Of a stretch of 64,000 bases of DNA, positions 1 through 64,000 are shown in pieces. The notes below the pieces were generated by a model. That model was not told the origin of the DNA, searched no databases, and saw only the letters and a program-made list of their open reading frames with translations. The translations under genes were made by a program, and so were the position numbers. The DNA comes from a virus. The stretch lies in IMG/VR virus record IMGVR_UViG_3300010371_000036, positions 1-64,000 of that record; one strand, given 5' to 3'. Positions within the stretch are counted from its first letter, which is position 1. Each line of letters opens with the position of its first letter.

Positions 1-959
1 GGCGCGGGGACCGGAGCGGGCGCGAGGGCGAGCGCCCGGACGGAACCCGGGTTCCGTTTCGACCGAACGATCTCCAGGATGAGGTTCCTCGACCGCCCGT
101 GCGCGCGAAAGCCGATCACCGAGTGCCGGTCCGGCTTCGCGCAGAGCTCGCAGCGGTCACACGTCATCCCCGCCGAGGTCTGCGCCGGGCAGACGACGAT
201 CGCCCGCCCCGCCGGCGTCCGGTTCCCCCGGTCCGGCGCGTCCGCCGGCAGGAGGCACACGACCGGGTGGGCGAACTCCTCCCGCCCGGGCGGCCGCGGA
301 CCGAGGAGCGCGTCGGCGTGCTCCGGCGAGTCCGCCGAGAGGTTGACGACGAACCCCCTCCCCCGCGCCCAGCGGTACGCGTCGAGCTGCTCGGGGCGCG
401 AAACCTTGTGCGTATAGGTGAATCCGCGCCGCCCCGCGCTCGCGCGGACGAGGGCGACGAACTTCGCCATGTCGAGCTCCTCGCCGGCGCCGGCGAGGTC
501 TCCCGCCTCGTTGTGCCTCCAGAGCTGGCCCCTCGGCAGGGCGCGGACCTGGAGGAGGAAGTCCTCGAACGCGAGGCCCTCCGCGGCGCCGGAGGAGAGG
601 CGCCGCCAGTGCATCCCGAGGTAGGAGTAGTCGGCGTAGCAGCCGGCGTCGTAGAGCCCGCAGCTCGGGGGGCAGGTCCCGCACTCGGAGATCGAGACCG
701 GGATCGGCCCCGTCTTCGCGTTCTGGCTGACGCGCGTGAAGAAGACCCGCCCGCGCGGCGCCGCGTCCTCGCGCCTCCGGATCCCCGCGAGCTTCTCCTC
801 GACGCTCTTGCCGGCCCAGTTCCCGTAGCGCGCCCGGCACGCGGCGCAGGACCGGACCGGGAGCCCCCGCTTACCGATGAAGGCGTCCGGGTAGGGCTTC
901 TCCTCGTAGCACTGGGCGCAGCGCCGGAGCTCGCCCTCGGGGAGCCGGAGGACGCTCAC
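1..959 (-). CDS. Gp88-like Cys-rich phage protein (partial, runs off window start)
   Basis: Not in the ORF track because it has no stop in the window. My translation from GTG 959 (overlapping the upstream TGA) gives NAKTGPIPVSISECGTCPPSCGLYDAGCYA...WRHNEAGDL...GFTYTH...GFVVNLSADS...VVCPAQ...TCDRCELC...IGFRAHG, a pattern I recognise from phage Gp88-like proteins. Confidence 0.7.
   Translation of the reverse strand, partial: MSVLRLPEGELRRCAQCYEEKPYPDAFIGKRGLPVRSCAACRARYGNWAGKSVEEKLAGIRRREDAAPRGRVFFTRVSQNAKTGPIPVSISECGTCPPSCGLYDAGCYADYSYLGMHWRRLSSGAAEGLAFEDFLLQVRALPRGQLWRHNEAGDLAGAGEELDMAKFVALVRASAGRRGFTYTHKVSRPEQLDAYRWARGRGFVVNLSADSPEHADALLGPRPPGREEFAHPVVCLLPADAPDRGNRTPAGRAIVVCPAQTSAGMTCDRCELCAKPDRHSVIGFRAHGRSRNLILEIVRSKRNPGSVRALALAPAPVPA
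39..58. repeat. 20-bp palindrome copy 1 (last base mismatched), inside CDS, read RNPGSV
   Basis: GACGGAACCCGGGTTCCGTT. Confidence 0.95.
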
Positions 960-1156
960 TTGAGGACCGAGGCGAGGTAGGCGTCGAGCGCCTTCTTCGC
1001 GTCGAGGAGCGCCTTCCGCGCTTCGACGGTCCTCAGGGAGACCCGGTCTAGCTCCCGCCGCTTCTCTCGCTCCTCCTCGACCGCGACGGCGTCGGCGTTC
1101 ACCGCGTCCTCGAGGGCGGCGGTCAGCTTCTCGATCTCCCCTTCCGTCTTGCTCAT
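956..1156 (-). CDS. hypothetical coiled-coil protein (MSKTEGEIEK...)
   Basis: ATG 1156 lies 10 nt after a GCGCGGCAT motif; stop overlaps the next GTG. Confidence 0.7.
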   Translation of the reverse strand: MSKTEGEIEKLTAALEDAVNADAVAVEEEREKRRELDRVSLRTVEARKALLDAKKALDAYLASVLK

Positions 1157-1176
1157 GCCCCGCGGGATGCCGCGCT

Positions 1177-1413
1177 CTACGGCGCGCCTCCGTCGAAGAG
1201 GAGGACCCGCCCGTCGGGGCGGTAGCAGTCGCACGACCGGTATCCGCCGTCCGAGCAGTGGTAGACGCCGCCCGCCGCGGCGCACCCCGCCCGCGCCGCC
1301 GACCAGGCCCGCTGCTTGTACGCGACGAGTCCCGCCGCGAGAGCGAGGACGAGGGCCGCGGCGGCGAACCTCACGGCGGCGGCCCGGCGCCGATCCTCCG
1401 CAAACGAGCTCAC
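1177..1413 (-). CDS. small membrane-anchored Cys-containing protein
   Basis: GTG start overlapping the upstream TGA; hydrophobic segment FAAAALVLALAAGLVAY. Confidence 0.6.
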   Translation of the reverse strand: MSSFAEDRRRAAAVRFAAAALVLALAAGLVAYKQRAWSAARAGCAAAGGVYHCSDGGYRSCDCYRPDGRVLLFDGGAP

Positions 1414-1922
1414 GCCCGCCCCCGCGTCCGCTGGATGCGGACCTTCCGGAGGAAGGGGCCCTTGGCGAACGTGTGGATCCGGTCGAGGAAGATCTTCCCG
1501 TCGAGCGACTCGATCCCCTGCCACACCGCGCGGGCCCCGGACGCCCCGCACTCGACCTCCTCGCGCTTGCCGTCGAGGCGACGGAACTCGACGGTCAGCT
1601 TCCGCGGGAAGCTCAAACGCTCCGGGACGCAGGCGAAGGAGGCGCACGCCGAGAGCTCGAGGCTCTCGTCCGCGTGGCTCCGGATCCGGGGGTTGCAGAG
1701 GATCGAGTTGCCCCGCGGCGTCCGGAGGACGAGCATCCGCCAGGCCGGGTCGAAGTCGAGCTGCGTCGTCGCCAGGACGTCGACGTTCTCGAAGTAGCCG
1801 ATCGCCTCGGCGAGGAGCTCGCCGAGCTCCCGGATCTGCGGCGTCCCGAACGCGTCCGCCGGGAGCTCGGTCGCCCGGCGGCGCAGGCGCATCTCGTCCT
1901 CGGGGAAGTAGAGGACCCTCAC
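1410..1922 (-). CDS. peptide deformylase homolog, catalytic motifs degenerate
   Basis: Colinear with Def (VLYFPEDEMRLRRRA, LATTQ, LCNPRI, ACAS, LDGK, LDGKIFLDRI), but GxGxAAxQ, EGCLS and HExxH are all altered. Confidence 0.75.
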   Translation of the reverse strand: MRVLYFPEDEMRLRRRATELPADAFGTPQIRELGELLAEAIGYFENVDVLATTQLDFDPAWRMLVLRTPRGNSILCNPRIRSHADESLELSACASFACVPERLSFPRKLTVEFRRLDGKREEVECGASGARAVWQGIESLDGKIFLDRIHTFAKGPFLRKVRIQRTRGRA

Positions 1923-2743
1923 GGGCGCACCCAGACGGTCGGGCCGAAGGACTCCGTCTCCGGGGGCGCCTTGACGCAGCGGAAGCCCGCCGCGCCCGCG
2001 ATCTCGAAGACCGCCCGCCGGAGCTCGAGCGAGTGGTACTCGACGAGGAGCGCCCGGCAGAACTCGAGCTGGAGGTACCCGGCGAGGATCTCCACCTCCG
2101 CCCCCTCGGCGTCGATCTTCAGGACGTCGCAGGGCGGGAGCTCGCTCGGGTCGACGCCGTTGACCCGCCGCGCGCACGTGTCGGTCGCCGGCGCGAGGTG
2201 GTAGGCGCCCCAGTCCTCGCAGCCGTTGATCCGCGGCGCCGGGTCGGTCGTTACCGCAGCACGGACGAGGACCGCGTCGATGCGCCCCGGCCGCCCGAGG
2301 AACGGCCGGAGGTTCTCCTCGTAGACGTCCGCCGCCTCCGCGTGAGGCTCGTAGCCGAAGACGCAGCCGCCCGGCCAGCGCTTCAGGGCCCAGGCGGAGA
2401 AGGCGCCCCAGCCCGCGCCGACGTCGATGACCGTGAGCGGCCCGATCGGCAGCTCCGGGTGGTCGTACTCGCCCTCGAAAACCTGCCGAGAGATCTGCTC
2501 GCAGACCTCCCGGGTCCTCGGGTGCGCCGTCGTCGGGATCTTGAACGGCCCGAGCGGGCCCTCGATCGTCACTTCCATCGCCCTCTCCTCCATCTCCGGG
2601 AGCGTCTCGCGCTCCGCCCTCTCTGCCACGTCTCTCCGAACGTACTCGACGCCACCCTCCCCCGGCTCCTCGTAACCGACGAACGCCTCGGAGCTCGGTG
2701 GCTCGAACTCGAGGCGGACGTAGAGCCGAGGGGGGAAATTCAC
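1919..2743 (-). CDS. FkbM-family SAM-dependent methyltransferase
   Basis: VIDVGAGWGAFS, YEPH, LKIDAEGAEVEIL, LVEYH motifs. Confidence 0.85.
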   Translation of the reverse strand: MNFPPRLYVRLEFEPPSSEAFVGYEEPGEGGVEYVRRDVAERAERETLPEMEERAMEVTIEGPLGPFKIPTTAHPRTREVCEQISRQVFEGEYDHPELPIGPLTVIDVGAGWGAFSAWALKRWPGGCVFGYEPHAEAADVYEENLRPFLGRPGRIDAVLVRAAVTTDPAPRINGCEDWGAYHLAPATDTCARRVNGVDPSELPPCDVLKIDAEGAEVEILAGYLQLEFCRALLVEYHSLELRRAVFEIAGAAGFRCVKAPPETESFGPTVWVRP

Positions 2744-5124
2744 CAGACCCTCCGGCGCGGGTAAAGCGCGACCGCCTTGACGAGAACGCCCGAGAACTCA
2801 CTCTCCAACTCGCTCGCGGACGGAACCCGGGTTCCGTCCTTCCGGAGGTTCTCCCAGATCGCCCGATCGAGCGCCCGCGCCTTCTCCGTAAACGTGAAGC
2901 CGCGGGCCCACTCCATCGTCTTCGTCGCCTCCGGGACCGTCGTCCGGAACCGCCCCGTCCACTCGAGCGAAGCGACGACGTTGTCGACGAACTCCTCCGG
3001 CATCGTCGGGCGGAGCCGCGGCAGACGGAGGTCCCGCCTGTAGACGTCACCGAGCGCGTCCCGCTCGTAGTAGACGACCGAGACGCCGATCGCGAGGCAC
3101 TCCATCATCGAGACCGAGAACGTCTCGCACGGCATCGGCGGGTCGAGCGGGAACGGGAAGACGCTCGCCTCGGAGAGCTCCCGGAGGACCTCCGCCCGCG
3201 AGAGGTTCCCGAGGAACCGGACGGCGCTCATCTCGGGTCGGATCGGGGCGATCGTCTTCAGAACCCGATCGGTGCGGAGTCCCTGCCGGCACGCCTTCCC
3301 CGCGTAGTGGGTGAGCCAGCCGGCGACGTCGCCGACGACGTGGAGCGTCGCCTCGGGGAACCGGCGGACGATCTCCGGCCACGCCTCGAGGAGCTCGTGA
3401 AGCCCCCGACTCGCGCTCGTGTGGTAGACGCAGCGGCCGCGGACCGGGCGGTAGTCCGGGAGGTCCGGCTGGATCGCGTTCGGCATCACGTACCAGGGCG
3501 CCTCCCCGTCGTAGACCGTCCGGAGCGCGTCGGCCGCGTACCGGCTCGGCGCGAGGTTCACGTCGGTCCACTCGAACGCGCCCGGGTGCGGGACCTGGAA
3601 CGTGTGGTGCGAGGCGACCCGGAGGCAGCCGGAGACGCCGACGAGCGGACTCGTATCGTAGTACGCGACAAGGACGTCGCGATCGCCGTCCTTGTCGAAC
3701 TCGGAGAGCGGACGGTAATCGGCCCCTCCGACGTCCGTCTTCCCCGTCCACTTGAACGTCGAGTACGCCCGGACCTCGTAGCCGAACTTCGGGAGCTCCC
3801 GCACCAGGCCCATGAAGCCCGCCCGGCAGCCGCCGCCAGAGTTCGAGTCGAAGGGCCTGTTGACGTCGATCGGCTCCGGGCCGGACGCGTACGGCGTCAG
3901 CACGAGGTCGATCCGCGCCTTCGCCTTCACCTCGGCGCGGACGCTCGGCGCCGGCGCCCGCTTCGCCGCGACCCCCTCGACGAGGTAGCCCTCGAGCCTC
4001 TTCGCGAGCACGCGCCAGTCGTGCCTCCGCGCGTGCTCCGCCCCGATGTCCGCCACCTTAAGCCGGAGCTCCTGACTCTGGAGAGCCCCGACGACGAGCG
4101 TCCGGAAACTATCCATCCGCTCCCCGACCGGGTGCCGGACGACCGCCGCCGCGTTCCCGTGGACCTCCTCGAGGCAGTCCGCCGAGGAGATGACCGGGAA
4201 GGCGCCGGCGGCGCACGCCTCGAGCGTCGCGACCGAGAACGTCTCGGTGAACGCGAGCGGCGCGCACGGGTAGGCGAAGACCTCCGCCTCGCAGAGCTCC
4301 TTGACGAGCTGTCGGTGCGAGACCCCGCCGACGCGCGTGACGCCGTGCCCCTCGAGCCGCCGGAGCGCGTGCCGGATGTAGAGCGCCCGGCGCGTGCACT
4401 CGTGGTCGACCGGACCCCCGAACCGCTTCGAGGGGTCGCAGTGGTAGGCGAGCCACGTCTCGAGGCTCTGGTAGTAGATCCGAAGCTCCGCGTTCGGGAC
4501 CGCCGCCCGGATCTCCGGCCAGACCTGGAGGAGGAGGTGAAGGCCCCGGTCCGGCGAGGACGTGTACGCGACCCGCCCGGGGACCTTCTGCTTCAGTGCG
4601 CCGCGGAACTGCTCCGGGTAGCACCCGTTCGGCAGCACCCGGAACTTCGCCCGGGCCGCCTCCGGGAGCGGCCCCGCGACGTGCGCCTTCGCCGTCTCGC
4701 TCGGGACGAGGTAGAGGTCGACGAACGCGTCGAAGCCCGCCGTCTCGTACTCGAAGGAGTCGATCCCGAAGGAGGCGACCTGGCGGTTGACGACCCGGAG
4801 CGCGCCCGCCGGCGCCTCCCGAAGCGCGTTCGGGTTCGACGTCGCGATGACGGCGTCCCACGCTACGCCCTTGCTCCCGATGTCCCAGGCGGAGAAGTCG
4901 AGGACCTGAACCCCGTCGTACGACGCACCCTCCTCGCCGACCGCGTGGCAGTAGAGCGTCACCTCGTGGCCGAGCGCCGCGAGCTCCTTCGCGTAGTAGA
5001 GGCAGACGAGGTCCGTCCCGGTCAGCCCCGCCTTCCCGCCCTCGAGGTCATCGAAGTCGAGCGGCGCCCGGTGCTGCCCGAAGGCGACGGGCGCGTAGAG
5101 AAAAGCGATCTTGAGCTTGTTCAC
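2740..5124 (-). CDS. tandem double GT4 (GT-B) glycosyltransferase
   Basis: GTG 5124 start; two repeats of YTSSPDRGL/YHTSASRGL...ETFSVATLEA/ETFSVSMMEC. Confidence 0.85.
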   Translation of the reverse strand: MNKLKIAFLYAPVAFGQHRAPLDFDDLEGGKAGLTGTDLVCLYYAKELAALGHEVTLYCHAVGEEGASYDGVQVLDFSAWDIGSKGVAWDAVIATSNPNALREAPAGALRVVNRQVASFGIDSFEYETAGFDAFVDLYLVPSETAKAHVAGPLPEAARAKFRVLPNGCYPEQFRGALKQKVPGRVAYTSSPDRGLHLLLQVWPEIRAAVPNAELRIYYQSLETWLAYHCDPSKRFGGPVDHECTRRALYIRHALRRLEGHGVTRVGGVSHRQLVKELCEAEVFAYPCAPLAFTETFSVATLEACAAGAFPVISSADCLEEVHGNAAAVVRHPVGERMDSFRTLVVGALQSQELRLKVADIGAEHARRHDWRVLAKRLEGYLVEGVAAKRAPAPSVRAEVKAKARIDLVLTPYASGPEPIDVNRPFDSNSGGGCRAGFMGLVRELPKFGYEVRAYSTFKWTGKTDVGGADYRPLSEFDKDGDRDVLVAYYDTSPLVGVSGCLRVASHHTFQVPHPGAFEWTDVNLAPSRYAADALRTVYDGEAPWYVMPNAIQPDLPDYRPVRGRCVYHTSASRGLHELLEAWPEIVRRFPEATLHVVGDVAGWLTHYAGKACRQGLRTDRVLKTIAPIRPEMSAVRFLGNLSRAEVLRELSEASVFPFPLDPPMPCETFSVSMMECLAIGVSVVYYERDALGDVYRRDLRLPRLRPTMPEEFVDNVVASLEWTGRFRTTVPEATKTMEWARGFTFTEKARALDRAIWENLRKDGTRVPSASELESEFSGVLVKAVALYPRRRVW
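2819..2838. repeat. 20-bp palindrome copy 2, inside the glycosyltransferase C-terminus (DGTRVPS)
   Basis: GACGGAACCCGGGTTCCGTC. Confidence 0.97.
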
Positions 5125-7778
5125 GTTCCGACCTCCCGGTGCTCCCGGTACTCCGGGAGGCGTCCCATACCCGCGTCGATCATCAGGTCCTCGAAGAGCG
5201 CGTCCCACTGCTCGGCGACGCCGTCCCAGCGGAACGCGCGGAGCGCCTCCTCGCGCGTCTCCTCGCGCGTGTGGCCGCGGAACTGCCCCGGCACCGGGTC
5301 GTCGAAGTAGAGCGCCCCGACCGCCGCCTCGACGAACTTCTCCTGGTACTCCGCGGAGACCCAGTCCCCCTCGACGAGGCGGCCGTAGTCCCCGACCGTC
5401 TCCGGGAGCGCCCCGACCGGCGAGGTGACGATCCGGAGGCCCGCGGCGCGCGCCTCCATCGCGCTCATGCAACTCGTCTCCGGGTACCAAGTCGGGTAGA
5501 GCCACGCGCCGGCGGAGCACATCGCGGCGGCGAGCTTCTTCCGCGGGACGCGCCCGTGGTACCTCACGCCGAAGGAGCCCATACGGGCCATCGACCGCTG
5601 GATCACCTCGACGAGGAACCGGTGCTGCTGGTCCTTCGACTCCCCCGCCTGGAGCTTCCAGCCCTCGAAGGAGTAGTAGACGTCGAGCGTCGCCTCCGGG
5701 ACCCGCGAACGGATCGCCGGCCACATCTCGAGCAGCGCGCCGAGGCCGCGGTCCGGCGAGGAGCAGTAGATCGCCTTGTGCCGGTCGCGCGGAGGGTAAA
5801 CCGCGTTCGGCGAGTAGAGCGCCGGGTCGACGCCGTTGCGCGTGACGAAGACCTGGCTCTCCGGGATCCCGTGCTCGCGGACGAGGTTCCCCTTGTGCCA
5901 CTCCGAGAGCGCGAGGAACCGGTCGGCGAGGAGCGAGTACTCGTAGGTCATCCCGATCGCGGTCGTGTCGTGGCACCACATCAGGCGCGCCTTCGCCTCC
6001 CCCTGGGCGAGCAGGGGGGCGAGGCGCCAGGCGACGAGGACGTCGACCTTCGGCCGGAGGTCCGGCGTCCAGGTGACGTAGTCGACGTCGCCGGCGAACG
6101 TCCCCTCCTCCCCGGGCGCGCCGTAGACGGTCACGCGGTGACCCATCTTCCCGAGACGGCGCGCGAGCTCGACGACCGCCGTCTCGCTCCCGCCGTGCCC
6201 GTACCGCTCGACGAGGTCGGGGTTCCAGGGCTCGCGGGCGGGCCCGCACATGAACGCCACCGAGAACGCCTTCGAGGGGAATCGGAACTGACCGCTCAGC
6301 GTCGCGACGCCGATAGGCGTCGGGGCACCTTTCCACAACGGACGGAACCCGGGTTCCGTCTTCGGCGGTTCCATCGGGAGACCGGCGATCGCCCGGACCT
6401 GCATCTCCCGCCGCGCATCCGGCGTCAGGGCCGAGGCCATCTTCCCCAGGTACGCGTCGTCGTGGTGGGGCGCCGGGACGGGCGCGCTAAGGATCCCCTC
6501 ACCCGCCCGGAACGTCGTCGCCTTCCCGGACGGAACCGATCGGGAGACGCGGACGCTCACCTTCGCCTCGCCCGCCATGAACTTCGGGTCCGCCCCGGCC
6601 CCCGGGAGCACCCTCGACGCCTTCGCCGGCGCACAGAGCTTCGCCGTCGTGTAGCGCTTCAGGGCGAAGCGGAGCTGGGGGTGGTCCGGCACCGCCTCGA
6701 GCGCCCGCTCGGTCGCGCGGATGGCCGTGTCCCACTCCCCCTCGACCTCGGCGGCGGTCCGGATCAGGTCGTGGATGAAGAACGCGCGGTCCGCCGGATT
6801 GCGCCCGATCGGCGTCCGGGTCTCCGGCGCCGCGAGCGCGTTGAAGCCGTGCGCGATCACGTCGAACATCGCATCCGGCTCGCCGAGGAGGGTCCCGCGG
6901 AGCATCGCGAACCGCGCCCGCGCGTACTCGACCTCGAACGCCCCCGGCGCGTACCTCTCCGCCCGGTCGACCCAGTCGCGCGCCCGGTCGAGCCCCGCGC
7001 GCCCGACGTCCGCCGAGAACGCGCAGTCCGCGGCGCGCAGGCACGCGAGGGCCTGCTCCTCCGGCCAATTCGAGAACCCTACGTGCTCGGCGAAGTGCCC
7101 CTCCGCCTCCCGGTACCGGTGGGCGCGGTGGAGCTCGAAGCCGAGGTTGATGTGCGTCCAGGCGTCGAGGTGCCCGGCCGCGTACCACTTCTCGAGGATG
7201 GCGAGCGAGCGGCTCCGGGCCCCCGTCTCCGTCCGCTTGTGGACCCAGCGGACGTCCTTCATCCAGTAGTCGAGGCCCGGGTCGTAGCCGCCGGCTTGCT
7301 TCGTCAGCCCCTCGTGCGTCGGGTGCTCCCAGACCCAGGAGCCGTCGTTCGGGACGAGCCGCTCGCGCCACTGCTGCCGGGTGACCAGGCCCGTCGTCGG
7401 GTCGAACTCGTAGTCGTACGGCGCGATGAGGCGCGCCGCCGCCGCGCGGCGGTCCCCGAGCTTCGCGTTCGCCTCGCGGATCTCCCGCGCGATGTGCTCC
7501 GCCCCGACGACGACGTCGTCCGTATCCATCCACATGATGTACGGCTGGGTCGCGAGCTCAAAAGAGATGTTCCGCGTGTACGCGAAGTCGTCCCTCCACG
7601 AAGAGACCGTCCACGTATCCGCGACCTTCACCGTCCGCGCCTTCGCCTCGGACGGCGCATCGTCGTCGACGACGATGCAGACCTGCTCGACGTACGGGCG
7701 GACCGAGGCGACCGCCTGCTCGAGCAGCGGATCGTCTCGGAAGATCATGCAGAGGGAAACCGGGGCCTTCGTCGTCAT
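5121..7778 (-). CDS. GT2 + TPR-like + GT4 fusion glycosyltransferase
   Basis: N-terminal VSLCMIFRD...WRDDFAYTRN...WMDTDD...HE (SunS-like GT2), helical repeats, then GGSETA...SSPDRGL...YPETSCMSAMEA (GT4). Confidence 0.85.
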   Translation of the reverse strand: MTTKAPVSLCMIFRDDPLLEQAVASVRPYVEQVCIVVDDDAPSEAKARTVKVADTWTVSSWRDDFAYTRNISFELATQPYIMWMDTDDVVVGAEHIAREIREANAKLGDRRAAAARLIAPYDYEFDPTTGLVTRQQWRERLVPNDGSWVWEHPTHEGLTKQAGGYDPGLDYWMKDVRWVHKRTETGARSRSLAILEKWYAAGHLDAWTHINLGFELHRAHRYREAEGHFAEHVGFSNWPEEQALACLRAADCAFSADVGRAGLDRARDWVDRAERYAPGAFEVEYARARFAMLRGTLLGEPDAMFDVIAHGFNALAAPETRTPIGRNPADRAFFIHDLIRTAAEVEGEWDTAIRATERALEAVPDHPQLRFALKRYTTAKLCAPAKASRVLPGAGADPKFMAGEAKVSVRVSRSVPSGKATTFRAGEGILSAPVPAPHHDDAYLGKMASALTPDARREMQVRAIAGLPMEPPKTEPGFRPLWKGAPTPIGVATLSGQFRFPSKAFSVAFMCGPAREPWNPDLVERYGHGGSETAVVELARRLGKMGHRVTVYGAPGEEGTFAGDVDYVTWTPDLRPKVDVLVAWRLAPLLAQGEAKARLMWCHDTTAIGMTYEYSLLADRFLALSEWHKGNLVREHGIPESQVFVTRNGVDPALYSPNAVYPPRDRHKAIYCSSPDRGLGALLEMWPAIRSRVPEATLDVYYSFEGWKLQAGESKDQQHRFLVEVIQRSMARMGSFGVRYHGRVPRKKLAAAMCSAGAWLYPTWYPETSCMSAMEARAAGLRIVTSPVGALPETVGDYGRLVEGDWVSAEYQEKFVEAAVGALYFDDPVPGQFRGHTREETREEALRAFRWDGVAEQWDALFEDLMIDAGMGRLPEYREHREVGT
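6341..6360. repeat. 20-bp palindrome copy 3, in the GT2/GT4 linker (TEPGFR)
   Basis: GACGGAACCCGGGTTCCGTC. Confidence 0.97.
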
Positions 7779-8041
7779 CGATCCTCGCTCTCTTTTCGAA
7801 TCGCGTACCACGTCGCGAGCCACTCGGGGGCGACGTAGCCGCTCCGAGCGAAGTAATTGAAGAACTCGAGCGCCGCCTTCGCGGGGTCCTCCGGGATCGC
7901 CTCCTCCGCGAGGCGCCACGCCTCGCTCTGGATCTCTTGGATCTCCTCCCGGGTGAGGAGCGCCTCGCTCGCCTTCCGGTGCGTGAGCTGAGCGCTCAGG
8001 CAGGCGAGGAAGTAGTCGCGCCGGGTCAAAGCATCCTCCAC
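7775..8041 (-). CDS. hypothetical phage protein (RDYF motif)
   Basis: LTRRDYFLA pattern, common in small phage proteins; coupled to both neighbours. Confidence 0.6.
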   Translation of the reverse strand: MEDALTRRDYFLACLSAQLTHRKASEALLTREEIQEIQSEAWRLAEEAIPEDPAKAALEFFNYFARSGYVAPEWLATWYAIRKESEDR

Positions 8042-8763
8042 GTTTCACCCAGACGGATCCGCCTGATCGTATTCTTATGGAGCCCGTACGCTCTTGCGAT
8101 CGCGGCGTTCGTCTCGCCATCGTCGATCCGGCGTCGGATGTCGAAGACTTTATCGACGGTCAGCTTTGCCTGGCCGCTCCTCTCCCCCCTCGCAAGTCTC
8201 TCGGGACGGAGTCTCGCAGGGTGAACGTCTCCTCTTAGGAGCCGTTCTGGCTTAGTCCGACTCCCGTTACGATCTCCCCTCGCTAGGCGCTCAGGCTTCG
8301 TTCTTGACCCGTGCCTGTCGCCTCTCGCATTCCGCCCCTTCCGGATCATATCCGCGACATTCTCCCGAGGAGTCCCGATGAACAGGTGGTCTCTACGAAC
8401 GCACCTCCTGTTGTCGCATCGGTGAAGGACCCAATGTCCCACCGGAACCGAGCCCCCGACCGCTACCCACGCGAACACGTGGGCCCCGATTCCCCGACCT
8501 CCTAGCCAGAAATTACCGTACCCGCTCCGCGTCCCTCCGGTCCAAACCCAGCAAGGTCCGAGCTCCGGGCAGTGTGCAGGCGTAGGCCCGTTCTTATCGA
8601 CCCTCATCCAGAACCGACTCGCGGGCGAGACCGAGGCCCTCTTCTCGAGAGAGACCTTTACGCCGGCCGCGATGACCGCGGCTCGCTTCTCCGGCGACAT
8701 CTCACGGAAGCCCACGGAGATCCTCCGCCGTCGTCCAGTCGTTAGCGAGGCGGTTCTGGGCAT
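8026..8763 (-). CDS. HNH homing endonuclease with 15-aa repeats and C-terminal HTH (start may be ATG 8700)
   Basis: RFWMRVDK, CWVWTG, GYG, AHV, VLHRCDNRRCVRRDHLFIGTPRENVADMIRKGR; visibly lower GC. Confidence 0.9.
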   Translation of the reverse strand: MPRTASLTTGRRRRISVGFREMSPEKRAAVIAAGVKVSLEKRASVSPASRFWMRVDKNGPTPAHCPELGPCWVWTGGTRSGYGNFWLGGRGIGAHVFAWVAVGGSVPVGHWVLHRCDNRRCVRRDHLFIGTPRENVADMIRKGRNARGDRHGSRTKPERLARGDRNGSRTKPERLLRGDVHPARLRPERLARGERSGQAKLTVDKVFDIRRRIDDGETNAAIARAYGLHKNTIRRIRLGETWRML

Positions 8764-9142
8764 CCTGTATCGCCATTCGCCCCGTGCATACTTCTCGATG
8801 AAGCCAGTTTTCGATCACGTCTTTTCTACGAGCGCTCTGTATCGGCTGCGGCCACAAGTTCGCGAGCGAGTTAGCTCCACCGACTTCTAAACTGACGAGG
8901 TGGTCGACCTCGTAGCGCCACACCTCGGCGGCGGGGACGCCGTAGGCCCGGAGGACGGCCGCGCGCACCGACGCGGGGACGCGCCTCCGGGCCCGGGTCG
9001 GCCGGCCGCAGACCTCCGCCCGCGTGAGGGCCGGGTCGACCTCCCCGGTCGTGCACTGCGGGTCGGGGAGGAGGCCCCGGGCGACGCAGCGCGGGGGAGG
9101 CGCGGAGAGGAGGGCGAAGACGACGAGGGCGAGCGGGAACAT
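8702..9142 (-). CDS. secreted HNH-like nuclease-fold protein
   Basis: Signal-peptide-like N-terminus; LPDP, YEVDHLVSLEVGG, NLWPQP, KDVIENWLH. Confidence 0.7.
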   Translation of the reverse strand: MFPLALVVFALLSAPPPRCVARGLLPDPQCTTGEVDPALTRAEVCGRPTRARRRVPASVRAAVLRAYGVPAAEVWRYEVDHLVSLEVGGANSLANLWPQPIQSARRKDVIENWLHREVCTGRMAIQDAQNRLANDWTTAEDLRGLP

Positions 9143-9168
9143 GGTCTTGCGCCCGGAGATGCCGCGCC

Positions 9169-9516
9169 CTACTCGGCGTTCGGCACGGTCGGGTACGCGG
9201 GCCGGAACGCCTCCGGGAGCGTCACCGCGTCGTGGACCGGGTCGTCCTCCATCATCGCGTTGATCGCCCGACGCAGGCGCTCGTCGACCCCACGATGGCC
9301 GCGCCGCCGCGCGTCCTCGCGTTCCCGGACGAGGAGCGGGACAACGACGTGGAGGAGCCGGCGCTCCGGGCTATCCTCGACGCCCTCCTCGCTCGCCCGG
9401 AGCGCCAGGGCGATCCACTCCTCGCGGAACTTCCGCCGCCGGCGGCGAAGCCGCGCGTCCCTCACCGCGTAGCCCGCCGCGAACACGACCACGAACCAGA
9501 GAATCGTTTGGTACAT
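9169..9516 (-). CDS. hypothetical membrane-anchored protein
   Basis: N-terminal TM segment followed by a basic stretch. Confidence 0.6.
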   Translation of the reverse strand: MYQTILWFVVVFAAGYAVRDARLRRRRRKFREEWIALALRASEEGVEDSPERRLLHVVVPLLVREREDARRRGHRGVDERLRRAINAMMEDDPVHDAVTLPEAFRPAYPTVPNAE

Positions 9517-9574
9517 CCTGCCTGTGAGACCTCCGGCGGGAGACGCACCCCCGCCGGAGGTCCCGGATGCCGCG

Positions 9575-9661
9575 CTAGCGCCGGTTCCCGAGGAGGACGA
9601 TCGCGACGCCGCAGACCATGGCGACGACCACGCAGAGCCGCGCCGCGAGCTCGACGCTCAC
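9575..9661 (-). CDS. 28-aa transmembrane peptide (VSVELAARLCVVVAMVCGVAIVLLGNRR)
   Basis: GTG overlaps the upstream TGA, GC3-rich codons, fills the gap; below the ORF-track cutoff. Confidence 0.5.
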   Translation of the reverse strand: MSVELAARLCVVVAMVCGVAIVLLGNRR

Positions 9662-9903
9662 GGCCGCCACCGGAGGCTCGCCTCGCCCTGGGCGTCCATC
9701 GCCTCGACGGCGGCGCGCATGCGCGTCAGCGCCCCCGCGAGCTTGACGTTCACCCGCCGGACGACCGAGGCGATCTCCCCGGGCGCGAGCTCCGGGCGGG
9801 AGAGGGGGATCCGGAGCCGCGCCGCCACGGCGTCGTTCGCCGCGCGGTGCCAGGCCGCGACCAGCCGGAGGGGGGAGCCCGGCGGCGGAGGGGGGACGGT
9901 CAC
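9658..9903 (-). CDS. hypothetical protein
   Basis: Coupled GTGA overlaps. Confidence 0.5.
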   Translation of the reverse strand: MTVPPPPPGSPLRLVAAWHRAANDAVAARLRIPLSRPELAPGEIASVVRRVNVKLAGALTRMRAAVEAMDAQGEASLRWRP

Positions 9904-10061
9904 GGCCGGCCCCGGCGGGGCGGCGGGACGGTAGCCCGTTCCTCGCCCGCGGCGGTACCTAGGAGCGACGCCCAGGCCGGGGACGGGCTCTCCGCCGTCC
10001 GGACGCGGAGGACGCTCTGGGGGGCCTCCGGGGCCGGCGGGAGGATGGTGTAGACCCTCAT
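9900..10061 (-). CDS. hypothetical protein (MRVYTILPP...)
   Basis: ATGA overlap with the upstream gene. Confidence 0.45.
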   Translation of the reverse strand: MRVYTILPPAPEAPQSVLRVRTAESPSPAWASLLGTAAGEERATVPPPRRGRP

Positions 10062-10300
10062 CGGCCGGGGGTCTCGAGGTAGACGGGGCTCTCGTCCGCG
10101 GTCATGCCGGCGAGCTCCCACCAGTCGAGGCGGTTCTCGAGACCGATCTCCTCCCAGCCCGGGGGCGCGATCGCGAACTCCGGGGCGATCCGCGCCCGCT
10201 GCTTCTCGAAGAGCCGCTTCGCCTTCGCCCACTGCGCCGCGAGGAGGACGTCCTCGGTCGAGAACTCCCGCGTCACGAACCGACCGCGGGGGACGTTCAC
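10058..10300 (-). CDS. hypothetical protein
   Basis: Coupled overlaps, plausible composition. Confidence 0.6.
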   Translation of the reverse strand: MNVPRGRFVTREFSTEDVLLAAQWAKAKRLFEKQRARIAPEFAIAPPGWEEIGLENRLDWWELAGMTADESPVYLETPGR

Positions 10301-10497
10301 GACGCCGCCTTCCAGGTCCAGGAGAGGCGGTCCGCGCCGAACGTCGTCCCGCCGATGTAGATCCGCGCCGCGTTCCCGGCCGCGGCGATCCGCGCAGCCT
10401 TCTCGAGGACCTCCGTCTCCGGAACCGTATACGAGACCTTCCGCGCCTTCTTACCGAAACCCGCGGACCGCAGATACGTCACGTGAACGAACGCCAT
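10297..10497 (-). CDS. hypothetical protein (MAFVHVTYL...), first gene after promoter cassette 1
   Basis: GGAGGTTAGGGAG-ATG leader identical to that at 36372. Confidence 0.7.
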   Translation of the reverse strand: MAFVHVTYLRSAGFGKKARKVSYTVPETEVLEKAARIAAAGNAARIYIGGTTFGADRLSWTWKAAS

Positions 10498-10575
10498 CTC
10501 CCTAACCTCCACCCGGGCGCGCAGCCCGGACAAGAGAGACTCTAGCACTTTGGACAATGATGTCCAAAAGAATCG
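10498..10575 (-). promoter_or_regulatory. promoter/operator cassette 1: TTTGGACA-N4-TGTCCAAA (10549-10568), TTGGAC-17-TAGAGT, leader hairpin, SD
   Basis: One of four near-identical cassettes. Confidence 0.8.
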
Positions 10576-11154
10576 TCAGCGGGCGCGGCGGGGCGGGGGC
10601 GGGAGCTCGTCGCCGTAGTGCGTCCACGCCGGGTCCGGCGTCCCGTCCGGGAGGAGCCGCCGGCGCCGCGCGTGCATCTCCGCGTAGGGGCCGAAGCAGA
10701 GGTCCTCGACGAGGTCATAGAACGCGTCCGGCTTCCCGGAGTGCTCGCCCACCGGCGCGTCGAACGTGTCGAACGTGCTCCGGACCGAGAGCGACCGGAG
10801 GACCGGGCGGCCGCGCCGGAAGACGAGGCAGGTCTCGTGCTCGTTCCGCGCCGTCCGCCCCATCCCGAAGTGCCGGTTCCCGTTCTTCGTCCGCTTCACC
10901 CAGACGAGCTCCGCGCCCGTGTACTCGAAGCCCCAGGCCCGGCCGACCGCGAACGCCTCCTCCGCCATCGCGCCGACGCGCCAGAGGAAGAGGTGGCAGT
11001 CCTCGTGGAGGCGCGGGAGCTTCTCGGCGCAGATCGCCTCGATGCTCGCCGCCGTGGTCTTGTAGATCTTCCGGACGCCCCGGCGCGGCCCCGGGAGCTG
11101 GTCCCGGAACGGCCAGGCCGGGTCGCAAACAAGCACGCGCGGTAGGTCCCTCAC
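10576..11154 (-). CDS. MT-A70 family adenine methyltransferase
   Basis: DPAW (cf. DPPW), HLFLW, WGFEY, WVK, FGMG...RNEHE, HSGKP, EMHAR, GDE. Confidence 0.85.
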   Translation of the reverse strand: MRDLPRVLVCDPAWPFRDQLPGPRRGVRKIYKTTAASIEAICAEKLPRLHEDCHLFLWRVGAMAEEAFAVGRAWGFEYTGAELVWVKRTKNGNRHFGMGRTARNEHETCLVFRRGRPVLRSLSVRSTFDTFDAPVGEHSGKPDAFYDLVEDLCFGPYAEMHARRRRLLPDGTPDPAWTHYGDELPPPPRRAR

Positions 11155-12071
11155 TTCGCACCTCTCAGCTTCCAGGTCGAGTGCTCGCGCCACCCGTCGT
11201 GCTCGAGGACGCCGGCGCGCCGGAGCTCGAGGAGGCGCCCGTCGAGCCGCGAGCGGGGGATCCCGAGCGCCGCGCGGATCGCCGCGCTCCCGGAGGAGCC
11301 GGCGCCGCGGAGGTACTCGACGATCCGCGCCTTCTCCGCCTCGATCCCCGCCCGGCGCCCGGCCCGGGTGTAGGACGGAACCCGGGTTCCGTCCGCGGGG
11401 CGGACCCTCGGCATCCGCGCCGTCTCCCGCGCGTCGACGAGCGCCTGAGCCTCCCGGAGCGGGACGCCCTCGAGGTAGAGCCCCGCGACCTCCTCGGCCC
11501 AGGCGTCGGCCTCCGCGTCGAACTCCTCGCCGAGGAAGTCGCTCGCCCGCCCCTCGCTCTTCCGCGAGTCCTCCCCGCCGCCGTTCTCCCCCTCCGCCTC
11601 CGCGAAGGAGGGGGCCTCGTTCATCCGCTCGCGGAGGTAGTCGACGAACGCCTCCCGCTCGCCGGGCGTCAGCTTCCGGAGGAGCCGCTCGAGGGCGCGG
11701 ACCTCGAGCTGTCGGACCCGCTCGCGGCTCATGTTCATCAGGCCGGCGATCTCCTCGAGCGCCGCGCCGCCCCGGTCCGCGACGTCGAGCGCGCACGACT
11801 CGGGCATGTCCTCGACCTCGCGCGACGGGAAGTTCCAGACGATCGTGTCGCCGCGCACCCCCGCGACGTCGAGGTAGAGGTGGTAGCGACACGAGACCAT
11901 GGGGCACGGCCGGCTCGTCCCCCGACAGTCCTCGCGGCCGGCGGGGAGCGCGTGGTCCGTCCCGTCCCGGAGGACGGGGAGACGCCGGCGACTCCGCCAG
12001 ACCCCGGAGTCGTCCCCCCGGACCCTCTCGCGCCGCGGGGCGCCCGCGCGGGTCCTCCTCGCGGCGCTCAC
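11151..12071 (-). CDS. Cys-rich sigma-70 region-4-like HTH DNA-binding protein with a C-terminal winged HTH
   Basis: DCRGTSRPCPMVSCRYHLYLDV...CALDVADRGGAALEEIAGLMNMSRERVRQLEVRAL. Confidence 0.8.
   Translation of the reverse strand: MSAARRTRAGAPRRERVRGDDSGVWRSRRRLPVLRDGTDHALPAGREDCRGTSRPCPMVSCRYHLYLDVAGVRGDTIVWNFPSREVEDMPESCALDVADRGGAALEEIAGLMNMSRERVRQLEVRALERLLRKLTPGEREAFVDYLRERMNEAPSFAEAEGENGGGEDSRKSEGRASDFLGEEFDAEADAWAEEVAGLYLEGVPLREAQALVDARETARMPRVRPADGTRVPSYTRAGRRAGIEAEKARIVEYLRGAGSSGSAAIRAALGIPRSRLDGRLLELRRAGVLEHDGWREHSTWKLRGAK
11374..11393. repeat. 20-bp palindrome copy 4, in a CDS linker (DGTRVPS)
   Basis: GACGGAACCCGGGTTCCGTC. Confidence 0.97.
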
Positions 12072-12418
12072 TCCGACCGGCTCACGGTCGGGACGCAGTA
12101 CCCCTCGCCCCCGAAGTCGTCCGCCCGGCCGCTCGGGAGGACGAGCTTCACGGCCGCGCCGCGCGGGTCGCTGTTGAACTTCACGGTTACGGGCTTGTCG
12201 CGCAGCGTGAAACGAACCCGTCGCTGGAGCCAGATGACCCGGGCCTGGTGCTCCCGCATGTCGACGATCGGCTCGTTGCACTCCCGGAGGTAGAGCGCGT
12301 AGAGCTCCGTCGAGAGGTCAATGAGCCGGCGCGCCAGAACGCCCACCTTCTCCGGGCTCTTCTCGATCTCCGCTAGGACGGCCCCGAACTCTGCCACCTC
12401 GCTCACCTTGATCGGCAT
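12068..12418 (-). CDS. hypothetical phage protein (FNSDPRG motif)
   Basis: Clean ORF with coupled overlap. Confidence 0.7.
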   Translation of the reverse strand: MPIKVSEVAEFGAVLAEIEKSPEKVGVLARRLIDLSTELYALYLRECNEPIVDMREHQARVIWLQRRVRFTLRDKPVTVKFNSDPRGAAVKLVLPSGRADDFGGEGYCVPTVSRSE

Positions 12419-12439
12419 CGTGCTGACCTAGTTGCCGCG

Positions 12440-13165
12440 CTAGTCACGAATGGCGACCCACCCGGCGAAGTTCATCCAGCGCCAGAAGCAGTCGACGGCG
12501 CGGAACCCCGCCTGCCGGAGGATGTCCTCGTTCCAGCGAGCGGTCACCGGGACGAGGACCCCCTCGAGCGCGCGCCGCTTGCGCTCGATCTCCTCGCTGC
12601 CGTACCCGTTCGCACCCTTCAGCTCGTGGTAGCGCCCGACCATGAGGGAGTCGACGTCCGCCGACTCCCCGAGCACCTTCTCGACGAGCACGAACACGCC
12701 ACCCGGCGCGAGGCGCTGGTAGACGTCCCTCACGATCCCCTGGCGATAGTTGATCGGCACGAACTGGAGCGTGAGCACCGAGAGCACCGCGGCGCACCCT
12801 GAAGACCACGCCCGGTCCGCCGGCTCGCGGAGATCCCAGTCGCGGACGAGGACGTTCTGGCGACCCTCGAAGCGACGCCGGAGAACGTCGAGCATCGGTG
12901 GCGATCGCTCGATCGCCCAGAACTGCCGCACCGCCGACGACCTCTCGACGAGGGCCGCGATCGCGTCCCCGCGCGAGCTCCCGAGGTCGACGACGTCGCC
13001 GGGCAGCACGTCGAGGAACCCCATCGTGATGTCCTCGACGGACCGGCGCATGACGCCGTACTGCGGGATCGACCGCTCGAGCATATCCGGGAAGACGTCG
13101 ACGACCCCGGCGTCGAACTCCCACTTCTCACCGGACGGGACGTGCTTGACGCTTGATTCACTCAT
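12440..13165 (-). CDS. cmoA: carboxy-S-adenosylmethionine synthase (CmoA-like)
   Basis: WEFDAGVVDVFPDMLERSIPQY, DLGSSRG, LTLQF, PGGVFVLVEK, KGANGYGSEEIERKRRALEGVL, AGF...FWRWMNF match CmoA along the whole length. Confidence 0.88.
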   Translation of the reverse strand: MSESSVKHVPSGEKWEFDAGVVDVFPDMLERSIPQYGVMRRSVEDITMGFLDVLPGDVVDLGSSRGDAIAALVERSSAVRQFWAIERSPPMLDVLRRRFEGRQNVLVRDWDLREPADRAWSSGCAAVLSVLTLQFVPINYRQGIVRDVYQRLAPGGVFVLVEKVLGESADVDSLMVGRYHELKGANGYGSEEIERKRRALEGVLVPVTARWNEDILRQAGFRAVDCFWRWMNFAGWVAIRD

Positions 13166-14562
13166 GGCTTCCAACCTCCGAACCTGTCCTGGTGAGCACG
13201 CGCGTAGAGGGCGCGGGGATCGGCGATCTGCGACTCGATCGCGCGCTTGAGGCCCATCCCGTCCTGGAACGCGACCTTCGGTCGGCGCAAGACGCTCTCC
13301 GGCAGGAGCCCGCGCATCGCGTCCCGGAGGACCGCCTTCGTCACGCTCCCGCGCTGCACGAGCGGGCGCTCAAACGAGAGCACCCGCTCGACGAGCGCCG
13401 GGTTCAAGAACGGCAGGCGGCACTCGACCGAGCTCCGCATGAAGACCTTGTTCGCCCGCGGGAAGTTCTTGCGCGACTGACCGAGGAAGGACTCCTTCCG
13501 GAAGCCGTGCCAGCCGCGCGTCTGGATCCCGTGGTAGGCGAACCCGTACGACCCGAAGAGCTCGTCGGCACCCTCCCCGGAGAACGTCACCTTGAAGCCG
13601 TCCGCGCTCATGCGCTCCGCGAGCTTCATGCACGCCCAGGCGATCTCCACCTGCGACTTGAACGGCATCTCGATCGCGTCGACGACGCGCGCGAGGTCCT
13701 CCGCGCTCGGGCACTCGACCGGGACCTCGACCAGCCGGACGCCGAGCATCTCCGCCGTCTCGCGCGCGCCCCGCAGGTCCCGGGACTTCGCGTCGAAGAC
13801 TGCCGTATACGCGACGAGATCCGGCACGTGCGGCCGGAGCAGCGCGGCGATCGCCCCGGAGTCGACCCCGCCCGAGAGCAGCGCGCACACCGGGACGTCG
13901 GCGATCCTCCGCTCCTCGACGCTCGCGCGGAGGAGCCCCAGGAGCTCCTCCGCGGCCTCCTCCGGCTCCGCCGCCTTCGGCAGCGCGGGGACGTCGACCC
14001 AGCGCCTCGAGCGCACGCGACGACCGTCCGACTCGACGATCTCCCCCGGCCCGACGTCCACGATCCGCGTCGGGTCCGCGCCGAGGGCGAGGAGGGCCCG
14101 CGCCTCGCTCGCGAAGTAGAGCGGCGCCTGCGCCGCGTAGTGGAGCGGGACCTCGCCGAAGCGGTCGCGCGCCAGCCGGACCCACTCCCCGTCGCCGCTC
14201 GTCCAGGCGATCGCGAACATCCCGTTGAACTTCGGGAGCGCAGCGTCACCCCAGCGCGCGAGGGCGGCCGCGACGACCTCCGTGTCCCCCGGAGTCCGGA
14301 ACTCCTCACCGAGCGCCGTGAGCTCAGCGCGGAGCTCCCGGTAATTCCAGAGCTCCCCGTTGTACGCGAGCGTGAGCTGCCCCCGCTTGAACGGCTGCGC
14401 GGAGCGATCGTCGAGGTCGATGATCGCGAGACGGGCGTGACCGAGCACCACCGCGCCGTCGGTGACGACCGCCTGCGCGTCCGGGCCTCGGTGCCGGATC
14501 GTCTGGAGGGCGCGCTCCACGGCGGACGCGGCGCCGCCGACGGTCCCGACGATCCCGCACAT
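13162..14562 (-). CDS. asnB: asparagine synthetase B-like glutamine amidotransferase / ATP-dependent amide ligase
   Basis: MCGIVG, HRGPD, GHARLAIID, YNGELWN, NGMFA, RDRFG, LSGGVDS, SGEGADELFGSY, RLPFL. Confidence 0.93.
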   Translation of the reverse strand: MCGIVGTVGGAASAVERALQTIRHRGPDAQAVVTDGAVVLGHARLAIIDLDDRSAQPFKRGQLTLAYNGELWNYRELRAELTALGEEFRTPGDTEVVAAALARWGDAALPKFNGMFAIAWTSGDGEWVRLARDRFGEVPLHYAAQAPLYFASEARALLALGADPTRIVDVGPGEIVESDGRRVRSRRWVDVPALPKAAEPEEAAEELLGLLRASVEERRIADVPVCALLSGGVDSGAIAALLRPHVPDLVAYTAVFDAKSRDLRGARETAEMLGVRLVEVPVECPSAEDLARVVDAIEMPFKSQVEIAWACMKLAERMSADGFKVTFSGEGADELFGSYGFAYHGIQTRGWHGFRKESFLGQSRKNFPRANKVFMRSSVECRLPFLNPALVERVLSFERPLVQRGSVTKAVLRDAMRGLLPESVLRRPKVAFQDGMGLKRAIESQIADPRALYARAHQDRFGGWKP

Positions 14563-15923
14563 CAGCGCGGGACCTTGAAGATCTTGTCTCGGATCGCCGC
14601 CGCGACCGCGCGCATCATCACCGGTGGGACCGCACGGCCGCACCGCTCCCACTGCTGCGCGTACGTCCCCGCCAGGATGAAGTCGTCCGGGAAGGAGCAG
14701 ATCCGCCGGAGCTCGGCGATCGTGAACTTCCGGATCTCCGTCGGGTGCTCGGCCGACGCCTCTTCCTCGACCTTGTAGTGGCACGAGTTGAGGGAATCGA
14801 CGCCGACCGTGATCGCCGGGCACGGACGGTCCGTGATCGTCACGTCTTGCGCGAATGCCCCAGACGTATCGTGCGCGTCGCGCACGATACGCGCCTCCAC
14901 CGTCGAGGGCGGACTCCGACCGTTCCCCGAACTCGGCCCCGCACCGATCGTCTGCGACGGGTTCGTGCTCGAATGCCAGGCGCTCGTCCCGTACGGCGAG
15001 TTCGCCATCTGCCGGGTCACGTGCGGCAGCGCGTCGCGGATCGAGTACCTGTACGGGAGCGGCTCCGGGTGCACCGGGTCGAGCCCGAGGTCCGTGCGCA
15101 CGCCGACGAAGATGACGCGCTGCCGGCACTGCGGCACCCCGAGCCACTGCGCGTCGAGCAGGCGCGCCTTGACGCGGTACCCGCACGCCTCGAGCGCCGC
15201 GTGAATCTCCTTGAAGTACCCCTTCGCGACCCCGCGCACGAGACCCGCGACGTTCTCCGCGACGAAGACCTTCGGCTGGAGACCCTTCAGGATCCGCGCG
15301 TACTCGAAGAAGAGGTCGTCGGTCCGCTGCTGCGTGTCCGAGTACGTCTTCTCCTTGCCCCAGTGCTTCTCCCGCTTGCCGGCCGTCGAGAAGCTCGCGC
15401 ACGGCGGGGAACCGTCGAGCACGTCGAGCTCTCCCACCTCGAGACCCGTCGCCGCGAGGATGTCCTCCGCCGTCACCGTGCGAATGTCACGCCCGTCGAG
15501 GATGGTCGACGGGAAGTTCGCGGCGTACGTCTCGCGCGCCATCTCGACGAACTCGCTCGCCCAGACGACCTTCATCCCGGCCATCGCGTAGCCGAGGCTC
15601 GAGCCGCCCCCTCCAGAGAAGAGGCTAACGACCTTGAGACCCGTCGGCGGGAGCGCTCGGATCTCCTCCATCGACGGGACTCGATACGGCGGCTTCTCCC
15701 GCGGCACGACACCCGGCGACGAGGCCACCGTAGAGGTCTCGGACAGCGCCGGCTTCGACGCGCTCGACGATGACGCGCTCTCGCTCAGGGTCGTAGACCG
15801 CGACCCCGAGCGCCGCTTTGCGGTGCGCGATGGCGATCGACTTCCGGAGCCGGATGCGGAGGAGGGAGACGATCGCCGCGTCGATCGCGTCGAGGTCACG
15901 GCGGGCTTCTTCGACTTGGGCAT
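14562..15923 (-). CDS. C5-cytosine DNA methyltransferase homolog, predicted carboxymethyltransferase (start ATG 15923 or GTG 15707)
   Basis: Motif I FSGGGG, IV GSPPCASFS, VI ENVAGL, VIII PQCRQR; motif X reads GRAVPP instead of GNAVPP. Confidence 0.92.
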   Translation of the reverse strand: MPKSKKPAVTSTRSTRRSSPSSASGSGSRSPSRTAKRRSGSRSTTLSESASSSSASKPALSETSTVASSPGVVPREKPPYRVPSMEEIRALPPTGLKVVSLFSGGGGSSLGYAMAGMKVVWASEFVEMARETYAANFPSTILDGRDIRTVTAEDILAATGLEVGELDVLDGSPPCASFSTAGKREKHWGKEKTYSDTQQRTDDLFFEYARILKGLQPKVFVAENVAGLVRGVAKGYFKEIHAALEACGYRVKARLLDAQWLGVPQCRQRVIFVGVRTDLGLDPVHPEPLPYRYSIRDALPHVTRQMANSPYGTSAWHSSTNPSQTIGAGPSSGNGRSPPSTVEARIVRDAHDTSGAFAQDVTITDRPCPAITVGVDSLNSCHYKVEEEASAEHPTEIRKFTIAELRRICSFPDDFILAGTYAQQWERCGRAVPPVMMRAVAAAIRDKIFKVPR

Positions 15924-15948
15924 CGAGGATCAGAACTGGAAGTGGCAT
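15625..15948 (-). CDS. chorismate mutase (AroQ/type II), overlapping its neighbours
   Basis: EEARRDLDAIDAAIVSLLRIR...IAHRK...VAVYDPERERVI matches the AroQ pattern R-x2-ID-x-ID-x2-I-x2-LL-x2-R...K...DPxRE. Confidence 0.8.
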   Translation of the reverse strand: MPLPVLILDAQVEEARRDLDAIDAAIVSLLRIRLRKSIAIAHRKAALGVAVYDPERERVIVERVEAGAVRDLYGGLVAGCRAAGEAAVSSPVDGGDPSAPADGSQGR

Positions 15949-16460
15949 CGGGGGCACTCCCGCGCGAGGTGCATCCCGCCCGGCTCGAGGTTCTTGAACT
16001 CCGGCGGGGCGCTCGGGGGCTCGATGCGCGCCAGGAGCAAGTCGAGGTCCTTGTCCTCGTAGTTCGTCGCGAGGAGGTCCCCGTCGTCGCGGAGCGCCTT
16101 GAGCAGCGACGCGAGCTGCACGTCGTCGTAACTCGCGAGGTCGCTCGTCCGGTTGTCGAGCGCCAAGATCTTCCGGGCCTGGCGCTCGGTGAGCGAGTGG
16201 AGCTCGACGGGGATCTTCTTCATCCCGAGCTCCTTCGCCGCCTTCCAGCGGTGGGAGCCGACGAGGATCTGATTCGTCTCCTGCCAGACGAACACCCGCC
16301 CGTAGAACCCGACCTCCTCGATGCTCCGCTTGATCGCCGGGACGTTCCCGCGCCGGGCGTTCTCCGGGTGGGGGGCGATTGCGTCGATCGCGACGACCTT
16401 CTTCACCCCCTCGAGGATCTGCGGGATAGGCGCCTTCGTCTTCTTCTCAGCTCTCGCCAT
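15930..16460 (-). CDS. ParB/Srx-like N-terminal domain protein with a C-terminal CPxC
   Basis: PHPENARRG, IKRSIEEVGF, ILVGSHRWKAAKELG, LALDNRTSDLA. Confidence 0.85.
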   Translation of the reverse strand: MARAEKKTKAPIPQILEGVKKVVAIDAIAPHPENARRGNVPAIKRSIEEVGFYGRVFVWQETNQILVGSHRWKAAKELGMKKIPVELHSLTERQARKILALDNRTSDLASYDDVQLASLLKALRDDGDLLATNYEDKDLDLLLARIEPPSAPPEFKNLEPGGMHLARECPRCHFQF

Positions 16461-16499
16461 GTGATTACGCTTCAGTCTGCTGCGCGGATACCCCCGTCG

Positions 16500-17072
16500 T
16501 CAACGTCCGAGGTAGAGGGCCGTCGCCCCGACCTCGCTCAGGCCGAAGCAGGCGATCGCCACCGCGTCGCACTCGTCGCTGTTGAACCGCGCCCCCGCGG
16601 CCCCGAACGCGAGCTGGACGGCGAGCTTCCGATCCGTCCCCCGGGGGATGACCCCGAGGAGCTGCTTCCGGACCATCGCCTCGGCGACCGGGTAGAGCGT
16701 GACGCCGTGCCGGCGCCGGAGCTCGAGGCGGATCGCCATCCCGAGCTCCGGGAGCTGGTGGGCGCCCGCCCCTCCGGCGTTGAAGCCGTAGTTCTCGACG
16801 AACCCGGCGACGCGACCGCCGCCCGGCTCGACCCGGAGCTGGTCGAGGAAGTCCCCGACGGCGCCGGCGATCGACTCGATCCGCGCACACCGCGCATCCT
16901 CGTACTCGAGGACCGAGAGCGCCTTCCGGTCCGGCGGCTTCGTCGGGTAGGACATCGTCCGGACCGAGGACCAGTCCCCGAGGAGCCAGTGGGGAGGGAG
17001 GAGCGCCGCCGCCGTGCGCGTCAGCGACGCGTCGACGCCGAGCACCCAGGGGAACCTCTCGCGGCGGCTCAC
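16500..17072 (-). CDS. ruvC: RuvC-like Holliday junction resolvase
   Basis: VLGVDASLTRTA, VENY, ELG, DECDAVAIA. Confidence 0.75.
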   Translation of the reverse strand: MSRRERFPWVLGVDASLTRTAAALLPPHWLLGDWSSVRTMSYPTKPPDRKALSVLEYEDARCARIESIAGAVGDFLDQLRVEPGGGRVAGFVENYGFNAGGAGAHQLPELGMAIRLELRRRHGVTLYPVAEAMVRKQLLGVIPRGTDRKLAVQLAFGAAGARFNSDECDAVAIACFGLSEVGATALYLGR

Positions 17073-17497
17073 GGCTCGTACTTCGGGAGCTTCGGCGCGC
17101 CCGGGTCATAGGGCCCGCCCTTCGTCTCGAAGAAGAGCGTCGGCGCCTCGTCGTTCCGCGCGTAGCGGATGTAGGAGAGGAGCTCCCTCATCAGGTCGGA
17201 GCCGAGGACGGCCTGGAGCGCGATCCGCTCGATGGGGGAGACCGCCCGCTCGAGCGTCACGACGACGTGCTGCCGGCCCGGCTTCCCGCTCGGTGAGGGC
17301 CTCACCACGTAGGTGAGCGGGACGTGCTCCCGGAGCTTCGCGACGCGCTCGAGGAAGAACTCCCACGCCTCCGCGGAATCGATGTCGAGAAAGAGCTCGC
17401 GGGCGCGGGGCTTCACGACGACGCGGCCCTTCTTCTCGGCGTCGCTCTCCGCCTTCTCGAGGCGGTCGTAGCCACTCGTCGCTAGGTCGCTCGCCAT
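17069..17497 (-). CDS. hypothetical protein
   Basis: Clean ORF (LFLDID, SPSG, LQAVLGSD). Confidence 0.7.
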   Translation of the reverse strand: MASDLATSGYDRLEKAESDAEKKGRVVVKPRARELFLDIDSAEAWEFFLERVAKLREHVPLTYVVRPSPSGKPGRQHVVVTLERAVSPIERIALQAVLGSDLMRELLSYIRYARNDEAPTLFFETKGGPYDPGAPKLPKYEP

Positions 17498-17506
17498 GGC
17501 GCCCGC

Positions 17507-17734
17507 CTACGCCGCGCCCGGGGCGGTCTCGGCCCGGAGCTGGAAGCGCCAGCCCTCGGCCGTCAGCGTGTCCTCGAGCGCCTTCCGGAGGCGGAGGGCC
17601 TCGCGGATCGTCGCCGGCTGCGTCAGCGGCGCCCAGTAGAACTTCCCCGCCTCGTCGGCGTCGGCGCTCTCCCTCACGAGTTCGACGTCGACGACCCAGC
17701 GCTTCTTCGGCGGCTCCTGCTTCCTCTTCGACAT
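17507..17734 (-). CDS. hypothetical protein
   Basis: ATG 10 nt after GCGCGGCAT. Confidence 0.65.
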   Translation of the reverse strand: MSKRKQEPPKKRWVVDVELVRESADADEAGKFYWAPLTQPATIREALRLRKALEDTLTAEGWRFQLRAETAPGAA

Positions 17735-17752
17735 GTTCGACCGGATGCCGCG

Positions 17753-17935
17753 CTACGCGGGCGACCCGCCGTCGTCTTCCCAGCGCTGCTTCTCCAGATC
17801 CCGGAGCGCGATCTCCTCGAGGAACCCGCGGATCGTCCACGCGGTGCGCGGGAGGCGGTCCGCCGCCATCTCCAGCGTCTCCCCCTCCTCGCCCCGCATC
17901 ACGACGCCGGCGACCTTCGCCCATCGATTCTTCAC
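17753..17935 (-). CDS. hypothetical protein (WEDDGG C-terminus)
   Basis: GTG overlaps the sbcC stop. Confidence 0.55.
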   Translation of the reverse strand: MKNRWAKVAGVVMRGEEGETLEMAADRLPRTAWTIRGFLEEIALRDLEKQRWEDDGGSPA

Positions 17936-19908
17936 GCGATGACCCTCACCGTCGAGCACCCGTCCTCCGAGACGATCTCGATCCTCCCGGGGAGGACCTC
18001 GAGCGTCTCCCGGTGGTGCGAGACGACGAGCGCCTGGGCGAACCCCGCCATCCGGAGGACCGCCGGCAGGTGCGACGCGAAGGCGACCCGGTTCGACGCA
18101 TCCATCTTCGCGGTCGCCTCGTCGATCGTCGTCGTCGCCCAGGCGCTCGCGCGGTCCTCGCGGAGCCAGCGGCTCGCCCCGAGCGAGACCGCGACCCCGC
18201 CGAAGTCGTCCGCCGCCCCGCTCCGCCGGCTCGGCGTGATGTCGAGCTTCTCGGCGAACTTCTGCCCGCGCTCCGCCCCGCACCGCGCGCAGGCGCGGAC
18301 CTTCCTCGAGGACGGGAACGCGGCGCCGCAGCCCCCGCAGGCGTCGGCGAGCCCACTCCCCTCCCGGGCCCAGGTGATCCGGACGCGGAGCGGGAGATGC
18401 TCGAGCTCGAACTCGTCGAGCATCTCGTTCGCGTACCCCTCGATCGTCCGGAGGATCCCCTCGGCGATCTCCCGGCGCGCCCGCTCGAAGACGACCGCCG
18501 CCGCCGCCGGGACGACGAGCGCCTCCTCGAGCCGGGCGATCTCCGCCCGCGCCGCCTCCGCGTTCCGGAGCGCGTCGGCCGCCAGCCGCCGCCTCGCGTT
18601 CGCGTCGGCGAGCCGTCGCGCCGCGTTCGCGTGCTCCGTCTGCGCCAGGGAGAGCTCAAGGTCCGCGTTCGCCGGCGCCGCCGCGGAGAGCTCCTCCCAG
18701 CGATCGCGCCGCGGCTTCAGCTCCTTCGCCGCCGCCCGGAGCTCGGAGAGGCGCCGCCGGTCCGCCGCCGGCGCCTGGAGCTCGGCGTCGATCTGCCGGA
18801 CCCGGAAGGTCGCCGCCGCGAGGGCGTCCGCGGCCCGTCGCAGGCGCCCCCGCGCGTTTTCCCCCCTGGCCCGGTTCCGGACCACCGACTCGGTCACGAA
18901 GCCCGCCGCGGGGCAGCCAGCGCCCGCCACGGGGCAGACGCCGTCGAAGCTCGCCCCCTCGACCCGAGCGACGGCCCCGGCGTCTGCCCGCGCGAGCGCC
19001 TCCTCCTCCGCGAGTGCGGGACGCTTAGCGACGAGCGCATCCCGCTCCTCGAGAAGCACCTTCTCCTTCGCTTCACCGTCCTTCAGGCGCGCGGCGAGCG
19101 CCTTCCCGCTCTCGACGACGGCGTCATAGCGCGCCGCGTCCCGCGCGAGCCCCTGGTGCTCTGCCACCTGCCCCGCCCGGGCGCGGGCCGCCTCGACCTT
19201 CTTCTGCGCCGCCTCCGCCTCCCGGGCGTAAGTCGCGATCACCGCGTCAAGCCCGGAAAGGAGCTCGGCGAAGTCCCCGGGGCCTAGGAGCTGCCGCGCC
19301 GCGTGCTCCGCGCCGGCGAGGTTCCCCCGCCAGCTCCCCTTCGCCCGCTCGATCTCCCCGCAGGCCGAGACCGACGCCGCCTGCGCCTCCTCGAGCGCCT
19401 CGAGGCCGAACCAGGCCGCGAACTTCTCGAGCCGCGGCGCCGGGTCCATCGTCAGGAGGTCGCTCATCTCGTCCTGCCGGAACGACCACGTCGCGGCGTC
19501 GTCGCGCGAGAGGCCGAGCAGCGCGTCGATCTTCTCCTGCGCCGCCCCCTGCGTCGCCCCGCGCTCCGGGTCGCCGGCGGGGAAGAAGAAGAGCTTCTCG
19601 GAGTCGGCGGCGGAGAGCCGGCGCTCGACCCGGTCGCCGGTCGAGAAGACGACCTCGACGTAGCCGCCCGACTCGCCGTGGGAGATCCAGTCCTTCTTCA
19701 GGCGGCAGTCGCGGGGGAGGCGGCCCGTCAGCGCGTAGTCGATCGCCTCGCAGAGCGCGCTCTTACCGAGCGCGTTGCTCCGCTTCTCGTTGCGCGCGTG
19801 CCGCGCATAGATCCCGTAGAGCTTCGGCTCGAGGTCGAGCGTCTGGACGCCCCGGAGGCACTTGAAGTTCGAGATCCTCAGCCGCGCGATCGTCAGCTCC
19901 GTCGACAT
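17932..19908 (-). CDS. sbcC: SbcC/Rad50-like SMC ATPase
   Basis: LRISNFKC, SNALGKS (Walker A), FRQDE (Q-loop), coiled coil with a central Cys hook, SG signature, IDEATAKMD (Walker B), VVSH. Confidence 0.85.
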   Translation of the reverse strand: MSTELTIARLRISNFKCLRGVQTLDLEPKLYGIYARHARNEKRSNALGKSALCEAIDYALTGRLPRDCRLKKDWISHGESGGYVEVVFSTGDRVERRLSAADSEKLFFFPAGDPERGATQGAAQEKIDALLGLSRDDAATWSFRQDEMSDLLTMDPAPRLEKFAAWFGLEALEEAQAASVSACGEIERAKGSWRGNLAGAEHAARQLLGPGDFAELLSGLDAVIATYAREAEAAQKKVEAARARAGQVAEHQGLARDAARYDAVVESGKALAARLKDGEAKEKVLLEERDALVAKRPALAEEEALARADAGAVARVEGASFDGVCPVAGAGCPAAGFVTESVVRNRARGENARGRLRRAADALAAATFRVRQIDAELQAPAADRRRLSELRAAAKELKPRRDRWEELSAAAPANADLELSLAQTEHANAARRLADANARRRLAADALRNAEAARAEIARLEEALVVPAAAAVVFERARREIAEGILRTIEGYANEMLDEFELEHLPLRVRITWAREGSGLADACGGCGAAFPSSRKVRACARCGAERGQKFAEKLDITPSRRSGAADDFGGVAVSLGASRWLREDRASAWATTTIDEATAKMDASNRVAFASHLPAVLRMAGFAQALVVSHHRETLEVLPGRIEIVSEDGCSTVRVIA

Positions 19909-20005
19909 CTGCCCCTCACCACCGTGTAAGCCAGCGCCGCCGCCCCGAGCAGGACGAGCGCGCCGGCGACGAACGGAAGCGCCGCGGCCTCCGCGAGGAG
20001 GACCC

Positions 20006-20488
20006 TCACGAGACGCCTACCCTCTCCATCACCAGCTCGACGAACGCGACGAGCTTCTCCCGGTCCGGGACGTTCGCGGCGCGCGCCAGGGCGACGACGA
20101 CGTCGCGGTGCCGCGCGTGCGGCCTCTTCTCCCGCAGCGGGAGGGCGACGAGCGCCTTCCTCCCCCGGTCGACCCGGACCGCGAGCGCGCCCGTCCCGGC
20201 GGCGACCTCCGCGACCCGGCGGACCTCCTCCTCCGGTACGCCCTCGGGCGGGGCGACCCAGACGATCGCGCCGTCGACGTCGAAGGGCGTCCGATCCCAG
20301 GCGTGGTGGCCGGGGCCGATCGTGACGAGCGGGACGGCCCCGACGACGGGCCGGGACTCGAGACGGAACCCGGGTTCCGTCCGCGGGGCGGGGAGGTCGC
20401 CGTCGAGGAGGTCGCTCTCGATCGGGGGGCCGAGCGTCTCGGAGAGGACCTCGATCCGGGGCGCCGGCTTCTTCGGCTTACGGGCCAT
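20006..20488 (-). CDS. hypothetical protein, possibly a detached SbcD C-terminal domain
   Basis: ATG 20488; GAIVWVAPP...GALAVRV. Confidence 0.55.
   Translation of the reverse strand: MARKPKKPAPRIEVLSETLGPPIESDLLDGDLPAPRTEPGFRLESRPVVGAVPLVTIGPGHHAWDRTPFDVDGAIVWVAPPEGVPEEEVRRVAEVAAGTGALAVRVDRGRKALVALPLREKRPHARHRDVVVALARAANVPDREKLVAFVELVMERVGVS
20362..20381. repeat. 20-bp palindrome copy 5, inside CDS (TEPGFR)
   Basis: GACGGAACCCGGGTTCCGTC. Confidence 0.97.
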
Positions 20489-20714
20489 CGAGGAGCTCCA
20501 CCAGGCGGTCGCGGTACTTCTTCGCCTCCGCATCCTGGCTCACGGCGAGCTTCTCCAGGGTCTCGACGGTGATCGCCGCGACCCGGCTCCCCGGGAAGGA
20601 GAGCCGGAGGAGCCCCGCGATCATCCGGTACGTGTCCCGGCTCCCCTCGCGTAAGCCGAGATCGTAGGAGATCGCCCCGAGCGCCTTCTCCCGCTCCGTC
20701 ATCTCGGCCGGCAT
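20478..20714 (-). CDS. hypothetical protein (MPAEMTER...)
   Basis: TGATG overlap. Confidence 0.6.
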   Translation of the reverse strand: MPAEMTEREKALGAISYDLGLREGSRDTYRMIAGLLRLSFPGSRVAAITVETLEKLAVSQDAEAKKYRDRLVELLDGP

Positions 20715-21133
20715 CAGAGGACCCCCGCTCTCTGGAGCGTCGAGCGCGCGAGCTCGTAGGCCCCGGGCACGTTCCACGACCGCGAGAGACCGCTCGGGTG
20801 GGGGAGGAAGACGAAGGTCCGGGGCCCGGAGTCGTCGACCACGTTCTCCGCGAACGTGAACCCGAACGCGCTCTGGACCTTCGCGCCGAGGAGGACGAAG
20901 GCGCCGACCTTGCGCTCGGCGAGGAGCTCGAGGGCCCGGGCACGCGCCTCCCGGATCCGCCACGGGCCGGCGCAGAGGTTCGCCCGGTCGAAGCGGGAGA
21001 TGTAATCCCGGATCCCCAGACCCATCACGAGCCGGCAGAGGCGACCGCCGGCGGAGTTCTCCGGAGCCGGGTAGAGCGCGTAGCGCGGATCGCTCCCGTA
21101 CGGGTTCGACTCGCCGACGAGGAGGGGCTTCAT
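20714..21133 (-). CDS. uracil-DNA-glycosylase-like protein
   Basis: LLVGESNP, SAGGRL, NL, VLLGAKV, LPHPSG. Confidence 0.65.
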   Translation of the reverse strand: MKPLLVGESNPYGSDPRYALYPAPENSAGGRLCRLVMGLGIRDYISRFDRANLCAGPWRIREARARALELLAERKVGAFVLLGAKVQSAFGFTFAENVVDDSGPRTFVFLPHPSGLSRSWNVPGAYELARSTLQRAGVL

Positions 21134-21136
21134 CGA

Positions 21137-21871
21137 TCAGATCTCCGCGATGAGGAACCGGGGCTCGTTCTTCGCCTCGCCGCGCGTCAGGCGGGCGAGG
21201 GCGCCGGGGACGACGACACCCCCGGGTGTCATCTGCGGCGTATGGAAGTGGCCGCAAAACTTCGCCCACCCCGGCGGAACGACGTCGAGCGGGAACGGGA
21301 CGGCGCGGCCGCGGGGCATCTCGAGCGTCTCCTCGCCCTCCAGCGCCCCGGGGATGTACGTCGCGTGCGCGAGGACGACGCCGGTCCGCCGAATATTCAT
21401 CGGCTGGTCTCCCCACTTCGCGACCTCCCTCAAGAGGCACTCCCGCATGTCGTAGCCCCCGGAGACCGGCGGGTACGGTAGGGCGAGGACCTGGACGTCG
21501 TCGAAGAGGAAGCTCCCCCCAGACTCGAAGAGCGTGACGAGGTTCCACGGGTCGCGTGCGAGAGCGCGGAGGGGCGAGAGTGTCGTCCGCCCCCGCCCGT
21601 TCTGGTCGACGTCGTGATTCCCCGCGAGGAGGACGCTCCGCTTCCTCTCACGCGTGACCCGGAGCACGAGCTCGAGGAGGAGCTCGACGCCACGGGCGAC
21701 CTCCGGGCCGTCTTCCGGGTCGCAGAGGTCACCGAGGAACGCCCAGACGTCGGCACGCGAGTCGAGGAGCGCGTCGACCGTCTGGTGAGCGGCGCGGGAG
21801 ATCTCGTCGAACCGGTCGACGCCGAGCGTCCGGCGGTCCGTGTGCAGGTCCGAGCAGAGGACGAGCTTCAC
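21137..21871 (-). CDS. sbcD: SbcD/Mre11-like metallophosphoesterase
   Basis: SDLH, GDL, GNHD, LAH, GHFHTPQ motifs. Confidence 0.88.
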   Translation of the reverse strand: MKLVLCSDLHTDRRTLGVDRFDEISRAAHQTVDALLDSRADVWAFLGDLCDPEDGPEVARGVELLLELVLRVTRERKRSVLLAGNHDVDQNGRGRTTLSPLRALARDPWNLVTLFESGGSFLFDDVQVLALPYPPVSGGYDMRECLLREVAKWGDQPMNIRRTGVVLAHATYIPGALEGEETLEMPRGRAVPFPLDVVPPGWAKFCGHFHTPQMTPGGVVVPGALARLTRGEAKNEPRFLIAEI

Positions 21872-22071
21872 GACTCCTCCTCGACGAACTGGCAGCTCCC
21901 GCAGGTGTTCCCGTTCCAGTCGCGGATCTTCATCGCCGGGAACGGGCCAGCGTCGATCTCCGCGTTCGTGAGCCGCGCGACGGCGAGCGCGACCTCCCGG
22001 AGCGCGGACGCGACGTGGCGCGGCTCGGTCATCCCGTCGTTCCCCAGCTCGATCGTCAGGACGAACTTCAC
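21868..22071 (-). CDS. hypothetical phage protein (IRDWNGNTCG)
   Basis: GTG start; I-x-D-x-NGN-x-x-G pattern. Confidence 0.65.
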   Translation of the reverse strand: MKFVLTIELGNDGMTEPRHVASALREVALAVARLTNAEIDAGPFPAMKIRDWNGNTCGSCQFVEEES

Positions 22072-22409
22072 GGCTTCACCTCGCGCTCGACGCCCGAGTG
22101 AAGCGGGCAACCCTTATCCCGGCATCCTCCGGACCCGGGGAGGACCTTCTGAGCCTCCCGGCTCGCCTCCGCGGCGCTCTCGTCGGAGACATTCGAGAGC
22201 TCGTGGTACCCGGCGACCGAGTAGCCGATCATCTGGTAGAAGTCCTCCCAGTCCGCCTGGGAGAACGCATCCGGCGGGACGAGCCCGTCGATCCCCGCGA
22301 GCTGATTCAGACCGAACCCCCGCTTCTGGGCCTCGTCGAAGAGGCGACTCACGATCACGTTCTTCTCGAACCGGATCGTCCCCCGCGGGTCGACGACTAT
22401 CTTCCGCAT
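22068..22409 (-). CDS. hypothetical phage protein
   Basis: GTIRFEKNVIV...QMIGYSVAGYHEL; ATG 10 nt after the motif. Confidence 0.75.
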   Translation of the reverse strand: MRKIVVDPRGTIRFEKNVIVSRLFDEAQKRGFGLNQLAGIDGLVPPDAFSQADWEDFYQMIGYSVAGYHELSNVSDESAAEASREAQKVLPGSGGCRDKGCPLHSGVEREVKP

Positions 22410-22433
22410 GGCGGGGGAGATGCCGCGCCGGCT

Positions 22434-22706
22434 CTAGCGGCTCTTCCCGCCGTCGATGACGAAGAGCCCCCCGCCCTTCCTCGACGGCTTCTTCCCGCCG
22501 GCGGGCGGGCCGAGGAGCGGGCGCCGGCGGTCGTAGGCGACGACCTCCCCGCGGTGCCCCTTCGTCCCGCAGCACAGGCCGTCGCGCCCCTCGAACCGCG
22601 CCGAGTCTACGGCCGCCTTCTCGCTCGCGAGAACCTTGAACGCGCCGCAGTCGAAGAGGACGAGGTAGAGGCTCGGCCACGGCCGGAGCCTCTTCATCGT
22701 GGCCAT
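22434..22706 (-). CDS. hypothetical protein
   Basis: TGATG overlap with recA. Confidence 0.55.
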   Translation of the reverse strand: MATMKRLRPWPSLYLVLFDCGAFKVLASEKAAVDSARFEGRDGLCCGTKGHRGEVVAYDRRRPLLGPPAGGKKPSRKGGGLFVIDGGKSR

Positions 22707-23887
22707 CACGTCCCTCCAACGACATCGGCGCGGACCTCGTGGCCGAACTTCTTCCGGCACGCCGCCTCGATCGCGTCGAGGACCTCCGGCTTCGCCTTCT
22801 CGAGGAACTTGTTCTTGCCCTGCCAGCGGTGCCCGCCGAAGGAGAGCCAGGAGCCGCGGAGAGCGATCACCTCGAGCTGGAGGCCGAGCATCATCAGGTC
22901 CCGCGCCCGGTCGAAGCCGGGGGGCGTCAGCCGGCCGTTCGAGGTCGAAAACCACGACGTCTCGACCTCGCGCTCCCGGGCGCTCACCTTCGTCTTGTGG
23001 ATCTCGACGACGTGGAGCTCCCCGACGACGGGGCTCTTGTAGCCCTCGGTCCCCTCGCTCTCATGGATCATCTTCGCGTGCGCGATCCGGATATCGAGGC
23101 TCGCGTCGTAGTAGAGCGACGCGCCGCCGGTCGTCACCCAGTCGCGGCCGTACTTCCGGTCGTCGGCGGTCGCGTTCTTGTCCTTCGCCTCCCGGGCGAT
23201 GAACGCGATCGCGCAGCCCGTACGGCTCATCAGGGGGACGAGTCGGTCGAGCCACGCCTTGTTCATCGCCGCGCGGATCATCCCCGCGGCGCCGGAGAAG
23301 CCGTCGATCGACCCCTTCTCGTGCTCCGCGGCGTGCTTCTTCATCCGCTCGAGGATGTTCTGCGGCGTCAGCTTCCCGATCGAGTCGACGCCGAAGAGGC
23401 ACGTCGTCTCCGGCGGGATGTCCCCCTTCTTCCGCGCCTCGGCGACGCCCTCGGCAATCCGCTCGACGTCGTCGACCGCCTGCTCGTAGCTCTCCGGCCG
23501 CGAGGCGATGAGACGCGGGTCGTCGACGTACGACCCGAGGAGCTCCTCGAGCCATGGCGCCGGCGTCGTGTGCTCCGCGTCGATCGGCGCGTAGATGTGC
23601 CCCCGGCGGAGGAAGGAGAGCCCGAGCCCGTGGAGGAACGTCGTCTTGCCGAACCCGCTCTCGCCGTGGATCATGGCGATGCGGTCGATCGGCCAGCCGC
23701 CGACGCGGAGCTTCCAGTCGACGTGGGGGAAGATCGTCGGCACCGCCCGGACGCGGCGGAGGACCTCGCGCGCCGGGCGGAAGCTCTTACTCTTCGCCGC
23801 GATCTCCGCGAACGCCTTCGCGTTCGGCCGGCTCACGCTCTCCGGCGCGAACTCCGCCGCCGTCTCCTCCTTCGACCGCCTTGCCAT
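22706..23887 (-). CDS. recA: RecA/UvsX-like recombinase
   Basis: VGGWP, HGESGFGKTT, IDAEH, VDSI, TTGGASLYYDASLDI, KTKV, GSWLSFG...QGK. Confidence 0.9.
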   Translation of the reverse strand: MARRSKEETAAEFAPESVSRPNAKAFAEIAAKSKSFRPAREVLRRVRAVPTIFPHVDWKLRVGGWPIDRIAMIHGESGFGKTTFLHGLGLSFLRRGHIYAPIDAEHTTPAPWLEELLGSYVDDPRLIASRPESYEQAVDDVERIAEGVAEARKKGDIPPETTCLFGVDSIGKLTPQNILERMKKHAAEHEKGSIDGFSGAAGMIRAAMNKAWLDRLVPLMSRTGCAIAFIAREAKDKNATADDRKYGRDWVTTGGASLYYDASLDIRIAHAKMIHESEGTEGYKSPVVGELHVVEIHKTKVSAREREVETSWFSTSNGRLTPPGFDRARDLMMLGLQLEVIALRGSWLSFGGHRWQGKNKFLEKAKPEVLDAIEAACRKKFGHEVRADVVGGT

Positions 23888-23931
23888 GCGAACCTTCCTC
23901 GGTTACGAATTCGCTATTCGATATCCCTACT

Positions 23932-25623
23932 TCAGAACGGGATGTCGTCCGAGGGGTCGCCCGGGAAGCCGTCGCCGTTGAACGGGTCAGGGTCCGGAGC
24001 GACGGCGGGCGCGGGAGCCGCCGCCGGGGCACCGAACGCGCCCGGGGGCGGGACGAACGGCGCGGGAGCCGGAGCCGCCGGGGGCGCGAAGGGCGCGGCC
24101 GGGGGCGAGAACCCGGGCGGGGGAGCCGCGGGAGCGGGCGCGGCGCCGAGGGAGCTCCGCTTCGGGCGCGCCGGCGGCGGGGGGACCGGCGCCTGCTCGA
24201 CGACGTAGACCATCCCGCAGTGCGGGCACTTCGTGTCCGTCGCGAGAAGGACCTTCCCGCACTGATCGCAATCGAACTCCTGGACCGGCGCCGCCGGCGG
24301 GGGAGCGACGAAGACGGGGTTCACCGGCGCCGCGGCCTGCGTGACGGGCGGGTAGACGCCGGAGTACTCCGAGATCGGAGCGACGGCGGAGGGCGCAAAC
24401 GCCGCAGGGACCTGGGCGAACGCCGGATTCGGCGGCGGGGGCGCCATGTGCTGCTGCTCGATCCGCGAGTGCTCATCGTACATCGCTCGCCGCTCCGCCG
24501 GCGTGCGCGCCGCCTCGGCCTGCGCCTTCGTCTCCGCGTCCGCCTTCTCGCGCGCCTCGAGCTCGAGCGCCTTCGCGAAGTAGGAGTCGAGCGGGAGCTT
24601 GACGAGCATGTGCTCCTCGAGCCGGGCGCGGAGCTGCTTCAGGTTGAAGCGCTCGGCGAGCTTCGACGCGTCCGGCGGCGTCGAGCGGAGGAGCTCGTAG
24701 ACCTGCTGCGTCAGCGGGATCTGCCGCATCGGCATCGCGTCGTAGTACTTCGTCATGTCCCGCTCGCCGGCGACCTTGTTGAACTCGAGCCGGATGACGT
24801 ACGGGTGCCGCTGCGGGTCCCCCTTCACGCCCTCGGGGTCGGAAGGGCAGCGCGCCTCCTTGATCGCCTTCGCGATCGCGTCCTGGACCTTGCCCGCGAG
24901 GCCCTTACCACCGAACATCACCTGGACGCCCGCCTGGACGTCGTCGTTGTCGACGACCGTGAAGACGAACTCTGGCTTGACCCGCGCGTCCTGCGAGAAC
25001 GCCGCGTTGTCCCCCTTCTGGTAGACCGGCCCGAGCCACTTCGACGCCGGGAAGAACGGGTCCTGCCCCGCGAGCTGCGCGGCGCGGACGTTCGGGTCCC
25101 CGCTCTCGGCGCCGGAGAGGTCGACGAGCTTGCAGTGGAGCGGGAGCTTCTCCGGCTTCCACTGGAACATGCCGGTGAACCCGCCCGCGTGGTAGATCTT
25201 CGTCTTCCGCGGGTCGGTCCCCTCGAACTTGAAGATGGGCAGGCGCCAGTCGATCTTCTTCTGGACGATGAGCTCGATCAGGTGCTCCTGCATGATGCAC
25301 ATCGGGCAGACGCACGGCGGGACCTCGCGCCGGTACGTCACCTTGTCGCGGAAATTCGCCGACTCCTGGACCTCCTCGCTCTCGTAGCACCCGAGCTGGT
25401 CGCCGTAGACGTCGCGCGTCTTCGCGCCCGTCTCCCGGTCCTCGTTCACGTGGATGCGCGTGAACTGGTGCCGGGCCAGGCCGAGGATCGGGGCGCTCGG
25501 GTGGAGCCACACGTGCGCGAAGCCGCGCTCCTTCCACTTCTTGTCGAGGTACTTGTTCCGCCCGCCCCCCGTCCCCTGGGTCATGAACTGGGCGAGGGTC
25601 ATCCCCGGTGCTCTGGTCGTCAT
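23932..25623 (-). CDS. single-stranded DNA-binding protein (gp32-like) with Zn ribbon and Pro/Ala-rich tail
   Basis: Acidic C-terminus DDIPF, CPMC and CDQC...CPHC; position next to recA. Confidence 0.6.
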   Translation of the reverse strand: MTTRAPGMTLAQFMTQGTGGGRNKYLDKKWKERGFAHVWLHPSAPILGLARHQFTRIHVNEDRETGAKTRDVYGDQLGCYESEEVQESANFRDKVTYRREVPPCVCPMCIMQEHLIELIVQKKIDWRLPIFKFEGTDPRKTKIYHAGGFTGMFQWKPEKLPLHCKLVDLSGAESGDPNVRAAQLAGQDPFFPASKWLGPVYQKGDNAAFSQDARVKPEFVFTVVDNDDVQAGVQVMFGGKGLAGKVQDAIAKAIKEARCPSDPEGVKGDPQRHPYVIRLEFNKVAGERDMTKYYDAMPMRQIPLTQQVYELLRSTPPDASKLAERFNLKQLRARLEEHMLVKLPLDSYFAKALELEAREKADAETKAQAEAARTPAERRAMYDEHSRIEQQHMAPPPPNPAFAQVPAAFAPSAVAPISEYSGVYPPVTQAAAPVNPVFVAPPPAAPVQEFDCDQCGKVLLATDTKCPHCGMVYVVEQAPVPPPPARPKRSSLGAAPAPAAPPPGFSPPAAPFAPPAAPAPAPFVPPPGAFGAPAAAPAPAVAPDPDPFNGDGFPGDPSDDIPF

Positions 25624-25629
25624 TCGCTC

Positions 25630-26004
25630 TTATCCTTTCGTCCGCCGTCCTAGTTGCCGCGCGTTGAGGCTCGCGGCCTCTCCGATGAGGTAATCGAGCG
25701 GCGAGAGCCGCCCCTCCCTCTTCCGGAGCGTCGCCGCCCCGTACGCGGCCGCCATCTTCTCGAACTCTATCACCTGCCGGTCGAGCTCCCGGAGAAGCCC
25801 GTCGACCCGGACCGGGTTCACCCTCGCGCCCCGGAGAGACCTCGAGAACGCGCGGCGCGAGACGACCCCGCGGGCGTGCGCCTTGTCGTAGTAGAGGCGG
25901 GCCGCGGTCTCGTACGCGCCGTCGAGGAACTGCCGGTCCGCCTCCTGCCCGAGGAGCGTCCGCGCAATGTGCTCGCCGTGCCACGCCTTCGAGATCGTTA
26001 CCAT
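25630..26004 (-). CDS. hypothetical protein
   Basis: Clean ORF abutting its neighbours. Confidence 0.65.
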   Translation of the reverse strand: MVTISKAWHGEHIARTLLGQEADRQFLDGAYETAARLYYDKAHARGVVSRRAFSRSLRGARVNPVRVDGLLRELDRQVIEFEKMAAAYGAATLRKREGRLSPLDYLIGEAASLNARQLGRRTKG

Positions 26005-27363
26005 CTACTTCCTCATCGTCTCGAGGAGCGTCCGGAGACTCGCCGCCTTCGAGCTCCACTTCGAGACGAGGTCCTCGATAGTCGACTCGACGCCCTTCAG
26101 CTTGTGGCGCGTCATCTCCTGGGCGTGCCACTCGTCGGGGTAGAGCTCGCCCATCCGCGTCGTCACGTCGGCGTCGGTGATCATCTTCTTCCGGTCACCC
26201 GCCTTCTTCTCCACCTCGAGCTCCGCGGACGCCCGCTCGCGCATCACGGCGCGGGTCCGGTCGGCGTCGCGCTCCCAGGCCGCTCTCTCAAGCTTCGCGC
26301 CGAGGAGGAGGAGGTGAGCCCGGCGCCCGCGCTTCTCCGCCTTGTCGAGGTGCTCGCGGATTGTCGCGTAGTCCCCGCGCTGCTCGCCCACCTCGAGGTT
26401 CTCCTCGAGGTCCCGGTAGTCGCGGAACGCGTCGACCGCGTAGACCGTCTCGACGATCCGCTGGTAGTCCGGGGAGATCTTCCCGCCGGTCGCCGAGGCC
26501 CAGAGCGGGGGGTGGCTCGCGGCCACTCGCGGCTCCATGTCGACGAACGACTCCTCCGACGGCTTCTTCACGCCGCGGAGCGGGACCTCGGCGGGGGGCG
26601 TCCACGGGTTCTCGGGCGCGGGGATCTCCGCGAGCGCGCCGGCGATAGCCGTCTCCTGGACTCCCGGCCCGGCGCCGATCTGCCGGCGGCGCTCGACGTC
26701 CCGGATCGCCGCGCCGACGAGCCGCGACTTATCCGGGCAGAGCCCCCCGCAGACCTGGCACCCCTCCTCGTCGGCGCCGTTGACGAGCGAGCAGTTGTTG
26801 ATGTCGCCCGACGGCGTCCGCTCGTACCCGAGGCGGGCCTTCGTCGCCGGGAGGGGCTCGCTCCCTGGAGCGATGACCGTCCCATGCTCCGCCGTCATGA
26901 CGACCTGCGGAAGCACAACGCTATTCAGGTACGGGAGGAGGAAGTCCGGCGTCGGCTTCGGCGGGTCGGTGTAGTCCTCGAGCCACGCCCGGGCCTGGAG
27001 CCGCTGGACGAGCGGCCACTTCGAGACGTCGGAGATCCCGACGCGGAACCCGGCACTCGCGAGCGCGAAGGCGAGGTCCTTGAACGGCATCTCCCCCGCC
27101 TCGGTCGGCCCGTCGTACGGGTTCATCGTCTTACGCGTCAGCTCCGCGACGCGGGCCTTCCTCGCCGCCTCCTCCCTCGCCCGATCCTCCGCCGTCTCGG
27201 GCGGCGGGATCTCGAACGCGAACGGGTCGAGCGGCGCGGGGTCGGCGAGGAGGCCGACGGGCGTCATGGGCGCGGCCGCCGGCGCGGGATCGGTCGGAGG
27301 CGTCGGTTTCGTGAGCGACGCCGCCAGCTCGGCGCCGAGTTCGTTCTTGGGTCGTCTTGCCAT
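26005..27363 (-). CDS. hypothetical protein with a UvsY-like C-terminal region
   Basis: Helical C-terminus ITDADV...KWSSKAASL reminiscent of recombination mediators; genomic context. Confidence 0.55.
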   Translation of the reverse strand: MARRPKNELGAELAASLTKPTPPTDPAPAAAPMTPVGLLADPAPLDPFAFEIPPPETAEDRAREEAARKARVAELTRKTMNPYDGPTEAGEMPFKDLAFALASAGFRVGISDVSKWPLVQRLQARAWLEDYTDPPKPTPDFLLPYLNSVVLPQVVMTAEHGTVIAPGSEPLPATKARLGYERTPSGDINNCSLVNGADEEGCQVCGGLCPDKSRLVGAAIRDVERRRQIGAGPGVQETAIAGALAEIPAPENPWTPPAEVPLRGVKKPSEESFVDMEPRVAASHPPLWASATGGKISPDYQRIVETVYAVDAFRDYRDLEENLEVGEQRGDYATIREHLDKAEKRGRRAHLLLLGAKLERAAWERDADRTRAVMRERASAELEVEKKAGDRKKMITDADVTTRMGELYPDEWHAQEMTRHKLKGVESTIEDLVSKWSSKAASLRTLLETMRK

Positions 27364-27398
27364 GGTCCCTCCGGAGATGCCGCGCCCCCCGCGACGCG

Positions 27399-27435
27399 AA
27401 AAGGCCCGCCTCCCGGGGTGAGCGGGAGGCGGGCC
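27399..27435 (-). terminator. intrinsic terminator
   Basis: 13-bp perfect stem GGCCCGCCTCCCG/CGGGAGGCGGGCC followed by TTTT on the minus strand. Confidence 0.75.
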
Positions 27436-27456
27436 GAGTCGGCGGTCACGCGGTCT

Positions 27457-27804
27457 TCAGGGCGTCGCGGGCGACGGCGCGGGAGCCGGAGGAGCCGGGT
27501 TCGCGGCGGGGTCCGCCGGCGTGTTCGCCACGACGGCCGCCGAGAGCGCGGTCGTCTCCGTATCGAGGGCGCTCGAGAGCGCCGTGAGCTGCGCCGGGTC
27601 GCCCGAGGCGATCGCCGCGTCGAGCTTCGCCTTCAGGCCGACGATGAGGAGCCGCGCCGACTCCTGCGCCGTGATCGAGGCCGCAACCTTCGCCTTGAGT
27701 TCGTCGAGTTCGGACATGATTGGTTTTCCCTGTTCGTAGATCTCGTCCAGGCGCAGCAAGATGCGCTCGAGGATCGAGAGTACCTGCTTCACCAGGATTC
27801 GCAT
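27457..27804 (-). CDS. hypothetical coiled-coil protein (MRILVKQ...)
   Basis: ATG 10 nt after CCGCGGCAT; Ala-rich helical sequence. Confidence 0.7.
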   Translation of the reverse strand: MRILVKQVLSILERILLRLDEIYEQGKPIMSELDELKAKVAASITAQESARLLIVGLKAKLDAAIASGDPAQLTALSSALDTETTALSAAVVANTPADPAANPAPPAPAPSPATP

Positions 27805-27812
27805 GGCCGAGT

Positions 27813-30698
27813 CTATGCCGCGGGCGTGGAGCCGGCGATCGCGTTCGCGACGGCGCGACGGAGCTCCGGCGAGTCCGCGACCGCGACGTCGGTCTGGTGC
27901 GCCGCGACGACCTCGCCGCCGGGGCCGAGGATCCGGAGCTCGACCCGGCGCGGCCCGGGGTGGGCGAGGAGGACCGCCTTGACCGCCGGGAGCCTCGCCC
28001 GGAGGCTCCCGAGGACCTCGACGAGGAAGGGGCCGTCCGCCGGCGCGGGCGCGGCCTGGGCGACGGGAGGGGCCGCGAAGAGGTCCCCCTGACCCTCCGG
28101 CGCCGGGCGCGCCTTGCCGGACGGAACCCGGGTTCCGTCCGGCGCGAGCTCGAACGCGTTCGGCTTCCGCCGCCGGTCCGCCTTCGGCCGGACCCGGAGG
28201 AACCGGGCCCAGTCCCGGAGCCGGAGCTCCTCGACGCCCAGCCCCGGCTCCGCGGGGAACGCGGCCTCGAGGACGCGCTGGGTCGCCGGGTAGATCCGCT
28301 TCTCCCAGAGGTAGTAGCGGTCGCACTCCCCGGCGTAGTCGACGGCGGGGATCACCCTCATCGGCGAGACGTGCCCGTCGACGACGACGTACGGGACCTT
28401 GACGCCCTCGACCATCTGCTCGCCCCGCCCCCGGAGGATCTTCGCGACCTGGACGTGCGCCGAGTCGGCGGGCTCCTTGCCGTCCGGCCGCTGCTTCTTC
28501 GCCTTGTCGTACTCGCGGAGGCTCTTCGTCAGGCTCTGGGCGTTCGAGACGTCGTCGACCGGGAGCGGGTCCTCGAGGACGTGGCACCTCATCGCCTCGA
28601 TGAGCGGGACGAACGCGGCTGGGTCCTCGGAGCGCTCGAGCATCAGGAGGTCGATCACCTGCTTCTGGAGCCGGCGGGCGATCCGGTTCGTGTCGCCCCG
28701 CCGGTACTCGAGGCCGCGGATCTCCGGCTTGCCGCGCGCCGGCGGGATCGCGTCCCAGACCTTCCCGCAGTCCCGGCAGGTCATCGTCCGGACGTCGACG
28801 CGCCCGGGGCCGACCTTCCCGTCGCGCTCCGCGTCGCAGGAGCACGTCGCCGTCCCCTTGTAGAACGCGTAGACCGCGGCGTAGTTCTTCTTCGAGACGA
28901 GGACGAGCCGCTCGAAGCACTTCTCGTAGGCGAGCTCGATGAAGTTCTGCGCGCAGCCGACGCCCCGGACCGCCTCCGGGTAGAGGTCGACGTTGCACGA
29001 CCGGACGAACTCCTCGAGCCCCGCGAACGTGAGCTCCGGCGCCCCGGCGCGCTTCTCGAAGAACGCCGAGTCGGTATCCGAGTAGATGGCGAACATCCCC
29101 CGACCCTCCGACGCGTGGAGCGTCTTCTGGATCAGCCAGACGCCCGTCGTCGAGACGCTCTCGGCGACCCGGACGTCCGAGAACCGGGAGTGCGGGCTCC
29201 CGGCAATCCCGTAGAAGATGTTGACGACGACCTTGTACGCCGCCGAGAGCCGCCCGGCGGCGACCCACTCCGGGCTCCCCGGCGGGAGCGACGCCTGGAG
29301 CTTGGTGAAGTGCTTGCGGCGACCCTTCATCTCGGCGACGGCGCCGGAGAGGAGGCCGACAACGTCCTGCCGGAACCCGACCCCCGTCGCCGGCGCCCGG
29401 GCGCGCCCCGGGGGGACCGGACCGTTCACCGGCACCATCGGGTCGAGCGTCTCGGGGCTCATGTTCCACGTCTGGATGATCGACGGGTACATGCCGGAGA
29501 AGTCGACGACGTGGACGTTCTTCCGGATCCCCCGGACCTGGGGCTCGAGCACCCAGGCGCCGGCGAACTTCTTCCGGTCCGCGTCCGGGAAGGACCACGG
29601 CCGGTTCGGGAAGCGGATCCCGCGCTCGACGCCGACGCGCAGGAGCCAGCCGTCGACGAACGTGCTCGGCGTCGCCGAGTCGGTGTCCGAGAAGACGCGG
29701 CAGACCTCGCAGACGCTCGCGTTCAGCGCGAGGTAGCCGGTCGCCGCCTCGAGCTTCGGCAGGAGGAGCGCGTCCTTGTCGCAGTACGCCGCCATGCGCT
29801 CGCGCTCCGCGCCGCCCGCCTCCCACGCCTCCCAGGTCTTCCGGGCGTCGAAGTCGTCCTTCCCTTCGCCGAGGACCTCCTGCGCGACGAACCCGAGCGA
29901 ACGGGAGGTCTTCTCGTCGCCGCTCTCCGCCGCCGGCTTGTTCATCCGGTCGTAGACCTCGGCGAAGTCGATCCAGAGCCAGCGCCGCGGGTCCCGGATC
30001 CGCGCCCCGACCCGCTGCGCGCGGAGCGTGACGACCGGGAAGTCGAAGAGGTCCCCGAACCACGCCGCGACCTGGTCGAACCACTCGAGGGCCTCGAACA
30101 GGAGCTCGAGGAGCCGGCGCTCCGCCTCGTCCGTGTCCGCCGAGAGGACGCCGCGCGCGACCGTCATCGGCGCCGCCGCGAAGCGCGGGTTCGGCCCGGC
30201 GGAGAGCCGGCAGCCCCCGTCGACCGCGAGCGACCAGCAGAGGACGCGGGCCTTGCCCTGCCGCGCGACCGCCGGCTGCACGCGGCTGTCGGTCTCGATG
30301 TCGAGGTAGACCCGCCGCGGCGTCCCGACGAGCGCGCCCGTCTCGGAGAAGAAGCGCCGGATCGGATCGATGTCCGCCTCGAAGGTCTCGATCCCGAGCG
30401 AGTGAAAGAACCCGTCCCGCGCGTGCGCCTTCCGCCGCCACTCGTCCGAGGTCCAGCAAATCCGGTAAAACTCCCCCTCCTCGCGCACGCCGGCGACGAA
30501 CTCGCTCGCCTTCAGCTCCCGGAGGAGCTCCGCGGGGACGTCCCGCCGGCGGACGAAGGAGCTCCACTCCGCCGGGACGCGCCGCGCCATGCGCTGGTCC
30601 CGCGCGTCCCGGTAGAGGAGGAAGAGGTCCCTCCCCTCGACGATACCGTTGAGGAACCGCGGCTGCTCCGCGGCGGACGGAACCCGGGTTCCGTTCAC
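27813..30698 (-). CDS. polB: DNA polymerase, family B, with 3'-5' exonuclease
   Basis: YLDIETD, FDFP, YCDKDA (exonuclease); DFSGMYPS, KVVVNIFYG, YSDTDS, KKNY (polymerase). Confidence 0.95.
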   Translation of the reverse strand: MNGTRVPSAAEQPRFLNGIVEGRDLFLLYRDARDQRMARRVPAEWSSFVRRRDVPAELLRELKASEFVAGVREEGEFYRICWTSDEWRRKAHARDGFFHSLGIETFEADIDPIRRFFSETGALVGTPRRVYLDIETDSRVQPAVARQGKARVLCWSLAVDGGCRLSAGPNPRFAAAPMTVARGVLSADTDEAERRLLELLFEALEWFDQVAAWFGDLFDFPVVTLRAQRVGARIRDPRRWLWIDFAEVYDRMNKPAAESGDEKTSRSLGFVAQEVLGEGKDDFDARKTWEAWEAGGAERERMAAYCDKDALLLPKLEAATGYLALNASVCEVCRVFSDTDSATPSTFVDGWLLRVGVERGIRFPNRPWSFPDADRKKFAGAWVLEPQVRGIRKNVHVVDFSGMYPSIIQTWNMSPETLDPMVPVNGPVPPGRARAPATGVGFRQDVVGLLSGAVAEMKGRRKHFTKLQASLPPGSPEWVAAGRLSAAYKVVVNIFYGIAGSPHSRFSDVRVAESVSTTGVWLIQKTLHASEGRGMFAIYSDTDSAFFEKRAGAPELTFAGLEEFVRSCNVDLYPEAVRGVGCAQNFIELAYEKCFERLVLVSKKNYAAVYAFYKGTATCSCDAERDGKVGPGRVDVRTMTCRDCGKVWDAIPPARGKPEIRGLEYRRGDTNRIARRLQKQVIDLLMLERSEDPAAFVPLIEAMRCHVLEDPLPVDDVSNAQSLTKSLREYDKAKKQRPDGKEPADSAHVQVAKILRGRGEQMVEGVKVPYVVVDGHVSPMRVIPAVDYAGECDRYYLWEKRIYPATQRVLEAAFPAEPGLGVEELRLRDWARFLRVRPKADRRRKPNAFELAPDGTRVPSGKARPAPEGQGDLFAAPPVAQAAPAPADGPFLVEVLGSLRARLPAVKAVLLAHPGPRRVELRILGPGGEVVAAHQTDVAVADSPELRRAVANAIAGSTPAA
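28120..28139. repeat. 20-bp palindrome copy 6 (extends to 28 bp), in the PolB C-terminal linker (DGTRVPS)
   Basis: GCCGGACGGAACCCGGGTTCCGTCCGGC. Confidence 0.97.
30676..30695. repeat. 20-bp palindrome copy 7 (one end mismatch), immediately after the PolB start codon (NGTRVPS)
   Basis: GACGGAACCCGGGTTCCGTT. Confidence 0.95.
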
Positions 30699-30702
30699 GG
30701 AG

Positions 30703-31935
30703 CTACTTCACCGGCTCGACGCGCCGGACCTCGACGACCCCCTCGATGACGCCCTCCGCGTTCTTCCGGAGCGTCAGGAGGACCTCGGCGTCGTTCCCCG
30801 CGATCGGGAGGCGCGCCCACGGCGTCTCCGAGAACGTCTTCGCCTTCTTCGTCGGCTCCTCCCCCTTCTTCGCCGGCTTGTCGAAGAACGTCACCTTGTG
30901 CTTCCCCTCGACGAGGGCGAGCGTCACCTTCCCGGTCGTCTTCGGTTCGGGGCGCGGCGCCTTCGCCTTCGGCCCCGGCGGTCGACGCTCGCCCTCGCCG
31001 GGCTTGCGCCCCATGGCCTCGCGCTCGATCTCCCGGCGCGACGCGTTCCGGTTGATCATCTCCTGGACCTTCGGCCGCGCCTCCGGCGTCGCCTCGACGA
31101 GGAGCCGGAGCTTGGTCGTCGGGACCGCGAGGAAGGTCGCCTCGTCGAACTGGGCGTACATCTTCAGGAGGCTCCGCGCGTAGTTCGCGCTCATCCCGAG
31201 CTCGATCGCGGCGAAGGTCTCGAAGTTGCGGTAAGCGGCGCGCTCCTTCTTATCGAGCCGGGTCTTCCAGACGCCGGAGACCTCCCCCTCCGAGAGCTTC
31301 TTCGCGAGCATGTAGCCGGAGACGTTCGTCACGCTCTGGAGGCGCTTCACCTCCCAGACGAACTTGTCGATCGGCGAGAGCCCCTCCGGGACGACCTCCC
31401 CCGCCACCGGGAAGGCGAGGACGGGGGCGCCGGGAGTCTCCTTCACCTTCTCGCGCTTCGAGCCCTTGCCGCTCACCTGCGTCAGCTTCTGGTCCGGGAC
31501 CGGACTCGGGGGCGGCGGGGCGGCCTCCGGCTCCGGGATGACGACGGGCTCCGGCGGAGCCGCCTCAGCCTCGGCCTCAGCCTGGAGGGCGCTCTCGATC
31601 GCGTCCGCCTCCGCGTTCCGCGCCGGCGTGTCCCCTATGTCGTCCCCCTCGCCGACGCCGCAGAACGGGCAGACCTCGAGGTCGGAGGTCGAGTCGGCGC
31701 CGCAGTTATCGCAGCCGACGATCTTCACGCCGCCGGGGCGCTCCTCCTTCGGCTTGTCGGCGATCGCCTTGAAGTGCTTCACCAGCGCCTCGACGCGCTT
31801 CTTCAGCGAGTCGGAGCCGCCGACCTTGACCTTCGCCACCTCGAGCGTGTTCGAGACCGCCGCCGCGTCGATCTTCGACGCGGGGATCCCGCAGATGAGG
31901 TCGACCTTCGCCACCGTCGCCGCGTTCTTCGCCAT
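30703..31935 (-). CDS. putative DNA-binding protein with Zn finger and HTH-like segment
   Basis: CDNC...CPFC; YRNFETFAAIELGMSANYARSLLKMY; strong purine-rich RBS. Confidence 0.65.
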   Translation of the reverse strand: MAKNAATVAKVDLICGIPASKIDAAAVSNTLEVAKVKVGGSDSLKKRVEALVKHFKAIADKPKEERPGGVKIVGCDNCGADSTSDLEVCPFCGVGEGDDIGDTPARNAEADAIESALQAEAEAEAAPPEPVVIPEPEAAPPPPSPVPDQKLTQVSGKGSKREKVKETPGAPVLAFPVAGEVVPEGLSPIDKFVWEVKRLQSVTNVSGYMLAKKLSEGEVSGVWKTRLDKKERAAYRNFETFAAIELGMSANYARSLLKMYAQFDEATFLAVPTTKLRLLVEATPEARPKVQEMINRNASRREIEREAMGRKPGEGERRPPGPKAKAPRPEPKTTGKVTLALVEGKHKVTFFDKPAKKGEEPTKKAKTFSETPWARLPIAGNDAEVLLTLRKNAEGVIEGVVEVRRVEPVK

Positions 31936-31962
31936 GTGCTCTTCCTTCTCTTTCCGAGCGGA

Positions 31963-32625
31963 CTATGCCGCGCTCACGAATGACTGCACGACCTCGTCCA
32001 CCCTGGACCGGGCCTGCGCCAGGTTCTTCACGCCGAACATCGTCCGGAGCGTGAAGCTACCGCAGATCGTGTCCGCGACGGCGTCCGTGTCTCCCTCGAA
32101 GCTGCGGAGCCCCTGGATGACGATCGACTCCTCGCGCGTCTCCGACTCCTCCTCGGCGTAATCGTAGAACTCCGAGAGAGCGAAGTCCGACTCCTGCGCA
32201 GGCTGCGTCGGAGCGAAGTCGCACGGGTCGATCTCCGCGCCGTCTTCCCCCGAGGGCCGCGCGAAGCGCGAGAACGTCACCTCGGGCCGGCTGGGGCGCT
32301 TGCAGGGGTTGCCGTGCACGCCAGCGCCGCGAACCCGGTGAATCTCCCGCGTCGTCCGGTTGACCGCGTTCGGCACAATGTACCGCGTCGGCGGGACACC
32401 GTAGCTCGGGTCCCAGAGCTTCGAGTGGTGCACGACGAGGAGGAGGAACTCCTGCTCGACGTCCTCCCGCCCGGCGCTCGTCCCGAGCTTCTTCCGCCAG
32501 CGGCGGTAGATCCCCCCGGCGATCCGGTTCCAGTACGGCGCCGTCCTCCGGATGTACTCGTTCTCGCTCATCGCCCCCGCGTGGAGGGCCCGCACGCAAC
32601 CGTCGACATCGTCCCGCGTCATCAT
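31963..32625 (-). CDS. phage sigma-70-like factor (region 2-like)
   Basis: REDVEQEFLLLVVHHSKLWDPSYGVPPTRYIV resembles region 2 (eDLxQE...FDPxxG..FxtY). Confidence 0.55.
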   Translation of the reverse strand: MMTRDDVDGCVRALHAGAMSENEYIRRTAPYWNRIAGGIYRRWRKKLGTSAGREDVEQEFLLLVVHHSKLWDPSYGVPPTRYIVPNAVNRTTREIHRVRGAGVHGNPCKRPSRPEVTFSRFARPSGEDGAEIDPCDFAPTQPAQESDFALSEFYDYAEEESETREESIVIQGLRSFEGDTDAVADTICGSFTLRTMFGVKNLAQARSRVDEVVQSFVSAA

Positions 32626-32690
32626 CGGCTTTTCACTCCCGCCCCCGCGCAGGGGGCCTTCCCGAACCCGTACCCGTCTTGATAGAGACT

Positions 32691-32734
32691 CCCCCCGGGT
32701 TCGCCGCCTCGGGGAGAGGGGCGAACCCGGGGGG
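32691..32734. other. 15-bp-stem hairpin after uvrD whose arms contain the CCCGGG(TTC) core of the dispersed palindrome
   Basis: CCCCCCGGGTTCGCC...GGCGAACCCGGGGGG; no clear U-tract. Confidence 0.6.
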
Positions 32735-32740
32735 CCAACG

Positions 32741-35700
32741 TCAGCGAAGCCCGAACGCCTTCGCGGCGCGCACCGGGTCGAACACCGCCACCTCCGCCCC
32801 GCCGGCGAGGAGGCGGTCCTCCTCCGTGATGACGGAACCCGGGTTCCGTCCGGCCGCGAACGCGTCGAGTTCGACCGCATCGGCGACCCGCGTCGCTTCC
32901 GCGATCGCGTCGATCGCCGCATAGTCCCCCCACCCGGCCGCGGAGAGCGCAGCCTGGATCTCGTCCTCGGCGTCCGCCTGCTCCCGGTCCGCCTCCGCCT
33001 GGAGGACCCCCGGGAAGACGCTGAGGAAGGGGCTCCGCTCGACCGGGCGGACGCCCGTGCGCGTCGCCATCTCGTTCACGTAGGAGACGACGAGGTGGTC
33101 GCGGGCGCGGGTCGCCGCGACGTACATCAGGCGGCGCTCCTCCTCGAGGTCCCCCTTCGCGTGCGGGAGGATCGTGTCGTTGCAGCCGACGACCCAGACG
33201 ACCGGCCACTCGAGGCCCTTCGACTTGTGGACCGACATCATCGTGACGCACCTATCGCCGCGCTTGCGCTTGTTCAGCTCCGCCTCCCGGACCTGGACCT
33301 CGACGAAGTCGAGGAACTCCGGGACGGACTCGAAGGAGCCGGCGACGCGCTGGAGCTCCCGGACGTTCGCGCCGTGGCTCCCCTCGATCGACTCCTCGCC
33401 CTCCTCCTTCTCGAGCCACGCGACGTAGTTCGTCCGCCGGACGAGCCGGTCGAGGACCTCCGCCGCCGTCGCCTTCCGCGTCCGCTTCGGGAAGACGCAC
33501 TCGTGCTCGACGCAGCCGCAGCAACCGGACTCGCAGCCGCAGACCGAGCAGGCGGGCGGGGGCTGGTCCGGCAGGGTCTCGCCGACCGGTAGCCCGTTCT
33601 CGACGAGGTCGGAGACCATCTCGAGGAGCTCGACCCACTCCCGGACGCTCTCCCTCTGCCGCTGCTGGATCCCCGCCTGCTGCGCGGCGATCTTCGTCAC
33701 GTCGGTCCAGGGGAGCGCCGCGCCGTACTGCTCGCGGACGGCCATCACCTTCTCGACGAACCGCGCGCCGAGGAACCGGAACGGCGCGTTGATGCAGCGC
33801 TTGACCGCGTCGCCGTCCTTGTCGCGCCCCGTCGCGAGCCGGAGGTACGCGAGGAGGTCCTTCACCTCCTTGCGCTCGTAGAAGTTCACGCCGCCGATGA
33901 GCACGTAGGGGATCTTCGCGCGGAGGAGCGCCTCCTCGAGGGCGCGGCTCTGGGCGTTCAGCCGGAAGAGGGCCGTCACGTCGGCGAGGGACGCCCCCTC
34001 CGCCTGCCGGCGCCGGCAGAACTCGACGAGCTCCTCGGCCTCGTCGTCGAGCGTGTCCGCATTGACGACTTCGACCCGGCCCTCGACCCCGCGCTCGGCG
34101 CTCATGTCCTCCGGGAGCCGGTGCTTGCCCTGCCGGATGACGTCGTTCGCCACGCGAACGATCGCGTCGCCGGAGCGGTAGTTCCGCTTCATCGTCACGA
34201 TCTTCGCGCCCGGCCACGCCGTCGCGAAGTCGGTGAGGTACTTCGGGTCGCTCCCCCGGAAGGCGAAGATCGACTGCCCCGGGTCGCCGACGATCATGTA
34301 GTTCCGGTGGTCGCGGGCGAGGAAGGACGCGATCATGATCTGGATCGGGTTCGCGTCCTGCGCCTCGTCCTGGAGCACGTAGTCGAACTTCGCCGCCCAG
34401 CTCGCGCGCACGTCCTCGCGCTCGGAGAAGAGGCGGACGACGTACATCAGCATGTTGTCGAACGTGAGGAGCTGCGCCCCCTCGATGAGCTCCTCCGACT
34501 TCGCGTAGACGTTCACGGCCTTCTGGGCCGCCGGGCCGAACTTCCTCCGCGCGAGCTCGAGGGCCCGCGGGTCCGAGGGCCAGAAGTAGTTCGCCTTACA
34601 GACCGTGATGAAGGACCGGACCTTCGTCGCGTCCATGCCCTTCCAGTTCTCGTACTCGTAACCGCCGGCGCGCTTGACGAGGGTCTCTGCCTGCTTCTTC
34701 TCGTCGACCTTCCAGCGACCGTACGGCGTCCCCTCCTCGCGGAGGACGCGGGAACAGAACGCGTGCCACGTCTTCACCTCGGCGCCGCCGACGCCGAGCT
34801 GGCGGATCCGCGCGTCCATCTCGGCGGCGCCCGGGCGGGAGAAGGTCACGCAGAAGATCCGGTCGGCGGAGACGCCGACGTGCTCGATCAGGCGGACGAC
34901 CCGGTGGACCAGGGCGCGCGTCTTCCCACTGTTGTGCGTCACCGTGAAGTCGCCGAGGAGGTAGCGCTGATCGCCGTCGAGCTGAAAGCCGTAGTAGTCC
35001 TCGACGCCGAGAGTCTCGAGCGAGAACCCGGTCCGGAGGACGTTCTTCACCTGCCGGCGCGGGCCCGCCTTCTTCCGCGGGATCCGGCAGGGGATCTGCT
35101 CGACCTCGCCGGAGATGCTCACGCGCCAGTACGTCCCGCCCTGACCGTTCTGGTCCCACTTCTCGCACGGCGAGACGTACGCCGCGAGACCGAGACTCCG
35201 GGCGACGAAGGCGACGCCATGCGCGAGGTCCGGCGACTTCGAGATGAAGTCGTAGCACCCACCCGAGAGGCTCCCGTCCGTATCGAGGATCCCGGCGAGG
35301 AGTCGGATCCGCGCCGCCGAGCACGCCGTCAGGTACGCCTCCGGAATGAAGCGCGTCCCGCTCGTCGTCCCGAAGAGACCGAGGCGGCGGAGCGCCATCA
35401 CGAGCGCGTTATGGTGTCGAGCCTTCCCCTTGTTCGACCCGGCCGAGAGGCAGTAGGTCGCGCTCGTCCCCTCGCCGTCCTTCCGGACGGCCAGACCGAA
35501 GACCCCCGCCTGGCGGTAGACCTCGTCGACGATCTCCTGGTCCGGCTTCGAGACGCCGACCGAGCACTGCATCGTCCCGTCGCCGAGGAGGACGCCGAGG
35601 AAGTACGGGTCGATCGGGAGCTCCCAGCCGGAGCCGCGATCGAACTCGACGCGACTCGCGCGGAGGAGCTTCCACTCCTTCCGCTTCGGGAGTGACCCGA

Positions 35701-36097
35701 CGTCGCGGACCTCGACGTCGCGAACCTCACCGCTCACCGAGTGGACGACCGTCAGGAGGTGCCCCGCGTTCACGACGAACGGAGCGCCCTTCACCGGGAC
35801 GACCCGGACCATCCGCTCGCGACCCCGCGCGAGGGCGAGGACCCGGCGCGGCTTGCTGTCCGGCCCGAGGAGGAGATCCCCGACGCGAACGTCCTCGACG
35901 GCGCGGCGGGTCCCATCCAGCATCAGGACGAGCTGTCCCGCGCGATGGCAGCCCGCACCGGCGTAGACGCCGATCGGCCCGCCCTCGTGGCGGATCACCT
36001 CGAGCTGCTCGGCGTTCATGTTCCGCTCCCAGACCGGGAGCTCGTCGCCGGGGGCGGGGAGGAGGACCTGCGCCGAGGCGCGCTCGCGACGGGCCAT
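32741..36097 (-). CDS. uvrD: UvrD/PcrA-like SF1 helicase containing an intein
   Basis: MNAEQ, AGAG|SGKT, VTFS, TWHAF, QDEAQD, VGDPGQSIFAFRG, NYRS, SVHKSKGLEW, EERRLMYVAATRA. Confidence 0.95.
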   Translation of the reverse strand: MARRERASAQVLLPAPGDELPVWERNMNAEQLEVIRHEGGPIGVYAGAGCHRAGQLVLMLDGTRRAVEDVRVGDLLLGPDSKPRRVLALARGRERMVRVVPVKGAPFVVNAGHLLTVVHSVSGEVRDVEVRDVGSLPKRKEWKLLRASRVEFDRGSGWELPIDPYFLGVLLGDGTMQCSVGVSKPDQEIVDEVYRQAGVFGLAVRKDGEGTSATYCLSAGSNKGKARHHNALVMALRRLGLFGTTSGTRFIPEAYLTACSAARIRLLAGILDTDGSLSGGCYDFISKSPDLAHGVAFVARSLGLAAYVSPCEKWDQNGQGGTYWRVSISGEVEQIPCRIPRKKAGPRRQVKNVLRTGFSLETLGVEDYYGFQLDGDQRYLLGDFTVTHNSGKTRALVHRVVRLIEHVGVSADRIFCVTFSRPGAAEMDARIRQLGVGGAEVKTWHAFCSRVLREEGTPYGRWKVDEKKQAETLVKRAGGYEYENWKGMDATKVRSFITVCKANYFWPSDPRALELARRKFGPAAQKAVNVYAKSEELIEGAQLLTFDNMLMYVVRLFSEREDVRASWAAKFDYVLQDEAQDANPIQIMIASFLARDHRNYMIVGDPGQSIFAFRGSDPKYLTDFATAWPGAKIVTMKRNYRSGDAIVRVANDVIRQGKHRLPEDMSAERGVEGRVEVVNADTLDDEAEELVEFCRRRQAEGASLADVTALFRLNAQSRALEEALLRAKIPYVLIGGVNFYERKEVKDLLAYLRLATGRDKDGDAVKRCINAPFRFLGARFVEKVMAVREQYGAALPWTDVTKIAAQQAGIQQRQRESVREWVELLEMVSDLVENGLPVGETLPDQPPPACSVCGCESGCCGCVEHECVFPKRTRKATAAEVLDRLVRRTNYVAWLEKEEGEESIEGSHGANVRELQRVAGSFESVPEFLDFVEVQVREAELNKRKRGDRCVTMMSVHKSKGLEWPVVWVVGCNDTILPHAKGDLEEERRLMYVAATRARDHLVVSYVNEMATRTGVRPVERSPFLSVFPGVLQAEADREQADAEDEIQAALSAAGWGDYAAIDAIAEATRVADAVELDAFAAGRNPGSVITEEDRLLAGGAEVAVFDPVRAAKAFGLR
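32831..32850. repeat. 20-bp palindrome copy 8, in the UvrD C-terminal tail (GRNPGSV)
   Basis: GACGGAACCCGGGTTCCGTC. Confidence 0.97.
34931..35950 (-). mobile_element. intein (340 aa) with LAGLIDADG homing endonuclease, in UvrD Walker A
   Basis: Starts CHRAGQ, ends VTHN before Ser; PYFLGVLLGDG and LLAGILDTDG motifs. Confidence 0.93.
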
Positions 36098-36372
36098 CAG
36101 ACGGCCACCCGGTTCACACGCTCGCCACGCTCGAGCGGGTTCGGCATCTCGACGACCTCGAACTCGTAAGCCACGACCGTTCCGCTCTCCTTCTCCGCCA
36201 GACCGTCCGCCCGCGTCCTGTCCGCGTTCGTCTCGATCGCGACCTTCACCGTGTACTCGACGAGCCCCGGGTATCCCGCGAGCAGACCCGCGTCGTCGCA
36301 CGAGAACATGAACGCCCAGGCCGCGTCCCGCGACCCGAACCGATACGTCGCCCGATCGACTCTCGTTCCCAT
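36097..36372 (-). CDS. hypothetical protein after cassette 2 (MGTRVDR...)
   Basis: GGAGGTTAGGGAG-ATG leader. Confidence 0.7.
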   Translation of the reverse strand: MGTRVDRATYRFGSRDAAWAFMFSCDDAGLLAGYPGLVEYTVKVAIETNADRTRADGLAEKESGTVVAYEFEVVEMPNPLERGERVNRVAV

Positions 36373-36448
36373 CTCCCTAACCTCCACCCGGACGCGCGGT
36401 CCGGACAAGACTCATCCTAGCCGTTTGGACAATGGTGTCCAAAGAAAA
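36373..36448 (-). promoter_or_regulatory. promoter/operator cassette 2 (operator 36424-36443; TTGGAC-17-TAGGAT)
   Basis: Repeat of cassette 1. Confidence 0.8.
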
Positions 36449-36503
36449 GCGCCGACCCCCGTCCGATTCTCACGCTCGCGCGGGAAAACCCGGGGGTCGG
36501 CGC
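36441..36503 (-). terminator. probable intrinsic terminator
   Basis: 13-bp stem GCGCCGACCCCCG/CGGGGGTCGGCGC, long loop, TTTTCTTT on the minus strand. Confidence 0.6.
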
Positions 36504-36505
36504 CG

Positions 36506-36525
36506 GACGGAACCCGGGTTCCGTC
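36506..36525. repeat. 20-bp palindrome copy 9, directly after a TAG stop
   Basis: GACGGAACCCGGGTTCCGTC. Confidence 0.97.
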
Positions 36526-36681
36526 CTACTGGCACTGCCGCGTCTCGCGGTCGATCGCGTGCCCGGAGTGGCGGAGGCAGTCCTCCTCCTCCTGCCGGGC
36601 GTACTCCTCGCACGCGTAGACGAGGAGGGCGAGGCAGACGATCCAGCGGAAGACCGGCCGGCGCTTCGGAGGCGCGCTCAC
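36526..36681 (-). CDS. small membrane protein
   Basis: GTG start; TM segment WIVCLALLVYAC. Confidence 0.55.
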   Translation of the reverse strand: MSAPPKRRPVFRWIVCLALLVYACEEYARQEEEDCLRHSGHAIDRETRQCQ

Positions 36682-36905
36682 GAGAACACCCCGCCCGCAA
36701 ACTCGGCGAGCTCCGAAAAGAGCTCCTGGACGCTCTCCTCCGCCCGGAGGTCCCCCTCCGCCTCCTCGACCGTCCGGCGCGAGCCCGGGCAGGTCCCGAG
36801 CTCGTCGTCGTGGGCGAGAAACCGGTACTGCTTGTCCCGCCCCTTCGCGAGCGCCTCGACCTTCTCGCAGCGCGGGCAGAGCGCCGTCGGGTTCTTGCAC
36901 CTCAC
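36678..36905 (-). CDS. small Cys-rich protein
   Basis: CPRC...H...CPGS. Confidence 0.6.
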   Translation of the reverse strand: MRCKNPTALCPRCEKVEALAKGRDKQYRFLAHDDELGTCPGSRRTVEEAEGDLRAEESVQELFSELAEFAGGVFS

Positions 36906-37312
36906 GGCGTCACCGGGAGGCGGACGGGGAGACCGGCGAGATTCGAGAACTCCTCGAGGTAGATCCCCGCGTAGCGGAGACTCGATTCGAAGAAGTCCGC
37001 CGCCCGCTCAACGGCGACGCGCATCGCCTCATGACGATCTTTCACCCTGATCGCGCGCATCGCGAACTCCGAGCCCTGCTCGTACGAAAACTCCTCAGGG
37101 AAGTTGAACTTCCGCTCGATCATCCCCTCGCAGACGTCGACCACGTGCTCGACGATGAGGAACCGGTCGAAGGGCCCCTTCTCCGCGTACCACGCCGTCG
37201 TCCGCGCGAAGGACCGGTCGACGATCCCGTCCCAGCCCCCGCGGCCGTCCGAGGGCGCGTTCCTCGTGCCGACCTCGAAGACGACGTCCCGCTGCTCGTA
37301 GAAGACGCTCAC
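36902..37312 (-). CDS. hypothetical protein
   Basis: GTG overlap; VSVFYEQRD... Confidence 0.6.
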   Translation of the reverse strand: MSVFYEQRDVVFEVGTRNAPSDGRGGWDGIVDRSFARTTAWYAEKGPFDRFLIVEHVVDVCEGMIERKFNFPEEFSYEQGSEFAMRAIRVKDRHEAMRVAVERAADFFESSLRYAGIYLEEFSNLAGLPVRLPVTP

Positions 37313-37551
37313 GGCGCGGTCTCCGGCTCGAGGTCGTGCCGCTCGAAGTGGAAGCGCTCGACCGGGAGCGCGTGCGAATGCCACGGCTTCGCCGGCTCGT
37401 CGAACTCGACCAGCCACTCGCCGGAGAGCGACTTCCGGATGACCGTCCCGACCTTCCCGTCGAGCGCCTGCGCCGCGCCGGTCGCGTAGCTCTCCGGGCT
37501 CGTGATCTTCACGCGGACCCGCGTCCCGGGCCCCAGTATCTTCTCGTCCAT
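37309..37551 (-). CDS. SH3/KOW-like small protein
   Basis: PGTRVRV...GKVGTV...WLVEFD. Confidence 0.6.
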   Translation of the reverse strand: MDEKILGPGTRVRVKITSPESYATGAAQALDGKVGTVIRKSLSGEWLVEFDEPAKPWHSHALPVERFHFERHDLEPETAP

Positions 37552-37814
37552 CACTGACCTCCCTTCCTCCGAAACACCGCGTCGTGCCACACGATACCCG
37601 CCCGCGTTGGCGCCCCGTCGTAATGCCGAGCGAACCCGACCCGTTCGAGCGCCCCGACCACCCGAGCCCTGAGCTCCGGGTGAGTACGGACGCCCTCCGC
37701 GTACTCCCCGGCCGCCCGGTCCCCGCGCCCTTCCTCGACGACGGCGGCGAGGTAGCGGACCTCGGCGGCGCTCAGCCGGACCTCCCGCGGATCCAGCGCA
37801 TATTCATTCGCCAT
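37551..37814 (-). CDS. hypothetical protein
   Basis: Coupled ORF. Confidence 0.6.
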   Translation of the reverse strand: MANEYALDPREVRLSAAEVRYLAAVVEEGRGDRAAGEYAEGVRTHPELRARVVGALERVGFARHYDGAPTRAGIVWHDAVFRRKGGQ

Positions 37815-37816
37815 CG

Positions 37817-38071
37817 TCAGGCCCCGCCCATCTCGAGGACCCAGGCGACGGCCTCCTCGCGCGTGTAGCCGGAGTCCTCGACCAGGCTCCGGACCTCCCG
37901 GCGCTGCTCCGCCGTCAACCGCGGGAGGCGCGTCGAGCGCATCGCGCGGGCCGCGTCCCGGACGCTCGCCCCCGACGCCTTCGCCTCCGCGAACCGCTCG
38001 AGGGTCGCCTCGAGCTCCGTCTCCGTCCGCGAAGCGAACCGACCGCTCCGCACTCGCCGTACGTTCTCCAT
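37817..38071 (-). CDS. hypothetical protein after cassette 3
   Basis: GGTTAGGGAG-ATG leader. Confidence 0.7.
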   Translation of the reverse strand: MENVRRVRSGRFASRTETELEATLERFAEAKASGASVRDAARAMRSTRLPRLTAEQRREVRSLVEDSGYTREEAVAWVLEMGGA

Positions 38072-38150
38072 CTCCCTAACCCTCCGCCGAGACGCGCGGT
38101 CCCGGTAAAGACAACCCTACCAGTTTGGACACCATTGTCCAAAAGAATCG
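38072..38150 (-). promoter_or_regulatory. promoter/operator cassette 3 (operator 38124-38143; TTGGAC-17-TAGGGT)
   Basis: Repeat of cassette 1. Confidence 0.8.
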
Positions 38151-38160
38151 CACGCCGGCC

Positions 38161-38192
38161 GAAAAAAAGGAGCCCCGGTCTCCCGGAGCTCC
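38161..38192 (-). terminator. intrinsic terminator (GAGA tetraloop)
   Basis: GGAGCTCCGG-GAGA-CCGGGGCTCC-T7 on the minus strand. Confidence 0.9.
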
Positions 38193-38198
38193 CCTCGA

Positions 38199-38236
38199 GT
38201 CGTCTAGGACCGAACCCGGGTTCCGTCCTAGACGAC
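38199..38236. repeat. palindrome copy 10 (core 38208-38227, one mismatch) extended to a 38-bp inverted repeat
   Basis: GTCGTCTAGGACCGAACCCGGGTTCCGTCCTAGACGAC. Confidence 0.93.
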
Positions 38237-38262
38237 GTCCTTCGCGGCGCGCGGCTTGTAGC

Positions 38263-38466
38263 TCATCGCCCGCCGTACTCTTCGAGGTCCTCGCGGATAC
38301 CCTTGAGGACCTCGTTATTCATCGCCTCCGCGACGATCTCGCGGACGCCGGGGATCGCGAGGATCGACTCGGCGCTCATCTCGCTCACGAGCTCCTCGAG
38401 CTTCTCGTCGAAGAGCTCCTGCGAGATCTCGACCTCCACCTTCCGCACCTTCTTAGCCGCCGTCAC
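38263..38466 (-). CDS. hypothetical acidic protein
   Basis: GTG overlap; ILAIPGVREIVAEAMNNEVL. Confidence 0.65.
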   Translation of the reverse strand: MTAAKKVRKVEVEISQELFDEKLEELVSEMSAESILAIPGVREIVAEAMNNEVLKGIREDLEEYGGR

Positions 38467-38795
38467 GGTCCGCACCAGATCGAGAACCCCGTCGACGCCT
38501 CGTACTGCTCCTCGACGCAGCCGGGGAGGTCCGCCATCCCGCGCCCGGGCGGGCAGCGGTACTCGAGCGAGTGCCACCCCGACGCGTCGGTCCAGCCCCG
38601 CGCGACGAGGTCGTGCTCGCAGAGGCTGCCGACAAAGGTCGCGCAGCCGTCGCCGGCCCGAGGGCCGGAGATCCCCCCGACGTTCGCCCAGGACGCGTCT
38701 TCGGGGACCGGGGGGCCTCCGGGGCGGGGGTCCCAGTCCGGGACGCACCAGCAGCCCGCTAGGGCCCCCAGCAGGGCGAGGAGGGCGGGCCTCAC
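38463..38795 (-). CDS. putative lipoprotein
   Basis: VRPALLALLGALAGC lipobox. Confidence 0.6.
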   Translation of the reverse strand: MRPALLALLGALAGCWCVPDWDPRPGGPPVPEDASWANVGGISGPRAGDGCATFVGSLCEHDLVARGWTDASGWHSLEYRCPPGRGMADLPGCVEEQYEASTGFSIWCGP

Positions 38796-39196
38796 GCCGG
38801 CTCCGGGGCGCCGTCGTCGAGGGAGACCTCGACGACCTGGGCCTCGACGCACTCGTTCATCACGACCTGGGGGTCCCGGGTCGTCGCGGTCTTGTAGAGG
38901 CGCTCGAAGACCTTCAGCGTCGCGTCGTAGACCGCGGCGTCGCGCTCGATGTCCCGGAGGGTGCTCCAGCCGGTCGGCGGGTCAGGGATCGAGAGCCGGT
39001 TCTCGGAGAGCGTCTTCGCGAAGTTCTCGAAGCGCATCGCCATCCGCATGGCGTTGTCCTCGAGCCGCTCCCGGAGGGAGTCGAGGTCCTCGGCCATCCG
39101 GGCGAGCTCGTAGAGCACCGGGTCCTTCGCCTTCGCGGCCCAGAGCGCCTCCGGGCTCGAGAAGGCAGCCGTCACGAGCGTCTCGAACTTGATCAT
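38792..39196 (-). CDS. hypothetical protein after cassette 4 (MIKFETL...)
   Basis: GGAGG SD upstream of ATG 39196. Confidence 0.7.
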   Translation of the reverse strand: MIKFETLVTAAFSSPEALWAAKAKDPVLYELARMAEDLDSLRERLEDNAMRMAMRFENFAKTLSENRLSIPDPPTGWSTLRDIERDAAVYDATLKVFERLYKTATTRDPQVVMNECVEAQVVEVSLDDGAPEPA

Positions 39197-39275
39197 CGTC
39201 GAATCCTCCACCCGGGCGCGCAGCCCGAACAAGACTCACTCTAGCCGTTTGGACATCATTGTCCAAGACAATCGC
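39197..39275 (-). promoter_or_regulatory. promoter/operator cassette 4 (operator 39248-39267; TTGGAC-17-TAGAGT)
   Basis: Repeat of cassette 1. Confidence 0.8.
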
Positions 39276-39284
39276 ACGCGGGCC

Positions 39285-39325
39285 AAAAAAAAACGCGCCC
39301 ACCCCGGTCTCCCGGAGGGGCGCGT
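39285..39325 (-). terminator. intrinsic terminator (GAGA tetraloop)
   Basis: ACGCGCCCCTCCGG-GAGA-CCGGGGTGGGCGCG-T9 on the minus strand. Confidence 0.9.
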
Positions 39326-39329
39326 CTCG

Positions 39330-39349
39330 GACGGAACCCGGGTTCCGTC
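39330..39349. repeat. 20-bp palindrome copy 11, directly after a TAG stop
   Basis: GACGGAACCCGGGTTCCGTC. Confidence 0.97.
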
Positions 39350-39565
39350 CTAGGTCGAGGAGGTGTTCTCGGGGCGGCAGGCCATCGCCTTCTTCGCGAA
39401 GAAGCTCGCCTCCTCGAGCTTCGTCTTGGCGATCGACATCTCCCGGCTCGGGCCCGGCGCGATGTCCTCGAGCTCCGTGAGGAGCTGGTCGAAGGCGGAC
39501 GCGATCCGGGCGGCCTTCGCCTTCCCGGACTCGTTGAGCATGTGGACGGTGAACTCGTTGTGCAT
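39350..39565 (-). CDS. Acb2/Tad1-like helical-hairpin protein (putative immune-signal sponge)
   Basis: PSREMSIAKTKLEEASFFAKKAMA matches the SR-x-x-SLA-x-TKLEEA-x-x-W/F-x-x-x-A-I pattern. Confidence 0.65.
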   Translation of the reverse strand: MHNEFTVHMLNESGKAKAARIASAFDQLLTELEDIAPGPSREMSIAKTKLEEASFFAKKAMACRPENTSST

Positions 39566-39586
39566 GGCCGGCGGGGATGCCGCGGG

Positions 39587-40099
39587 TCAGGCGACGAGGG
39601 CAGCGGAGATCTGCCGCGCGACGCTCTCGAGGCGGATGAGGCGGCTCGTCGTCCTCCGGCTCCGCGCGACGTGCTCGCCGAGGAGCTGGGCGAAGAGGCG
39701 CGGCAGGTGCTCGACGTCCTCGACGAGGAGGTCGCCGTCCTCGGCCCAGCGGGTCTGAACGACGACGCGCCCGGCGCGGACGACCGTCTTCGCCATCTCG
39801 AGCCGCCCGCGCGACGTGACGACGAGGACCTCCCGGCCATCCCCGCCGCCGCGCGGCTCCGGGAGCGGCTCGTACGGCCGCCCCGCGTCCTTCGCCGCGA
39901 AGCAGCGGGCGCGCGCCGCCGGGTAGCCCGGGGCGACCTCGCGCAGGCCCTTCAGGGTCTCGCCGCCGAGGGCCTCGACGAGCGCGGTCTCCATCGCGCG
40001 GATGGCCGCGATCGCCTCCGCCCTCGCCGACTCCCGGGCCGCGAAGAGCTCGTCGCTTGCGAGGGCGACGTCTCCGAGGAGTTCGGGGATCTGGCTCAT
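39587..40099 (-). CDS. hypothetical protein (MSQIPELL...)
   Basis: ATGA overlap, GGAG SD. Confidence 0.65.
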   Translation of the reverse strand: MSQIPELLGDVALASDELFAARESARAEAIAAIRAMETALVEALGGETLKGLREVAPGYPAARARCFAAKDAGRPYEPLPEPRGGGDGREVLVVTSRGRLEMAKTVVRAGRVVVQTRWAEDGDLLVEDVEHLPRLFAQLLGEHVARSRRTTSRLIRLESVARQISAALVA

Positions 40100-40314
40100 G
40101 GCTTCGTTTCCTTCTCCCGCACTTTCGCACGGATCTCCCTGGCGCGCCCGAGCAATTCCAGCCGGGTCAGCCAGCGGTCGAACGTCTTTCGCGACACGTT
40201 CACCTCCTTCGCCGCAGCGACCGTGTCTCCCTTGTGCCGTCGGAGCAGTTCCGCCAGTGTCTTTTTCGCCTCCTCGGGCTCGAGAGAGACCATGGCGCCG
40301 AGCTGGGTAATCAC
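40096..40314 (-). CDS. Fis-type HTH DNA-binding protein
   Basis: LRRHKGDTVAAAKEVNVSRKTFDRWL. Confidence 0.75.
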   Translation of the reverse strand: MITQLGAMVSLEPEEAKKTLAELLRRHKGDTVAAAKEVNVSRKTFDRWLTRLELLGRAREIRAKVREKETKP

Positions 40315-40323
40315 GAGAGCCTC

Positions 40324-41355
40324 CTATGCCGCGCACCGGAATACCGCGTCCGCCAGCGCGACCTGTAGCGTCGCCGGGTCGGAGCGCCACACGTCCGCCG
40401 CGTCCCACCCCGGCGGGAGCTCGAGGCGCGCGACCCGCGACTGGCGCCGGAGAGCCCGCTCGAGACCCGCCGCCGCCCGGTCGCCGGCCCCGTCCGGGTC
40501 GGTCGCGACGACGACGCGCGGGAAGGTCGCGAGCTTCATCAGCGTCCGGACGTCGATCGCCCCGCCCTCCGACTCGTCGAGGCCGCTCATCCCCGCGTAG
40601 TCGATCGTCCGGTCCCCGAGCACCTCGCCGGCGCGGGAGACCGCGCGCTCGAGGGCAAGTCCGTTCAGCGCGCCCTCAAAGACGACGACCACGTCCCGCA
40701 GGCTCGGGCGCCCGCGCTCGACCGGCGCCCAGCGGTGCTCGCCGAAGAGCGCGTTCTTGTCCGGCGACTCCCAGGAGCCGGCGGCGAGGTAGCGCTTCTC
40801 GTGGTCGACGAACGACCGCGCCGCGTAGTTCGCGAGCCGCCCGAGCCGGTCGTAGATCGGCAGGAAGACCCGCCCCTCGAGCCGGCCGACGAGCGCGTAG
40901 CCGATCCGCCAGCGCCGGACCTGCTCGTCGGTGATCCCCCGACCGAGGACGTACTCGCGTGCGACCGAGTTCCAAGTCTCGAGCGGCGCGCCCTGCTTCT
41001 CCACGCCCTCCGGGAGCGTGATCGCCCCCGGGAGCCGCGCGAGCTCGGATCGGACGCGGAGGAAGGGCTCCTCCGGCTCCGCGTCCGCGACGTCGCGGAC
41101 CCAGGCGAGCGCCTCCGCGAAGTCGACGCCCCGGAGGAGCATCGCTAACTCGACGAGGTTCCCGCCGCCCTTACACGAGAAGCAGTGGAAGCCGCTCCAC
41201 ACCCCGCGGTCGACGCGCGCGAAGAAGTTCTGCCAGGCGTGCGCCTCGTTGTGCCCGCCGTGCGTCGGGAGCGGGCAGCGCTCGGCCCAGACCCGCCCGC
41301 CCTGCCGCCGCGTCGCGACGCCGAGCTTCTCGAGTACGAGCTCCGACTTGCTCAC
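40324..41355 (-). CDS. dnaG: DNA primase (CHC2 Zn finger + TOPRIM)
   Basis: CPLPTH...FHCFSC; FEG, DPDGAG, WDAAD. Confidence 0.85.
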   Translation of the reverse strand: MSKSELVLEKLGVATRRQGGRVWAERCPLPTHGGHNEAHAWQNFFARVDRGVWSGFHCFSCKGGGNLVELAMLLRGVDFAEALAWVRDVADAEPEEPFLRVRSELARLPGAITLPEGVEKQGAPLETWNSVAREYVLGRGITDEQVRRWRIGYALVGRLEGRVFLPIYDRLGRLANYAARSFVDHEKRYLAAGSWESPDKNALFGEHRWAPVERGRPSLRDVVVVFEGALNGLALERAVSRAGEVLGDRTIDYAGMSGLDESEGGAIDVRTLMKLATFPRVVVATDPDGAGDRAAAGLERALRRQSRVARLELPPGWDAADVWRSDPATLQVALADAVFRCAA

Positions 41356-41615
41356 CGGCCCCCCGGTCGAAAGAAGAGTCGGCAGCGCGCCGCGTACGCG
41401 ATCTGCGAGAGCCGGTCCCGGTTCGAAGGCGGCTCCCCGAGGGCGACGTCCGATACGCGGACGACCCGGAGCTCGACGCCGTCGTTCGCGTACGGACCCT
41501 CCCACGAGACAGCGAGGAACTTCGGCCCGACGGCGAGCACGTACCCGGTCCTCACGCGGGCATCGAGGTCGCCCTCGACCCTCCAGACAGCGTCACCAAC
41601 TCGGAACTCGCTCAT
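41352..41615 (-). CDS. hypothetical protein
   Basis: Coupled ORF (FRVGDAV). Confidence 0.55.
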   Translation of the reverse strand: MSEFRVGDAVWRVEGDLDARVRTGYVLAVGPKFLAVSWEGPYANDGVELRVVRVSDVALGEPPSNRDRLSQIAYAARCRLFFRPGGR

Positions 41616-43051
41616 GCTGACTTCCTCTTCGGCTCGCGGAGCTTCGCGTCGAAGGAGTTCGGGTTCGCGCTCCCCGGCCGCTCGTACTCGATGCTCCTCC
41701 CGCCGGAGAGCATCCCGCGATCGGCGTCCCAGTCGAACTCGACGGCGAGCATCCCGCGCCCGTCACGCTGCTTCAGGATGTCGGCCTCGAGCGTGTTGTC
41801 CGGGACCGGCTTCCACTGGTACTGCCGATAGATCCCGAACGTGTTGTCGGCGATCTCCCCCCAGGCGCCGCTGCCCTTGATCCCCTCCTCCGTCGGGTGC
41901 TTGTCCGGCCGCTGCGCGATGTCCTTCCGCTGCTGCGCGGCGAGGATCGCGTGGATCTTCAGCTCCTCGGCCATCCCCTGAAGCCGGAAGAGCGCCGCCT
42001 TCTCCTCGCTCGGCTCGTCCGAGACGAGGAGGCGCTCGAAGAGGTCCGCGACGAAGACGTCCGGCGCCCGGTCCGCGATATACCCGGCCACCTGGTCGAG
42101 GTTCCGGAGGTTCGAGAGCTTCTCCCCGCTCCGCCGGCGGAACGGATTGCCCATGAACTCGACGTACTTCCCGATCTCGAGGGCGCGCCTCCGGATCGTC
42201 TGGATCTTCTCCTCGTCGAGGTTCTTCCCCTCCATCAGCTCCGAGCGAGACCAGCCGAGGGACATGCAGGCGAGGAGCTCGAGCGTCATCTTCCCGGTCT
42301 TCTCGAAGGACCCGTAGAGCGTCCGCCGCTTCTGGCGCGCGAGGCCGAGGACGAGCCGCGCGATGAACGTGCTCTTGCCGCAGCCGGTCGACCCCGTGAC
42401 GATGGTCACGCGGCCCGGCGCCGCACCCGGGAGGATCCGCCGGCGCGCCGTCGACGGGTCCTGCCCGGGCGCGAGGTCGTAGTAGTCGAGCCCCGGCAGG
42501 CCGAACGGGTAGACGTGCTCGCCGCGCATCCGGCGCCGGAGGTCGTCCGCCATCTCGTCGGCGAGGAGCCCGGAGTCGTAGAGGTACTCGCGCGTCCCCC
42601 AGCCCCGGAAGCTCTCGGAGATCGCCTTCGCCTTCGCCTCGAGGGTCTCCGGGACGTCGCCCTTCAGGATCCCCTCGAGAAGGGCGTTCACCGGGCCCGT
42701 AAGGAGCGAGTGCCGGTGGTGGTCCCAGAGGAGGCCCGCCACCGCGGCCTGGAGGTTCGCCTCCGCGGGGACGTCCGGCCGGCCCGCGAGCATCTCGGAG
42801 AGGTAGGCGACGTCGACGCCCCCGGAGGAGAGCCGCGAGAGCGTCGCGGGGTCGGGCTTCAGGCCGAGGCGCGCCGCCTCCCGGATCGCGGACCACGCCG
42901 TCCGGTGCTGCGGGACGTGAAAGACGTCCGGCGGGTGCCGGACCGCGATGGCGCGGAACGCGTCCGAGACCATCGCGGCCGCGAGCACGACCTGCTCGTT
43001 GAACGCGTCCGCGACGAGGACGAGGTCCGCGCCCTTCCGCTCCGCCTTCAC
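41612..43051 (-). CDS. dnaB: replicative DnaB-like helicase
   Basis: EQVVLAA, TGSTGCGKST, SFE, VAD, AAQ, IKGSGAWGEIAD, KQRDG. Confidence 0.88.
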   Translation of the reverse strand: MKAERKGADLVLVADAFNEQVVLAAAMVSDAFRAIAVRHPPDVFHVPQHRTAWSAIREAARLGLKPDPATLSRLSSGGVDVAYLSEMLAGRPDVPAEANLQAAVAGLLWDHHRHSLLTGPVNALLEGILKGDVPETLEAKAKAISESFRGWGTREYLYDSGLLADEMADDLRRRMRGEHVYPFGLPGLDYYDLAPGQDPSTARRRILPGAAPGRVTIVTGSTGCGKSTFIARLVLGLARQKRRTLYGSFEKTGKMTLELLACMSLGWSRSELMEGKNLDEEKIQTIRRRALEIGKYVEFMGNPFRRRSGEKLSNLRNLDQVAGYIADRAPDVFVADLFERLLVSDEPSEEKAALFRLQGMAEELKIHAILAAQQRKDIAQRPDKHPTEEGIKGSGAWGEIADNTFGIYRQYQWKPVPDNTLEADILKQRDGRGMLAVEFDWDADRGMLSGGRSIEYERPGSANPNSFDAKLREPKRKSA

Positions 43052-43224
43052 GAGGGGACCGTGCGCGTCCCCGGCTTCGCCGCGACGTCCGGGTGCTCGC
43101 GGTAGGCGAGCTCCTTCGCGCAGATCGGGCGGCAGGTCCGCGCCTTCGACGGGTCCTGGTACGGCTTGTCCGTCACCGGGCCCTTGCACACGACGCAGTC
43201 CCGGAGCTTCCTCGAGTTCTTCAT
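43048..43224 (-). CDS. small Zn-finger protein
   Basis: CVVC...TCRPIC. Confidence 0.55.
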   Translation of the reverse strand: MKNSRKLRDCVVCKGPVTDKPYQDPSKARTCRPICAKELAYREHPDVAAKPGTRTVPS

Positions 43225-43715
43225 CGTGCGCCCGCCTTCCGCTCGCCGTCGAGCCGGTAGTCCGAGACGAGCCGCGCCGAGAACTGGAGCGGCCAGCCGA
43301 GGCGGCCGCCCTCCCGCCCGTTCGCCCGGCGCCACTCCTCGCGACCCTGCTCGCGCTGCCACGCCCAGCGCATGAACGAGACCGTCGCCCCGTAGTCACC
43401 GCCGAAGAACTTCTCGGTCAGGCTCTTCGCGGCGCTCGTCGCCATCCGCCGCGTCTTCGCGTCGAGCTCGAGAGCCTCGACCCCATAGACCTCGCGGTGG
43501 AGGAACTCGTAGAGGACGACGAGGTGGAGGCCCCCGGCGCCGTCCCACTCCCCGCTCTCGGCCATGCGCTTCATGTCGGCGCGCGCCGCCGCGAGCTTCG
43601 CCTCGGCCGAGAGCCGGTGAGGCTTCGCCCGCTCCGCGACGAACTCCGAGAGCGTCTTCGCGCCCCGGACGAGCCGGACGCCGGAGGGCGGGTCGAACTT
43701 CAGCGGGGCGGTCAT
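43221..43715 (-). CDS. hypothetical protein (possible helicase loader/initiator)
   Basis: Clean ORF upstream of dnaB; function suggested by position only. Confidence 0.6.
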   Translation of the reverse strand: MTAPLKFDPPSGVRLVRGAKTLSEFVAERAKPHRLSAEAKLAAARADMKRMAESGEWDGAGGLHLVVLYEFLHREVYGVEALELDAKTRRMATSAAKSLTEKFFGGDYGATVSFMRWAWQREQGREEWRRANGREGGRLGWPLQFSARLVSDYRLDGERKAGAR

Positions 43716-44014
43716 CGCGGGCTCCCGGCCGCCGGCGCGGGCTGCGTGTTGACGTGCGCCTTCACGCGGCCGGCGGTCTTCAGGTACTCGTGGATCTTCT
43801 CGTTCCGGATCGGGCGCGCCGCGGCGGCGAGCTCGTTCCAGACCCGGACCGTCGCCGCCGCGACCGACTCGCCGGGGCGGACCGGCGCCGTCACGCGGAG
43901 GACCCCCGTGTCAACTCCGTGGTACGGGAAGGGCGAGTAGTGCTCGTTCCCCCACTCGACCGTCACCGTCGTCCCGGGCTCCGCCGGTTGCCCGGCGTAA
44001 TTCGTCTCAGCCAT
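43712..44014 (-). CDS. hypothetical protein
   Basis: GGAG SD; clean ORF. Confidence 0.65.
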   Translation of the reverse strand: MAETNYAGQPAEPGTTVTVEWGNEHYSPFPYHGVDTGVLRVTAPVRPGESVAAATVRVWNELAAAARPIRNEKIHEYLKTAGRVKAHVNTQPAPAAGSPR

Positions 44015-44084
44015 TCGAAACTCTCCTATCCCTCGGGATATGTCTCTTGCCGCGCACGCAGCGCGGCGACCTCTTGCACTCGGA

Positions 44085-46316
44085 CTACCGACGACTCCGA
44101 ACTCCGACGAGCCACTCCTTCCCGGTCAGCCAGCGCGCGCCGTCCCAGACCGTGACGTCGCGGTACCACTTCACGAAGTTCTCGACGGGCCGCCGGCCGT
44201 AGACCGCCGTGTCGAGGAGGTAGGCGAGCCGGCCCTTCTCCTTACCGTCCGCGGACCGGCAGAGCCGGCCCTTCACCTGCCCGAGCTTCTGGGCGTTGTT
44301 CCCCATCGGCGTCGCCGCGACGCCGCGGGCAACGGCGGGGACGTCGATCCCCTCGCCGATCGCCTGGTAGGTCCCGACCGCGACCCGGAGCTTGCCCTCC
44401 TTCAGCCGCGACTTGGTCCGGTCGAACTCCGCCGCCTCCGCGGCGCCGCCGAGCATCAGGCCGCCGGGGATCCCCATCTGCGCGACCTGCGCGTCGAGGT
44501 ACCGCGCGTGCTCGACCCGGTGCGTAAAGACGATCACCTGCTCGCCCGAGGCGACCGCGCTCCGGACGAGCGCGAGGACCTGGGCGTTGCGCGCCGGGTC
44601 CGCCGTCATCTTCTCGAGGAGCAGGTTGAAGTCCTGCCGGTACTTGTACCAGGGCGCCGAGAAGCGCGTCGGGACGCACGCGACCTCGACGTCGACGATC
44701 GACCCGGAGGCGAGGACCCGCTCCTCGGGGATCCGGCAGATCACCGACCCGATGAGGTCGTACGTGAAGAACTCGAGCCGGTCCTTCCGCGTGTGGTCCG
44801 CCGAGAGCCCGTAGCGCTTGCGCGCCCGGATCGGGTCGATCGCCGCGAAGACCGTGTCCGCGGGGGCGCGCTGGACCTCGTCGAAGAGGAAGACGTCGAA
44901 CGCGTCGCCGAGCTCCCCGGCGCCGGCGCGGAACCGGTTCGCCATCGTCATCTGCATGCAGAGCGTCAGCGGGCGGATCGTCTCGCGGTCCCCCTGGATG
45001 TGCCCGACCTCCTCCGGCTCGAGCCCGAGCTCCTCGACGGCGCGCTCGCGCCACTGCTTCAGGAGCGCCGTCGAGCAGAGCATCACGAGCGAGCGCCGCT
45101 TGTGGTGGGCGACGATCCCGTAGCCGGAGGTCGTCTTCCCCGAGTTATGGACAGCGACCCCGTTCGCGATAAACGCGTGCGCGTGTTCGACCTGAAGATC
45201 AAACGTCATCCGCTCGCCGGCATACCGGATCCCCCGGACCCGCTCCGGGACGAGCCGTGCCTCGACGTTCCGCTTCGACTCCGTGAGGTGGAGGCCCCGA
45301 TGCTCCTCGTGCGTGACGACCTCGAGGTTGTCCGGCTCGTTGTTCAGCGAATCGCCGTCCTTGTGATGTACGACCCACTCCTCCGGATCGAGGAACCTTA
45401 GGCCCTCGCGGCCGGCCTCGACCTGGCAGAGAAAGTCGAGAAGAGAGAGACCGTTCAGGCGCGCCTCCGCAATGAGGCGATGGAGCGGAACCGTCCACCC
45501 ACCCTTCGCCGGGTTCACACCGCGTCGTCCCGCAAACGGATGCTTCCGACAGACCCGGAGACGGTACCAAGGCTTTTTCGATAACCGCCCGCGCGGAATC
45601 CCGCCGTCGACGAGAACGTAGTCGCCCTCAACGAGATCACAGAGTGGGACCCAACCGAACGGGGTTTTGAACCGATGGTCGTCGGTCGCGAGAACCGGAC
45701 CGTAACCGCTAACGAGAACCTCGTAGACCGGCTTCAGCCCACTCTCGACCGCGCCCCCGAGACGCGCGAGTCGGACGGTCCCGTCATCAAAAGGCGCGCG
45801 AACGTACGTCGGAATCGACGGATCCCAGATCCGATTCTGGGCACGGCCCCCGTTGAACATCCGGACGACGTGGGAGAGCTTCATCTGGGAGCCCTTCCCC
45901 GCACGGTTTACGCCGATCAGTGCGTCACCGTCGATACAACCCGTCGGGGAGATGACGAGCCCGTGGTCGTGGGCGTCGGTCGCCGCGACCATCTCCCGCT
46001 GGTAGTCGCGCGGCGCCTTCCGGTGGTCGGGGAAGTCCGGCTCCGGGTGACGCCACGTCCGCCGGTCGTCGAGGACGGAACCCGGGTTCCGTCCGAGGAC
46101 CTCCTCGACCTTCGCGAGCCCGCCGCGGGGGACCGTCAGGTTCCCGTCCGCGTCGTGCTCCCAGGTCTTGTACGTCGGCGGCTCCTCGCCGGCTCGGCGC
46201 GGGTCCTTCCCGAAGTTCGGGTTCGCGTGCGTGAACGCGGACCGGATCGCCTGCGCCTGCGCCTCCGAGAGGCTCTCGAGCGGGACGCGGACCCGGCCGT
46301 CGACGACGATCCTCAC
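44085..46316 (-). CDS. SF2 (DEAD/DEAH-like) helicase containing an intein
   Basis: PRDYQ, SPTG|SGKT, DEVQR, GLSAD, GEGIDVP, QVKGRLCR. Confidence 0.9.
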   Translation of the reverse strand: MRIVVDGRVRVPLESLSEAQAQAIRSAFTHANPNFGKDPRRAGEEPPTYKTWEHDADGNLTVPRGGLAKVEEVLGRNPGSVLDDRRTWRHPEPDFPDHRKAPRDYQREMVAATDAHDHGLVISPTGCIDGDALIGVNRAGKGSQMKLSHVVRMFNGGRAQNRIWDPSIPTYVRAPFDDGTVRLARLGGAVESGLKPVYEVLVSGYGPVLATDDHRFKTPFGWVPLCDLVEGDYVLVDGGIPRGRLSKKPWYRLRVCRKHPFAGRRGVNPAKGGWTVPLHRLIAEARLNGLSLLDFLCQVEAGREGLRFLDPEEWVVHHKDGDSLNNEPDNLEVVTHEEHRGLHLTESKRNVEARLVPERVRGIRYAGERMTFDLQVEHAHAFIANGVAVHNSGKTTSGYGIVAHHKRRSLVMLCSTALLKQWRERAVEELGLEPEEVGHIQGDRETIRPLTLCMQMTMANRFRAGAGELGDAFDVFLFDEVQRAPADTVFAAIDPIRARKRYGLSADHTRKDRLEFFTYDLIGSVICRIPEERVLASGSIVDVEVACVPTRFSAPWYKYRQDFNLLLEKMTADPARNAQVLALVRSAVASGEQVIVFTHRVEHARYLDAQVAQMGIPGGLMLGGAAEAAEFDRTKSRLKEGKLRVAVGTYQAIGEGIDVPAVARGVAATPMGNNAQKLGQVKGRLCRSADGKEKGRLAYLLDTAVYGRRPVENFVKWYRDVTVWDGARWLTGKEWLVGVRSRR
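45144..45938 (-). mobile_element. intein (265 aa) with HNH endonuclease, in the SF2 Walker A
   Basis: Starts CIDGD, has TDDH (block B), VHHKDGDSLNNEPDNL (HNH), ends VAVHN before Ser. Confidence 0.92.
46074..46093. repeat. 20-bp palindrome copy 12, inside the helicase N-terminal domain (GRNPGSV)
   Basis: GACGGAACCCGGGTTCCGTC. Confidence 0.97.
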
Positions 46317-46540
46317 GCGAGGACCCACCCCGCGGCGCGGAGGAACTCGTCCGCCGCCTCCTTCGTAGGGAACTCCGTCCACTCGGCGTAGAGCGAGGGT
46401 CGCGCGTAAACGCACGTCGGGAAGACGCACGCGAGCGTATAGACATCCGGATAACCCAGGGTGACCGGGCGACGGACTTGCCTGCACTCGACCCCCGCGT
46501 CGATGTTCCACGGCCCGACGGTACCGCGATCCTCAGCCAT
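46313..46540 (-). CDS. hypothetical protein
   Basis: SD-preceded ATG; GTGA overlap. Confidence 0.55.
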   Translation of the reverse strand: MAEDRGTVGPWNIDAGVECRQVRRPVTLGYPDVYTLACVFPTCVYARPSLYAEWTEFPTKEAADEFLRAAGWVLA

Positions 46541-46576
46541 AGCTCCTAGCTCCTCCGAGTCCGGGAGAATGCCGCG

Positions 46577-46596
46577 GACGGAACCCGGGTTCCGTC
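46577..46596. repeat. 20-bp palindrome copy 13, directly after a TAG stop
   Basis: GACGGAACCCGGGTTCCGTC. Confidence 0.97.
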
Positions 46597-46815
46597 CTAG
46601 CGCCCGAGGTCCTCGCGCAGCTTCGCGAACGCCCGCGCCTGCCGGATCCGCTCCTCGGCCGTGTAGACCGACTTCGCCGTGACGCCGTACCGCTTCGCGA
46701 TCTCCGAGGCCGAGACGCCCCGGCCCCGGAGCTCCGCGATCTCCGCGTCCCGAGGCGAGAGGACCGGACCCCGGTAGGTGACCTTCGCGCCGCGCTTCTG
46801 ACTGCTCCCGCTCAC
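46597..46815 (-). CDS. small HTH DNA-binding protein
   Basis: SPRDAEIAELRGRGVSASEIAKRYGVTAKSVY. Confidence 0.75.
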   Translation of the reverse strand: MSGSSQKRGAKVTYRGPVLSPRDAEIAELRGRGVSASEIAKRYGVTAKSVYTAEERIRQARAFAKLREDLGR

Positions 46816-46839
46816 GTCCGTCCGGATGCCGCGCGGGAG

Positions 46840-47240
46840 GGCCTAGAACTCGCGATCCCGGATCGAGGGAGGGGAGCTAAGCGTTCGCCTCGCGGGATCC
46901 CGAAAACGACTACGCGCGCAGCGACACGCGGAGCGTGTCGCGCTTGTATTCTCGAGCGCAGCGAGAGAATACAAGGAAGAGAGGAAGAATCTCCTGACTC
47001 TCGCTCTCCTGCGGAGCGCTCCTGCGCGGAGCAGCTAAGGGGATACGGGACTACGCCGAGACCCCCCGTGTAAAGCGAATTCGTGTGGGGTCACGAAAGT
47101 ACGCGTCACGACGGCGCAATCCAACTCGCCGCAGAGCTCCAAACGCGTCGAGGGCGCCCGAGCCGTAGCCCGGACGCCCTCTCCCGACTCCCGGACGGAA
47201 CCCGGGTTCCGTCCTCCCCGGGGACGCGGCATCCCCCGGG
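46840..47240. promoter_or_regulatory. divergent non-coding control region with several inverted repeats
   Basis: Strand switch, lower GC, hairpins at 46921-46941 and 46943-46975, palindrome copies on both sides. Confidence 0.55.
47194..47213. repeat. 20-bp palindrome copy 14, upstream of the plus-strand operon
   Basis: GACGGAACCCGGGTTCCGTC. Confidence 0.97.
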
Positions 47241-47243
47241 GGC

Positions 47244-47498
47244 ATGAACGACCGTGAGACCGACCTTGACGCTCCGCCGAAGATCTCCCCGACGAGCGGG
47301 AGGCTCCTCATCCGCCGGCTCTGGTGGCGGCTCCTCTCCGACCGCCTCCCGACGCGCTACCGGATCCGCACGGCCCGGACCGTCGAGCGCTGGCGCCTGA
47401 CGCGCTGGGCCTTCCTCCGGCGGGCGCGGGTCTCCGACCTCGCGCCGTGGCAGAAGGAGGCGCTCCGGATGAAGAAGAGCGCGGAGTACGGACGATGA
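47244..47498 (+). CDS. hypothetical basic protein
   Basis: ATG 11 nt after CGCGGCAT on the plus strand; ATGA overlap downstream. Confidence 0.55.
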   Translation: MNDRETDLDAPPKISPTSGRLLIRRLWWRLLSDRLPTRYRIRTARTVERWRLTRWAFLRRARVSDLAPWQKEALRMKKSAEYGR

Positions 47499-48283
47499 CC
47501 GACGACGCCGATACGCTAGTGACGGACCCGGCGGAGCACCTGTTCCGCATGTTCGCCGCGAACATCGACGGGCAAGTGACGCTGTCGATGTGCCGAGCCT
47601 TCGTGCGCCTCCTTGCCGCCGCGCTGGGGCCCGACGCGAAGGCTGATGGGGCGGCGGAGAAAGAGCCATCGCCGGAGCCGTCGTACAAGCTTCGTCCGCC
47701 GCCCGCGAAGCCCGAGGCGACGGGGGCGCCGGAGCCTCCCGAGCGGGTGACGCTGCATGAGGGCCACAACGGTTACTGGTACCGTCTCGGTGAGGTCGGC
47801 CTACTGTCGACGGGCCATGCTGCCGACTACATGCCCGTGGCTCTCGCCGAGCGCGAAGCGGCGGAGTTGCGGCGGCAGGTGGCGACGCAGCGCGCGAACG
47901 CTGAGCACATCGCCCACGAGCGAGACCTGGCATTCGAAGACCTCGCCGCCGCGCGAGCGCGGGTCGCGGGGCTCGAGACCGAGGCCATCTCCCTCCGCGC
48001 CGAGCGCACCTCCCTCGCCCACCGCGTGAAGGAGCTCGAGGCGCTCGGCCTCCACTGCGCGACGGTCGCGGGGCACGTCATCCACGGGAGCGCCGAGGCG
48101 GTGATTGCGATGCAGCGGCTCGAGGCTCGCGTCGCGGCGCTCGATGGGCCGCCGGACCCTACGCCGGAGGAGGTCTACGCTCGATCGCTCGCGAAGATGA
48201 GCACCGGCCAGGTCGCGGCGGTCAACACGGTCGACATGACGGCGATCGGCGGCGGTCGGAAGGCGACGGGGGGCCACACGTGA
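47495..48283 (+). CDS. hypothetical coiled-coil protein (MTDDAD...)
   Basis: Coupled overlaps. Confidence 0.65.
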   Translation: MTDDADTLVTDPAEHLFRMFAANIDGQVTLSMCRAFVRLLAAALGPDAKADGAAEKEPSPEPSYKLRPPPAKPEATGAPEPPERVTLHEGHNGYWYRLGEVGLLSTGHAADYMPVALAEREAAELRRQVATQRANAEHIAHERDLAFEDLAAARARVAGLETEAISLRAERTSLAHRVKELEALGLHCATVAGHVIHGSAEAVIAMQRLEARVAALDGPPDPTPEEVYARSLAKMSTGQVAAVNTVDMTAIGGGRKATGGHT

Positions 48284-48975
48284 GCGACGCGAAGCCGATG
48301 ACGCCCGAGGACCTGGCGATCGCCTTGCGCCAGCGCGCCGATGCCCGTTTCGTCGGGCACGTGAACACGGCCCTCATGCTGCAAGCCGCCGACGCGTGCG
48401 CCGAGCTCGCGCGTCTCAAGGCCGCGGTGCCGGCGGATGTGGCGGGGCTGGTGGAGGAGCTGCGCGAGCTTCGCGACTACCGCCCGATCGCCGAAGGTCC
48501 TCCGCCGGGCGTGCGGCACATTGCGTCCGGCGCCGCCGACAAGCTCGAGGCGCTGGCCCGCGAGAATGTGGAGCTGCGGCAATCAATTGTGCGCGGGGCA
48601 GACCAACTTCAAGCCGCCTTGAAGCACCATGACCATACTCTAAAGCTCGAAGTCGCGAAGCGGGCGAGCCTTCTCGCCAGCGCGCAGCGAAACGATGGCC
48701 GCATCGTGTGCACATGTGACCACCGAGGCGGCGCGCCGTGCCGCCTCCACGCTGACCTCGACTCCGCCGCCCGCAACCTCCTCGCGCGTCTCGAGGCGCT
48801 GGAGAAGGCGCGCTCTGCCCTCGACCGGCTCCGGGTCGTAAAGGTCGCCGGATGCCTTTGCTGCAACCCAGAGTACTGCGGCGACTGCGGGCCGTGCCCG
48901 AAGTGCGAGGCGGACGCCTCGATCGACGCCCTCGCGAAGCTCGACGGCGGAACGGGCGGGGAGAAGAAGACATGA
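48280..48975 (+). CDS. hypothetical coiled-coil, Cys-rich protein
   Basis: Coupled overlaps; CTC...PCRLH and CLCC...C..C..C..C. Confidence 0.65.
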   Translation: MSDAKPMTPEDLAIALRQRADARFVGHVNTALMLQAADACAELARLKAAVPADVAGLVEELRELRDYRPIAEGPPPGVRHIASGAADKLEALARENVELRQSIVRGADQLQAALKHHDHTLKLEVAKRASLLASAQRNDGRIVCTCDHRGGAPCRLHADLDSAARNLLARLEALEKARSALDRLRVVKVAGCLCCNPEYCGDCGPCPKCEADASIDALAKLDGGTGGEKKT

Positions 48976-49259
48976 TCACCTGGGAGCGCATCGCCCGCGC
49001 CGCCGCGAGAGCCGGATGGAAACCCGTCCCCCCGACGCTCCTCGATCGCCTCCGCGCCTCTCTCGCCCGAGAGCCCGACACGACGCCGTGGCTCCTCGGC
49101 TACCGGTGCTCCTGCGGCCACGTCGAAGAGCGGCGCGTCCCGAAGCACGAGCGAGTCCTAATCCGCCCGTTCCGTAACCTCGCGGCGCGAGCTCACCTCC
49201 GCGACGCCTGCCCGTTCGCGGACGGCGTGGTCGAGGAGATCGACCGGGCGGCGCCGTGA
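48972..49259 (+). CDS. hypothetical protein (MITWERI...)
   Basis: ATGA overlap; CSCGH. Confidence 0.55.
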   Translation: MITWERIARAAARAGWKPVPPTLLDRLRASLAREPDTTPWLLGYRCSCGHVEERRVPKHERVLIRPFRNLAARAHLRDACPFADGVVEEIDRAAP

Positions 49260-49367
49260 GCCGGGTACCCGAGGGGGACCTCGAGTGAGCCCCGCGCGCC
49301 GGCGCGACCTCGCCATCTTGAGGGCGGCGCTCGCGTTCTTCGCGGCCTGCCTCGCCTGGTACCTCCG

Positions 49368-50006
49368 CTAGGCCGCGCGGGCGAAGGAGGGGACCTCGCC
49401 CTTCATGTCCGGGGCGACGACGTTCGGGTCGAAGCGCGTCCCGGCGAGGGAGATCTCCGCCGCCTGGTGCATCGCGCAGCCGCGGACGGCGACCGCGCGG
49501 TGTCCGGCGTCCGACCCGTAGGAGTCGAAGCCACGGAGCTCGTAGAGGTCCGTCGCCGAGAGTGGGACCCGGAAGCCGACGTAGAGGCCGGCGCGGTAGC
49601 CGTGGGCGAGGACGAGGGTCTGCCACGCGTCGGCGAAGGCGAGCGTCGCCGCCCGCGTCCCGCCGATCCCCTCTAAGTCGAGGAAGATGTGCGCGCCCGC
49701 CGGGTAGCCGACCGCCTTCGCGGCGAGGCAGGCGGCGTCGGCGTCCGTCGCCCCGCTGTGCGCGCCCGGGTCCCAGCCCTCGAAGCGCGGGTGCTGGTAG
49801 AGCCAGCACGCGAGGCCCTTGCCGAGGATCCGCTCGAACTCCCCGGGCGAGATGTCGAAGCGGGCCGAGACGCCCGGGAGGTTGACGTACCGGCCGATGC
49901 CGAGGGCGCCGCGGGCGATGGCGGCGTCGAGGACGGCGTCGGAGCACGGCGCGTTCGTGTCGAGGTAGAGGCCGGGGACGGCGGGACGGGCGAGGGCGGC
50001 GAGCAT
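49368..50006 (-). CDS. DUF1906/Rv2525c-like glycoside hydrolase, candidate endolysin
   Basis: IGRY, GxxDA, GYPAGAHIFLDLEG, YRAGLYVG; GGAGG SD. Confidence 0.75.
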   Translation of the reverse strand: MLAALARPAVPGLYLDTNAPCSDAVLDAAIARGALGIGRYVNLPGVSARFDISPGEFERILGKGLACWLYQHPRFEGWDPGAHSGATDADAACLAAKAVGYPAGAHIFLDLEGIGGTRAATLAFADAWQTLVLAHGYRAGLYVGFRVPLSATDLYELRGFDSYGSDAGHRAVAVRGCAMHQAAEISLAGTRFDPNVVAPDMKGEVPSFARAA

Positions 50007-50015
50007 GGGGACCTC

Positions 50016-51916
50016 CTAGAAGCTGAGGGGGAGATCGGGAACGACTCCTCGGCGACGCCGTTCTGGGTCGGCGACGGGCCCGACGCGACGACCCGGATGA
50101 CGCCCGTCGTCCCCGGCATGGGGGAGGGGACGACGACGTCGGCGTGGTAGGCCCCGGTCCCGTCGCGGGAGACTACGGGGACGGTCGTCGTGCCGTTCGG
50201 CCAGTGCGCGAGCGCGGTGACGCTCGGCGGGTCGGCGGCGACCCCGAGCTGGAGGATCGTCACCGAGAAGCGGATCGACTGCCCGGGCTTGTACATGGTC
50301 GGGTCTCGCGTGAGGGTGATGACGAGCGCCGGCGCGTCGGTGACGGCGAGGGCGAGCGCGGCGACGGCGGCGACCGCGATCGCTAGGGCGGCGGCGTCGG
50401 CGACGGAGACGGCGAGCGCCGGCGCGTCGGTGACGGAGAGGCTGTAGGGGGAGTCGACGCCCCCGGAGATCGCGCTCACCCCGACCCGGGCGACGGCCCG
50501 CGCCCCCGCCGCGCCGATCGTCGTCGAGACGTCCGGGTCGACGTTCCCGACCCGGGCGACGGCGCGGGCCCCGGCGACCTGGGGATAGACTCCGGGCGCC
50601 ACGGCGCCTGGGCGGGCCGCGGCGCGGCGCCCGGTCACCAGGGCGGTAACGGAGCCCTGGACCTGGGCGGACGCCGTCCCGGGGCGCGCAGAGGCCGCGG
50701 CGCCGGTCGGGGACGGCCTCGCCCCGGCGGTCGCCGCGGGGGAGCCCGGGCGGGTCGCGGAGATCGCCCCGGAGGGCGTCGCTCGCGCCGTCGCGGTGAC
50801 GGCCGCGGCGCCGGGGCGGGCGGACCTCTGGGCGCCCGCGACGTTCGCCGTCGTCGAGCCGCTGGCGGAGACCGCGGGGGAACCGACGCGGGCGGTCGCC
50901 GTCGCGCCCGCGACCGAGCGCGTGACGCCGGCGAGGACGGTCGCCGACCCGGGGCGCGCCGCGGCGGTCGCGCCGGAGGGCGTCGCCCGGGCGGTCGCCG
51001 TCGCTGAGGGGGAGCCGGGTCGGGAGGAGGCGACGGCGCCGGCCGTCGCGGTCGCGACCTTAGCGAGCACCGCTCCGGGGCGGGAGGAGGCGGTGGCGCC
51101 GGCGACGGAGACCGACGCGTCGACGCGGACCGCGGGCGTCCCCGGCCGGGAGGACTTCTGAGCGCCCGCGACCGAGGCGAGCGACGTCCCGGTCTGGCTC
51201 GAGGCGCCCGGCCGGGAGGACTTCTGAGCGCCGGCGATCTGCGGCGCGACGCCGGCGACGGCCGTCCCGGGGCGGGCGGAGACCTGGGCGCCCGTCGCGT
51301 TCGCCGTCGCGTTCGCCGAGCTCGAGATCGCGAGCGTGACGAGGACGATCTGCCAGAAGCCCGAGGTACACGTCGCCGTCGCGTTGTAGGTACCCGTCGA
51401 GGTGACGTTCTGGTCCTCGAGCTCCGTCCCGAACCCGTAGCTCGCGCCGTTCAGCGTGTAGCCCGTCCCGGCGGCGACGCCACTCGCGAACGCGATGTGA
51501 GCGAAGAGGAGCTCGTTCGCGCTCGTCGTGACGACGTTGCCCGAGTTGATCGACGCGGAGTTCCCGTTCGCGCTCGCCGTCTTGTCGAAAGCGACGGTCC
51601 CGGTGAAGCTGTACTCCGCGACGGAGATGTCCATCCCCGTCGAGCTCGTCGACGTCGCCGTGATGGTCGTCGACCCACCGACGGCGAGGACGCAGAGGAA
51701 GATCGCCTGGTAGACGTTCCCGAAGAGGACGTTCGTCCCGCCGATCCGCGTATACGTGTTGCTCGCGCCGTGATTGTCCGTCGGCGTGTTGATCGCGTGG
51801 TCGGAGCGGACCGAGACGAGGACGAAGTTCCCGGCCGTCAGCGTCCCGGTCGCCGAGATGGTCGGCGTCCCGACCTGCGCCGGCGCGATGCGCTGGACGC
51901 GCGTGGCCCCGGGCAC
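50016..51916 (-). CDS. virion/tail protein with Ala-rich GAxxxxRPG repeats (3' end uncertain, see frameshift finding)
   Basis: Ser/Thr-rich beta domain followed by many GAQxSxRPG-like repeats. Confidence 0.7.
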
Positions 51917-51919
51917 GCG

Positions 51920-52156
51920 CTAGGTCCCGTCGTCCGGGGACCAGGGCGCGCCGTCGAGCGTCCAGGAGAGCTCGAGGCCGAGCTCCGCGGCGATCGCGCG
52001 CTGCCCGGCGACCCAGGCGTCGGCGCGCTCGTCGTGCCCGTCCCCGTACGAGGTGAGCGTCGAGCGCCAGAGGGCGGGCGGGCCCCACGGGCTCTTCACC
52101 GCGTAGGGCTCGCCGTCCTTCGTCGCCGTCACGGCGTAGTGGCGCTCGTCGGGCAC
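51920..52156 (-). CDS. hypothetical protein
   Basis: Fills the gap; purine-rich RBS. Confidence 0.55.
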   Translation of the reverse strand: MPDERHYAVTATKDGEPYAVKSPWGPPALWRSTLTSYGDGHDERADAWVAGQRAIAAELGLELSWTLDGAPWSPDDGT

Positions 52157-52181
52157 GCTCAGCCTCGTTTCTTTCTACGGA

Positions 52182-52739
52182 TTATCCGGAGGCGCGGCTC
52201 TTCCCCGAGAGGATGCGGGAGATCGCGCTCTGCGTGACGCCGAACTCGGAGGCGAGTTCGCTCTGGAGTACGCCGCCGGAGGCGTACCGCGTTCTCACGT
52301 CGAGGACCTGCGCCGTCGTGAGCTTCGAGGCGGCGCAGCGCTCGCCGCGCGGGCGGCTCTCCGGGTGCGTGTGTGCACCGTTCCGATCGCCGCGGGCGAC
52401 ACGCTCCGGGTGTCGCCGGCTCCAGTGGTCGTCGCCTCTCGGGCTACGGCCCTTCGACGCCATGTCCGCGTTATTATCCGCCCTCGTCCCGAGGAAGAGG
52501 TGGGCCGGGTTCACGCACGGCGGGTTATCACACCGGTGGAGGACGCAGCGCCCTCCCGTCGAACCGTGGGTGAGCGTCCACGCACCGACGTGGGCCAGGA
52601 CGACGCGACCTTCGAGCGTCGCGCGTCCGTAGCCCTTCTTCATCGGTGGCCCGGTCCAGAGCCAGCACTCGTCAGGGCCGCGTCGGTCTACGCGTTCCCA
52701 GAAATCAGCAACCGTCGTTCGCCGTCCTCGCATGCGCAA
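52182..52739 (-). CDS. HNH homing endonuclease
   Basis: [43 protein letters not shown]; C-terminal HTH. Confidence 0.9.
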
Positions 52740-52775
52740 ACAATATGCGCACTTGAATAGGGCGACTAGGTTTCA

Positions 52776-53198
52776 TTAATTCTGGAGCCCAAATTGGGTC
52801 GCCATGTGGACGGTGAACGTCCCGGCGGTCGACGTGAAGGAGCCGCCGAAGTCGTTCAGCCAGTAGAGGTTGTCCGCCGACGCCGCGCCGCCGCGGTGCT
52901 TGTAGACGACCCCGTACGCCGCGGTGATGGTCGCCGTCGTCCAGACGGCGTCCGCGGTGTTGTAGAGCTCGAGGTCGGAGTTCCCGCTCGCCGCCGTCAG
53001 CGTGATCGTCACGGCCTGGCCGCCCGCGGTGTACCCCGTGCCCGTGATCTCGTTGGTGATGTCGCTCCGCTTCGCGTGCGCGCTCTTGCTCGGCGTGTAC
53101 GAGGAGGTCGTGAGCATCTCGTAGACCGTGTCCGACGACGGCGTGACGAGCCCCTGCGCCATGTCGTGCCAGAAGGAGTCGAAGAAGATGGTGGCCAT
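52776..53198 (-). CDS. putative virion structural protein
   Basis: EITGTGYTAGG...WTTATITA pattern of phage structural proteins. Confidence 0.7.
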   Translation of the reverse strand: MATIFFDSFWHDMAQGLVTPSSDTVYEMLTTSSYTPSKSAHAKRSDITNEITGTGYTAGGQAVTITLTAASGNSDLELYNTADAVWTTATITAAYGVVYKHRGGAASADNLYWLNDFGGSFTSTAGTFTVHMATQFGLQN

Positions 53199-53599
53199 TA
53201 GCTACCGCCCCCGCTCGCCGCGGCGATCGCGTCCTTCGCCGAGACCTGGGCACCCTCGACCTCGACGGTGATGTGCTGCTGCCGCGCCTCGCCCGAGCCG
53301 AGCGCGGAGGCGAGCGAGCGGGCCGCCTCGATGAAGAGCGTCGTCTTCCGCTGGACCGCCTGGGGCGACTTGTGGAGGTGAACGGCGCCGGGTACGCCGA
53401 TGTGCCTCTCTGCGTGGATGCTCGACGCCGTGTAGCCCTCGAGAGCCTTCCGCGCGTCGTCCTCCCAGCCGGCGCGCTCGGCGTCCGAGAGGTCGTCGTA
53501 CGCGGGGACCGGGTCCTCGCCGCTCCCGTCGGCGAACGCGGCGATCGCCCCGTAGGCGAACCGGGCGCAGAGGGGGATCCGCTTGTCGTTACTGGCCAT
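53198..53599 (-). CDS. hypothetical protein
   Basis: Clean coupled ORF (PAYDDLSDAER). Confidence 0.6.
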   Translation of the reverse strand: MASNDKRIPLCARFAYGAIAAFADGSGEDPVPAYDDLSDAERAGWEDDARKALEGYTASSIHAERHIGVPGAVHLHKSPQAVQRKTTLFIEAARSLASALGSGEARQQHITVEVEGAQVSAKDAIAAASGGGS

Positions 53600-53602
53600 G
53601 GA

Positions 53603-53890
53603 CTAACCCTGCTTTCTGAACGTGGAGACGAGGAGTTCGGGAGGGATCGAAGCGGCGAACGCGAAGCGCTGACTCGGGTCCTCGAAGCGCATCCCGAGGT
53701 GGTCGGCGACGGCGTCGATCATCGCGGCGGGGAGCGTCCAGACCATGCCGGGGCCGATCGTGCGGAGGGCGCCGCCGGCGTCGCGCTCGACGGCCTCGTA
53801 GGTAACGGTGACGCCGCCCCCCGGCTCGGGGACGGCGCCGACGCGCTGCCACCCGACCTGGGCGACGGGGGGCGGGTTCTCGGTCGGCAT
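53603..53890 (-). CDS. hypothetical protein
   Basis: GAGGAG SD. Confidence 0.55.
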   Translation of the reverse strand: MPTENPPPVAQVGWQRVGAVPEPGGGVTVTYEAVERDAGGALRTIGPGMVWTLPAAMIDAVADHLGMRFEDPSQRFAFAASIPPELLVSTFRKQG

Positions 53891-53964
53891 CGGTCAGGCT
53901 CTCCTCTTCGCGTCGGGGGTCTCGTCGCCCGTGACTTCGTCGTCTCCCGGCCAGTCCGGGACGC

Positions 53965-54159
53965 TCAGCCTTTTGGGAGACGGGCGTCCTCGTAGGCGTC
54001 GATCGCCTTCTTCGCGGCGGCGCGGGCCGCCTCGATCGCCTGCTCGCGCGTGAGCCCCGCGTGGTGCGCGTCGTAGAACGCGCGGGCCATGTCCATGACG
54101 GCGGGGAGCTCCTCGACGGCGAGCTCCTCGAGGTCACGGAGAACGGATTCGAGACTCAT
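53965..54159 (-). CDS. hypothetical protein (MSLESVL...)
   Basis: GGAGG SD; ATGA overlap. Confidence 0.6.
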   Translation of the reverse strand: MSLESVLRDLEELAVEELPAVMDMARAFYDAHHAGLTREQAIEAARAAAKKAIDAYEDARLPKG

Positions 54160-54452
54160 CGCGTACCTCCGGCGTCGGCGACCGTGACGGGACCCGCGTC
54201 CGTGAAGACGACGCCCCAATACCCGTTCCACGCCGCGGAGACCTTCGCGCGGCACTCGTCGACCTTCGCGCGCCCGGCGTCGGCGTACATGTCGACGCAG
54301 TGGGCCTCGTCGAGCGTCTCCTCGCCGATCTGGAGGTGGTCGAGGGGCGTCATCGGGTCCTGCTGCGGGCAGCCGGTGAGGAGCGCGCAGGCCGCGGCGC
54401 CCGCGCCGTTGACGAGGAGGATGAGTCCGAGCTCATATGCCCAGCGCCTCAC
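54156..54452 (-). CDS. putative lipoprotein (possible spanin component)
   Basis: Hydrophobic leader ending LLTGC. Confidence 0.55.
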   Translation of the reverse strand: MRRWAYELGLILLVNGAGAAACALLTGCPQQDPMTPLDHLQIGEETLDEAHCVDMYADAGRAKVDECRAKVSAAWNGYWGVVFTDAGPVTVADAGGTR

Positions 54453-55060
54453 GACTTCTCCTCGGTCTTCTCCTCCGCCTGCCGGATCGCGGGCTGGAGC
54501 TGCGTCATCGCGGCGCCGCCGATCGCGATCTCGAGGCCGACGAGCCACCCGGGCTGGTCGATGTGCAAGTACGCCGCGACGAGGGCGAGGGCGCCCGCGC
54601 CGAGCGCGAAGAGCATGGTCTGAACGTTGGGCTTCATCTTCCGTACCTCCACTTTGAATCGGTCGAGTTCGTGGCTCGAGTCGCGCGCCGTCCGGAACGC
54701 CGAGTCGGCGAGCTCCCCGAACCGCTCGAGCGCGTCGTTGGTCTGTCGGGTCCGGAGCTCGACGAGGTCGTGGAGCTCCCGGATGCTCTTGGCCTGCGCC
54801 TGCGCCGCCTTCGTGAGCTCCGCGACCGAGGAGGCGACGCTCCGGATCAGGGCGGCATGCTCCTTGTGCGCCCTCTCCGCGTCCTGCCGGTACCGGCCGA
54901 CCTCCCCCATCATCTCGCCGAGGGTCCCGTCGACCTCCTCGAAGCGCTTGCGGAAGTGCCGGCAGTCGTTGTGGACCTCCTCGAGCAGGACCCGAGAGGC
55001 GGGGAGTTCAACGGGCGTGATCCGGTCCCCGTCGCCGTTGCGGTACGATCCTTCGCTCAT
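54449..55060 (-). CDS. coiled-coil protein with two C-terminal TM helices (holin/spanin-like)
   Basis: Heptad region, then MLFALGAGALALVAAYL and WLVGLEIAIGGAAM. Confidence 0.6.
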   Translation of the reverse strand: MSEGSYRNGDGDRITPVELPASRVLLEEVHNDCRHFRKRFEEVDGTLGEMMGEVGRYRQDAERAHKEHAALIRSVASSVAELTKAAQAQAKSIRELHDLVELRTRQTNDALERFGELADSAFRTARDSSHELDRFKVEVRKMKPNVQTMLFALGAGALALVAAYLHIDQPGWLVGLEIAIGGAAMTQLQPAIRQAEEKTEEKS

Positions 55061-55780
55061 TCAGGCCACCGTGATCCCGAAGGTGCTTCCCGCGCCACGA
55101 GCGGCGAGGGAGATCTCCGCGCCAGAGAGGACGCGGTTCCAGACGAGGACCCAGTAGAAGTCCCCCTGCCAGTTCCCGCCGATCCCCTGCCCGATCTGGA
55201 AACCGGCCGTCCCGTCGTCGTTCGTCGCCGCCGTCCCCGACGTGAGGGTCTTCGAGACGTTGTCGATGTAGTACGGCGAGACCGACCCGGAGTGGTACGT
55301 CGCGAGGAGGACGTGGGGCGCCGTATCCCCGACGTACGACGCCGCGTTGTTGTAGCTCGCCTCGTCCGAGTCCGTGTGCCCGGCGTTGTCGTACCGGAGC
55401 GCCCACGACGGAGCGACCGATCGGAACCGGACGATGTCGCCGGTCGTCACGCTCGCGATGTTCGACGTCTGCATGACGACGAGCACCGTCCGGTCGCCGG
55501 CGACGGCGACGGGCGACGTTGAAGCGATGAGCCCCTTACCGGCCGCGATGGTGATCTTCGGCCGGCCCCCGAGCCCGCCGTTCGCCGAGTAGACCGGCGA
55601 GACGCTCGAGGGCGTGAGGACCCGCCCCCCGACGCGGTCGACGAGCTGCGTGACCGCGTTCCCGGGCGCCGTCACCCCCGAGGCGCTGTCGGCCCAGAGG
55701 GCGAGACCGGAGATCGAGCTCGGGTCGAAGTCCGACGAGGATGCGCTCCCGAGCGAGAGGTCGAGATTCGTCTCTGACAT
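55061..55780 (-). CDS. LamG/ConA-like virion protein
   Basis: ISGLALWADS...WQGDFYWVLVWNRVLSGAE. Confidence 0.75.
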   Translation of the reverse strand: MSETNLDLSLGSASSSDFDPSSISGLALWADSASGVTAPGNAVTQLVDRVGGRVLTPSSVSPVYSANGGLGGRPKITIAAGKGLIASTSPVAVAGDRTVLVVMQTSNIASVTTGDIVRFRSVAPSWALRYDNAGHTDSDEASYNNAASYVGDTAPHVLLATYHSGSVSPYYIDNVSKTLTSGTAATNDDGTAGFQIGQGIGGNWQGDFYWVLVWNRVLSGAEISLAARGAGSTFGITVA

Positions 55781-55802
55781 CGATTCGTCTCCCGGGCGGG
55801 GA

Positions 55803-58800
55803 TCAGAAGTTCGCGGTGAGGTACGCCATCATCTGCGTATCCTCCGTTCCGGAGACGGGCGTCGTCGACTCGTCGACGACGCACATGAAGTACAGCTTCC
55901 CCTCGAAGACCGCGCCGCCGACGTTCGTGAAGATCCGGTAGCCGGTCCCGCCACTGTCGGTCGAGAGCGCGCTCGGCGTCGGCCCGGTGACCGTCTGCGC
56001 GACGCCGTCGACCGAGACGGTGCACGCGGCGAGCCCCGTCGTGAAGCTGAACTTGTAGATGTGTTTGCCCGAGGTGGGCATCGTCGTCGACTGGAACGAG
56101 TGCCCGCCGCCGTCGCCCGCGACGACGTTGCCCGCCGCGTGCGCGTAGAGCGAGAGCTCCGGGTTCGAGGTCCGGAAGTCGAGGAGGACCGCGTTGGTAC
56201 CGCCGGTGAGCTCCGCGACGATGTACACAGTCCGCGCGGCCCCGGCGGCGACGAGGTTCGCCGCGACGTTCGCGAGGAACTTCCCCTGGCCCGTCGGGTT
56301 CTGGATGTAGGGGCGGTTCTTGACGCCGCCGTTCGCGAAGTAGAGCGGCGCCGAGCCGAGCCCCTGCGTCGCGTCGTGGCCGTTCCCGGACTGGTCCGCG
56401 AGGGTCGCGATCTTCGTCGAGTCGGTCGGCTGGAGCGTCACGCCGAAGCGCGTGTCGAGGAGCAGAGGCATCCTCGTCTTCTTGAAGATCGACTTCGGGT
56501 CGGCGAGGACCGTCGTCGCCGAGGTCGAGATCTCGTACCAGCCGACGCCGTCCGACTCGATGACGCAGGTCTTCCCCGCCGGGACGGTGACGCCGTACCC
56601 GTTGGTGTTGAGCCACGTCGAGGCCCAGATCGCGGGGCTCGTCACGGTCAGCTGAATCCCGGCGACCGCGTACGGGAGAATGAAGTTATGCGGTCCGGTC
56701 CAATTGCCCGGGTCGTAGCCGATGAGGTGCCCGTAGAAGGAGTCGTTCGGCGCGATCGTGACGTCGGCGTCGGCCGTCGTCGTGATGATCTGGCGCGTGA
56801 GCATGTGCGACTCGTGGACGAGCGGCCCCGCGTTCGCCGGGTCGAGCCACGGGACCTCGGGCGAGAGGTCGAACTGCCAGCCATCGAACCGGATCGGCGC
56901 CGTCTGATTCGTGATCGCGAAGATGCCGGGCGAGGAGGGCGAGCCCCCGAAGTTGTTCGGCGCGAAGCGCCCGGAGACGATGTTGTTGATCTTTACCGCC
57001 GGCGCCGTGAGGAGGTTCACCGCCATGTCGCAGTCGCGCATGTCGACGTTGCCGACGGTATCGAACTCGAAGATGGCGCTCGCGATCGACGGGTTGAAGG
57101 AGCCCTCGTCCGAGGGGCTCCAGCTCCGGATCCGGAGATCGTTGGTGCGCCCATCGGCGCCGAGGATCGCGAGGAAGACGTTCTGGACGCTCCGGTTCCC
57201 GTCCATCCCGCCGCAGAACGCGCCCTCGAAGACGCCGCCGGCGCACGTCGCGACCTGGTAGAGCGGCGAGTTGAGGAAGTTGAACTTCTCGAAGTAGGAG
57301 CGGCCACCGTTGGCCATGACGCCGATGCTCCACGAGTTGCCGGAGAGCCCGGAGCCCGTCGAGACGGTGATCGCGTTGAACCGGTTCTCGTACGAGAACT
57401 CCGAGAGCGTGACCCCGCGCTGCCCGCCGTTGAAGTACAAGTCGTGGAAGCTGCTGTCGACCGTCTGGTCGACCTCGAGCGCGGTGTCCTGGCAGAAGAG
57501 GGTCAGGTGCCCGATCTCGACGTTCGCGAGGTTCCCGAGCGAGACGTTGAGGATCTTGATCCAGACGGGCGACCCGGTCGTGAAGCGACCGAACCCGGGG
57601 ATCGCGCACCACCCGGCCATCCCCACGAGGAACCGGTTATGGAAGTCCGACCGGTACGCGCCCGACGGCGCGGGCGAGGACTTCGGCGCGTACGACCAGA
57701 CGCCCGAGGAGTTCCCGTCGCAGCTCGGCTCGACGGTCGGCGGCGTGAACGACGCGGTGTAGACGGCCGCCTTCCCGACCTTGAAGCCCCCCGCGTAGTA
57801 GATGCCCGGCGACGCGGTGCAGGGCCGGAGAATAAAGGCGCGGAGGAACCGCCCGTAGAGCGCGCCGATCGTCGTGTGCTCGTAGGTCCGCTGGCGGATG
57901 ACGCCCGCGCCGATGGCGCTCGACGCCGTCGTCGTCCCGGCGACCGAGACGTAGAGCGTCCCGGTCGTCCCGTCGAAGTCGACCGAGACGTGCGTCCCGA
58001 GAGCGCTCGGCGACGCGCTGTTCGGGACCGTATTGCTCGAGGTGACCGAGACGGTCCCGGCGCTCGTCGCGATCGAGGCGGTGATCTTCTGGCTCGAGTC
58101 GATGGAGACCCAGACCGTCTGCGTCGACCCGGTCCGCGGGAGCCCGCCGCCGACGCCGAAGAGCGTCCAGATCTGCCCCCCGGGGACGGCCGCCGGGAGC
58201 TGGAAGAACTGCTCGTAGTGAAACTGTAGGAGCCCGAACGCCGTGACGCTGATGCTCGGCGACGGCCCCTCGTTGACGATCCCCGACGCGAACGTGAGGA
58301 CCAGCGCCGAGACCGCGGTGAGGCGCCCGACGACGCCGTCGTTCGACGCGCTCCCGTGAACGAACACCGTCTGCCCGACGACGAACCCGTCGGAGACGAA
58401 GGACCCGACGTTCCGGGTGATCGTGTGACCCGCCGCCGCGAACGTGAGGTTCGGCGTCCCCGACATCGCGAACGTGCGGTCGAGGAAGCACGTGTCGACC
58501 CCGGTGATGTCGTAGTTCGTCCCGCCCTGGACCGCGTCGAATTGGCCGTACCAGACGGAGCCGCGCTGCGCGTACGTCCGGTCGGGCGAGAGCTGGGGGG
58601 CCGTCGTGACGACCGGGAAGAGGCCGTCGGCCGAGAGGTTCGCCGGCCCGATAGTACACGCGTTGCCGCCCGTCCCGGGCGTCCCGGCGCCGTAGGGCCC
58701 GAGGAGCTTGGTCCCCGGGTTCCGGATACAGAGCGGGCCGTCGGTCCGGTACCAGGTGTTGTTCCGGTCGAACTTCGGGCGCACCTCCGGCGGCTGCCCG

Positions 58801-59729
58801 CCGATCCCCGCGATCTCGAGCATCGCCTGGATCGCGGCGCGCGAGAGCGTCGTCCCGTTCCCGACGGCGCCGGTCTCCCACGGGTCGAGGTGCGTCGGCG
58901 ACTGGGTCTCCCAGCCCCGGGAGATCACCTGCCAGCGGCTGTTCACCGTGTCGTAGCGGAGGACGCAGCGCCCGGTCGTCGGCTTGAGGACGACGTTCCC
59001 GCCGTTCCCGCTCCCGGTCGCGATCTGGTTCGCCGCCGTCGAGACCGACGTCGACTGGTCGACGAGCGTCATCTGGAACGCCGTCGTGTTGATGATGACG
59101 AGGTCGAGCCCAGCCTTCGCGCTCGCCGTCGTCGCGATCCCGTCGATCGAGAACGCCGCCGTCGGGCCGCCGACGAGGAGCGTCGAGAGCCCCGTCGTCG
59201 AGACGTTGGAGTTCAGGCCGTTCGAGAGGCTGATGTTCGAGAGCCCCTGATTCCCGCCCCCTCCCCCGCCGGTCCCGATGGCGCGGGTCGTCGCGTTCGC
59301 CTGAACCGTCCAGCCGGCGACCGGGTCCTGCTCGGTGACCTCGTTCGCGGCGATCACCGCCAGGCCCTGCGCCGTGAGGACGTTGACCTTGAAGGTCTCG
59401 GTCCACTCCGGGACGACGACGCCGTTCGCGTCCCGGCCGGAGCCGAGGACGCTCTGGTCGGAGACCCCGACGGTCACCATGAAGATGATGCACTTGCCGA
59501 GCCCCGCGAGCGTCGCGAAGGAGAAGGTCTTGTTCGTCTGATTCACCGAGAGCGACGCGTTGATCGTCGCCAGGTCGGCGACGCTCGTCGAGTCGTCGGC
59601 GGAGACGGCGCGGATCGCGAAGAACGCGGCCCCGGCCGGGTTCGCGAGGGCGCCGTTCACCGTCGCGCTCTGGGTGACGACCGCCGGCGTCGGGCCGCCG
59701 TTGATGGTGCAGGTGGGGGAGAGGCTCAT
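55803..59729 (-). CDS. large tail fibre/spike (beta-helix-like and LamG-like domains)
   Basis: ATG 59729; GAVGNGTT...AAIQA (pectate-lyase-3-like cap); C-terminal LADQSGNGHDATQ. Confidence 0.8.
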   Translation of the reverse strand: MSLSPTCTINGGPTPAVVTQSATVNGALANPAGAAFFAIRAVSADDSTSVADLATINASLSVNQTNKTFSFATLAGLGKCIIFMVTVGVSDQSVLGSGRDANGVVVPEWTETFKVNVLTAQGLAVIAANEVTEQDPVAGWTVQANATTRAIGTGGGGGGNQGLSNISLSNGLNSNVSTTGLSTLLVGGPTAAFSIDGIATTASAKAGLDLVIINTTAFQMTLVDQSTSVSTAANQIATGSGNGGNVVLKPTTGRCVLRYDTVNSRWQVISRGWETQSPTHLDPWETGAVGNGTTLSRAAIQAMLEIAGIGGQPPEVRPKFDRNNTWYRTDGPLCIRNPGTKLLGPYGAGTPGTGGNACTIGPANLSADGLFPVVTTAPQLSPDRTYAQRGSVWYGQFDAVQGGTNYDITGVDTCFLDRTFAMSGTPNLTFAAAGHTITRNVGSFVSDGFVVGQTVFVHGSASNDGVVGRLTAVSALVLTFASGIVNEGPSPSISVTAFGLLQFHYEQFFQLPAAVPGGQIWTLFGVGGGLPRTGSTQTVWVSIDSSQKITASIATSAGTVSVTSSNTVPNSASPSALGTHVSVDFDGTTGTLYVSVAGTTTASSAIGAGVIRQRTYEHTTIGALYGRFLRAFILRPCTASPGIYYAGGFKVGKAAVYTASFTPPTVEPSCDGNSSGVWSYAPKSSPAPSGAYRSDFHNRFLVGMAGWCAIPGFGRFTTGSPVWIKILNVSLGNLANVEIGHLTLFCQDTALEVDQTVDSSFHDLYFNGGQRGVTLSEFSYENRFNAITVSTGSGLSGNSWSIGVMANGGRSYFEKFNFLNSPLYQVATCAGGVFEGAFCGGMDGNRSVQNVFLAILGADGRTNDLRIRSWSPSDEGSFNPSIASAIFEFDTVGNVDMRDCDMAVNLLTAPAVKINNIVSGRFAPNNFGGSPSSPGIFAITNQTAPIRFDGWQFDLSPEVPWLDPANAGPLVHESHMLTRQIITTTADADVTIAPNDSFYGHLIGYDPGNWTGPHNFILPYAVAGIQLTVTSPAIWASTWLNTNGYGVTVPAGKTCVIESDGVGWYEISTSATTVLADPKSIFKKTRMPLLLDTRFGVTLQPTDSTKIATLADQSGNGHDATQGLGSAPLYFANGGVKNRPYIQNPTGQGKFLANVAANLVAAGAARTVYIVAELTGGTNAVLLDFRTSNPELSLYAHAAGNVVAGDGGGHSFQSTTMPTSGKHIYKFSFTTGLAACTVSVDGVAQTVTGPTPSALSTDSGGTGYRIFTNVGGAVFEGKLYFMCVVDESTTPVSGTEDTQMMAYLTANF

Positions 59730-59759
59730 GGGCTCCGCGTCTTCGAGGGGGAGGGCGCG

Positions 59760-59779
59760 GACGGAACCCGGGTTCCGTC
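59760..59779. repeat. 20-bp palindrome copy 15, intergenic in the tail region
   Basis: GACGGAACCCGGGTTCCGTC. Confidence 0.97.
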
Positions 59780-59790
59780 CGGCGGGGACG

Positions 59791-60804
59791 TCACTGGAAG
59801 CGCATGTCCGGGACCGAGTAGCTCGGCACGGCCGCGAAGTACTTGTTCCCCGAGACCGAGTTCGCCCCGTTCTCGTCAATCAGCTGGAGCATGTAGACGT
59901 AGGCGCTCGTGTCGACGACGTTGTTCTGATTGCACGTGTACGTCATCGTCTGGAGCTGCCCGGACGCGTTCCACACCGTGACGTTCGCCGGCGTCGGGCT
60001 CTGGAACGCCGCGCTCGAGAGGGTCTGGACCCCCGAGACGTAGTCGGTCCCCGCCGCGATCGGGAGCCGCTGGATCCGGACCTTCGGGAGGACCGCCGGG
60101 AGCGCGACGTGCGTCGCCGTGAGGAAGACGATGTCGAGCGAGTTGAGCGTCGCCCCGTTGTGGAGAAACGGGAGCATGAAGTTCTGCTGCGTCGTCGTCG
60201 CCGACGCCGAGAGGTAGTAGGTCCCGATCTGCCAGTCCGGACTCGAGTCCACGGTGCCGAGGATCGGGAGCGGGTAGGCGACCGCCCGCGTCCGCGGCGC
60301 GTCGAAGCCGACCCAGTCGGTCGTCCCGCCCGTCAGCCGGAAGCCGCCCGGCGCCCCGCTCGTGATCCCCCCGGCGACGCCGGCCGTGATCCCCCCGACG
60401 ATCGAGGAGCGGATCCCCGCGGCGACCGTCGGCGCGATCCCCCCGGCGATGTCCGACCCGATCCCACCGGCGACGCCCGGGGAGATCCCGAGCGCGAGCG
60501 CCGCCTTGATCCCCCCGCCGACCCCGGAGAGGATCCCCCCGGTGACCGTCGGGCGGATCCCGTTCGAGATGTTCGACTCGATCCCCGCCGCCGCGTTGAC
60601 CTCGACGGCGCCGCTCGTGTTGACGCGGATGACGTTCGTCGCGTTGAGGAGCAGGTGCCCGCCCGAGAAGCTCGCCTCCCCCTCGAACGCGTCGCCGGCG
60701 GCGCTCTTGTCGAACGCGTTCGCGTGGTCGGCGTCGAGCTGATTGAACTGCGCGCTCGAGACCTTCGCCCCGAAGGAGAAGGGACCGATGAGAGAGAAGC
60801 TCAT
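59791..60804 (-). CDS. tail-associated protein with 8-residue Gly-Ile repeats
   Basis: SAQFNQLD N-terminus; (GIxxxxxG)n. Confidence 0.7.
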   Translation of the reverse strand: MSFSLIGPFSFGAKVSSAQFNQLDADHANAFDKSAAGDAFEGEASFSGGHLLLNATNVIRVNTSGAVEVNAAAGIESNISNGIRPTVTGGILSGVGGGIKAALALGISPGVAGGIGSDIAGGIAPTVAAGIRSSIVGGITAGVAGGITSGAPGGFRLTGGTTDWVGFDAPRTRAVAYPLPILGTVDSSPDWQIGTYYLSASATTTQQNFMLPFLHNGATLNSLDIVFLTATHVALPAVLPKVRIQRLPIAAGTDYVSGVQTLSSAAFQSPTPANVTVWNASGQLQTMTYTCNQNNVVDTSAYVYMLQLIDENGANSVSGNKYFAAVPSYSVPDMRFQ

Positions 60805-60811
60805 GGCGTGG

Positions 60812-61792
60812 TCACCCGTCGAAGATCTCGAGGTCCAGGTTCGGTTCGTCGAGGTACCAGCCCGGCCCCCCGTGCGAGCTCGCGACGTACCAGTCGAAGG
60901 TGGCGTCGGCCGGCAGCAGCCAGTCGAGGATCGAGTTCATCTCCGCGACGGCGCGGAAGAACGCGCCGGTAAGGACCCCGCTCGCGTCCGCGTAGCCGGG
61001 GACCGCGAACGGGTCGACCTGGACGAGCACGTGTGCGAGCGTCGAGGTCCACGGCCGGACGGCGTTTACGAGGCTCCACTGAACCGTCGGGAAGAACGCC
61101 GTCCCGCCGACGCCGTAGTCGGGCGCCGAGGGAGCGCCGTTGTTCACGTAGACGACGCTCGTCGCGCTGACCCGCGACTGGATGGGGAACGTCCCGTCGT
61201 TCGCCGGGTCGTTCGCGTTCGCGACGACGATCGTCTTCCCCGCCGCGTCGCTCGGGACGGCGGCGAGCCCGGTAATGGTGACGAGGTTCCCCGCGACGCT
61301 CGCGATCGTCGCGGCGGCGCCGGCGAGCCCGGGCCACCAGGTGTTCGCCTCCGTCGGGGTGATCAGCGTCAGCCCGACGAAGAGGGCGCCGAGGACGTCC
61401 GAGAGCGCGTCGGTGACGCCCTGGGGCGTGTTCCGCGCCGCGAACTTCGCCGCCGCCCGCGCGACCCGCTGCTGCCGGTCCACCTGCGTGTCCCCCGGGA
61501 CGGGCGAGACGCCGAAGATCCGCTCCCAGCGCGGGAGGTTCCCCCCGACCGTCGAGAGGGCGGGGACCATCTCGTTGACGAACCGCTCGTTCGCGCCGTA
61601 GACGTCGGCGTCGATCGCGCGGGCGTACGCCATGTTCTCGGCGCCGACGAGCGAGTTGTCGGTCGGGTCGAACGCCGGGCCGCGGCGGGCCGCGATCGAC
61701 TCGAAGATCCGCTGGAGCCGCGGCGCCGCGCTCCCGGCGTCCCCGCCCCCGGTCCGCTCCGGCGACGGGGAGTAGCCTCCGGTGAAGGGCAT
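60812..61792 (-). CDS. baseplate wedge protein (YmfQ/gp48-like)
   Basis: LPRWERIFGV...RQQRV; ends LLPADATF; downstream of baseplate J. Confidence 0.7.
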   Translation of the reverse strand: MPFTGGYSPSPERTGGGDAGSAAPRLQRIFESIAARRGPAFDPTDNSLVGAENMAYARAIDADVYGANERFVNEMVPALSTVGGNLPRWERIFGVSPVPGDTQVDRQQRVARAAAKFAARNTPQGVTDALSDVLGALFVGLTLITPTEANTWWPGLAGAAATIASVAGNLVTITGLAAVPSDAAGKTIVVANANDPANDGTFPIQSRVSATSVVYVNNGAPSAPDYGVGGTAFFPTVQWSLVNAVRPWTSTLAHVLVQVDPFAVPGYADASGVLTGAFFRAVAEMNSILDWLLPADATFDWYVASSHGGPGWYLDEPNLDLEIFDG

Positions 61793-61796
61793 CGGC

Positions 61797-62318
61797 CTAG
61801 AAGCTCCAGACCCCGATGACGGTCCCGTCGTTCGGGTCGACGTGCGACGAGGTCCCGACCGTGAAGGTCTCGACCGTCAGGACGTTCGGCGCCGTCACCT
61901 TGACGCGTACGTCGTAGTTCGTCGACGCGCCGAGCTCGAGGTTCGCGCTCGGCATGCGGAAGTTCACGGCGAAGCCCGCCGGCGTCGAGCCCTGAGCGCC
62001 CGGGGGGATCTCGTCGTAGACCGTCGCCGGCGCCGTGACGGTATAGGTCCCGACGCCGGTCCGGGCGCACGAGGGGACGGCGTTGTTCTTGTTGTTCCAG
62101 GTCGCGTCGTACGCGTTCGCGACCGGGACCGTGACGGGGCTCGTCCCGTGCGGCTGAAAGCGCGCCCAGAAGCGCGCCGCCGTGTGGGTCATGGCGGCGA
62201 CGTCGGCGTACGCCGGGTTCGTCCCGTCGGCGGAGCGGTCGGTCGTCGTGTCGCGCGGCGCGGAGTAGTCCGCGAGCGCGCCGCCGTACGTGGCGAGGGT
62301 GGCGACTTTCGGGAGCAT
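61797..62318 (-). CDS. baseplate-region hypothetical protein
   Basis: Clean ORF between baseplate genes. Confidence 0.65.
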   Translation of the reverse strand: MLPKVATLATYGGALADYSAPRDTTTDRSADGTNPAYADVAAMTHTAARFWARFQPHGTSPVTVPVANAYDATWNNKNNAVPSCARTGVGTYTVTAPATVYDEIPPGAQGSTPAGFAVNFRMPSANLELGASTNYDVRVKVTAPNVLTVETFTVGTSSHVDPNDGTVIGVWSF

Positions 62319-62336
62319 CGGAGGGGGGCCCGACCT

Positions 62337-63956
62337 TTATCGCGCGTACCAGGAGATCGACCTCGGGACGAGGTGATTCGGGGCCGCGGACGTGAGGGTG
62401 AAAGGATCCGACGCCGTGATCGTCGGCGTCGGGGGGACCGTCGGCGAGACCTGCTGCCTGTAGAGGTACGCGGCGGAGAGGACCTCCTGCCCCGCGTTCT
62501 CGACGACCCGGAGGAGGTTCGCGTCGAGGTCCGAAAACCAGATCTGCGACGTCGACGGGTGGCGGAAGGAACGGAAGAGGATGATCGGGCTCGGCGTCCA
62601 CTCCCCCGGGCCGAGGTTCGCGAACCCCGCGAGGACGGCGGCGAGGTAGTTCTCCTGCTTCACCGCCTGGGGGAAGATCGCCGGCCGGGGGAGGAGCGAG
62701 ATGATGTCCGGCGCAAGCGTCGGCCACGGCGTGTCGATCGTAAGGACGTACGCCCCGCTCGTCCCGGAGACGCCGATGACGGTCGCCGTATAGAGCTGCC
62801 AGTTGCTCGGCGAGATGTACGCGATGTGGCTGACCCCGACCTGCGGCGGCGTCGTCGCGTTGACCGTGAACTGGACCGAGCTCGCGACGGCCGTCACGAT
62901 GCACGGCGCCGTCCCCCCGACGCTCGAGGGCCAGGGCGAGCCGTCGAGCCAACCGCCGCCGGGGCCCGCCGGCTGCGCGGTCGGCGCCGCGGGGAGGGAG
63001 AGGAGGAACGCGACGTCGGTCGGCTGGTCGACCGAGGAGGCGCCGACGACGACGGCGCGCGCCGGGTACTGCCCCTGGACGTACGGGACCACCGTCCCGT
63101 TGATGAGCGCCGCCGGCAGGCTCCGGTTCTTGCTCGTCGAGGAGAGGACCCCCGCGGTCTGGGGGGCCGCCCAGACGACGAAGAAGACGCTCCCCGGCCC
63201 GAGGAGCGCCGGGTATACCCCCGCGTCCTGGACGTCCGGGGAGCTGTCCTGCGCCATCCGGACGACGTCGGACCAGTTCCCCGCGACCGGCGGGTTCTGG
63301 AGCCGCGAGTAGAGCCGCTGCCGCGGCGGCTCGTCCTCGAACGCCTCGCTGTCGTTCCCTCCCGAGAGCCCGTCCTCGCCCCCCGTCGTCCCGACGGTGA
63401 CGTTCGGCCCGACGTACGGGATGAGCGACACCCACGTGAGCACGTCGCCGTTCGCGTGGTCGGTCGCGACCCCGCCGTCGACCGACTGGACCGGGACGTA
63501 GAGGTTCGCCGGCTGCCCCGCCCCCGGGTTCCCCGGCCCGTAGGAGCCGCCGACGGTGACCTCGTACTTCAGGCCCGCCGAGTCGATGAGCTGCGCGTCG
63601 ACCGGGATGAGCGTGTACCCCTGCGTGAGGAGGTACGCCGGGAGGATGACGCCGGCGCTCGTCGTCGCGCCCCGGCGCTTCAGGAGGAAGAGGGCGAGCC
63701 ACCGGTCGAGGCTCGCGCCGCCGGCGGTGTCCGGCATCATGTCGTCGGTCGCGACGATCCCGTTCGCGAGGCCGACGCAGATCTCGTTCGCGAGCGCGTC
63801 GGCGATCCCGTAGTAGTCGCTCCCCGGCCCGACGTTCGGGTTCGCGATCCCGAGCGACCGGAGGTGATTCGAGACCGTCCGGAGGATGTCCGAGCGGATC
63901 TCCGGCTGCGACTTCGTCTGCTGCGTGAAGAGGGGGACGTTTCCGGCCTGGGTCAC
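62337..63956 (-). CDS. baseplate J/gp47-like protein
   Basis: PDTAGGASLDRW...LKRRGAT, GGNDSE, RLQNPPVAGNWSD, VYP...GPGSV. Confidence 0.85.
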   Translation of the reverse strand: MTQAGNVPLFTQQTKSQPEIRSDILRTVSNHLRSLGIANPNVGPGSDYYGIADALANEICVGLANGIVATDDMMPDTAGGASLDRWLALFLLKRRGATTSAGVILPAYLLTQGYTLIPVDAQLIDSAGLKYEVTVGGSYGPGNPGAGQPANLYVPVQSVDGGVATDHANGDVLTWVSLIPYVGPNVTVGTTGGEDGLSGGNDSEAFEDEPPRQRLYSRLQNPPVAGNWSDVVRMAQDSSPDVQDAGVYPALLGPGSVFFVVWAAPQTAGVLSSTSKNRSLPAALINGTVVPYVQGQYPARAVVVGASSVDQPTDVAFLLSLPAAPTAQPAGPGGGWLDGSPWPSSVGGTAPCIVTAVASSVQFTVNATTPPQVGVSHIAYISPSNWQLYTATVIGVSGTSGAYVLTIDTPWPTLAPDIISLLPRPAIFPQAVKQENYLAAVLAGFANLGPGEWTPSPIILFRSFRHPSTSQIWFSDLDANLLRVVENAGQEVLSAAYLYRQQVSPTVPPTPTITASDPFTLTSAAPNHLVPRSISWYAR

Positions 63957-64000
63957 GGTCTCACGCTCCGATCGTCGTCTGGACCGGCGCCCCGGTCGTC

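Follow-up and report, generated by a model that had tools for sequence, protein, structure and literature searches.

A strictly conserved palindrome placed at gene borders in a family of uncultured tailed phages

The contig studied here (G0, 72,288 bp), from an uncultured soil phage, carries a perfect palindrome of 20 bp, a genuine signal that is strictly conserved and sits at gene borders. The stretch that was analysed, 64,000 nucleotides long and called the window below, holds 15 copies, 12 exact and three with one mismatch (39, 30676 and 38208); the first-pass annotation of this DNA was right in every start position and mismatch count. It took the copies for sites of a dimeric protein. This is still the best single reading, and our tentative preference is for a duplex-DNA site at which a symmetric, lineage-specific protein delimits gene units. 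The earlier interpretation as a whole is partly supported, and none of the binders it named passes.

Copies of the palindrome in the source phage

Chance would place 0.02 copies in the window, and 15 were reached in none of 100 shuffles; the reversed pattern, used as a control on the 72,288-bp contig, has no match. An exact copy beyond the window, at 67154, brings the whole-contig count, a check that had been suggested earlier, to 16. The base preceding the copies is mostly G and the one following them mostly C, which indicates that the true unit is a 22-bp palindrome, G-GACGGAACCCGGGTTCCGTC-C. These partly shared flanks correct the initial description, according to which there were neither shared flanks nor target duplications; the latter were looked for around the copies and none was seen. 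Our own gene calls put 9 of the 15 window copies within ORFs, in the frames and with the peptides first described. All nine fall outside Pfam domains, in the tails or linkers where most had already been placed. The copies (listed without strand) and the neighboring features are the following:

39..58: palindrome, last base T (one mismatch); C-terminal tail of a DUF7227 protein, aa 301 of 318, RNPGSV
2819..2838: palindrome, exact; C-terminal tail of a GT4/GT1 glycosyltransferase, aa 763 of 794, DGTRVPS
6341..6360: palindrome, exact; TPR-GT4 linker of the 5121-8120 protein, TEPGFR
11374..11393: palindrome, exact; sigma70_r4-bearing protein, past the domain, aa 227 of 306, DGTRVPS
20362..20381: palindrome, exact; small ORF 20006-20488 between SbcD-like and SbcC-like genes, TEPGFR
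28120..28139: palindrome, exact; C-terminal linker of PolB, aa 854 of 961, DGTRVPS/NGTRVPS reading
30676..30695: palindrome, one mismatch; PolB codons 2-8 (DGTRVPS/NGTRVPS reading), stop of the upstream gene 7 nt before
32831..32850: palindrome, exact; C-terminal tail of an intein-bearing UvrD-like helicase, aa 1083 of 1118, RNPGSV
36506..36525: palindrome, exact; adjoins the TAG stop of gene 36526-36681
38208..38227: palindrome, mismatch at position 4; CTAG on both sides, past a TAG stop
39330..39349: palindrome, exact; adjoins the TAG stop of the Acb2/Tad1-like gene 39350-39565
46074..46093: palindrome, exact; N-terminal part of an SF2 helicase ORF, RNPGSV
46577..46596: palindrome, exact; adjoins the TAG stop of the HTH gene 46597-46815, next ATG 37 nt on
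47194..47213: palindrome, exact; divergent intergenic region, first plus-strand gene (47244) 30 nt on
59760..59779: palindrome, exact; intergenic, 11 nt past the stop of 59791-60804 and 30 nt ahead of the start of a 1308-aa ORF
39285..39329 (approximate), minus strand: canonical intrinsic-terminator-like hairpin plus T9, directly behind the 39330 copy
38162..38207 (approximate), minus strand: canonical intrinsic-terminator-like hairpin plus T7, directly behind the 38208 copy
36424..36443, minus strand: inverted repeat TTTGGACA-N4-TGTCCAAA, downstream of the 36506 copy
40096..40314, minus strand: Fis-type HTH protein, 72 aa, candidate reader only; profile relatives across the family
46597..46815, minus strand: sigma-r4/LuxR-type HTH protein, 72 aa, candidate reader only; two palindrome copies flank the gene
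15930..16460, minus strand: ParB_N-domain protein, a candidate named earlier; its presence does not track the palindromes

Behind the 36506 copy stand a terminator-like hairpin with a T-run and then a promoter, and behind each of the 38208 and 39330 copies a canonical terminator is followed by a promoter. The inverted repeat at 36424..36443 overlaps a sigma-70-like promoter (TTGGAC-N17-TAGGAT) and has further copies at 10549-10568, 38124-38143 and about 39248-39266; it is an operator-like motif distinct from the palindrome. A TAG stop is adjoined, or nearly so, by five window copies and by the 67154 copy. Nearly all G0 genes share one strand.

Conservation among close relatives

The same motif is found in two relatives, G1 (17 copies) and G2 (nine copies), which share 68-79% identity with the compared record over their alignable stretches. 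Five G0 copies lie in stretches common with G1, and each of the five has its counterpart there, while within the palindrome ten orthologous pairs are identical at 196 of 200 positions. The three orthologous copies inside ORFs all switch frame between G0 and G1, with DNA identical at 19-20 of 20 positions: the counterpart of the 39 copy (G1 42788) is in another reading frame, that of the 2819 copy (DGTRVPS) is read TEPGFR at 45847, and that of the 6341 copy (TEPGFR) is read NGTRVPS at 49517. Selection therefore acts on the nucleic acid and not on the peptide, which bears out, at the nucleic-acid level, what the first-pass annotation had proposed for DNA.

Together, G0, G1 and G2 contain 42 copies with 0-2 mismatches, and decayed copies are essentially absent from the 268,735 nt searched (one copy with three mismatches and three hits with five). 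At the polymorphic in-ORF site G1 47113 the palindrome takes the place of an equal length of ORF and adds none. It had been asked whether the motif inserts or overwrites; here it overwrites, and at least at this site the copies are not insertions of a mobile unit. Y1 transposases, tyrosine recombinases and serine recombinases were each found in none of four records, one complete genome included. Nor is the motif a common host REP, another origin that had been considered: in GTDB its exact sequence turned up in no more than two records.

A family-wide trait with lineage-specific sequences

The trait, which the first-pass annotation knew from this one phage, extends across an uncultured family of tailed phages of about 87-107 kb, with a best cultured PolB match that is 26% identical. 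Among the six other family records (G3-G8, given below as G003-G008), five have an 18-24-bp perfect palindrome of their own in 6-20 nearly letter-perfect copies scattered through the genome: 16 in G003, 11-12 in G005 (depending on the pattern), 14-15 in G006, 20 in G007 and six in G008. None was found in the complete record G004, which retains the whole common replication module as well as relatives of the Fis-type HTH and ParB_N proteins. All six lineage versions are perfect through the centre, and thus none has an asymmetric loop.

The sequence of the palindrome turns over between lineages via changes on both arms, and some of the junctions that bear it are common to lineages with different sequences. 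A copy precedes the SF2 helicase gene in six of six lineages and directly follows the PolB core in four of five, where the G0 copy at 28120 corresponds to those of G005, G006 and G008. At the SbcD-like/SbcC-like junction (G0 copy 20362), G003 has its own palindrome too. That positions are kept across lineages though the sequences differ indicates that position matters. In the 15 copies of G006, position pair 7/16 is T-A nine times, C-A three times, T-G twice and C-G once; mismatched combinations are not depleted and half-site variants combine independently. Changes on both arms keep the pairing in two rare variants, G2 1006 and L047 1332 (outer pair).

Placement relative to stops, junctions and promoters

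The junction statistics rest on our own GC3-based gene calls and are approximate; G005 was excluded because its gene calls are poor (41 genes on 107 kb). Among 110 copies, 30% lie 0-20 nt past the end of the stop codon of the upstream ORF, compared with 3.7% of 3200 random positions, and a further 11% have the stop within their own span. Deep ORF positions account for 16% of the copies, against 59% of random positions. The distance to the downstream gene is variable. Divergent junctions carry a copy more often than co-directional ones (6/22 against 48/565, odds ratio 4.0, P 0.011), and 8 of the 20 G007 copies end a variable 3-36 nt upstream of a promoter-like GGCATGATG motif. Copies are spaced more evenly than random in G003 (P 0.013) and G007 (P 0.002); the same test was not significant for G0 (P 0.21), G005 and G008.

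In G0 and G1, canonical terminators made of a hairpin plus a T-run come separately behind the palindrome, which is therefore not itself the terminator. Wherever a terminator is present the palindrome is on its transcribed side, and most copies have no T-run. The module of palindrome, terminator and promoter recurs in three intergenic regions of the window. Other hairpins in the window mostly have asymmetric loops, including two canonical terminator-like hairpins with GAGA loops. The RNA hairpin predicted for the palindrome has 9 bp and a CCGG loop; energies for the whole segments range from -17 to -28 kcal/mol. An Rfam search matched no family. At the site of the single 30676 copy of G0, L034 has a 2.6-kb two-ORF cassette between two copies.

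A site for a symmetric protein and its rivals

In the reading that we tentatively prefer, the palindrome would be read as duplex DNA by a symmetric (dimeric) protein, fast-evolving and probably phage-encoded, and the copies it binds would delimit gene units. It is favoured by versions that are perfect through the centre, unlike most other hairpins of the window, by the independent half-sites of G006, by the over-represented divergent junctions and the G007 copies ahead of promoter-like motifs, by terminators that are separate from the palindrome, by positions kept between lineages, by the even spacing in G003 and G007 and by the precedents in Cluster A and Cluster O phages. Copies behind stop codons could be roadblocks or insulators for RNA polymerase, and those a few bases upstream of promoters could be occluding operators. 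Against this reading stand the negative outcome of the search for a binder; G004, which has no palindrome although it retains the replication module and relatives of both the Fis-type HTH and the ParB_N protein; the stop-codon bias, a signature reported for REP and TRIT, both interpreted as RNA elements by their authors; the constant position on the transcribed side of terminators; the stable predicted hairpin, together with the two variants that keep pairing on both arms; and the spacing in G0, G005 and G008, which is not significantly even.

No gene was found that is present in all palindrome-bearing records and absent from the palindrome-less G004. Each of the binders named in the first-pass annotation (the ParB-like 15930-16460 and 30703-31935, the Fis-like and the HTH proteins) fails this family-wide test of co-occurrence. 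The Fis-type HTH protein (40096-40314) has profile relatives in all six other records (G003-G008) and a palindrome just upstream of its ORF in G003 and G007, yet G004 is among the records that have it. For the HTH protein 46597-46815, none of the other family records has a relative. The ParB_N protein is absent from the palindrome-bearing G005 and present in G004, and 30703-31935, which has no ParB or any other Pfam or PHROG hit, also has relatives in G004.

The main rival, possible although we consider it rather doubtful, is a REP/TRIT-like RNA element: a 9-bp hairpin at the cistron end that, alone or with a sequence-specific RNA-binding factor, would end, stabilize or insulate the upstream message, or would tune translation termination and coupling. 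The strong bias towards gene borders and stop codons (30% of copies against 3.7% of random positions), which the first-pass annotation had not noticed, makes it a serious one. It also agrees with the TAG stops adjoined by five window copies and the 67154 copy, the variable distance to the downstream gene, the position on the transcribed side of canonical terminators, the predicted stability of the hairpin, the sharing of one strand by nearly all genes and the pairing kept by G2 1006 with changes on both arms. In the portions of the literature used here, REPs are reported to be distributed in the same way, to supply a TAG as well and to occur inside UvrD and polymerase genes (PMC3733652), and TRIT is narrowly placed around the stop codon, with a stem-binding factor suggested by its authors (PMC3152330). 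Nevertheless, a letter-perfect stem and "loop" exceed what structure requires, the centre is self-complementary in six of six lineage versions and mismatched arm combinations are not depleted in G006. Most copies lack a T-run, termination signals are separate hairpins directly behind the palindrome and no Rfam family was matched. Moreover, 9 of the 15 window copies are translated, three of these being conserved in G1, and the enrichment concerns divergent junctions, where no transcript ends, whereas REPs are reported mainly between co-directional and convergent ORFs (PMC3733652).

Alternatively, the palindrome could be a self-propagating or structurally maintained element that has no dedicated reader and is spread or homogenised by the recombination machinery of the phage (RecA-like, SbcCD-like and UvrD-like proteins), with a PeSL-like role as a linker for the exchange of gene cassettes as its main consequence. 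We regard this as improbable. The identity of the copies within a genome, their lack in the complete G004, the L034 cassette bounded by copies, the module repeated in three intergenic regions and the SbcC/SbcD-like and RecA-like proteins encoded by the family would suit such an element, and for PeSLs, which are composite terminator/promoter motifs, a position at indel borders is described (PMC4122927). Yet the same sequence stands at orthologous places in stretches that are 68-79% identical, there is no decay spectrum, the palindrome at G1 47113 substitutes for ORF sequence and is not inserted, and each of the three transposase and recombinase types was found in none of the four records. A length of 20 bp is also short for homologous exchange. 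Syntenic positions persist across lineages with unrelated sequences, and the portion of the Cluster O study used here places few if any of its repeats at indels (PMC4351075).

It is very unlikely that the copies are loading sites of the ParB/parS, Noc or KorB type, from which the ParB_N protein would spread for segregation, compaction or long-range silencing. parS, NBS and OB sites do resemble these palindromes, with about 16-20 per genome, partly in genes. The 15930-16460 protein has a ParB_N domain (Pfam E 3e-6; PHROG "ParB-like partition protein" E 1e-31) and profile relatives in G003 (two), G004, G006, G007 and G008. However, in its 176 aa the N-terminal ParB domain alone is recognised, with no HTH domain reported; G005 (CheckV 98% complete) combines 11-12 palindromes with no ParB_N relative, G004 has the relative and no palindrome, and the second supposed ParB-like gene, 30703-31935, has no ParB hit. 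Integrases or signs of a plasmid-prophage lifestyle were not found, and the Cluster O authors too judged their ParB-like proteins unlikely partners (PMC4351075).

Finally, a short perfect palindrome at many sites could in principle stem from a library adapter, an assembler or a chimera, but the copies are not an assembly artefact, an origin first raised as something to check and now practically refuted: independent Logan contigs of the source run span all nine copies of the 27500-47300 region, showing 0-1 differences; two other IMG/VR contigs contain the exact motif, as do 49 stretches of metagenome contigs (records with several different name prefixes); and copies lie in frame within ORFs and at orthologous places of diverged genomes.

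Comparison with known systems

The following comparisons draw on portions of the cited papers. Among described cases, the one that comes closest is a 17-bp dyad repeat in the Cluster O mycobacteriophages, Corndog and its relatives (Cresawn et al. 2015, PMC4351075); this very similar and itself unexplained repeat tempers the first impression that the palindrome matched no described system. As here, its copies are genome-wide (dozens) with invariant arms, about one third in ORFs, one third near gene starts and the rest intergenic, and most sites are away from predicted promoters. As here too, the phages are described as having no integrase or parAB and as not obviously temperate, and their products include glycosyltransferases and proteins with ParB-like domains. 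The study predicts that a dimeric protein binds the repeat, whose function it leaves unexplained. The Cluster O repeats have 7-bp arms and a variable 3-bp spacer, whereas the palindromes studied here are uninterrupted over 18-24 bp and perfect through the centre. The sequences are unrelated, as are the phages (to judge from the 26% PolB match), and in the present family some junctions persist although the sequence is replaced between lineages. The stop-codon bias was measured here, and its comparison with Cluster O is limited to passages of PMC4351075, which report none.

The GTAG-/CGTC-tagged REPs (Di Nocera et al. 2013, PMC3733652) resemble the palindrome in their 8-9-bp stem and 4-nt loop, their GACG...CGTC ends, their location, no more than 20 nt from the 3' end of the upstream ORF and with a variable gap to the downstream one, the TAG stop that they often supply or adjoin and their intragenic in-frame copies, notably in UvrD-type helicase and DNA polymerase genes. 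In contrast, REPs are heterogeneous and imperfect, have an unpaired tag and tail, and belong to bacterial chromosomes, mainly between co-directional or convergent ORFs; the phage copies agree letter for letter, their CGTC is paired, divergent junctions are enriched and the host genome collection all but lacks the motif (two GTDB records). No RAYT transposase was found. The TRIT of Mycobacterium (Gardner et al. 2011, PMC3152330), compared by its description and not by its sequence, is likewise a sequence-conserved palindrome in a high-G+C setting, very narrowly positioned around the stop codon and partly in the ORF, and its authors suspect a factor that reads the conserved stem. Unlike the phage palindrome, it is chromosomal and confined to Mycobacterium, with 147 copies, and several of the copies studied here have separate canonical terminators directly behind them. 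The PeSL cassettes of T4-type phages (PMC4122927) are also short conserved regulatory modules between genes of large lytic phages, to which the three repeats of the palindrome, terminator and early promoter module in the window and the one cassette indel bounded by copies (L034) may be likened. By their description, PeSLs are composite and asymmetric, keep to hyperplastic regions and are not found in ORFs, whereas here a bare palindrome is repeated genome-wide at syntenically conserved positions.

The stoperators of Cluster A mycobacteriophages (PMC6550527) differ in being 13 bp long, asymmetric and oriented with transcription, and they are read by the monomeric immunity repressor of temperate phages; the sites described here are palindromic, and neither a repressor nor an integrase was found. 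Nevertheless, stoperators too are non-promoter sites, about 30 per genome and some of them syntenic, with a lineage-specific motif that co-varies with its repressor and a proposed action on transcription elongation. By this analogy, the logic of the palindrome could be that of the stoperators, in palindromic form and in phages without integrase.

Reality of the repeat

All 15 copies of the palindrome that the first-pass annotation had placed in the window were recovered by a motif search, 12 of them exact and those at 39, 30676 and 38208 with one mismatch. The chance expectation for the window, estimated from shuffles, is 0.02 copies, none of 100 shuffles reached 15, and the reversed pattern, searched as a control on the whole record (G000; 72,288 bp, 71% G+C, CheckV completeness 45%; the window is its bases 1-64000), had no match. 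A 16th exact copy lies beyond the window, at 67154 of the same record. The real unit is a 22-bp palindrome, with mostly a G just before the 20-mer and mostly a C just after it. An assembly or adapter artefact, a concern raised together with the repeat itself, is excluded by independent Logan contigs, by two other IMG/VR contigs with the exact motif and by 49 metagenome-contig stretches that also carry it, on records with several different name prefixes. The Logan contigs, which come from the only public run holding the stretch (a soil DNA run that may be its source), differ at 0-1 positions from each of the nine copies in 27500-47300, all of which they span. A literature search did not find the motif in the papers it covered.

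The phage and its gene content

The related IMG/VR contig G001 (50.6 kb) links both ends of G000 through a stretch of about 21 kb encoding a major head protein, a portal and a large terminase; G000 is therefore part of a tailed phage whose genome measures some 94 kb or more. The genes of the window lie nearly all on the minus strand and encode PolB, DnaG, DnaB, SbcC/SbcD-like and RecA-like proteins, sigma-region-4 and sigma-region-2 proteins, glycosyltransferases, a ParB_N-domain protein and baseplate proteins. The nearest cultured-phage match to PolB has 26% identity, and about 365 PolB relatives were found in metagenomes, many on 90-105-kb contigs. A search for close relatives by PolB peptide patterns found none, scans of the window for tRNA genes and against Rfam gave no gene and no family, and a search for a T7-like RNA polymerase, the control of which was uninformative, had no match. 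Several genes of the window deserve separate mention:

2740-8120 (-), two large multi-domain glycosyltransferases
10576-11193 (-), MT-A70 adenine methyltransferase
12440-14652 (-), SAM methyltransferase beside an asparagine synthase-like amidotransferase
32741-36301 (-), UvrD-like helicase gene with an intein (Hint and LAGLIDADG)
39350-39565 (-), 71-aa protein matching the Acb2/Tad1 hairpin domain (Pfam E 9e-12)
44085-46511 (-), SF2 helicase gene with an intein splicing domain and HNH
about 46305-46540 (-), small ORF of about 80 aa with a good ribosome site

The groups at 2740-8120 and 12440-14652 are further modification-type genes besides the MT-A70 methyltransferase. Acb2/Tad1 is a family of anti-CBASS/anti-Thoeris sponges; the TAG stop of the matching gene adjoins a palindrome copy, and its product has no relative among the other family records. 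The small ORF, which begins 37 nt past the copy at 46577 and extends into the start of the SF2 helicase gene, was missed by our own gene calls.

Selection on the nucleic acid

Over alignable stretches, G001 and a second relative, G002, share 68-79% identity with G000 or with each other. These are BLAST identities, used in place of a semi-global alignment of the flanks, which is uninformative (0.76 for orthologous and 0.76 for unrelated pieces). Both relatives carry the same palindrome, in 17 and 9 copies respectively (at most 2 mismatches), and the three genomes together hold 42 copies with 0-2 mismatches. In the stretches shared by G000 and G001, all five G000 copies have a G001 copy at the same place, and two of the seven G001 copies (19639 and 47113) lack a G000 partner. 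Over 10 orthologous pairs, five between G000 and G001 and five between G001 and G002 (the latter matched by coordinates), 196 of 200 positions inside the palindrome are identical. The three orthologous copies that lie within ORFs are all read in different frames in G000 and G001 (RNPGSV versus DGTRVPS-stop, DGTRVPS versus TEPGFR, and TEPGFR versus NGTRVPS). The encoded peptide is therefore a by-product, and selection acts on the nucleic acid. Whether the peptide is inserted into its host protein or overwrites residues had been left to an alignment with homologues: at G001 47113 an equal length of a conserved ORF gives way to the palindrome (TEPGFR versus QSQELR in G000), and nothing is inserted. 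There is no graveyard of decayed copies. Over 268,735 nt, a total that includes metagenome loci fetched by exact match and leaves out three loci of the G002 contig, 89 exact copies are followed by 9 copies with one mismatch, 2 with two and 1 with three, and beyond these by just three chance-level matches with 5.

A family-wide trait with lineage-specific palindromes

Related IMG/VR records were fetched via an alignment of PolB relatives, and then as whole records. The dispersed palindrome is a trait of the whole phage family, with sequences that differ between lineages.

Dispersed palindromes in further records of the phage family
Record; size; palindrome; copies
G003; 96,181 bp, terminal repeats, complete; ACCGCGCCGCGCGGCGCGGT; 16
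G005; 107 kb; AGTTGTCGCCCCGGGGCGACAACT; 12
G006; 101.6 kb; CGTGTCTCCTCGAGGAGACACG; 14-15
G007; 86.8 kb; TTGGAAACCCGGGTTTCCAA; 20
G008; 64.8 kb; AGTCTCCCCGGGGAGACT; 6
G004; 93.9 kb, CheckV 100% complete; none; 0

All lineage versions are perfect through the centre, and that of G007 differs from the window core by one change, mirrored on both arms. The top repeats of G004 are of other kinds, one a collagen-like coding repeat and one a CRISPR array. At the linker where the window has DGTRVPS, PolB relatives of 50-56% identity have RNPGS, ERVPG or ERDPG, peptides that suggest further palindrome variants; a 16-mer guessed from them had five single matches only in IMG/VR.

Some other apparent repeats were rejected as dispersed palindromes: those of the loci L071 (from G004) and L075 (from G007) are CRISPR arrays, and that of locus L073 is a coding tandem repeat. 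The CRISPR-like arrays, at 21051-21940 of L071 and about 7418-8172 of L075, have repeats of about 36 nt with a period of about 73 nt in 11-13 units and lie within about 10 kb of PolB; one of their carriers, G004, is the record without a dispersed palindrome.

Position at gene borders

The position of 110 copies of six palindromes in eight records was compared with 3200 random positions. The stop of the upstream ORF lies 0-20 nt ahead of the palindrome in 30% of copies (3.7% of random positions), within its span in 11% (5%) and within about 100 nt past it, as C-terminal tails, in 25.5% (16%), and an ORF continues for more than 100 nt past it in 16% of copies versus 59% of random positions. The distance to the downstream ORF ranges from 11 to more than 190 nt. 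Nine window copies are inside ORFs, all in tails or linkers outside Pfam domains, and four (36506, 38208, 39330 and 46577) abut a TAG stop, as does the 67154 copy outside the window; of the remaining ones, one lies 11 nt past a stop and one in a divergent region. Recoding or readthrough of TAG was rejected, as TAG serves as an ordinary stop codon in 26 of 91 called genes and the G001 copies are preceded by TGA or TAA.

Some borders recur among lineages whose palindrome sequences are unrelated. A palindrome is found upstream of the SF2 helicase gene in 6/6 lineages, just after the PolB core in 4/5, after DnaG in several, and at the SbcD/SbcC junction in both G000 and G003. Counted on our own approximate gene calls, with G005 left out for its poor calls, copies occupy 6/22 divergent, 48/565 co-directional and 3/23 convergent junctions (divergent versus co-directional: odds ratio 4.0, P 0.011). 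Their spacing is more even than random in G003 (P 0.013) and G007 (P 0.002), and not so in G000 (P 0.21), G005 and G008.

Terminators and promoters next to the copies

The palindrome is predicted to form a hairpin, but most of its 3' flanks lack the direct T-run that would make it an intrinsic (Rho-independent) terminator. Separate hairpin-plus-T-run terminators follow the 38208 and 39330 copies, and a similar one with a weaker T-run follows that at 36506. Two intergenic regions of the window are laid out as stop, palindrome, canonical hairpin with T-run and sigma-70-like promoter, a layout shared by the 36506 region apart from its weaker T-run. Palindrome and terminator are only 1-10 nt apart. 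The G001 copy at 19639 precedes a canonical terminator, which the G000 orthologue keeps without the palindrome.

The promoter of those regions, TTGGAC-N17-TAGNNT, is overlapped by a separate inverted repeat, TTTGGACA-N4-TGTCCAAA. Four sites in the window combine a promoter (TTGGAC-N17 followed by TAGAGT, TAGGAT or TAGGGT) with this inverted repeat, whose spacer varies:

10549-10568, promoter and inverted repeat
36424-36443, promoter and inverted repeat
38124-38143, promoter and inverted repeat
about 39248-39266, promoter and inverted repeat

The inverted repeat resembles a classical early-promoter operator and is a different element from the dispersed palindrome. Similarly, five tandem pairs TGTCTAGACA-N3-TGTCTAGACA in G003 (1369-1391, 2739-2761, 7110-7132, 10817-10839 and 27221-27243), mostly preceded by ACTAGCG and distinct from the 20-bp palindrome of that record, look like paired operators of its early region.

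A GGCATGATG motif, itself standing 6-7 nt before an ATG, lies 3-36 nt downstream of the end of 8 of the 20 copies in G007; these account for 8 of the 46 matches to the motif (at most 1 mismatch). GC-GGCATGATG followed by ATG after 6-7 nt recurs dozens of times on both G007 strands and resembles a promoter of leaderless messages that consists of a -10 element only. The window has a related leader, CGCGGCATCTCCGGAGG-N4-ATG, near 27300 and a variant of it near 46560. The idea of the palindrome as an ECF-type or fixed-distance promoter element was dropped, since its spacing to -10-like motifs varies.

Host repeat or mobile element

A common host REP-like element had been named as one of the findings that would overturn the proposal of a phage DNA site. 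The exact motif, the only form scanned for, occurs in just two records among single genomes of 185,579 species, a delta-proteobacterial MAG (two copies) and a Streptomyces (one copy), and a host REP is rejected for it. On the MAG contig (L013) the two exact copies are 25 nt apart at 4227-4291, in sequence without a clear sign of coding and with an AAA_25 gene about 0.9 kb upstream; this locus has no genes in common with the phages, and its tblastx matches to them are low-scoring and G+C-rich only. RAYT (the Y1 tyrosine transposase, PF01797) was found in none of the four records G000-G003, one of them complete, by a search that was positive in 6/14 control genomes; a host enzyme may fill the RAYT role in trans. 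No tyrosine integrase or serine recombinase was found in the same four records. The copies also differ from miniature mobile elements (MITE/RPE-like), as there is no extra sequence relative to the empty site at G001 47113, no consistent target duplication and no decayed-copy spectrum. In L034, a metagenome relative, two palindrome copies flank a 2.6-kb stretch (2754-5396) with two ORFs of 711 and 177 aa, of unknown function; the corresponding site of the window, between PolB and its upstream gene, holds a single copy.

How the copies may work

Several scenarios may explain these observations, and two of them hold up best. One possibility, which we favor tentatively and rate at a little under an even chance, is that the palindrome is a duplex-DNA site for a symmetric protein. 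Such a site would fit the finding that every lineage version is perfect up to and across its centre; the remaining hairpins of the window, the two canonical terminator-like ones among them, mostly have asymmetric loops. It would likewise fit the conservation of each position to the letter and the independent combination of half-site variants in G006 (T-A in 9, C-A in 3, T-G in 2 and C-G in 1 of 15 copies). The tolerance and conservation of translated copies, the enrichment at divergent junctions and beside promoters at variable distance, and the separate terminators right behind several copies would also be consistent with it, and stoperators (PMC6550527) and the Cluster O repeats (PMC4351075) would be precedents, going by the accessible portions of both papers.

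Alternatively, the palindrome could act as a REP/TRIT-like RNA hairpin at cistron ends, a less likely but serious scenario. The sections available of the articles on REPs (PMC3733652) and TRIT (PMC3152330) report the same stop-codon bias, the palindrome is on the transcribed side of the terminators, its hairpin is predicted to be stable, and two rare variants with changes on both arms keep pairing. Nevertheless, a duplex-DNA site can also explain why copies abut stop codons, because all signals are tightly packed; given this packing, with spacers of 1-10 nt between palindrome and terminator, the abutment alone favors neither a DNA site nor an RNA hairpin. An improbable third scenario is that of a reader-less, self-maintained or linker element, to which the L034 cassette between two copies and the existence of G004 without palindromes would point. 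Least of all do we expect a ParB-type system (ParB/parS, Noc/NBS, KorB/OB), since only a ParB_N domain is recognised in the 176-aa protein, and G005 has palindromes without a ParB_N relative while G004 has a relative without the palindrome.

Candidate reader proteins

Among the candidate binders put forward in the first-pass annotation, none emerged as the reader protein. The pattern just described, obtained by profile search, tells against the ParB-like product of 15930-16460, and a curated Pfam search recovers fewer ParB_N relatives still. The other ParB-like candidate, at 30703-31935, is not recognisably ParB and has relatives in the palindrome-less G004, and the HTH protein at 46597-46815, between two copies, occurs in G000 only among the family records. 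The Fis-like candidate at 40096-40314 has profile relatives in 6/6 other family records, but two of these copies belong to the palindrome-less G004. Across the family, the Fis-type HTH relatives have very different recognition helices, and a palindrome lies 36 nt before the start of their gene in G003 and about 30 nt before it in G007, which is a post hoc lead. Phyletic profiling found no gene that is in all palindrome-bearing records yet absent from G004.

A more specific, still doubtful model is that of a private, lineage-specific 'punctuation mark', in which a dedicated, fast-evolving phage protein, recognising a perfect 18-24-bp palindrome, would divide the genome into units of genes, with control over transcription and perhaps over replication or recombination domains. 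If so, palindrome-protein pairs would define specificity groups, as repressor-stoperator pairs define immunity groups, and this logic would operate in lytic phages with a symmetric site; six specificities and one palindrome-less genome would be a natural series for decoding the pair.

Dispersed conserved dyad repeats in phages and stop-hugging REP/TRIT elements in bacteria have been described, with functions not settled in what is available of those reports. The present comparative series, with six palindromes in one family that shares a syntenic replication module and one complete genome without the trait, makes this old question tractable by comparison: co-variation over more genomes could name the reader protein and also tell recognition of duplex DNA from that of an RNA hairpin. 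Should the sites be read by a phage protein, the two together would constitute a new orthogonal set of DNA-protein (or RNA-protein) recognition, and the large lytic phages that infect high-G+C soil bacteria would have a further, new level of gene control.

Comparison with known systems

Stoperators, REPs, TRIT and PeSLs each have some features in common with the palindrome and lack others. REPs are imperfect palindromes that carry an unpaired GTAG or CGTC tag on one end as well as a short tail, likewise unpaired, as characterised in the consulted part of PMC3733652. Like them, the phage copies are near the 3' end of the upstream ORF and at variable distance from the downstream one. Contrary to REPs, they are perfect palindromes of 20-22 bp in which the terminal CGTC is paired with GACG, a high chromosomal copy number was not found (two records among 185,579 species for the exact motif), and no associated RAYT was found in G000-G003. 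Cluster A stoperators are asymmetric 13-bp sites, oriented with transcription and bound by the immunity repressor of temperate phages, whereas the site here is palindromic, no tyrosine or serine integrase was found in the four records G000-G003, and no repressor was found.

Among described systems, the 17-bp dyad repeats of the Cluster O mycobacteriophages come closest, to judge from the accessible text of PMC4351075: there are more than 30 invariant copies, a third of which lie within ORFs, the phages lack an integrase, and a dimeric binder is predicted, with the function of the repeats not known. As far as that text describes them, both systems have many invariant, dyad-symmetric copies throughout the genome, partly inside ORFs and mostly away from promoters, and no lysogeny genes found. 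The likeness is one of kind, by description, and not homology, since both the sequences and the phages are unrelated. What is new here is the occurrence of the trait in a large, uncultured phage family not related to cultured ones, the uninterrupted and perfect palindromes, the turnover of their sequence between lineages while some junctions are kept, the shift in reading frame of orthologous copies and the measured bias towards gene borders.

Follow-up and report, generated by a model that had tools for sequence, protein, structure and literature searches.

A putative five-gene DNA-hypermodification module including a chorismate mutase in an uncultivated tailed phage

Organization of the locus

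The window analyzed here is a 64,000-nucleotide stretch of a viral record of 72,288 bases (IMGVR_UViG_3300010371_000036), which is about 45% complete and belongs to an uncultivated high-GC phage. Five overlapping minus-strand genes occupy positions 12440-16460, in the order parB-like, aroQ (AroQ-type chorismate mutase, CM), cmoX, cmoY (AsnB type) and cmoA. The preliminary description of this locus had proposed five coupled minus-strand genes, and family matches confirm all five gene calls, with PF01817, PF00145, GATase_6/7 plus Asn_synthase, and TIGR00740 all matched in the module by the profile searches that it had suggested.

The first gene of the module (15930..16460, minus strand) encodes a 176-aa protein with a ParB N-terminal domain (PF02195, E = 3e-06; phrog_723, E = 1e-31). 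Its stop codon (15930-15932) falls within the CM gene (15625..15948, minus strand, 107 aa), whose ATG start at 15948 has a GGGAG sequence 8 nt upstream (GTG 15957 is an alternative start). The third gene (14562..15707, minus strand), which starts with a GTG (alternative GTG 15728), encodes a 381-aa homolog of CmoX-type DNA cytosine C5-carboxymethyltransferases, and its stop codon has one base, 14562, in common with the ATG of the gene for a 466-aa AsnB-type amide ligase (13162..14562, minus strand). The stop codon of the latter forms an ATGA overlap with the ATG at 13165 of the gene for a 241-aa CmoA homolog, or carboxy-SAM synthase (12440..13165, minus strand; alternative TTG 13174). Neither a sigma-70-like promoter nor a terminator-like site was detected within the module, which is a weak test at 70% GC.

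The transferase had previously been assigned a start at ATG 15923, corresponding to an ORF of 453 aa (14562-15923), and this start must be corrected. The first ~70 codons from ATG 15923 are an out-of-frame image of the CM gene, with a GC content by codon position of 0.52/0.76/0.82, versus 0.64/0.49/0.92 in the transferase core. As the N-terminal motif KPPYRVPSM is common to CmoX homologs in other loci, the true start is GTG 15707 or 15728, and the CM and cmoX genes thus overlap by 83-104 nt.

Co-occurrence of these genes in other genomes, an earlier suggestion for checking the proposal, was indeed observed: CmoA, CmoX, AsnB, ParB and, rarely, CM genes cluster in other viral loci. Of 30 related viral loci, 29 have a ParB-like ORF immediately upstream of the CmoX homolog, and 60 of the 80 viral loci with CmoA homologs (45-59% identical to the CmoA of the window) also carry a CmoX homolog. 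The five-gene set turns up again as a cassette in phage backgrounds that are otherwise unrelated: the seven flanking proteins have no match in the 114 loci compared.

Transferase, carboxy-SAM synthase and ligase homologs

In Synechococcus phage S-B43, CmoA makes carboxy-SAM (Cx-SAM) and CmoX writes 5-carboxymethylcytosine, which CmoY then amidates (Yang et al., Nat Commun 2025, PMC12783734). That system combines the same three enzyme families as the window with an associated ParB-domain gene, and many CmoX contigs carry ParBc genes of unknown function (PMC12783734). The suspicion that the core of the module might already have been described was therefore well founded: PMC12783734 covers the core pathway, as the CmoA/CmoX/CmoY system, together with its ParB association and a predicted ligase class using glutamine or ammonia.

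The transferase ORF matches PF00145 (E = 1.2e-56) and TIGR00675, as any Dcm-type enzyme would, so that one might see in it an ordinary 5-methylcytosine methyltransferase, with CmoA, AsnB and CM as unrelated metabolic or tRNA-modifying passengers. By far its best solved relative, however, is CmoX of S-B43 (SpCmoX, 8YF3; E = 5.2e-68), which surpasses M.HaeIII (E = 3.5e-24) by 44 orders of magnitude. PMC12783734 uses two sequence criteria for CmoX, an SPPC motif and the replacement of the motif-X Asn by Arg. Both are present in SpCmoX, where the Arg binds Cx-SAM, in the window's transferase, whose GRAVPP aligns with GRMVPP of SpCmoX and GNAVP of HaeIII, and in all five other homologs inspected. 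Moreover, wild-type SpCmoX accepts Cx-SAM only (PMC12783734). From these two signatures and the match to 8YF3, we infer that the transferase is of the CmoX type. Its target specificity may differ, as a variable region (residues 281-392 of the 453-aa ORF) that includes target recognition does not align with SpCmoX, and the GC specificity of the latter cannot be assumed.

The preliminary description had seen no CmoB in the window, and a search with TIGR00452 likewise found none across the whole 72,288-base record; S-B43 also lacks it. As the record is only ~45% complete, CmoB could lie outside it and this absence is not proof. The record yielded no tRNA gene either. Given also the mutual overlap of the five genes and their recurrence as a cassette, an ordinary methyltransferase among passengers is extremely unlikely.

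The CmoA homolog matches TIGR00740 over its full length (positions 14-238 of 239; E = 6e-40), with a score of 137.4 bits that falls short of the 193.3-bit equivalog cut-off, as well as phrog_4752 (E = 8.7e-67). Among solved structures its best match is E. coli CmoA (4GEK, E = 2.7e-29), an enzyme shown to synthesize carboxy-SAM from prephenate and SAM. It is only 27% identical to the experimentally validated CmoA of S-B43, and the active family therefore spans at least such divergence.

The ligase carries GATase_6/7 and Asn_synthase domains and exceeds the TIGR01536 cut-off (296.9 bits versus 267.1; E = 3.5e-88). It begins with MCGIVG, which makes Cys2 the N-terminal nucleophile, and both its class-II glutaminase and PP-loop synthetase blocks are intact, the NGE, SGGxDS and SGEGxDE blocks being conserved with E. 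coli AsnB (1CT9, E = 5.3e-44). Ammonia transfer is the default chemistry of asparagine synthetase B. The CmoY of S-B43 (SpCmoY), in contrast, yielded the glycine amide (PMC12783734), and the glutamine-amidotransferase domain of the window's ligase predicts ammonia, rather than glycine, as the amine. Glutamine-derived ammonia was likewise predicted for the Gln-type ligase class in PMC12783734, where soluble protein was not obtained. Because ammonia use by this class is a prediction there, 5-carbamoylmethylcytosine is here a predicted product.

Alternatively, the AsnB-type enzyme could use another nitrogen nucleophile or a substrate other than 5-carboxymethylcytosine, in which case the final base would not be 5-carbamoylmethylcytosine, or would stay 5-carboxymethylcytosine. 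No Gln-type CmoY was assayed in PMC12783734, and among solved structures the glutaminase domain has a hydroxyamidotransferase (7YLZ, E = 1.1e-29) as its second-best match. Furthermore, three complete genomes, including a close relative of the window's virus (L202), have CM, CmoX and CmoA genes and no Asn_synthase gene at all, which makes the ligase an optional add-on. Against this stand the complete set of asparagine synthetase B blocks around a Cys nucleophile, the overlap of the ligase gene with cmoX at one end and cmoA at the other, and the recurrence of this position in other phages: Gln-type ligase homologs adjoin CmoX in 7 of 30 loci (E <= 1e-97) and AsnB homologs adjoin CmoA in 17 of 80 loci (E <= 1e-5). 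We thus consider a different ligase product unlikely.

One of these phages is cultured. Streptomyces phage TurkishDelight (NC_073473) also has a high GC content, 0.72 at this locus, and its gp122-gp125 follow the same order, ParB-CmoX-AsnB-CmoA. Its AsnB (gp124) and CmoX are 50% and 54% identical to those of the window, while its CmoA-like protein is far more divergent (28%). The TurkishDelight ligase may belong to the Gln-type class of PMC12783734, perhaps as its A0A7T0Q3R0. The four genes are annotated only as ParB-like, methyltransferase, glutamine amidotransferase domain and methyltransferase.

The chorismate mutase gene

The phage CM is a real, conserved gene. Its product matches PF01817 (E = 4.7e-11; 43.2 bits, cut-off 27) over positions 2-60 of the 80 in the profile, which cover helices 1-2 only, and TIGR01808 over positions 2-68 of 74. 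The best of its 105 relatives (E <= 1e-3) is 64% identical. An AF2 model (pLDDT 86.9) predicts helices at residues 8-46, 54-62 and 68-88, forming a three-helix domain of ~80-90 residues (8-88), followed by a disordered tail (89-107) overprinted on the cmoX start. In a Foldseek search with this model, ranks 1-46 among the matches listed are AroQ chorismate mutases or PchB-type lyases. The three-helix AroQ fold is shared with the CM domain of the E. coli P-protein, P. furiosus CM (1YBZ) and the intracellular CMs of M. tuberculosis and C. glutamicum, as are the conserved Arg/Arg/Lys/Asp/Arg/Glu positions of helices 1-2. In 16 family members, five of these residues (R16, R33, K44, R56, E57) do not vary at all and D53 hardly varies, and all six are identical in the 1YBZ alignment. 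Unlike these enzymes, the phage CM is encoded within a DNA-modification operon and overlaps the next gene by its 3' end. Helix 3 differs too: the subfamily has a Y..VV..CR motif, and only two of 20 members keep the [SC]RxxQ pattern, with a Gln four residues after Cys/Ser, that ordinary CMs commonly show. This Gln is catalytic in E. coli CM, so that the activity of the phage enzyme could be weak or altered.

A PF01817 gene was found inside the cluster in four of 110 related viral records (one of 30 CmoX-related and three of 80 CmoA-related), each time at most 2.9 kb from CmoA; from record lengths, the chance of such proximity in all four is ~5e-4. L202 is a fifth case, found from the CM side, with the order ParB-CM-CmoX. 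In metagenome loci with generic CM relatives, CmoA, CmoX or ParB was found in none of 80. The CM lies either between ParB and CmoX or after CmoA, in clusters with or without a ligase, and its presence in the three complete genomes devoid of Asn_synthase points to a tie with the CmoA/CmoX step, not with the ligase. The CMs are 25-42% identical pairwise where BLASTP aligns them (no alignment was obtained between those of the window and of locus L145), versus 44-58% for CmoX over the same set. This in-cluster position, in two arrangements and with low mutual identity, links the CM functionally to the CmoA/CmoX cluster. As 106 of the 110 records (mostly fragments) lack it, as do S-B43, PaBG, Afa-NA1 and TurkishDelight (over its entire 93.6-kb genome, for CM_2), the CM is a minority accessory and clearly not required.

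These features also bear on whether the AroQ-like protein supplies prephenate. In a module otherwise as proposed, it might instead be a PchB-like isochorismate-pyruvate lyase, a chorismate sink, or a weak regulatory or structural remnant: PchB lyases are among the fold matches (TM ~0.6), the Pfam match stops after helix 2, 18 of 20 subfamily members lack [SC]RxxQ, and most CmoA/CmoX phages manage without a CM. Yet the six active-site-type residues of helices 1-2 are those of a solved CM, the gene tracks CmoA/CmoX, and recruitment beside CmoA of such dissimilar CMs in at least two arrangements is hard to explain unless their shared product, prephenate, matters. A role other than prephenate supply is thus rather improbable, and the CM probably feeds the pathway.

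The CM was singled out from the start as the unfamiliar part, and the literature agrees: 'chorismate' and 'mutase' do not occur in the main text of PMC12783734, and our search found no paper joining chorismate mutase, CmoA and phage. A CM as accessory of the CmoA/CmoX/CmoY system thus seems not to have been described previously. Among the matches listed for Cx-SAM, phage and chorismate was a paper on tRNA modification in P. aeruginosa.

Proposed pathway

Homology and synteny make the initially proposed route, from chorismate through prephenate, Cx-SAM and 5-carboxymethylcytosine to an amide, the best-supported reading. The phage CM would turn host chorismate into prephenate, which CmoA would use, one molecule per SAM, to make carboxy-SAM. 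CmoX, judging from its two signatures and its similarity to the crystallized SpCmoX, would then place a carboxymethyl group on C5 of cytosine at a short recognition motif in double-stranded phage DNA. Finally, the AsnB-type ligase would adenylate the new carboxylate and convert it to an amide, using ammonia that the N-terminal domain of the enzyme frees from glutamine, and would presumably yield 5-carbamoylmethylcytosine. Overall, we regard a translationally coupled, five-gene DNA-hypermodification module fed with prephenate by its own CM as a fairly likely reading of this locus.

The cofactor logic is that of the CmoA/CmoB pathway for tRNA cmo5U in Gram-negative bacteria, where CmoA also makes Cx-SAM from prephenate and SAM, except that the acceptor enzyme in the window is a DNA C5-cytosine transferase instead of CmoB. 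This logic depends on the shikimate pathway: PMC11245014 reports that P. aeruginosa no longer makes Cx-SAM-dependent cmo5U once aroB or aroC is lost, and PMC10491745 that CmoA uses up prephenate stoichiometrically. Prephenate availability is named as an open question in PMC12783734. In the proposed mechanism, a dedicated CM would make Cx-SAM supply no longer dependent on the small host prephenate pool, and the likely benefit of the module would be to shield phage DNA from host nucleases.

A five-gene module in a tailed phage

The window spans positions 1 to 64,000 of a linear IMG/VR record of 72,288 bases, whose completeness is put at about 45%. The G+C content of the window is about 70%, with almost all genes on the minus strand. 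Genes for a family-B DNA polymerase, a DnaB-like helicase, a RecA-like protein, an SbcC-like ATPase, a large GT4 glycosyltransferase and a baseplate J protein identify the virus as a tailed phage; a UvrD helicase split by a Hint domain is also present, and no tRNA genes were found with ARAGORN.

The preliminary description had proposed five coupled genes for a cytosine modification, and profile matches (Pfam, TIGR and PHROG) show that all five are real. From upstream to downstream on the minus strand, they encode a ParB-like protein (15930-16460; PF02195 E 3e-06, phrog_723 E 1e-31), a chorismate mutase, hereafter CM (15625-15957, likely start ATG 15948; PF01817 E 4.7e-11, 43.2 bits against a cut-off of 27), a C5-cytosine methyltransferase homolog (ORF 14562-15923; PF00145 E 1.2e-56, profile positions 1-322 of 324), an AsnB-like amidotransferase (13162-14562; GATase_6/7 and Asn_synthase domains, TIGR01536 at 296.9 bits, over its cut-off) and a CmoA homolog (12440-13174; TIGR00740 E 6e-40 over the whole model). 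The four families for which HMM searches had been suggested (CmoA, DNA_methylase, Asn_synthase and CM_2) were thus all matched, CmoA under its equivalog cut-off. Each of the five genes overlaps or touches its neighbour: the ParB reading frame ends within the CM gene, the transferase stop and the AsnB ATG have one base in common, and the end of AsnB and the CmoA start codon at 13165 share the sequence ATGA. Neither promoter-like nor terminator-like sites were found within the module, in a scan that is weak at about 70% G+C. CmoB, already reported as not visible in the window, is absent from the whole 72,288-base record, itself about 45% complete.

Other genes of the window deserve mention. About 0.5 kb outside the module, on the far side of a sigma-70 region-4 protein (11151-12281) and a 116-aa protein without a known family (12068-12418), there is an MT-A70-family adenine methyltransferase domain (10576-11907; PF05063 E 1.3e-08, phrog_359 E 6.8e-40), which may represent a second, independent DNA modification in the same phage. 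At 32741-36376 and 44085-46532, we noted a UvrD-like helicase with a Hom_end-associated Hint domain (E 2.1e-16) and another large ORF with intein-splicing and HNH domains, so that inteins interrupt at least two phage genes, one of them a replication-type helicase. No connection to the cytosine module was found for a 1,012-aa protein with GT4/GT1 glycosyltransferase domains or for an FkbM-type methyltransferase (5121-8159 and 1919-2797, respectively). Finally, a protein with an Rv2525c-like glycoside-hydrolase-like domain (49368-50015; E 1.3e-15) may function in lysis. Along with the 70% G+C and the similarity of the AsnB-like protein to that of a Streptomyces phage, this is a weak hint of an actinobacterial host.

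The predicted carboxymethylation core and its ligase

The suspicion that the core of this module had already been described was well founded, as it corresponds to the CmoA/CmoX/CmoY system of Synechococcus phage S-B43 (Yang et al., Nat Commun 2025, PMC12783734). In that phage, CmoA converts SAM and prephenate to carboxy-SAM (Cx-SAM), CmoX, a C5-methyltransferase homolog, writes 5-carboxymethylcytosine at GC sites, and CmoY, an asparagine-synthetase homolog, joins glycine to the new carboxylate (PMC12783734). The published CmoX census relied on an SPPC motif and an Arg equivalent to R350, which in the S-B43 enzyme contacts the carboxymethyl group of Cx-SAM and is replaced by Asn in ordinary C5-methyltransferases; it returned 5,615 candidates, with 4,257 CmoA, 2,251 ligase and 1,660 ParB-domain genes on the same contigs (PMC12783734).

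Judged by its sequence, the window transferase has both of these CmoX features. The SPPC form of the catalytic Cys is present (GSPPCASFS, aligned to GSPPCSAFS of the S-B43 CmoX structure 8YF3), as is an Arg at the R350 position (CGRAVPP, aligned to VGRMVPP of 8YF3; M.HaeIII has IGNAVP). The C5-methyltransferase fold and catalytic motifs are found, the ENV and QxRxR blocks align with 8YF3, and this structure is the best solved relative (E 5.2e-68, against 3.5e-24 for M.HaeIII). The variable region between two aligned blocks does not align with the S-B43 enzyme, so that the target specificity of the latter cannot be carried over to the window CmoX.

The window CmoA covers positions 14-238 of 239 in TIGR00740, a model trained on bacterial tRNA-pathway CmoA, and its 137.4 bits lie below the equivalog cut-off of 193.3; eight further viral CmoA-like proteins that we scanned are also below it (49-155 bits). 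Among solved structures, it matches E. coli CmoA (4GEK/4IWN) and H. influenzae YecO best (E 2.7e-29 to 2.7e-26), with the following class 11 orders of magnitude weaker, and the validated S-B43 CmoA is 27% identical (E 2e-16). The closest characterised relatives of the predicted enzyme are thus Cx-SAM synthases.

Much more divergent CmoA-like methyltransferases occur in 21 of the 30 loci closest to the window CmoX (phmmer E 1e-5 to 1e-9 against the window CmoA), for example in ORFs just downstream of CmoX in the related viral loci L005, L015, L023, L025, L027 and L034. Another divergent CmoA-like ORF lies at 6373-7155 of L200. TIGR00740 was the top NCBIfam family for all six of the 21 that were scanned (E 1e-13 to 1e-18). 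The CmoA-like protein of Streptomyces phage TurkishDelight is similarly divergent (E 1.4e-16, 28% identity to the window CmoA).

The AsnB-like ligase belongs to the glutamine class. Its N-terminus, MCGIVG, provides the Cys nucleophile (GATase_6 E 1.6e-35, GATase_7 E 5.7e-32), its RHRGPD, NGE and DxEV glutaminase blocks align with E. coli AsnB (1CT9, E 5.3e-44), and its synthetase domain (PF00733 E 6.1e-48) has an intact SGGxDS PP-loop (LLSGGVDS, aligned to LLSGGLDS of 1CT9). The gene overlaps both CmoX and CmoA, and the ligase occupies the same position in the related loci L006 and L189 and in TurkishDelight. To our knowledge, the amide expected from such an enzyme, 5-carbamoylmethylcytosine, is a DNA base not yet seen in nature, and its name was not found among the matches listed in our literature search. 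Members of the second-largest published ligase cluster carry a glutamine-hydrolysing domain and were predicted to use glutamine-derived ammonia, no soluble protein having been obtained (PMC12783734). The core pathway, the ParB association and the ammonia-type ligase prediction are therefore already known.

The chorismate mutase and its overlap with cmoX

The CM gene is the component that the preliminary description did not recognise from earlier reports. It is a genuine, conserved gene on sequence grounds: a search of 1.84 billion representative proteins returned 105 relatives at E <= 1e-3, the best being 64% identical over nearly the full length. The alternative that this ORF is a chance overprint is ruled out by such family conservation. 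Residues R16, D23, R33, K44, R56 and E57 (numbered from ATG 15948) are invariant in 16 family members, and G48, D53, Y73 and R81 nearly so. The solved P. furiosus CM (1YBZ) has the same residues at the positions aligned to R16, R33, K44, D53, R56 and E57, and we take these six to be the equivalents of R11, R28, K39, D48, R51 and E52 in the active site of E. coli CM (helices 1 and 2). The AlphaFold2 model (mean pLDDT 86.9) has helices at 8-46, 54-62 and 68-88 and a low-confidence tail at 89-107. In the PDB, every Foldseek match listed at ranks 1-46 is an AroQ chorismate mutase or a PchB lyase, target-normalised TM reaching 0.84; the E values of these matches all exceed 0.001 because the protein is short.

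The PF01817 match spans only profile positions 2-60 of 80. A helix-3 [SC]RxxQ pattern is common in ordinary chorismate mutases, and its Gln is catalytic in E. coli CM. Among the best 60 matches, 54 are short proteins; 20 of these share a helix-3 motif Y..VV..CR, while [SC]RxxQ occurs in 10 of the 54 and in only two of the 20. In the window protein, Cys80-Arg81 is conserved and a Gly stands four positions further on.

Gene boundaries in this region required some care. The transferase ORF can be extended up to ATG 15923, but this long form is ruled out as the transferase by its atypical codon-position G+C (0.52/0.76/0.82 at positions 1/2/3 over 15639-15923, against 0.64/0.49/0.92 in the transferase core); the CM frame has a third-position G+C of 0.87 in 15741-15920. 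The motif KPPYRVPSM is conserved in CmoX of other loci, which start a few codons upstream of it, and the nearest in-frame starts 5' of it in the window are GTG 15707 and GTG 15728. The CM start is most likely ATG 15948, with GGGAG 8 nt upstream. With these starts, CM and CmoX overlap by 83-104 nt. A frameshift or sequencing error fusing the two genes is an unnecessary assumption, as no other frame yields a better helix 3. In the related loci L189 and L192, the two genes simply overlap stop to start, and in L202 the long overlap is preserved, with each gene in its own frame.

As a result, the last 27-34 CM codons overlap the first cmoX codons in a different frame (15625-15728), a stretch that in the AlphaFold2 model comprises the end of helix 3 and the entire disordered tail. 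The tail …PVDGGDPSAPA… is the CM-frame reading of the conserved CmoX start …RVPSMEEIRALP…. At least 10 of the 20 proteins with Y..VV..CR have tails like it, a recurrence probably explained by the tail mirroring a conserved CmoX N-terminal motif. We infer that conserved tails in other family members likewise mark an overlap with cmoX, and two observations support this. The DNA encoding the family protein P0005, which is that of L202, overlaps the cmoX start as predicted. Similarly, in L006, which has no CM, the CmoX start read out of frame gives a look-alike peptide that weakly matches the CM profile. The overprinted tail could serve as a sequence signature in searches for further operons of this type.

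Recurrence of the mutase and its proposed role

Neighbourhood searches showed that the genes co-occur in other phages, as the preliminary description had anticipated. A scan of IMG/VR with the window CmoX returned 30 loci (48-61% identity), with a ParB-like ORF upstream in 29, a strong glutamine-type AsnB (E <= 1e-97) in seven and PF01817 in one of the 30 records. The CmoA scan added 80 further records (45-59% identity), in which CmoX was found at 60 loci, AsnB at 17, a ParB homolog at 23 and PF01817 in three records. In all four PF01817-positive records, CM lies inside the cluster. CM-containing clusters show several arrangements: ParB-CM-CmoX-AsnB-CmoA in L189 (the same order as in the window), ParB-CM-CmoX-CmoA in L192 and L202, ParB-CmoX-CmoA-CM in L145 and, in L034, ParB, a ligase without glutaminase domain, CmoX, a divergent CmoA and then CM. 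L202, a 94,582-base (94.6-kb) record rated 100% complete (locus G+C 0.69), is a complete relative of the window virus. SbcC-like and RuvC-like neighbours are common to the window and L202 only; across the 114 loci compared, none of the seven genes flanking the module had a match.

No Asn_synthase gene was found anywhere in the L202, L192 and L145 records, all rated 100% complete, which indicates that CM tracks CmoA/CmoX rather than the ligase. Modification of L202 DNA would stop at 5-carboxymethylcytosine if no unrelated ligase takes part. The five CMs share 25-42% identity where BLASTP aligns them (the window and L145 proteins do not align), against 44-58% for CmoX over the same set, which fits either fast divergence or repeated recruitment of the mutase. 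As background only, we used 80 generic CM loci from metagenomes (A3 scan; CMs 28-53% identical): none had CmoA, CmoX or ParB.

Searches elsewhere were mostly negative. Scanning IMG/VR with the window CM alone and with a five-sequence alignment (A2) found no relative. Among 50,697 cultured phage records, tblastn with the window CM gave no match at E <= 1e-3, and the family protein P0010 matched only two Staphylococcus records (31% identity). PF01817 was found in none of the cultured phages S-B43, PaBG, Afa-NA1 and TurkishDelight, which carry the core system. In TurkishDelight, gp122-125 have the order ParB-CmoX-AsnB-CmoA as in the window but lack CM, and the AsnB is 50% identical to that of the window. 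In genome contigs, the CmoX scan returned a single locus, on a Verrucomicrobia MAG contig, with CmoX and a weak CmoA-like ORF; as CM, AsnB and ParB are missing there, it gives no clue to the host.

Published biochemistry provides a rationale for a phage mutase. Prephenate is the carboxyl donor of CmoA, and for each Cx-SAM made, one molecule of it is turned into phenylpyruvate (PMC10491745). P. aeruginosa mutants lacking aroB or aroC have no Cx-SAM-dependent cmo5U, and those lacking pheA have less of it (PMC11245014). A phage with many cytosines to modify per progeny genome would gain from drawing chorismate off into prephenate. The phage CM would convert host chorismate to prephenate, consumed one-for-one by CmoA for carboxy-SAM, and the full route in this phage would run from chorismate to 5-carbamoylmethylcytosine. 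This agrees with the originally proposed chain from chorismate through prephenate, Cx-SAM and 5-carboxymethylcytosine to an amide, and we lean towards the complete four-step mechanism, the carboxymethylation core being considerably more secure than the CM-supply and amide steps. The broader reading, namely that CM is a dedicated prephenate supply for CmoA in some phages, leads here to 5-carbamoylmethylcytosine and forms a distinct short subfamily with its tail overprinted on cmoX, seems to us evenly poised.

The operon-embedded CM, its recurrence and its overprint on cmoX appear to be new. The words "chorismate" and "mutase" do not occur in the main text of PMC12783734, whose supplements may list neighbouring families and could mention CM. 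Our literature search found no publication combining chorismate mutase, CmoA and phage, nor, judged by title or abstract, any phage CM tied to Cx-SAM or DNA modification; among the matches listed for Cx-SAM, phage and chorismate, only the tRNA study PMC11245014 appeared.

The published CmoA/CmoX/CmoY work left two questions, the source of prephenate, whose availability in different hosts was said to need investigation (PMC12783734), and the product of glutamine-type ligases. For the second, the window operon, five relatives and TurkishDelight offer alternative genes for expression, the protein chosen in the published work having been insoluble. For the first, an operon-wired phage CM would be a concrete answer when a large share of cytosines is carboxymethylated, and its co-expression could increase Cx-SAM supply in production strains for enzymatic DNA labelling. 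Such a phage CM would be an unusual auxiliary metabolic gene, one that taps the shikimate pathway for nucleic-acid chemistry and not for amino acids.

Follow-up and report, generated by a model that had tools for sequence, protein, structure and literature searches.

A predicted CmoX-type DNA cytosine carboxymethyltransferase with a motif X arginine in a three-gene cassette of an uncultivated tailed phage

The best relative of solved structure for the enzyme reported here is SpCmoX, which carboxymethylates C5 of DNA cytosine in Synechococcus phage S-B43 and has SpCmoA and SpCmoY as its partners (Yang et al. 2025, Nat Commun, PMC12783734). Synthesis of carboxy-SAM (Cx-SAM), carboxymethyl transfer, ligation of glycine as an amide and resistance to HhaI have all been shown for this set of proteins; SpCmoX modifies dsDNA, with GC as its target motif, and the modified base is present in the phage genome. 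Cx-SAM is the sole cofactor used by SpCmoX, and in its crystal structure (PDB 8YF3, entitled 'DNA cytosine C5-carboxymethyltransferase in complex with Cx-SAM') Arg350 contacts the carboxymethyl/carboxyl group of the cofactor. A structural overlay in the same article places this Arg at the position of M.HhaI Asn304, and its authors liken it to the engineered M.MpeI N374K. The SpCmoX mutant R350N accepts neither SAM nor Cx-SAM; the R-to-N revertant has thus already been made and is dead, indicating that the switch is necessary and not simply reversible. Yang et al. counted 5,615 CmoX candidates, 4,257 CmoA proteins and 2,251 ligases. The natural Asn-to-Arg switch was therefore already published and generalised in 2025, and the enzyme that we describe is a further member of a known family.

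The corresponding change has also been engineered, since a basic residue in place of the motif X Asn leads to use of Cx-SAM and formation of 5-carboxymethylcytosine in M.MpeI N374K, M.MedI N377K and variants of M.CviPI (PMC13288465, PMC12015181, PMC12783734). These enzymes carry Lys at motif X, whereas ours carries Arg, and they recognise CG or GC by design. M.MpeI N374K and M.MedI N377K keep SAM-dependent methylation (28% and >99% protection, respectively), in contrast to the exclusive use of Cx-SAM by SpCmoX. A first-pass annotation of our locus had named M.MpeI N374K and 'E. coli Dcm N436K' as engineered precedents. The former stands (PMC13288465, PMC12015181), whereas the latter could not be traced: a full-text literature search gave only unrelated uses of N436K, and the variant is absent from PMC13288465.

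We analysed a window of 64,000 nucleotides (positions 1 to 64,000 of IMG/VR record IMGVR_UViG_3300010371_000036), which belongs to a 72-kb, 71% G+C contig of an uncultivated tailed phage. The predicted gene for a CmoX-type DNA cytosine C5-carboxymethyltransferase occupies positions 14562..15923 on the minus strand, taking the longest ORF, of 453 aa. Candidate starts are ATG 15923, GTG 15728, GTG 15707 and ATG 15671, the last of which was called by the source and gives a 369-aa form; a conserved KPPYRVPS upstream of 15671 favours a start before that position. The product matches PF00145 over residues 96-444 (1.2e-56) and TIGR00675 dcm (1.3e-53), and its best PDB sequence match is SpCmoX, 8yf3_A, with an E of 5.2e-68 that reached 3.6e-93 in a family-profile search. 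Likewise, 8yf3 was the top Foldseek match (E 1.1e-27) of an AlphaFold2 model with a mean pLDDT of 79, and M.HaeIII and M.HhaI were also among the top matches. Motif IV, S172-P173-P174-C175, which contains the catalytic cysteine (15399..15410, minus strand), is equivalent to S95-P96-P97-C98 of SpCmoX at an offset of 77, with C175 aligned with chain residue 98 of 8yf3_A, and SPPC is kept in all of the 120 best homologues. The adenine/ribose contacts listed for SpCmoX, F25, E47, F48 and D69 (PMC12783734), are conserved as F102, E124, F125 and D146, without gaps and at the same offset. The two enzymes come from unrelated phages and hosts and are only about 32% identical in the Foldseek alignment; they have the same fold and catalytic motifs, including the SPPC cysteine, and also share the residues that contact the cofactor and the Arg of motif X.

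Motif X, WERCGRAVPP, is encoded at 14622..14651 of the minus strand by the codons TGG GAG CGG TGC GGC CGT GCG GTC CCA CCG. The Arg codon, CGT at 14634-14636, specifies residue 430 of the longest ORF (residue 346 in the 369-aa form), so that the motif reads G-R-A-V and the Asn that is canonical in SAM-dependent C5 methyltransferases (G-N-S/A-V) is absent. In a full-length alignment with M.HaeIII (E 3.5e-24), Arg430 pairs with the Asn in the canonical motif, G-N-A-V-P; it also aligns with Arg350 of SpCmoX (PDB 8YF3 chain A), in a stretch, residues 393-447, that matches chain residues 313-367 of 8yf3_A with an i-Evalue of 5e-11. HMMER puts R430 opposite M.HhaI N304 as well, but this stretch scores 0.1 bits (domain i-Evalue 2.9e3) and is not significant alone, so we rely on the M.HaeIII and 8YF3 alignments together with the published overlay (PMC12783734). 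M.MpeI was not among the PDB matches of the single sequence (E up to 1e-3) or of the family profile (E up to 1e-5), and the equivalence of Arg430 to N374 therefore follows the statements of the papers cited above. Altogether, the translation and the M.HaeIII and 8YF3 alignments bear out the first-pass annotation in its claim of an Arg at motif X. This Arg is not a one-off substitution: counting the window protein, G-R is found at motif X in 116 of the 120 best database homologues and G-N in four, and all 32 sequences of the homologue alignment have R. M.HaeIII, M.HhaI and the Asn-type members of the family share with our enzyme the same domain and motifs I, IV, VI and VIII, but have Asn at motif X.

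The CmoX gene is followed by two other genes in the same orientation, the order along the minus strand being ParB-like, CmoX, CmoY-like and CmoA-like. The CmoX stop codon and the ATG of the CmoY-like gene (13162..14562) have one base in common (TGATG), and at the next junction the likely ATG of the CmoA-like gene (12440..13165), at 13165, lies across the CmoY stop (ATGA); TTG 13174 is another candidate CmoA start. From these overlapping stop and start codons, CmoX, CmoY-like and CmoA-like form a three-gene cassette with predicted translational coupling. SpCmoX, too, has a CmoA gene and a ligase of the asparagine-synthetase type in its neighbourhood.

The CmoA-like protein, a predicted carboxy-SAM synthase, has TIGR00740 as its best family (6e-40), with a score of 137.4 bits that lies below the equivalog cut-off of 193.3 (NCBIfam), and an end-to-end alignment pairs its residues 17-243 with residues 31-256 of E. 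coli CmoA (4GEK; 2.7e-29). The K-R pair within EIERKRRALEGV aligns with K198-R199 of E. coli CmoA, where R199 presumably has a role in substrate binding. The closer relative of this protein is one from Pseudomonas phage PaBG (45% identity), as compared with 28% identity to gp125 of Streptomyces phage TurkishDelight.

In a search of 50,697 GenBank phage records, TurkishDelight (NC_073473.1) gave the closest match. Its gp121-gp125 region contains a ParB-like protein, a G-R C5 transferase, an amidotransferase/asparagine-synthetase-like protein and a CmoA-like protein in the same order, with identities of 47.9% for CmoX and 50.3%, over 98% of the length, for the CmoY-like protein (gp124, UniRef100_A0A7T0Q3R0). 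Among the window ORFs compared, a query set that left the CmoY ORF outside, TurkishDelight shares only cassette genes.

These data make it probable, in our judgement, that the gene at 14562-15923 (minus strand) encodes a CmoX-type carboxymethyltransferase working within a coupled CmoX/CmoY-like/CmoA-like cassette, by the following proposed mechanism. CmoA would convert SAM and prephenate to Cx-SAM. CmoX would flip out the target cytosine, whose C6 would be attacked by Cys175, and the resulting C5 carbanion would take the carboxymethyl group from Cx-SAM to give 5-carboxymethylcytosine; Arg430, at the site occupied by Asn in methyltransferases, would hold the carboxylate of that group. The asparagine-synthetase-like enzyme would then adenylate the carboxyl of 5-carboxymethylcytosine, and ammonia released from glutamine by the N-terminal domain of the ligase would amidate it, yielding 5-carbamoylmethylcytosine. 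The modified DNA would presumably be protected from host restriction. In this scheme we infer the chemistry of the window enzyme (the same as that of SpCmoX), ammonia as the amine, the final base and the target sequence. The earlier proposal that the locus holds a natural version of the engineered switch from Asn to a basic residue is supported by the alignment of Arg430 with SpCmoX Arg350 and by the presence of a CmoA-like gene two genes downstream; it arrived independently at what Yang et al. had published, namely that phages make natural use of this switch to write 5-carboxymethylcytosine.

The identity of the final base depends on the CmoY-like protein, a predicted amide ligase of 466 aa and of the glutamine-hydrolysing type. 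It combines an N-terminal Cys2 amidotransferase domain (PF13522/PF13537) with an asparagine-synthetase PP-loop, SGGVDSG (PF00733), and its glutaminase motifs (RHRGPD, NGE) line up with those of E. coli AsnB (1CT9). The presence of a glutamine amidotransferase domain sets it apart from SpCmoY, which is the only assayed CmoY and ligates glycine, not ammonia. Its TurkishDelight homologue, A0A7T0Q3R0, is the named representative of a glutamine-hydrolysing ligase cluster, from which an enzyme proved insoluble according to the authors (PMC12783734). A literature search found no publication of 5-carbamoylmethylcytosine made by a CmoX/CmoY/CmoA pathway in phage DNA. We consider the chances roughly balanced that the cassette belongs to this glutamine-dependent CmoX/CmoY branch, with 5-carbamoylmethylcytosine as the predicted end product. 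The window gene set, or its homologues, could yield a soluble ligase where the published attempt failed.

CmoX and CmoA might act as proposed while the ligase is a plain metabolic asparagine synthetase, or attaches another amine, in which case the base would be 5-carboxymethylcytosine or a different amide. The CmoY-like protein matches E. coli AsnB over residues 20-439 (5.3e-44) and passes the cut-off of TIGR01536, glutamine-hydrolysing asparagine synthase (296.9 vs 267.1 bits), so that it cannot be told apart from a plain asparagine synthetase by sequence alone; the use of glycine by SpCmoY in turn leaves room for an amine other than ammonia. Genomic context argues against a metabolic enzyme: the gene is flanked by CmoX and CmoA and overlaps each of them where one gene stops and the next begins. 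To survey this context we used 164 family loci, of which 18 with <1500 bp downstream were left out, resulting in 130 Arg-type and 16 Asn-type loci. A glutamine-type CmoY was found in the flank of 34 Arg loci and none of the 16 Asn loci, immediately downstream of CmoX in 31 of these 34, and the order X-Y-A was kept in 24 of the 25 loci with both CmoY and a CmoA-like gene. Additionally, 34 of 35 long CmoY-like homologues retain Cys2, which argues for a working glutaminase and, hence, for ammonia as the amine. We therefore regard a plain synthetase or a ligase for another amine as unlikely, and the glutamine-dependent amidation of 5-carboxymethylcytosine remains our preferred reading.

The same loci were used to examine whether the motif X Arg co-occurs with CmoA neighbours, a check proposed in the first-pass annotation. 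A CmoA-like gene was present in the flank of 95 of the 130 Arg loci and of none of the 16 Asn loci, while 35 Arg loci had none within the fetched flank. Most of these matches (60 of 95) were weak, with <38% identity to the window CmoA-like protein; nine sampled from 63 weak Arg-locus matches, as well as TurkishDelight gp125, had TIGR00740 as their best family, all below its cut-off. The Fisher p for the association, 8e-9, overstates the case, because the loci are not statistically independent. Indeed, a FastTree tree of 157 members, whose input retained the motif X column, shows no more than two changes of the Arg/Asn state, and a test on independent contrasts of Arg against CmoA had only two contrasts (sign-test p 0.5), indicating that the linkage is a clade-level pattern.

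These comparisons bear on a simpler possibility, that the window enzyme is an ordinary SAM-dependent 5-methylcytosine methyltransferase that tolerates Arg at motif X and has a CmoA-like neighbour serving another purpose. Its remaining catalytic motifs are all canonical and it has close Asn-type relatives, at roughly 50-60% identity, in the same family. Against this, wild-type SpCmoX, with the same Arg, accepted only Cx-SAM (PMC12783734), the Arg predominates among close homologues, and CmoA-like genes accompany Arg-type loci but were absent from the flanks of the Asn-type loci surveyed; we thus consider an ordinary methyltransferase very improbable. Still less credible, to the point of being negligible, is a transferase acting on RNA, such as tRNA, in the manner of Dnmt2 and as an extension of the tRNA-modification role of cellular CmoA (PMC12783734): Dnmt2-type tRNA enzymes share the fold, with weak matches to 1g55 and 9hgm at about 1e-07, but DNA enzymes score far better (8YF3, 5e-68; M.HaeIII, 3.5e-24), SpCmoX modifies the DNA of its phage, and the usual upstream neighbour is a ParB-type DNA-binding protein.

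For the favoured assignment, a carboxymethyltransferase of the CmoX type, the Asn-type relatives are also informative about cofactor choice. Comparing 135 Arg and 22 Asn members, position 430 was the only alignment column that differed in consensus (at least 80%), and no second-site determinants of cofactor choice were detected at that level. Together with the roughly two state changes, this suggests that natural methyl- and carboxymethyltransferases may differ by essentially one residue. Such a near-single-residue difference conflicts with the loss of activity in SpCmoX R350N, a discrepancy that is worth resolving. For the determinants of cofactor choice, the sister clades of Asn type provide natural controls, and these determinants also matter for the carboxymethyltransferases engineered for methylation sequencing.

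The target-recognition region of the window enzyme, residues ~281-392, gave no HMMER alignment to 8yf3 and was poorly modelled (pLDDT 47-64). The GC specificity of SpCmoX is consequently not transferable to the window CmoX, whose target may differ; were GC specificity kept, its targets would amount to up to 32% of all cytosines. Oligonucleotide frequencies in the window, with GGCC at 0.43 and CTAG at 0.17 of expectation, provided no usable clue to the CmoX target site.

Outside the cassette, the family-B DNA polymerase of the window had no phage relative above 26% identity, and the neighbouring ORFs 16500-17072, 17069-17497, 20714-21133 and 12068-12418 had no Pfam matches. No fetched locus matched more than three window ORFs, and these were almost always cassette genes, which fits a cassette moving between phages of different hosts. 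What the window contributes is a clear case, with tightly coupled genes, of the glutamine-dependent pathway variant on an otherwise unrelated phage backbone. The gene immediately upstream of CmoX encodes a 176-aa protein with a ParB N-terminal domain (15930..16460, minus strand; PF02195, 3e-06). About half of the family loci have an upstream ParB (Arg-type, 56 of 110; Asn-type, 8 of 16), and ParB-like proteins are thus common companions of this methyltransferase family, Arg- and Asn-type alike. The sequences most similar to the window CmoX are from metagenome bins of Gemmataceae, which may be taken as no more than a weak hint to the host.

Translation of the minus strand at 14622-14651 confirmed that motif X of the CmoX-type transferase reads WERCGRAVPP, with an Arg encoded by CGT (14634-14636), near the C-terminus of a 453 aa ORF (P0001; 14562-15923, minus strand). 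The product is a C5 cytosine methyltransferase homolog (PF00145, 1.2e-56 over residues 96-444; TIGR00675, 1.3e-53), and full-length alignment with M.HaeIII (E 3.5e-24) pairs its G-R with the canonical motif X G-N. Its best solved relative was 8yf3_A, reaching E 5.2e-68 as a single-sequence match and 3.6e-93 when a profile of 32 family members was used. Likewise, an AlphaFold2 model built from the 32-sequence family alignment (mean pLDDT 79, pTM 0.79, poor only in the target-recognition region) retrieved 8yf3, a 'DNA cytosine C5-carboxymethyltransferase in complex with Cx-SAM', as its top Foldseek match (E 1.1e-27), followed by M.HaeIII and M.HhaI.

8YF3 is SpCmoX of Synechococcus phage S-B43 (Yang et al., Nat Commun 2025, PMC12783734), which uses carboxy-SAM (Cx-SAM), and not SAM, to transfer a carboxymethyl group to the C5 of cytosine at GC sites in dsDNA. 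Its cofactor is supplied by a phage CmoA, and CmoY, an asparagine-synthetase homolog, joins glycine to the new carboxyl group (PMC12783734). Arg350 of SpCmoX is in direct contact with the carboxymethyl group of Cx-SAM and replaces Asn304 of M.HhaI (PMC12783734). By residue count across the gap-free stretches of the sequence alignment to 8yf3_A, R430 of the window enzyme corresponds to R350, the contact to the Cx-SAM carboxyl group; S172-P-P-C175, in agreement with the translation at 15399-15410, to the catalytic cysteine motif S95-P-P-C98; and F102, E124, F125 and D146 to the cofactor contacts F25, E47, F48 and D69, respectively. The window transferase thus carries all the sequence features by which Yang et al. 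recognize CmoX, namely the SPPC motif and R350, and their survey returned 5,615 such candidates (PMC12783734).

The first-pass annotation had read this Arg as a natural version of the engineered Asn-to-basic switch that admits Cx-SAM, and this is correct, because the equivalent R350 holds the Cx-SAM carboxyl and takes the place of Asn304 (PMC12783734). The inference is, however, already known, having been published in December 2025; the crystal structure had been released that September. Two papers confirm M.MpeI N374K as the engineered precedent, and a later one from the laboratory that engineered it mentions the subsequent discovery of 5cxmC in the genomes of phages; the Dcm N436K variant also cited was not found in a full-text literature search. 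The R-to-N revertant proposed for comparing SAM with Cx-SAM has already been made in SpCmoX, where R350N uses neither cofactor and is a dead enzyme (PMC12783734). Of interest beyond the published work are the glutamine-dependent branch, with its predicted product, and the natural Arg/Asn pairs.

The transferase gene is directly preceded by a gene for a ParB N-terminal-domain protein (15930-16460, minus strand; PF02195, 3e-06) and followed, on the same strand, by genes for a 466 aa glutamine-dependent asparagine-synthetase-like protein (CmoY-like; 13162-14562) and a CmoA-like protein (12440-13165). The ATG of the CmoY-like gene and the CmoX stop codon have one base in common (TGATG), and the ATG of the CmoA-like gene overlaps the CmoY-like stop as ATGA; stop and start codons thus overlap at both junctions, so that the three enzyme genes appear to form a single unit with coupled translation inside this four-gene cassette. 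The CmoY-like protein combines an N-terminal glutamine amidotransferase domain, starting M-C-G-I-V-G, with an asparagine-synthetase PP-loop domain containing SGGVDSG, and aligns with E. coli AsnB (1CT9) across residues 20-439. For the CmoA-like protein, the best family was TIGR00740 (6e-40; 137.4 bits, under the 193.3-bit cut-off), and its alignment with E. coli CmoA 4GEK ran end to end (2.7e-29).

These genes most likely follow the published mechanism with a changed last step. CmoA would convert SAM and prephenate to Cx-SAM; CmoX, acting via Cys175 with Arg430 holding the carboxylate, would produce 5-carboxymethylcytosine; and the asparagine-synthetase-like enzyme would adenylate the carboxyl and amidate it using ammonia that its own glutaminase domain releases, yielding 5-carbamoylmethylcytosine. 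Strong homology to assayed enzymes argues for the predicted CmoA and CmoX steps. We infer the amidation step from gene position and from the conserved Cys2, kept in 34 of 35 long CmoY homologs; counting against it, the CmoY-like protein scores above the curated cut-off for ordinary asparagine synthase as well, and might be one. Among the GenBank phage records searched, Streptomyces phage TurkishDelight came closest; it has the same gene order (ParB, ParB, methyltransferase, glutamine amidotransferase, methyltransferase), with 47.9% identity for the transferase and 50.3% over 98% for the amidotransferase. Its gp124 is UniRef100_A0A7T0Q3R0, the named representative of the second-largest CmoX-associated ligase cluster, which was predicted to use glutamine-derived ammonia and from which soluble protein was not obtained (PMC12783734). 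Pseudomonas phage PaBG similarly carries ParB, a G-R transferase, CmoA and a short asparagine synthase.

The target-recognition region of the window transferase does not align with that of SpCmoX, so the target sequence of the latter is not transferable; were it GC here too, the enzyme would have 32% of the cytosines in the contig as targets. The source places the transferase start at ATG 15671 (P0004, 369 aa), but the true start is probably GTG 15707, GTG 15728 or ATG 15923, because the residues directly upstream of 15671 (E-K-P-P-Y-R-V-P-S) fit the family consensus KPPYRVPSM and the TurkishDelight alignment begins at residue 67. The first 65 residues would then form a low-complexity tail rich in Ser and Arg, for which third-position G+C gives no clear sign of coding.

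Among the best 120 of 7,547 homologs (E up to 1e-3, among 8,000 proteins scored), motif X was G-R in 116 and G-N in four, and all 120 had SPPC. We fetched 164 loci, from viral contigs (four by single-sequence search and 80 by profile search) and bacterial genome contigs (80), searched each using the window CmoA-like, CmoY-like and ParB-like proteins as tblastn queries (E up to 1e-5), and removed 18 whose downstream flank was shorter than 1500 bp (12 Arg, 6 Asn). In this test of co-occurrence, which the first-pass annotation had proposed, G-R went together with cmoA neighbors: a CmoA-like gene was present in 95/130 Arg-type loci and none of the 16 Asn-type loci with enough flank (of 22), and glutamine-type CmoY in 34/130 and 0/16, respectively. 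Fisher's test gave p = 8e-9 for the CmoA contrast, although these loci are related and provide two independent contrasts only (sign test p 0.5), Arg/Asn changing just twice in a FastTree phylogeny with 157 members; the association is therefore real as a clade-level pattern, not independent statistical proof. ParB was equally common upstream of both types (56/110 Arg and 8/16 Asn loci with at least 800 bp upstream); it is a companion of the methyltransferase family rather than a correlate of the cofactor.

Identity to the window protein was at least 38% for 35 of the 95 CmoA-like matches and weaker for 60. TIGR00740 was the best NCBIfam family, always under its cut-off, for a random nine of 63 weak Arg-locus matches and for TurkishDelight gp125. 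The 60 neighbors are of a shorter, divergent type (~214-240 aa, 23-32% identity; e.g. L105:11289-11969, L145:11292-11960 and L044:3162-3806), and in several of those sampled the CmoA model match stops near position 190-208 of 239. In Erwinia and Dickeya jumbo phages of ~260 kb (e.g. NC_061450.1, NC_048054.1), a CmoA homolog lies at ~12-13 kb and a transferase homolog at ~30 kb; hence, a CmoA missing from a 10-kb flank is not necessarily missing from the genome.

Position 430 was the only alignment column with differing consensus (>=80%) between 135 Arg and 22 Asn members; these groups are defined by that position itself, and what is informative is the lack of any further column that tracks it. 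The Asn-type members (loci L003-L006, L029, L030, L032, L033, L038, L062, L083, L097, L115, L117, L125, L127, L134, L142, L143, L158, L160 and L162) form about two clades and are natural controls for cofactor choice. The dead SpCmoX R350N contrasts with these natural relatives, which differ consistently only at position 430.

No fetched locus matched more than three window ORFs, and 14 of the 15 top loci among the matches listed had only cassette genes in common with the window, the CmoY ORF being outside the query set in both comparisons; such sharing fits a putatively movable cassette. Single Verrucomicrobiota metagenome bins held four to six separate Arg-type loci (L092, L099, L106 and L110 in one Verrucomicrobiales bin; L093, L101, L103, L148, L151 and L153 in another; L100, L111, L114, L154 and L156 in a third), often with a ParB-like gene upstream and a weak CmoA-like gene downstream, which suggests multi-copy prophages or other mobile elements with the cassette.

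The assembly is a single contig of 72,288 bases (70.9% G+C), and almost all its genes lie on the minus strand. Genes for a family-B DNA polymerase, a primase, a DnaB-like helicase, further helicases, a UvsX-like recombinase, an SbcC/SbcD-like pair and a baseplate protein identify it as the genome, or much of the genome, of a tailed phage; in a search of 50,697 phage records, the polymerase matched nothing above 26% identity. About 1.2 kb downstream of the cassette, on the same strand (10576-11250, minus strand), is a second candidate DNA methyltransferase, with an MT-A70-type (adenine N6) domain (PF05063, 2.2e-09) and a D-P-A-W motif. A few kb from the cassette, 5121-7700 (minus strand) encodes a large protein (~860-1000 aa) with GT4/GT1 glycosyltransferase domains (PF13439, 4.2e-13) and a weak TPR match under Pfam's cut-off. 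Relative to mononucleotide expectation, CTAG (0.17), TGCA (0.30) and GGCC (0.43) were depleted in the contig and GATC (2.9) and TCGA (5.0) enriched, departures probably driven by codon usage in a 71% G+C genome.
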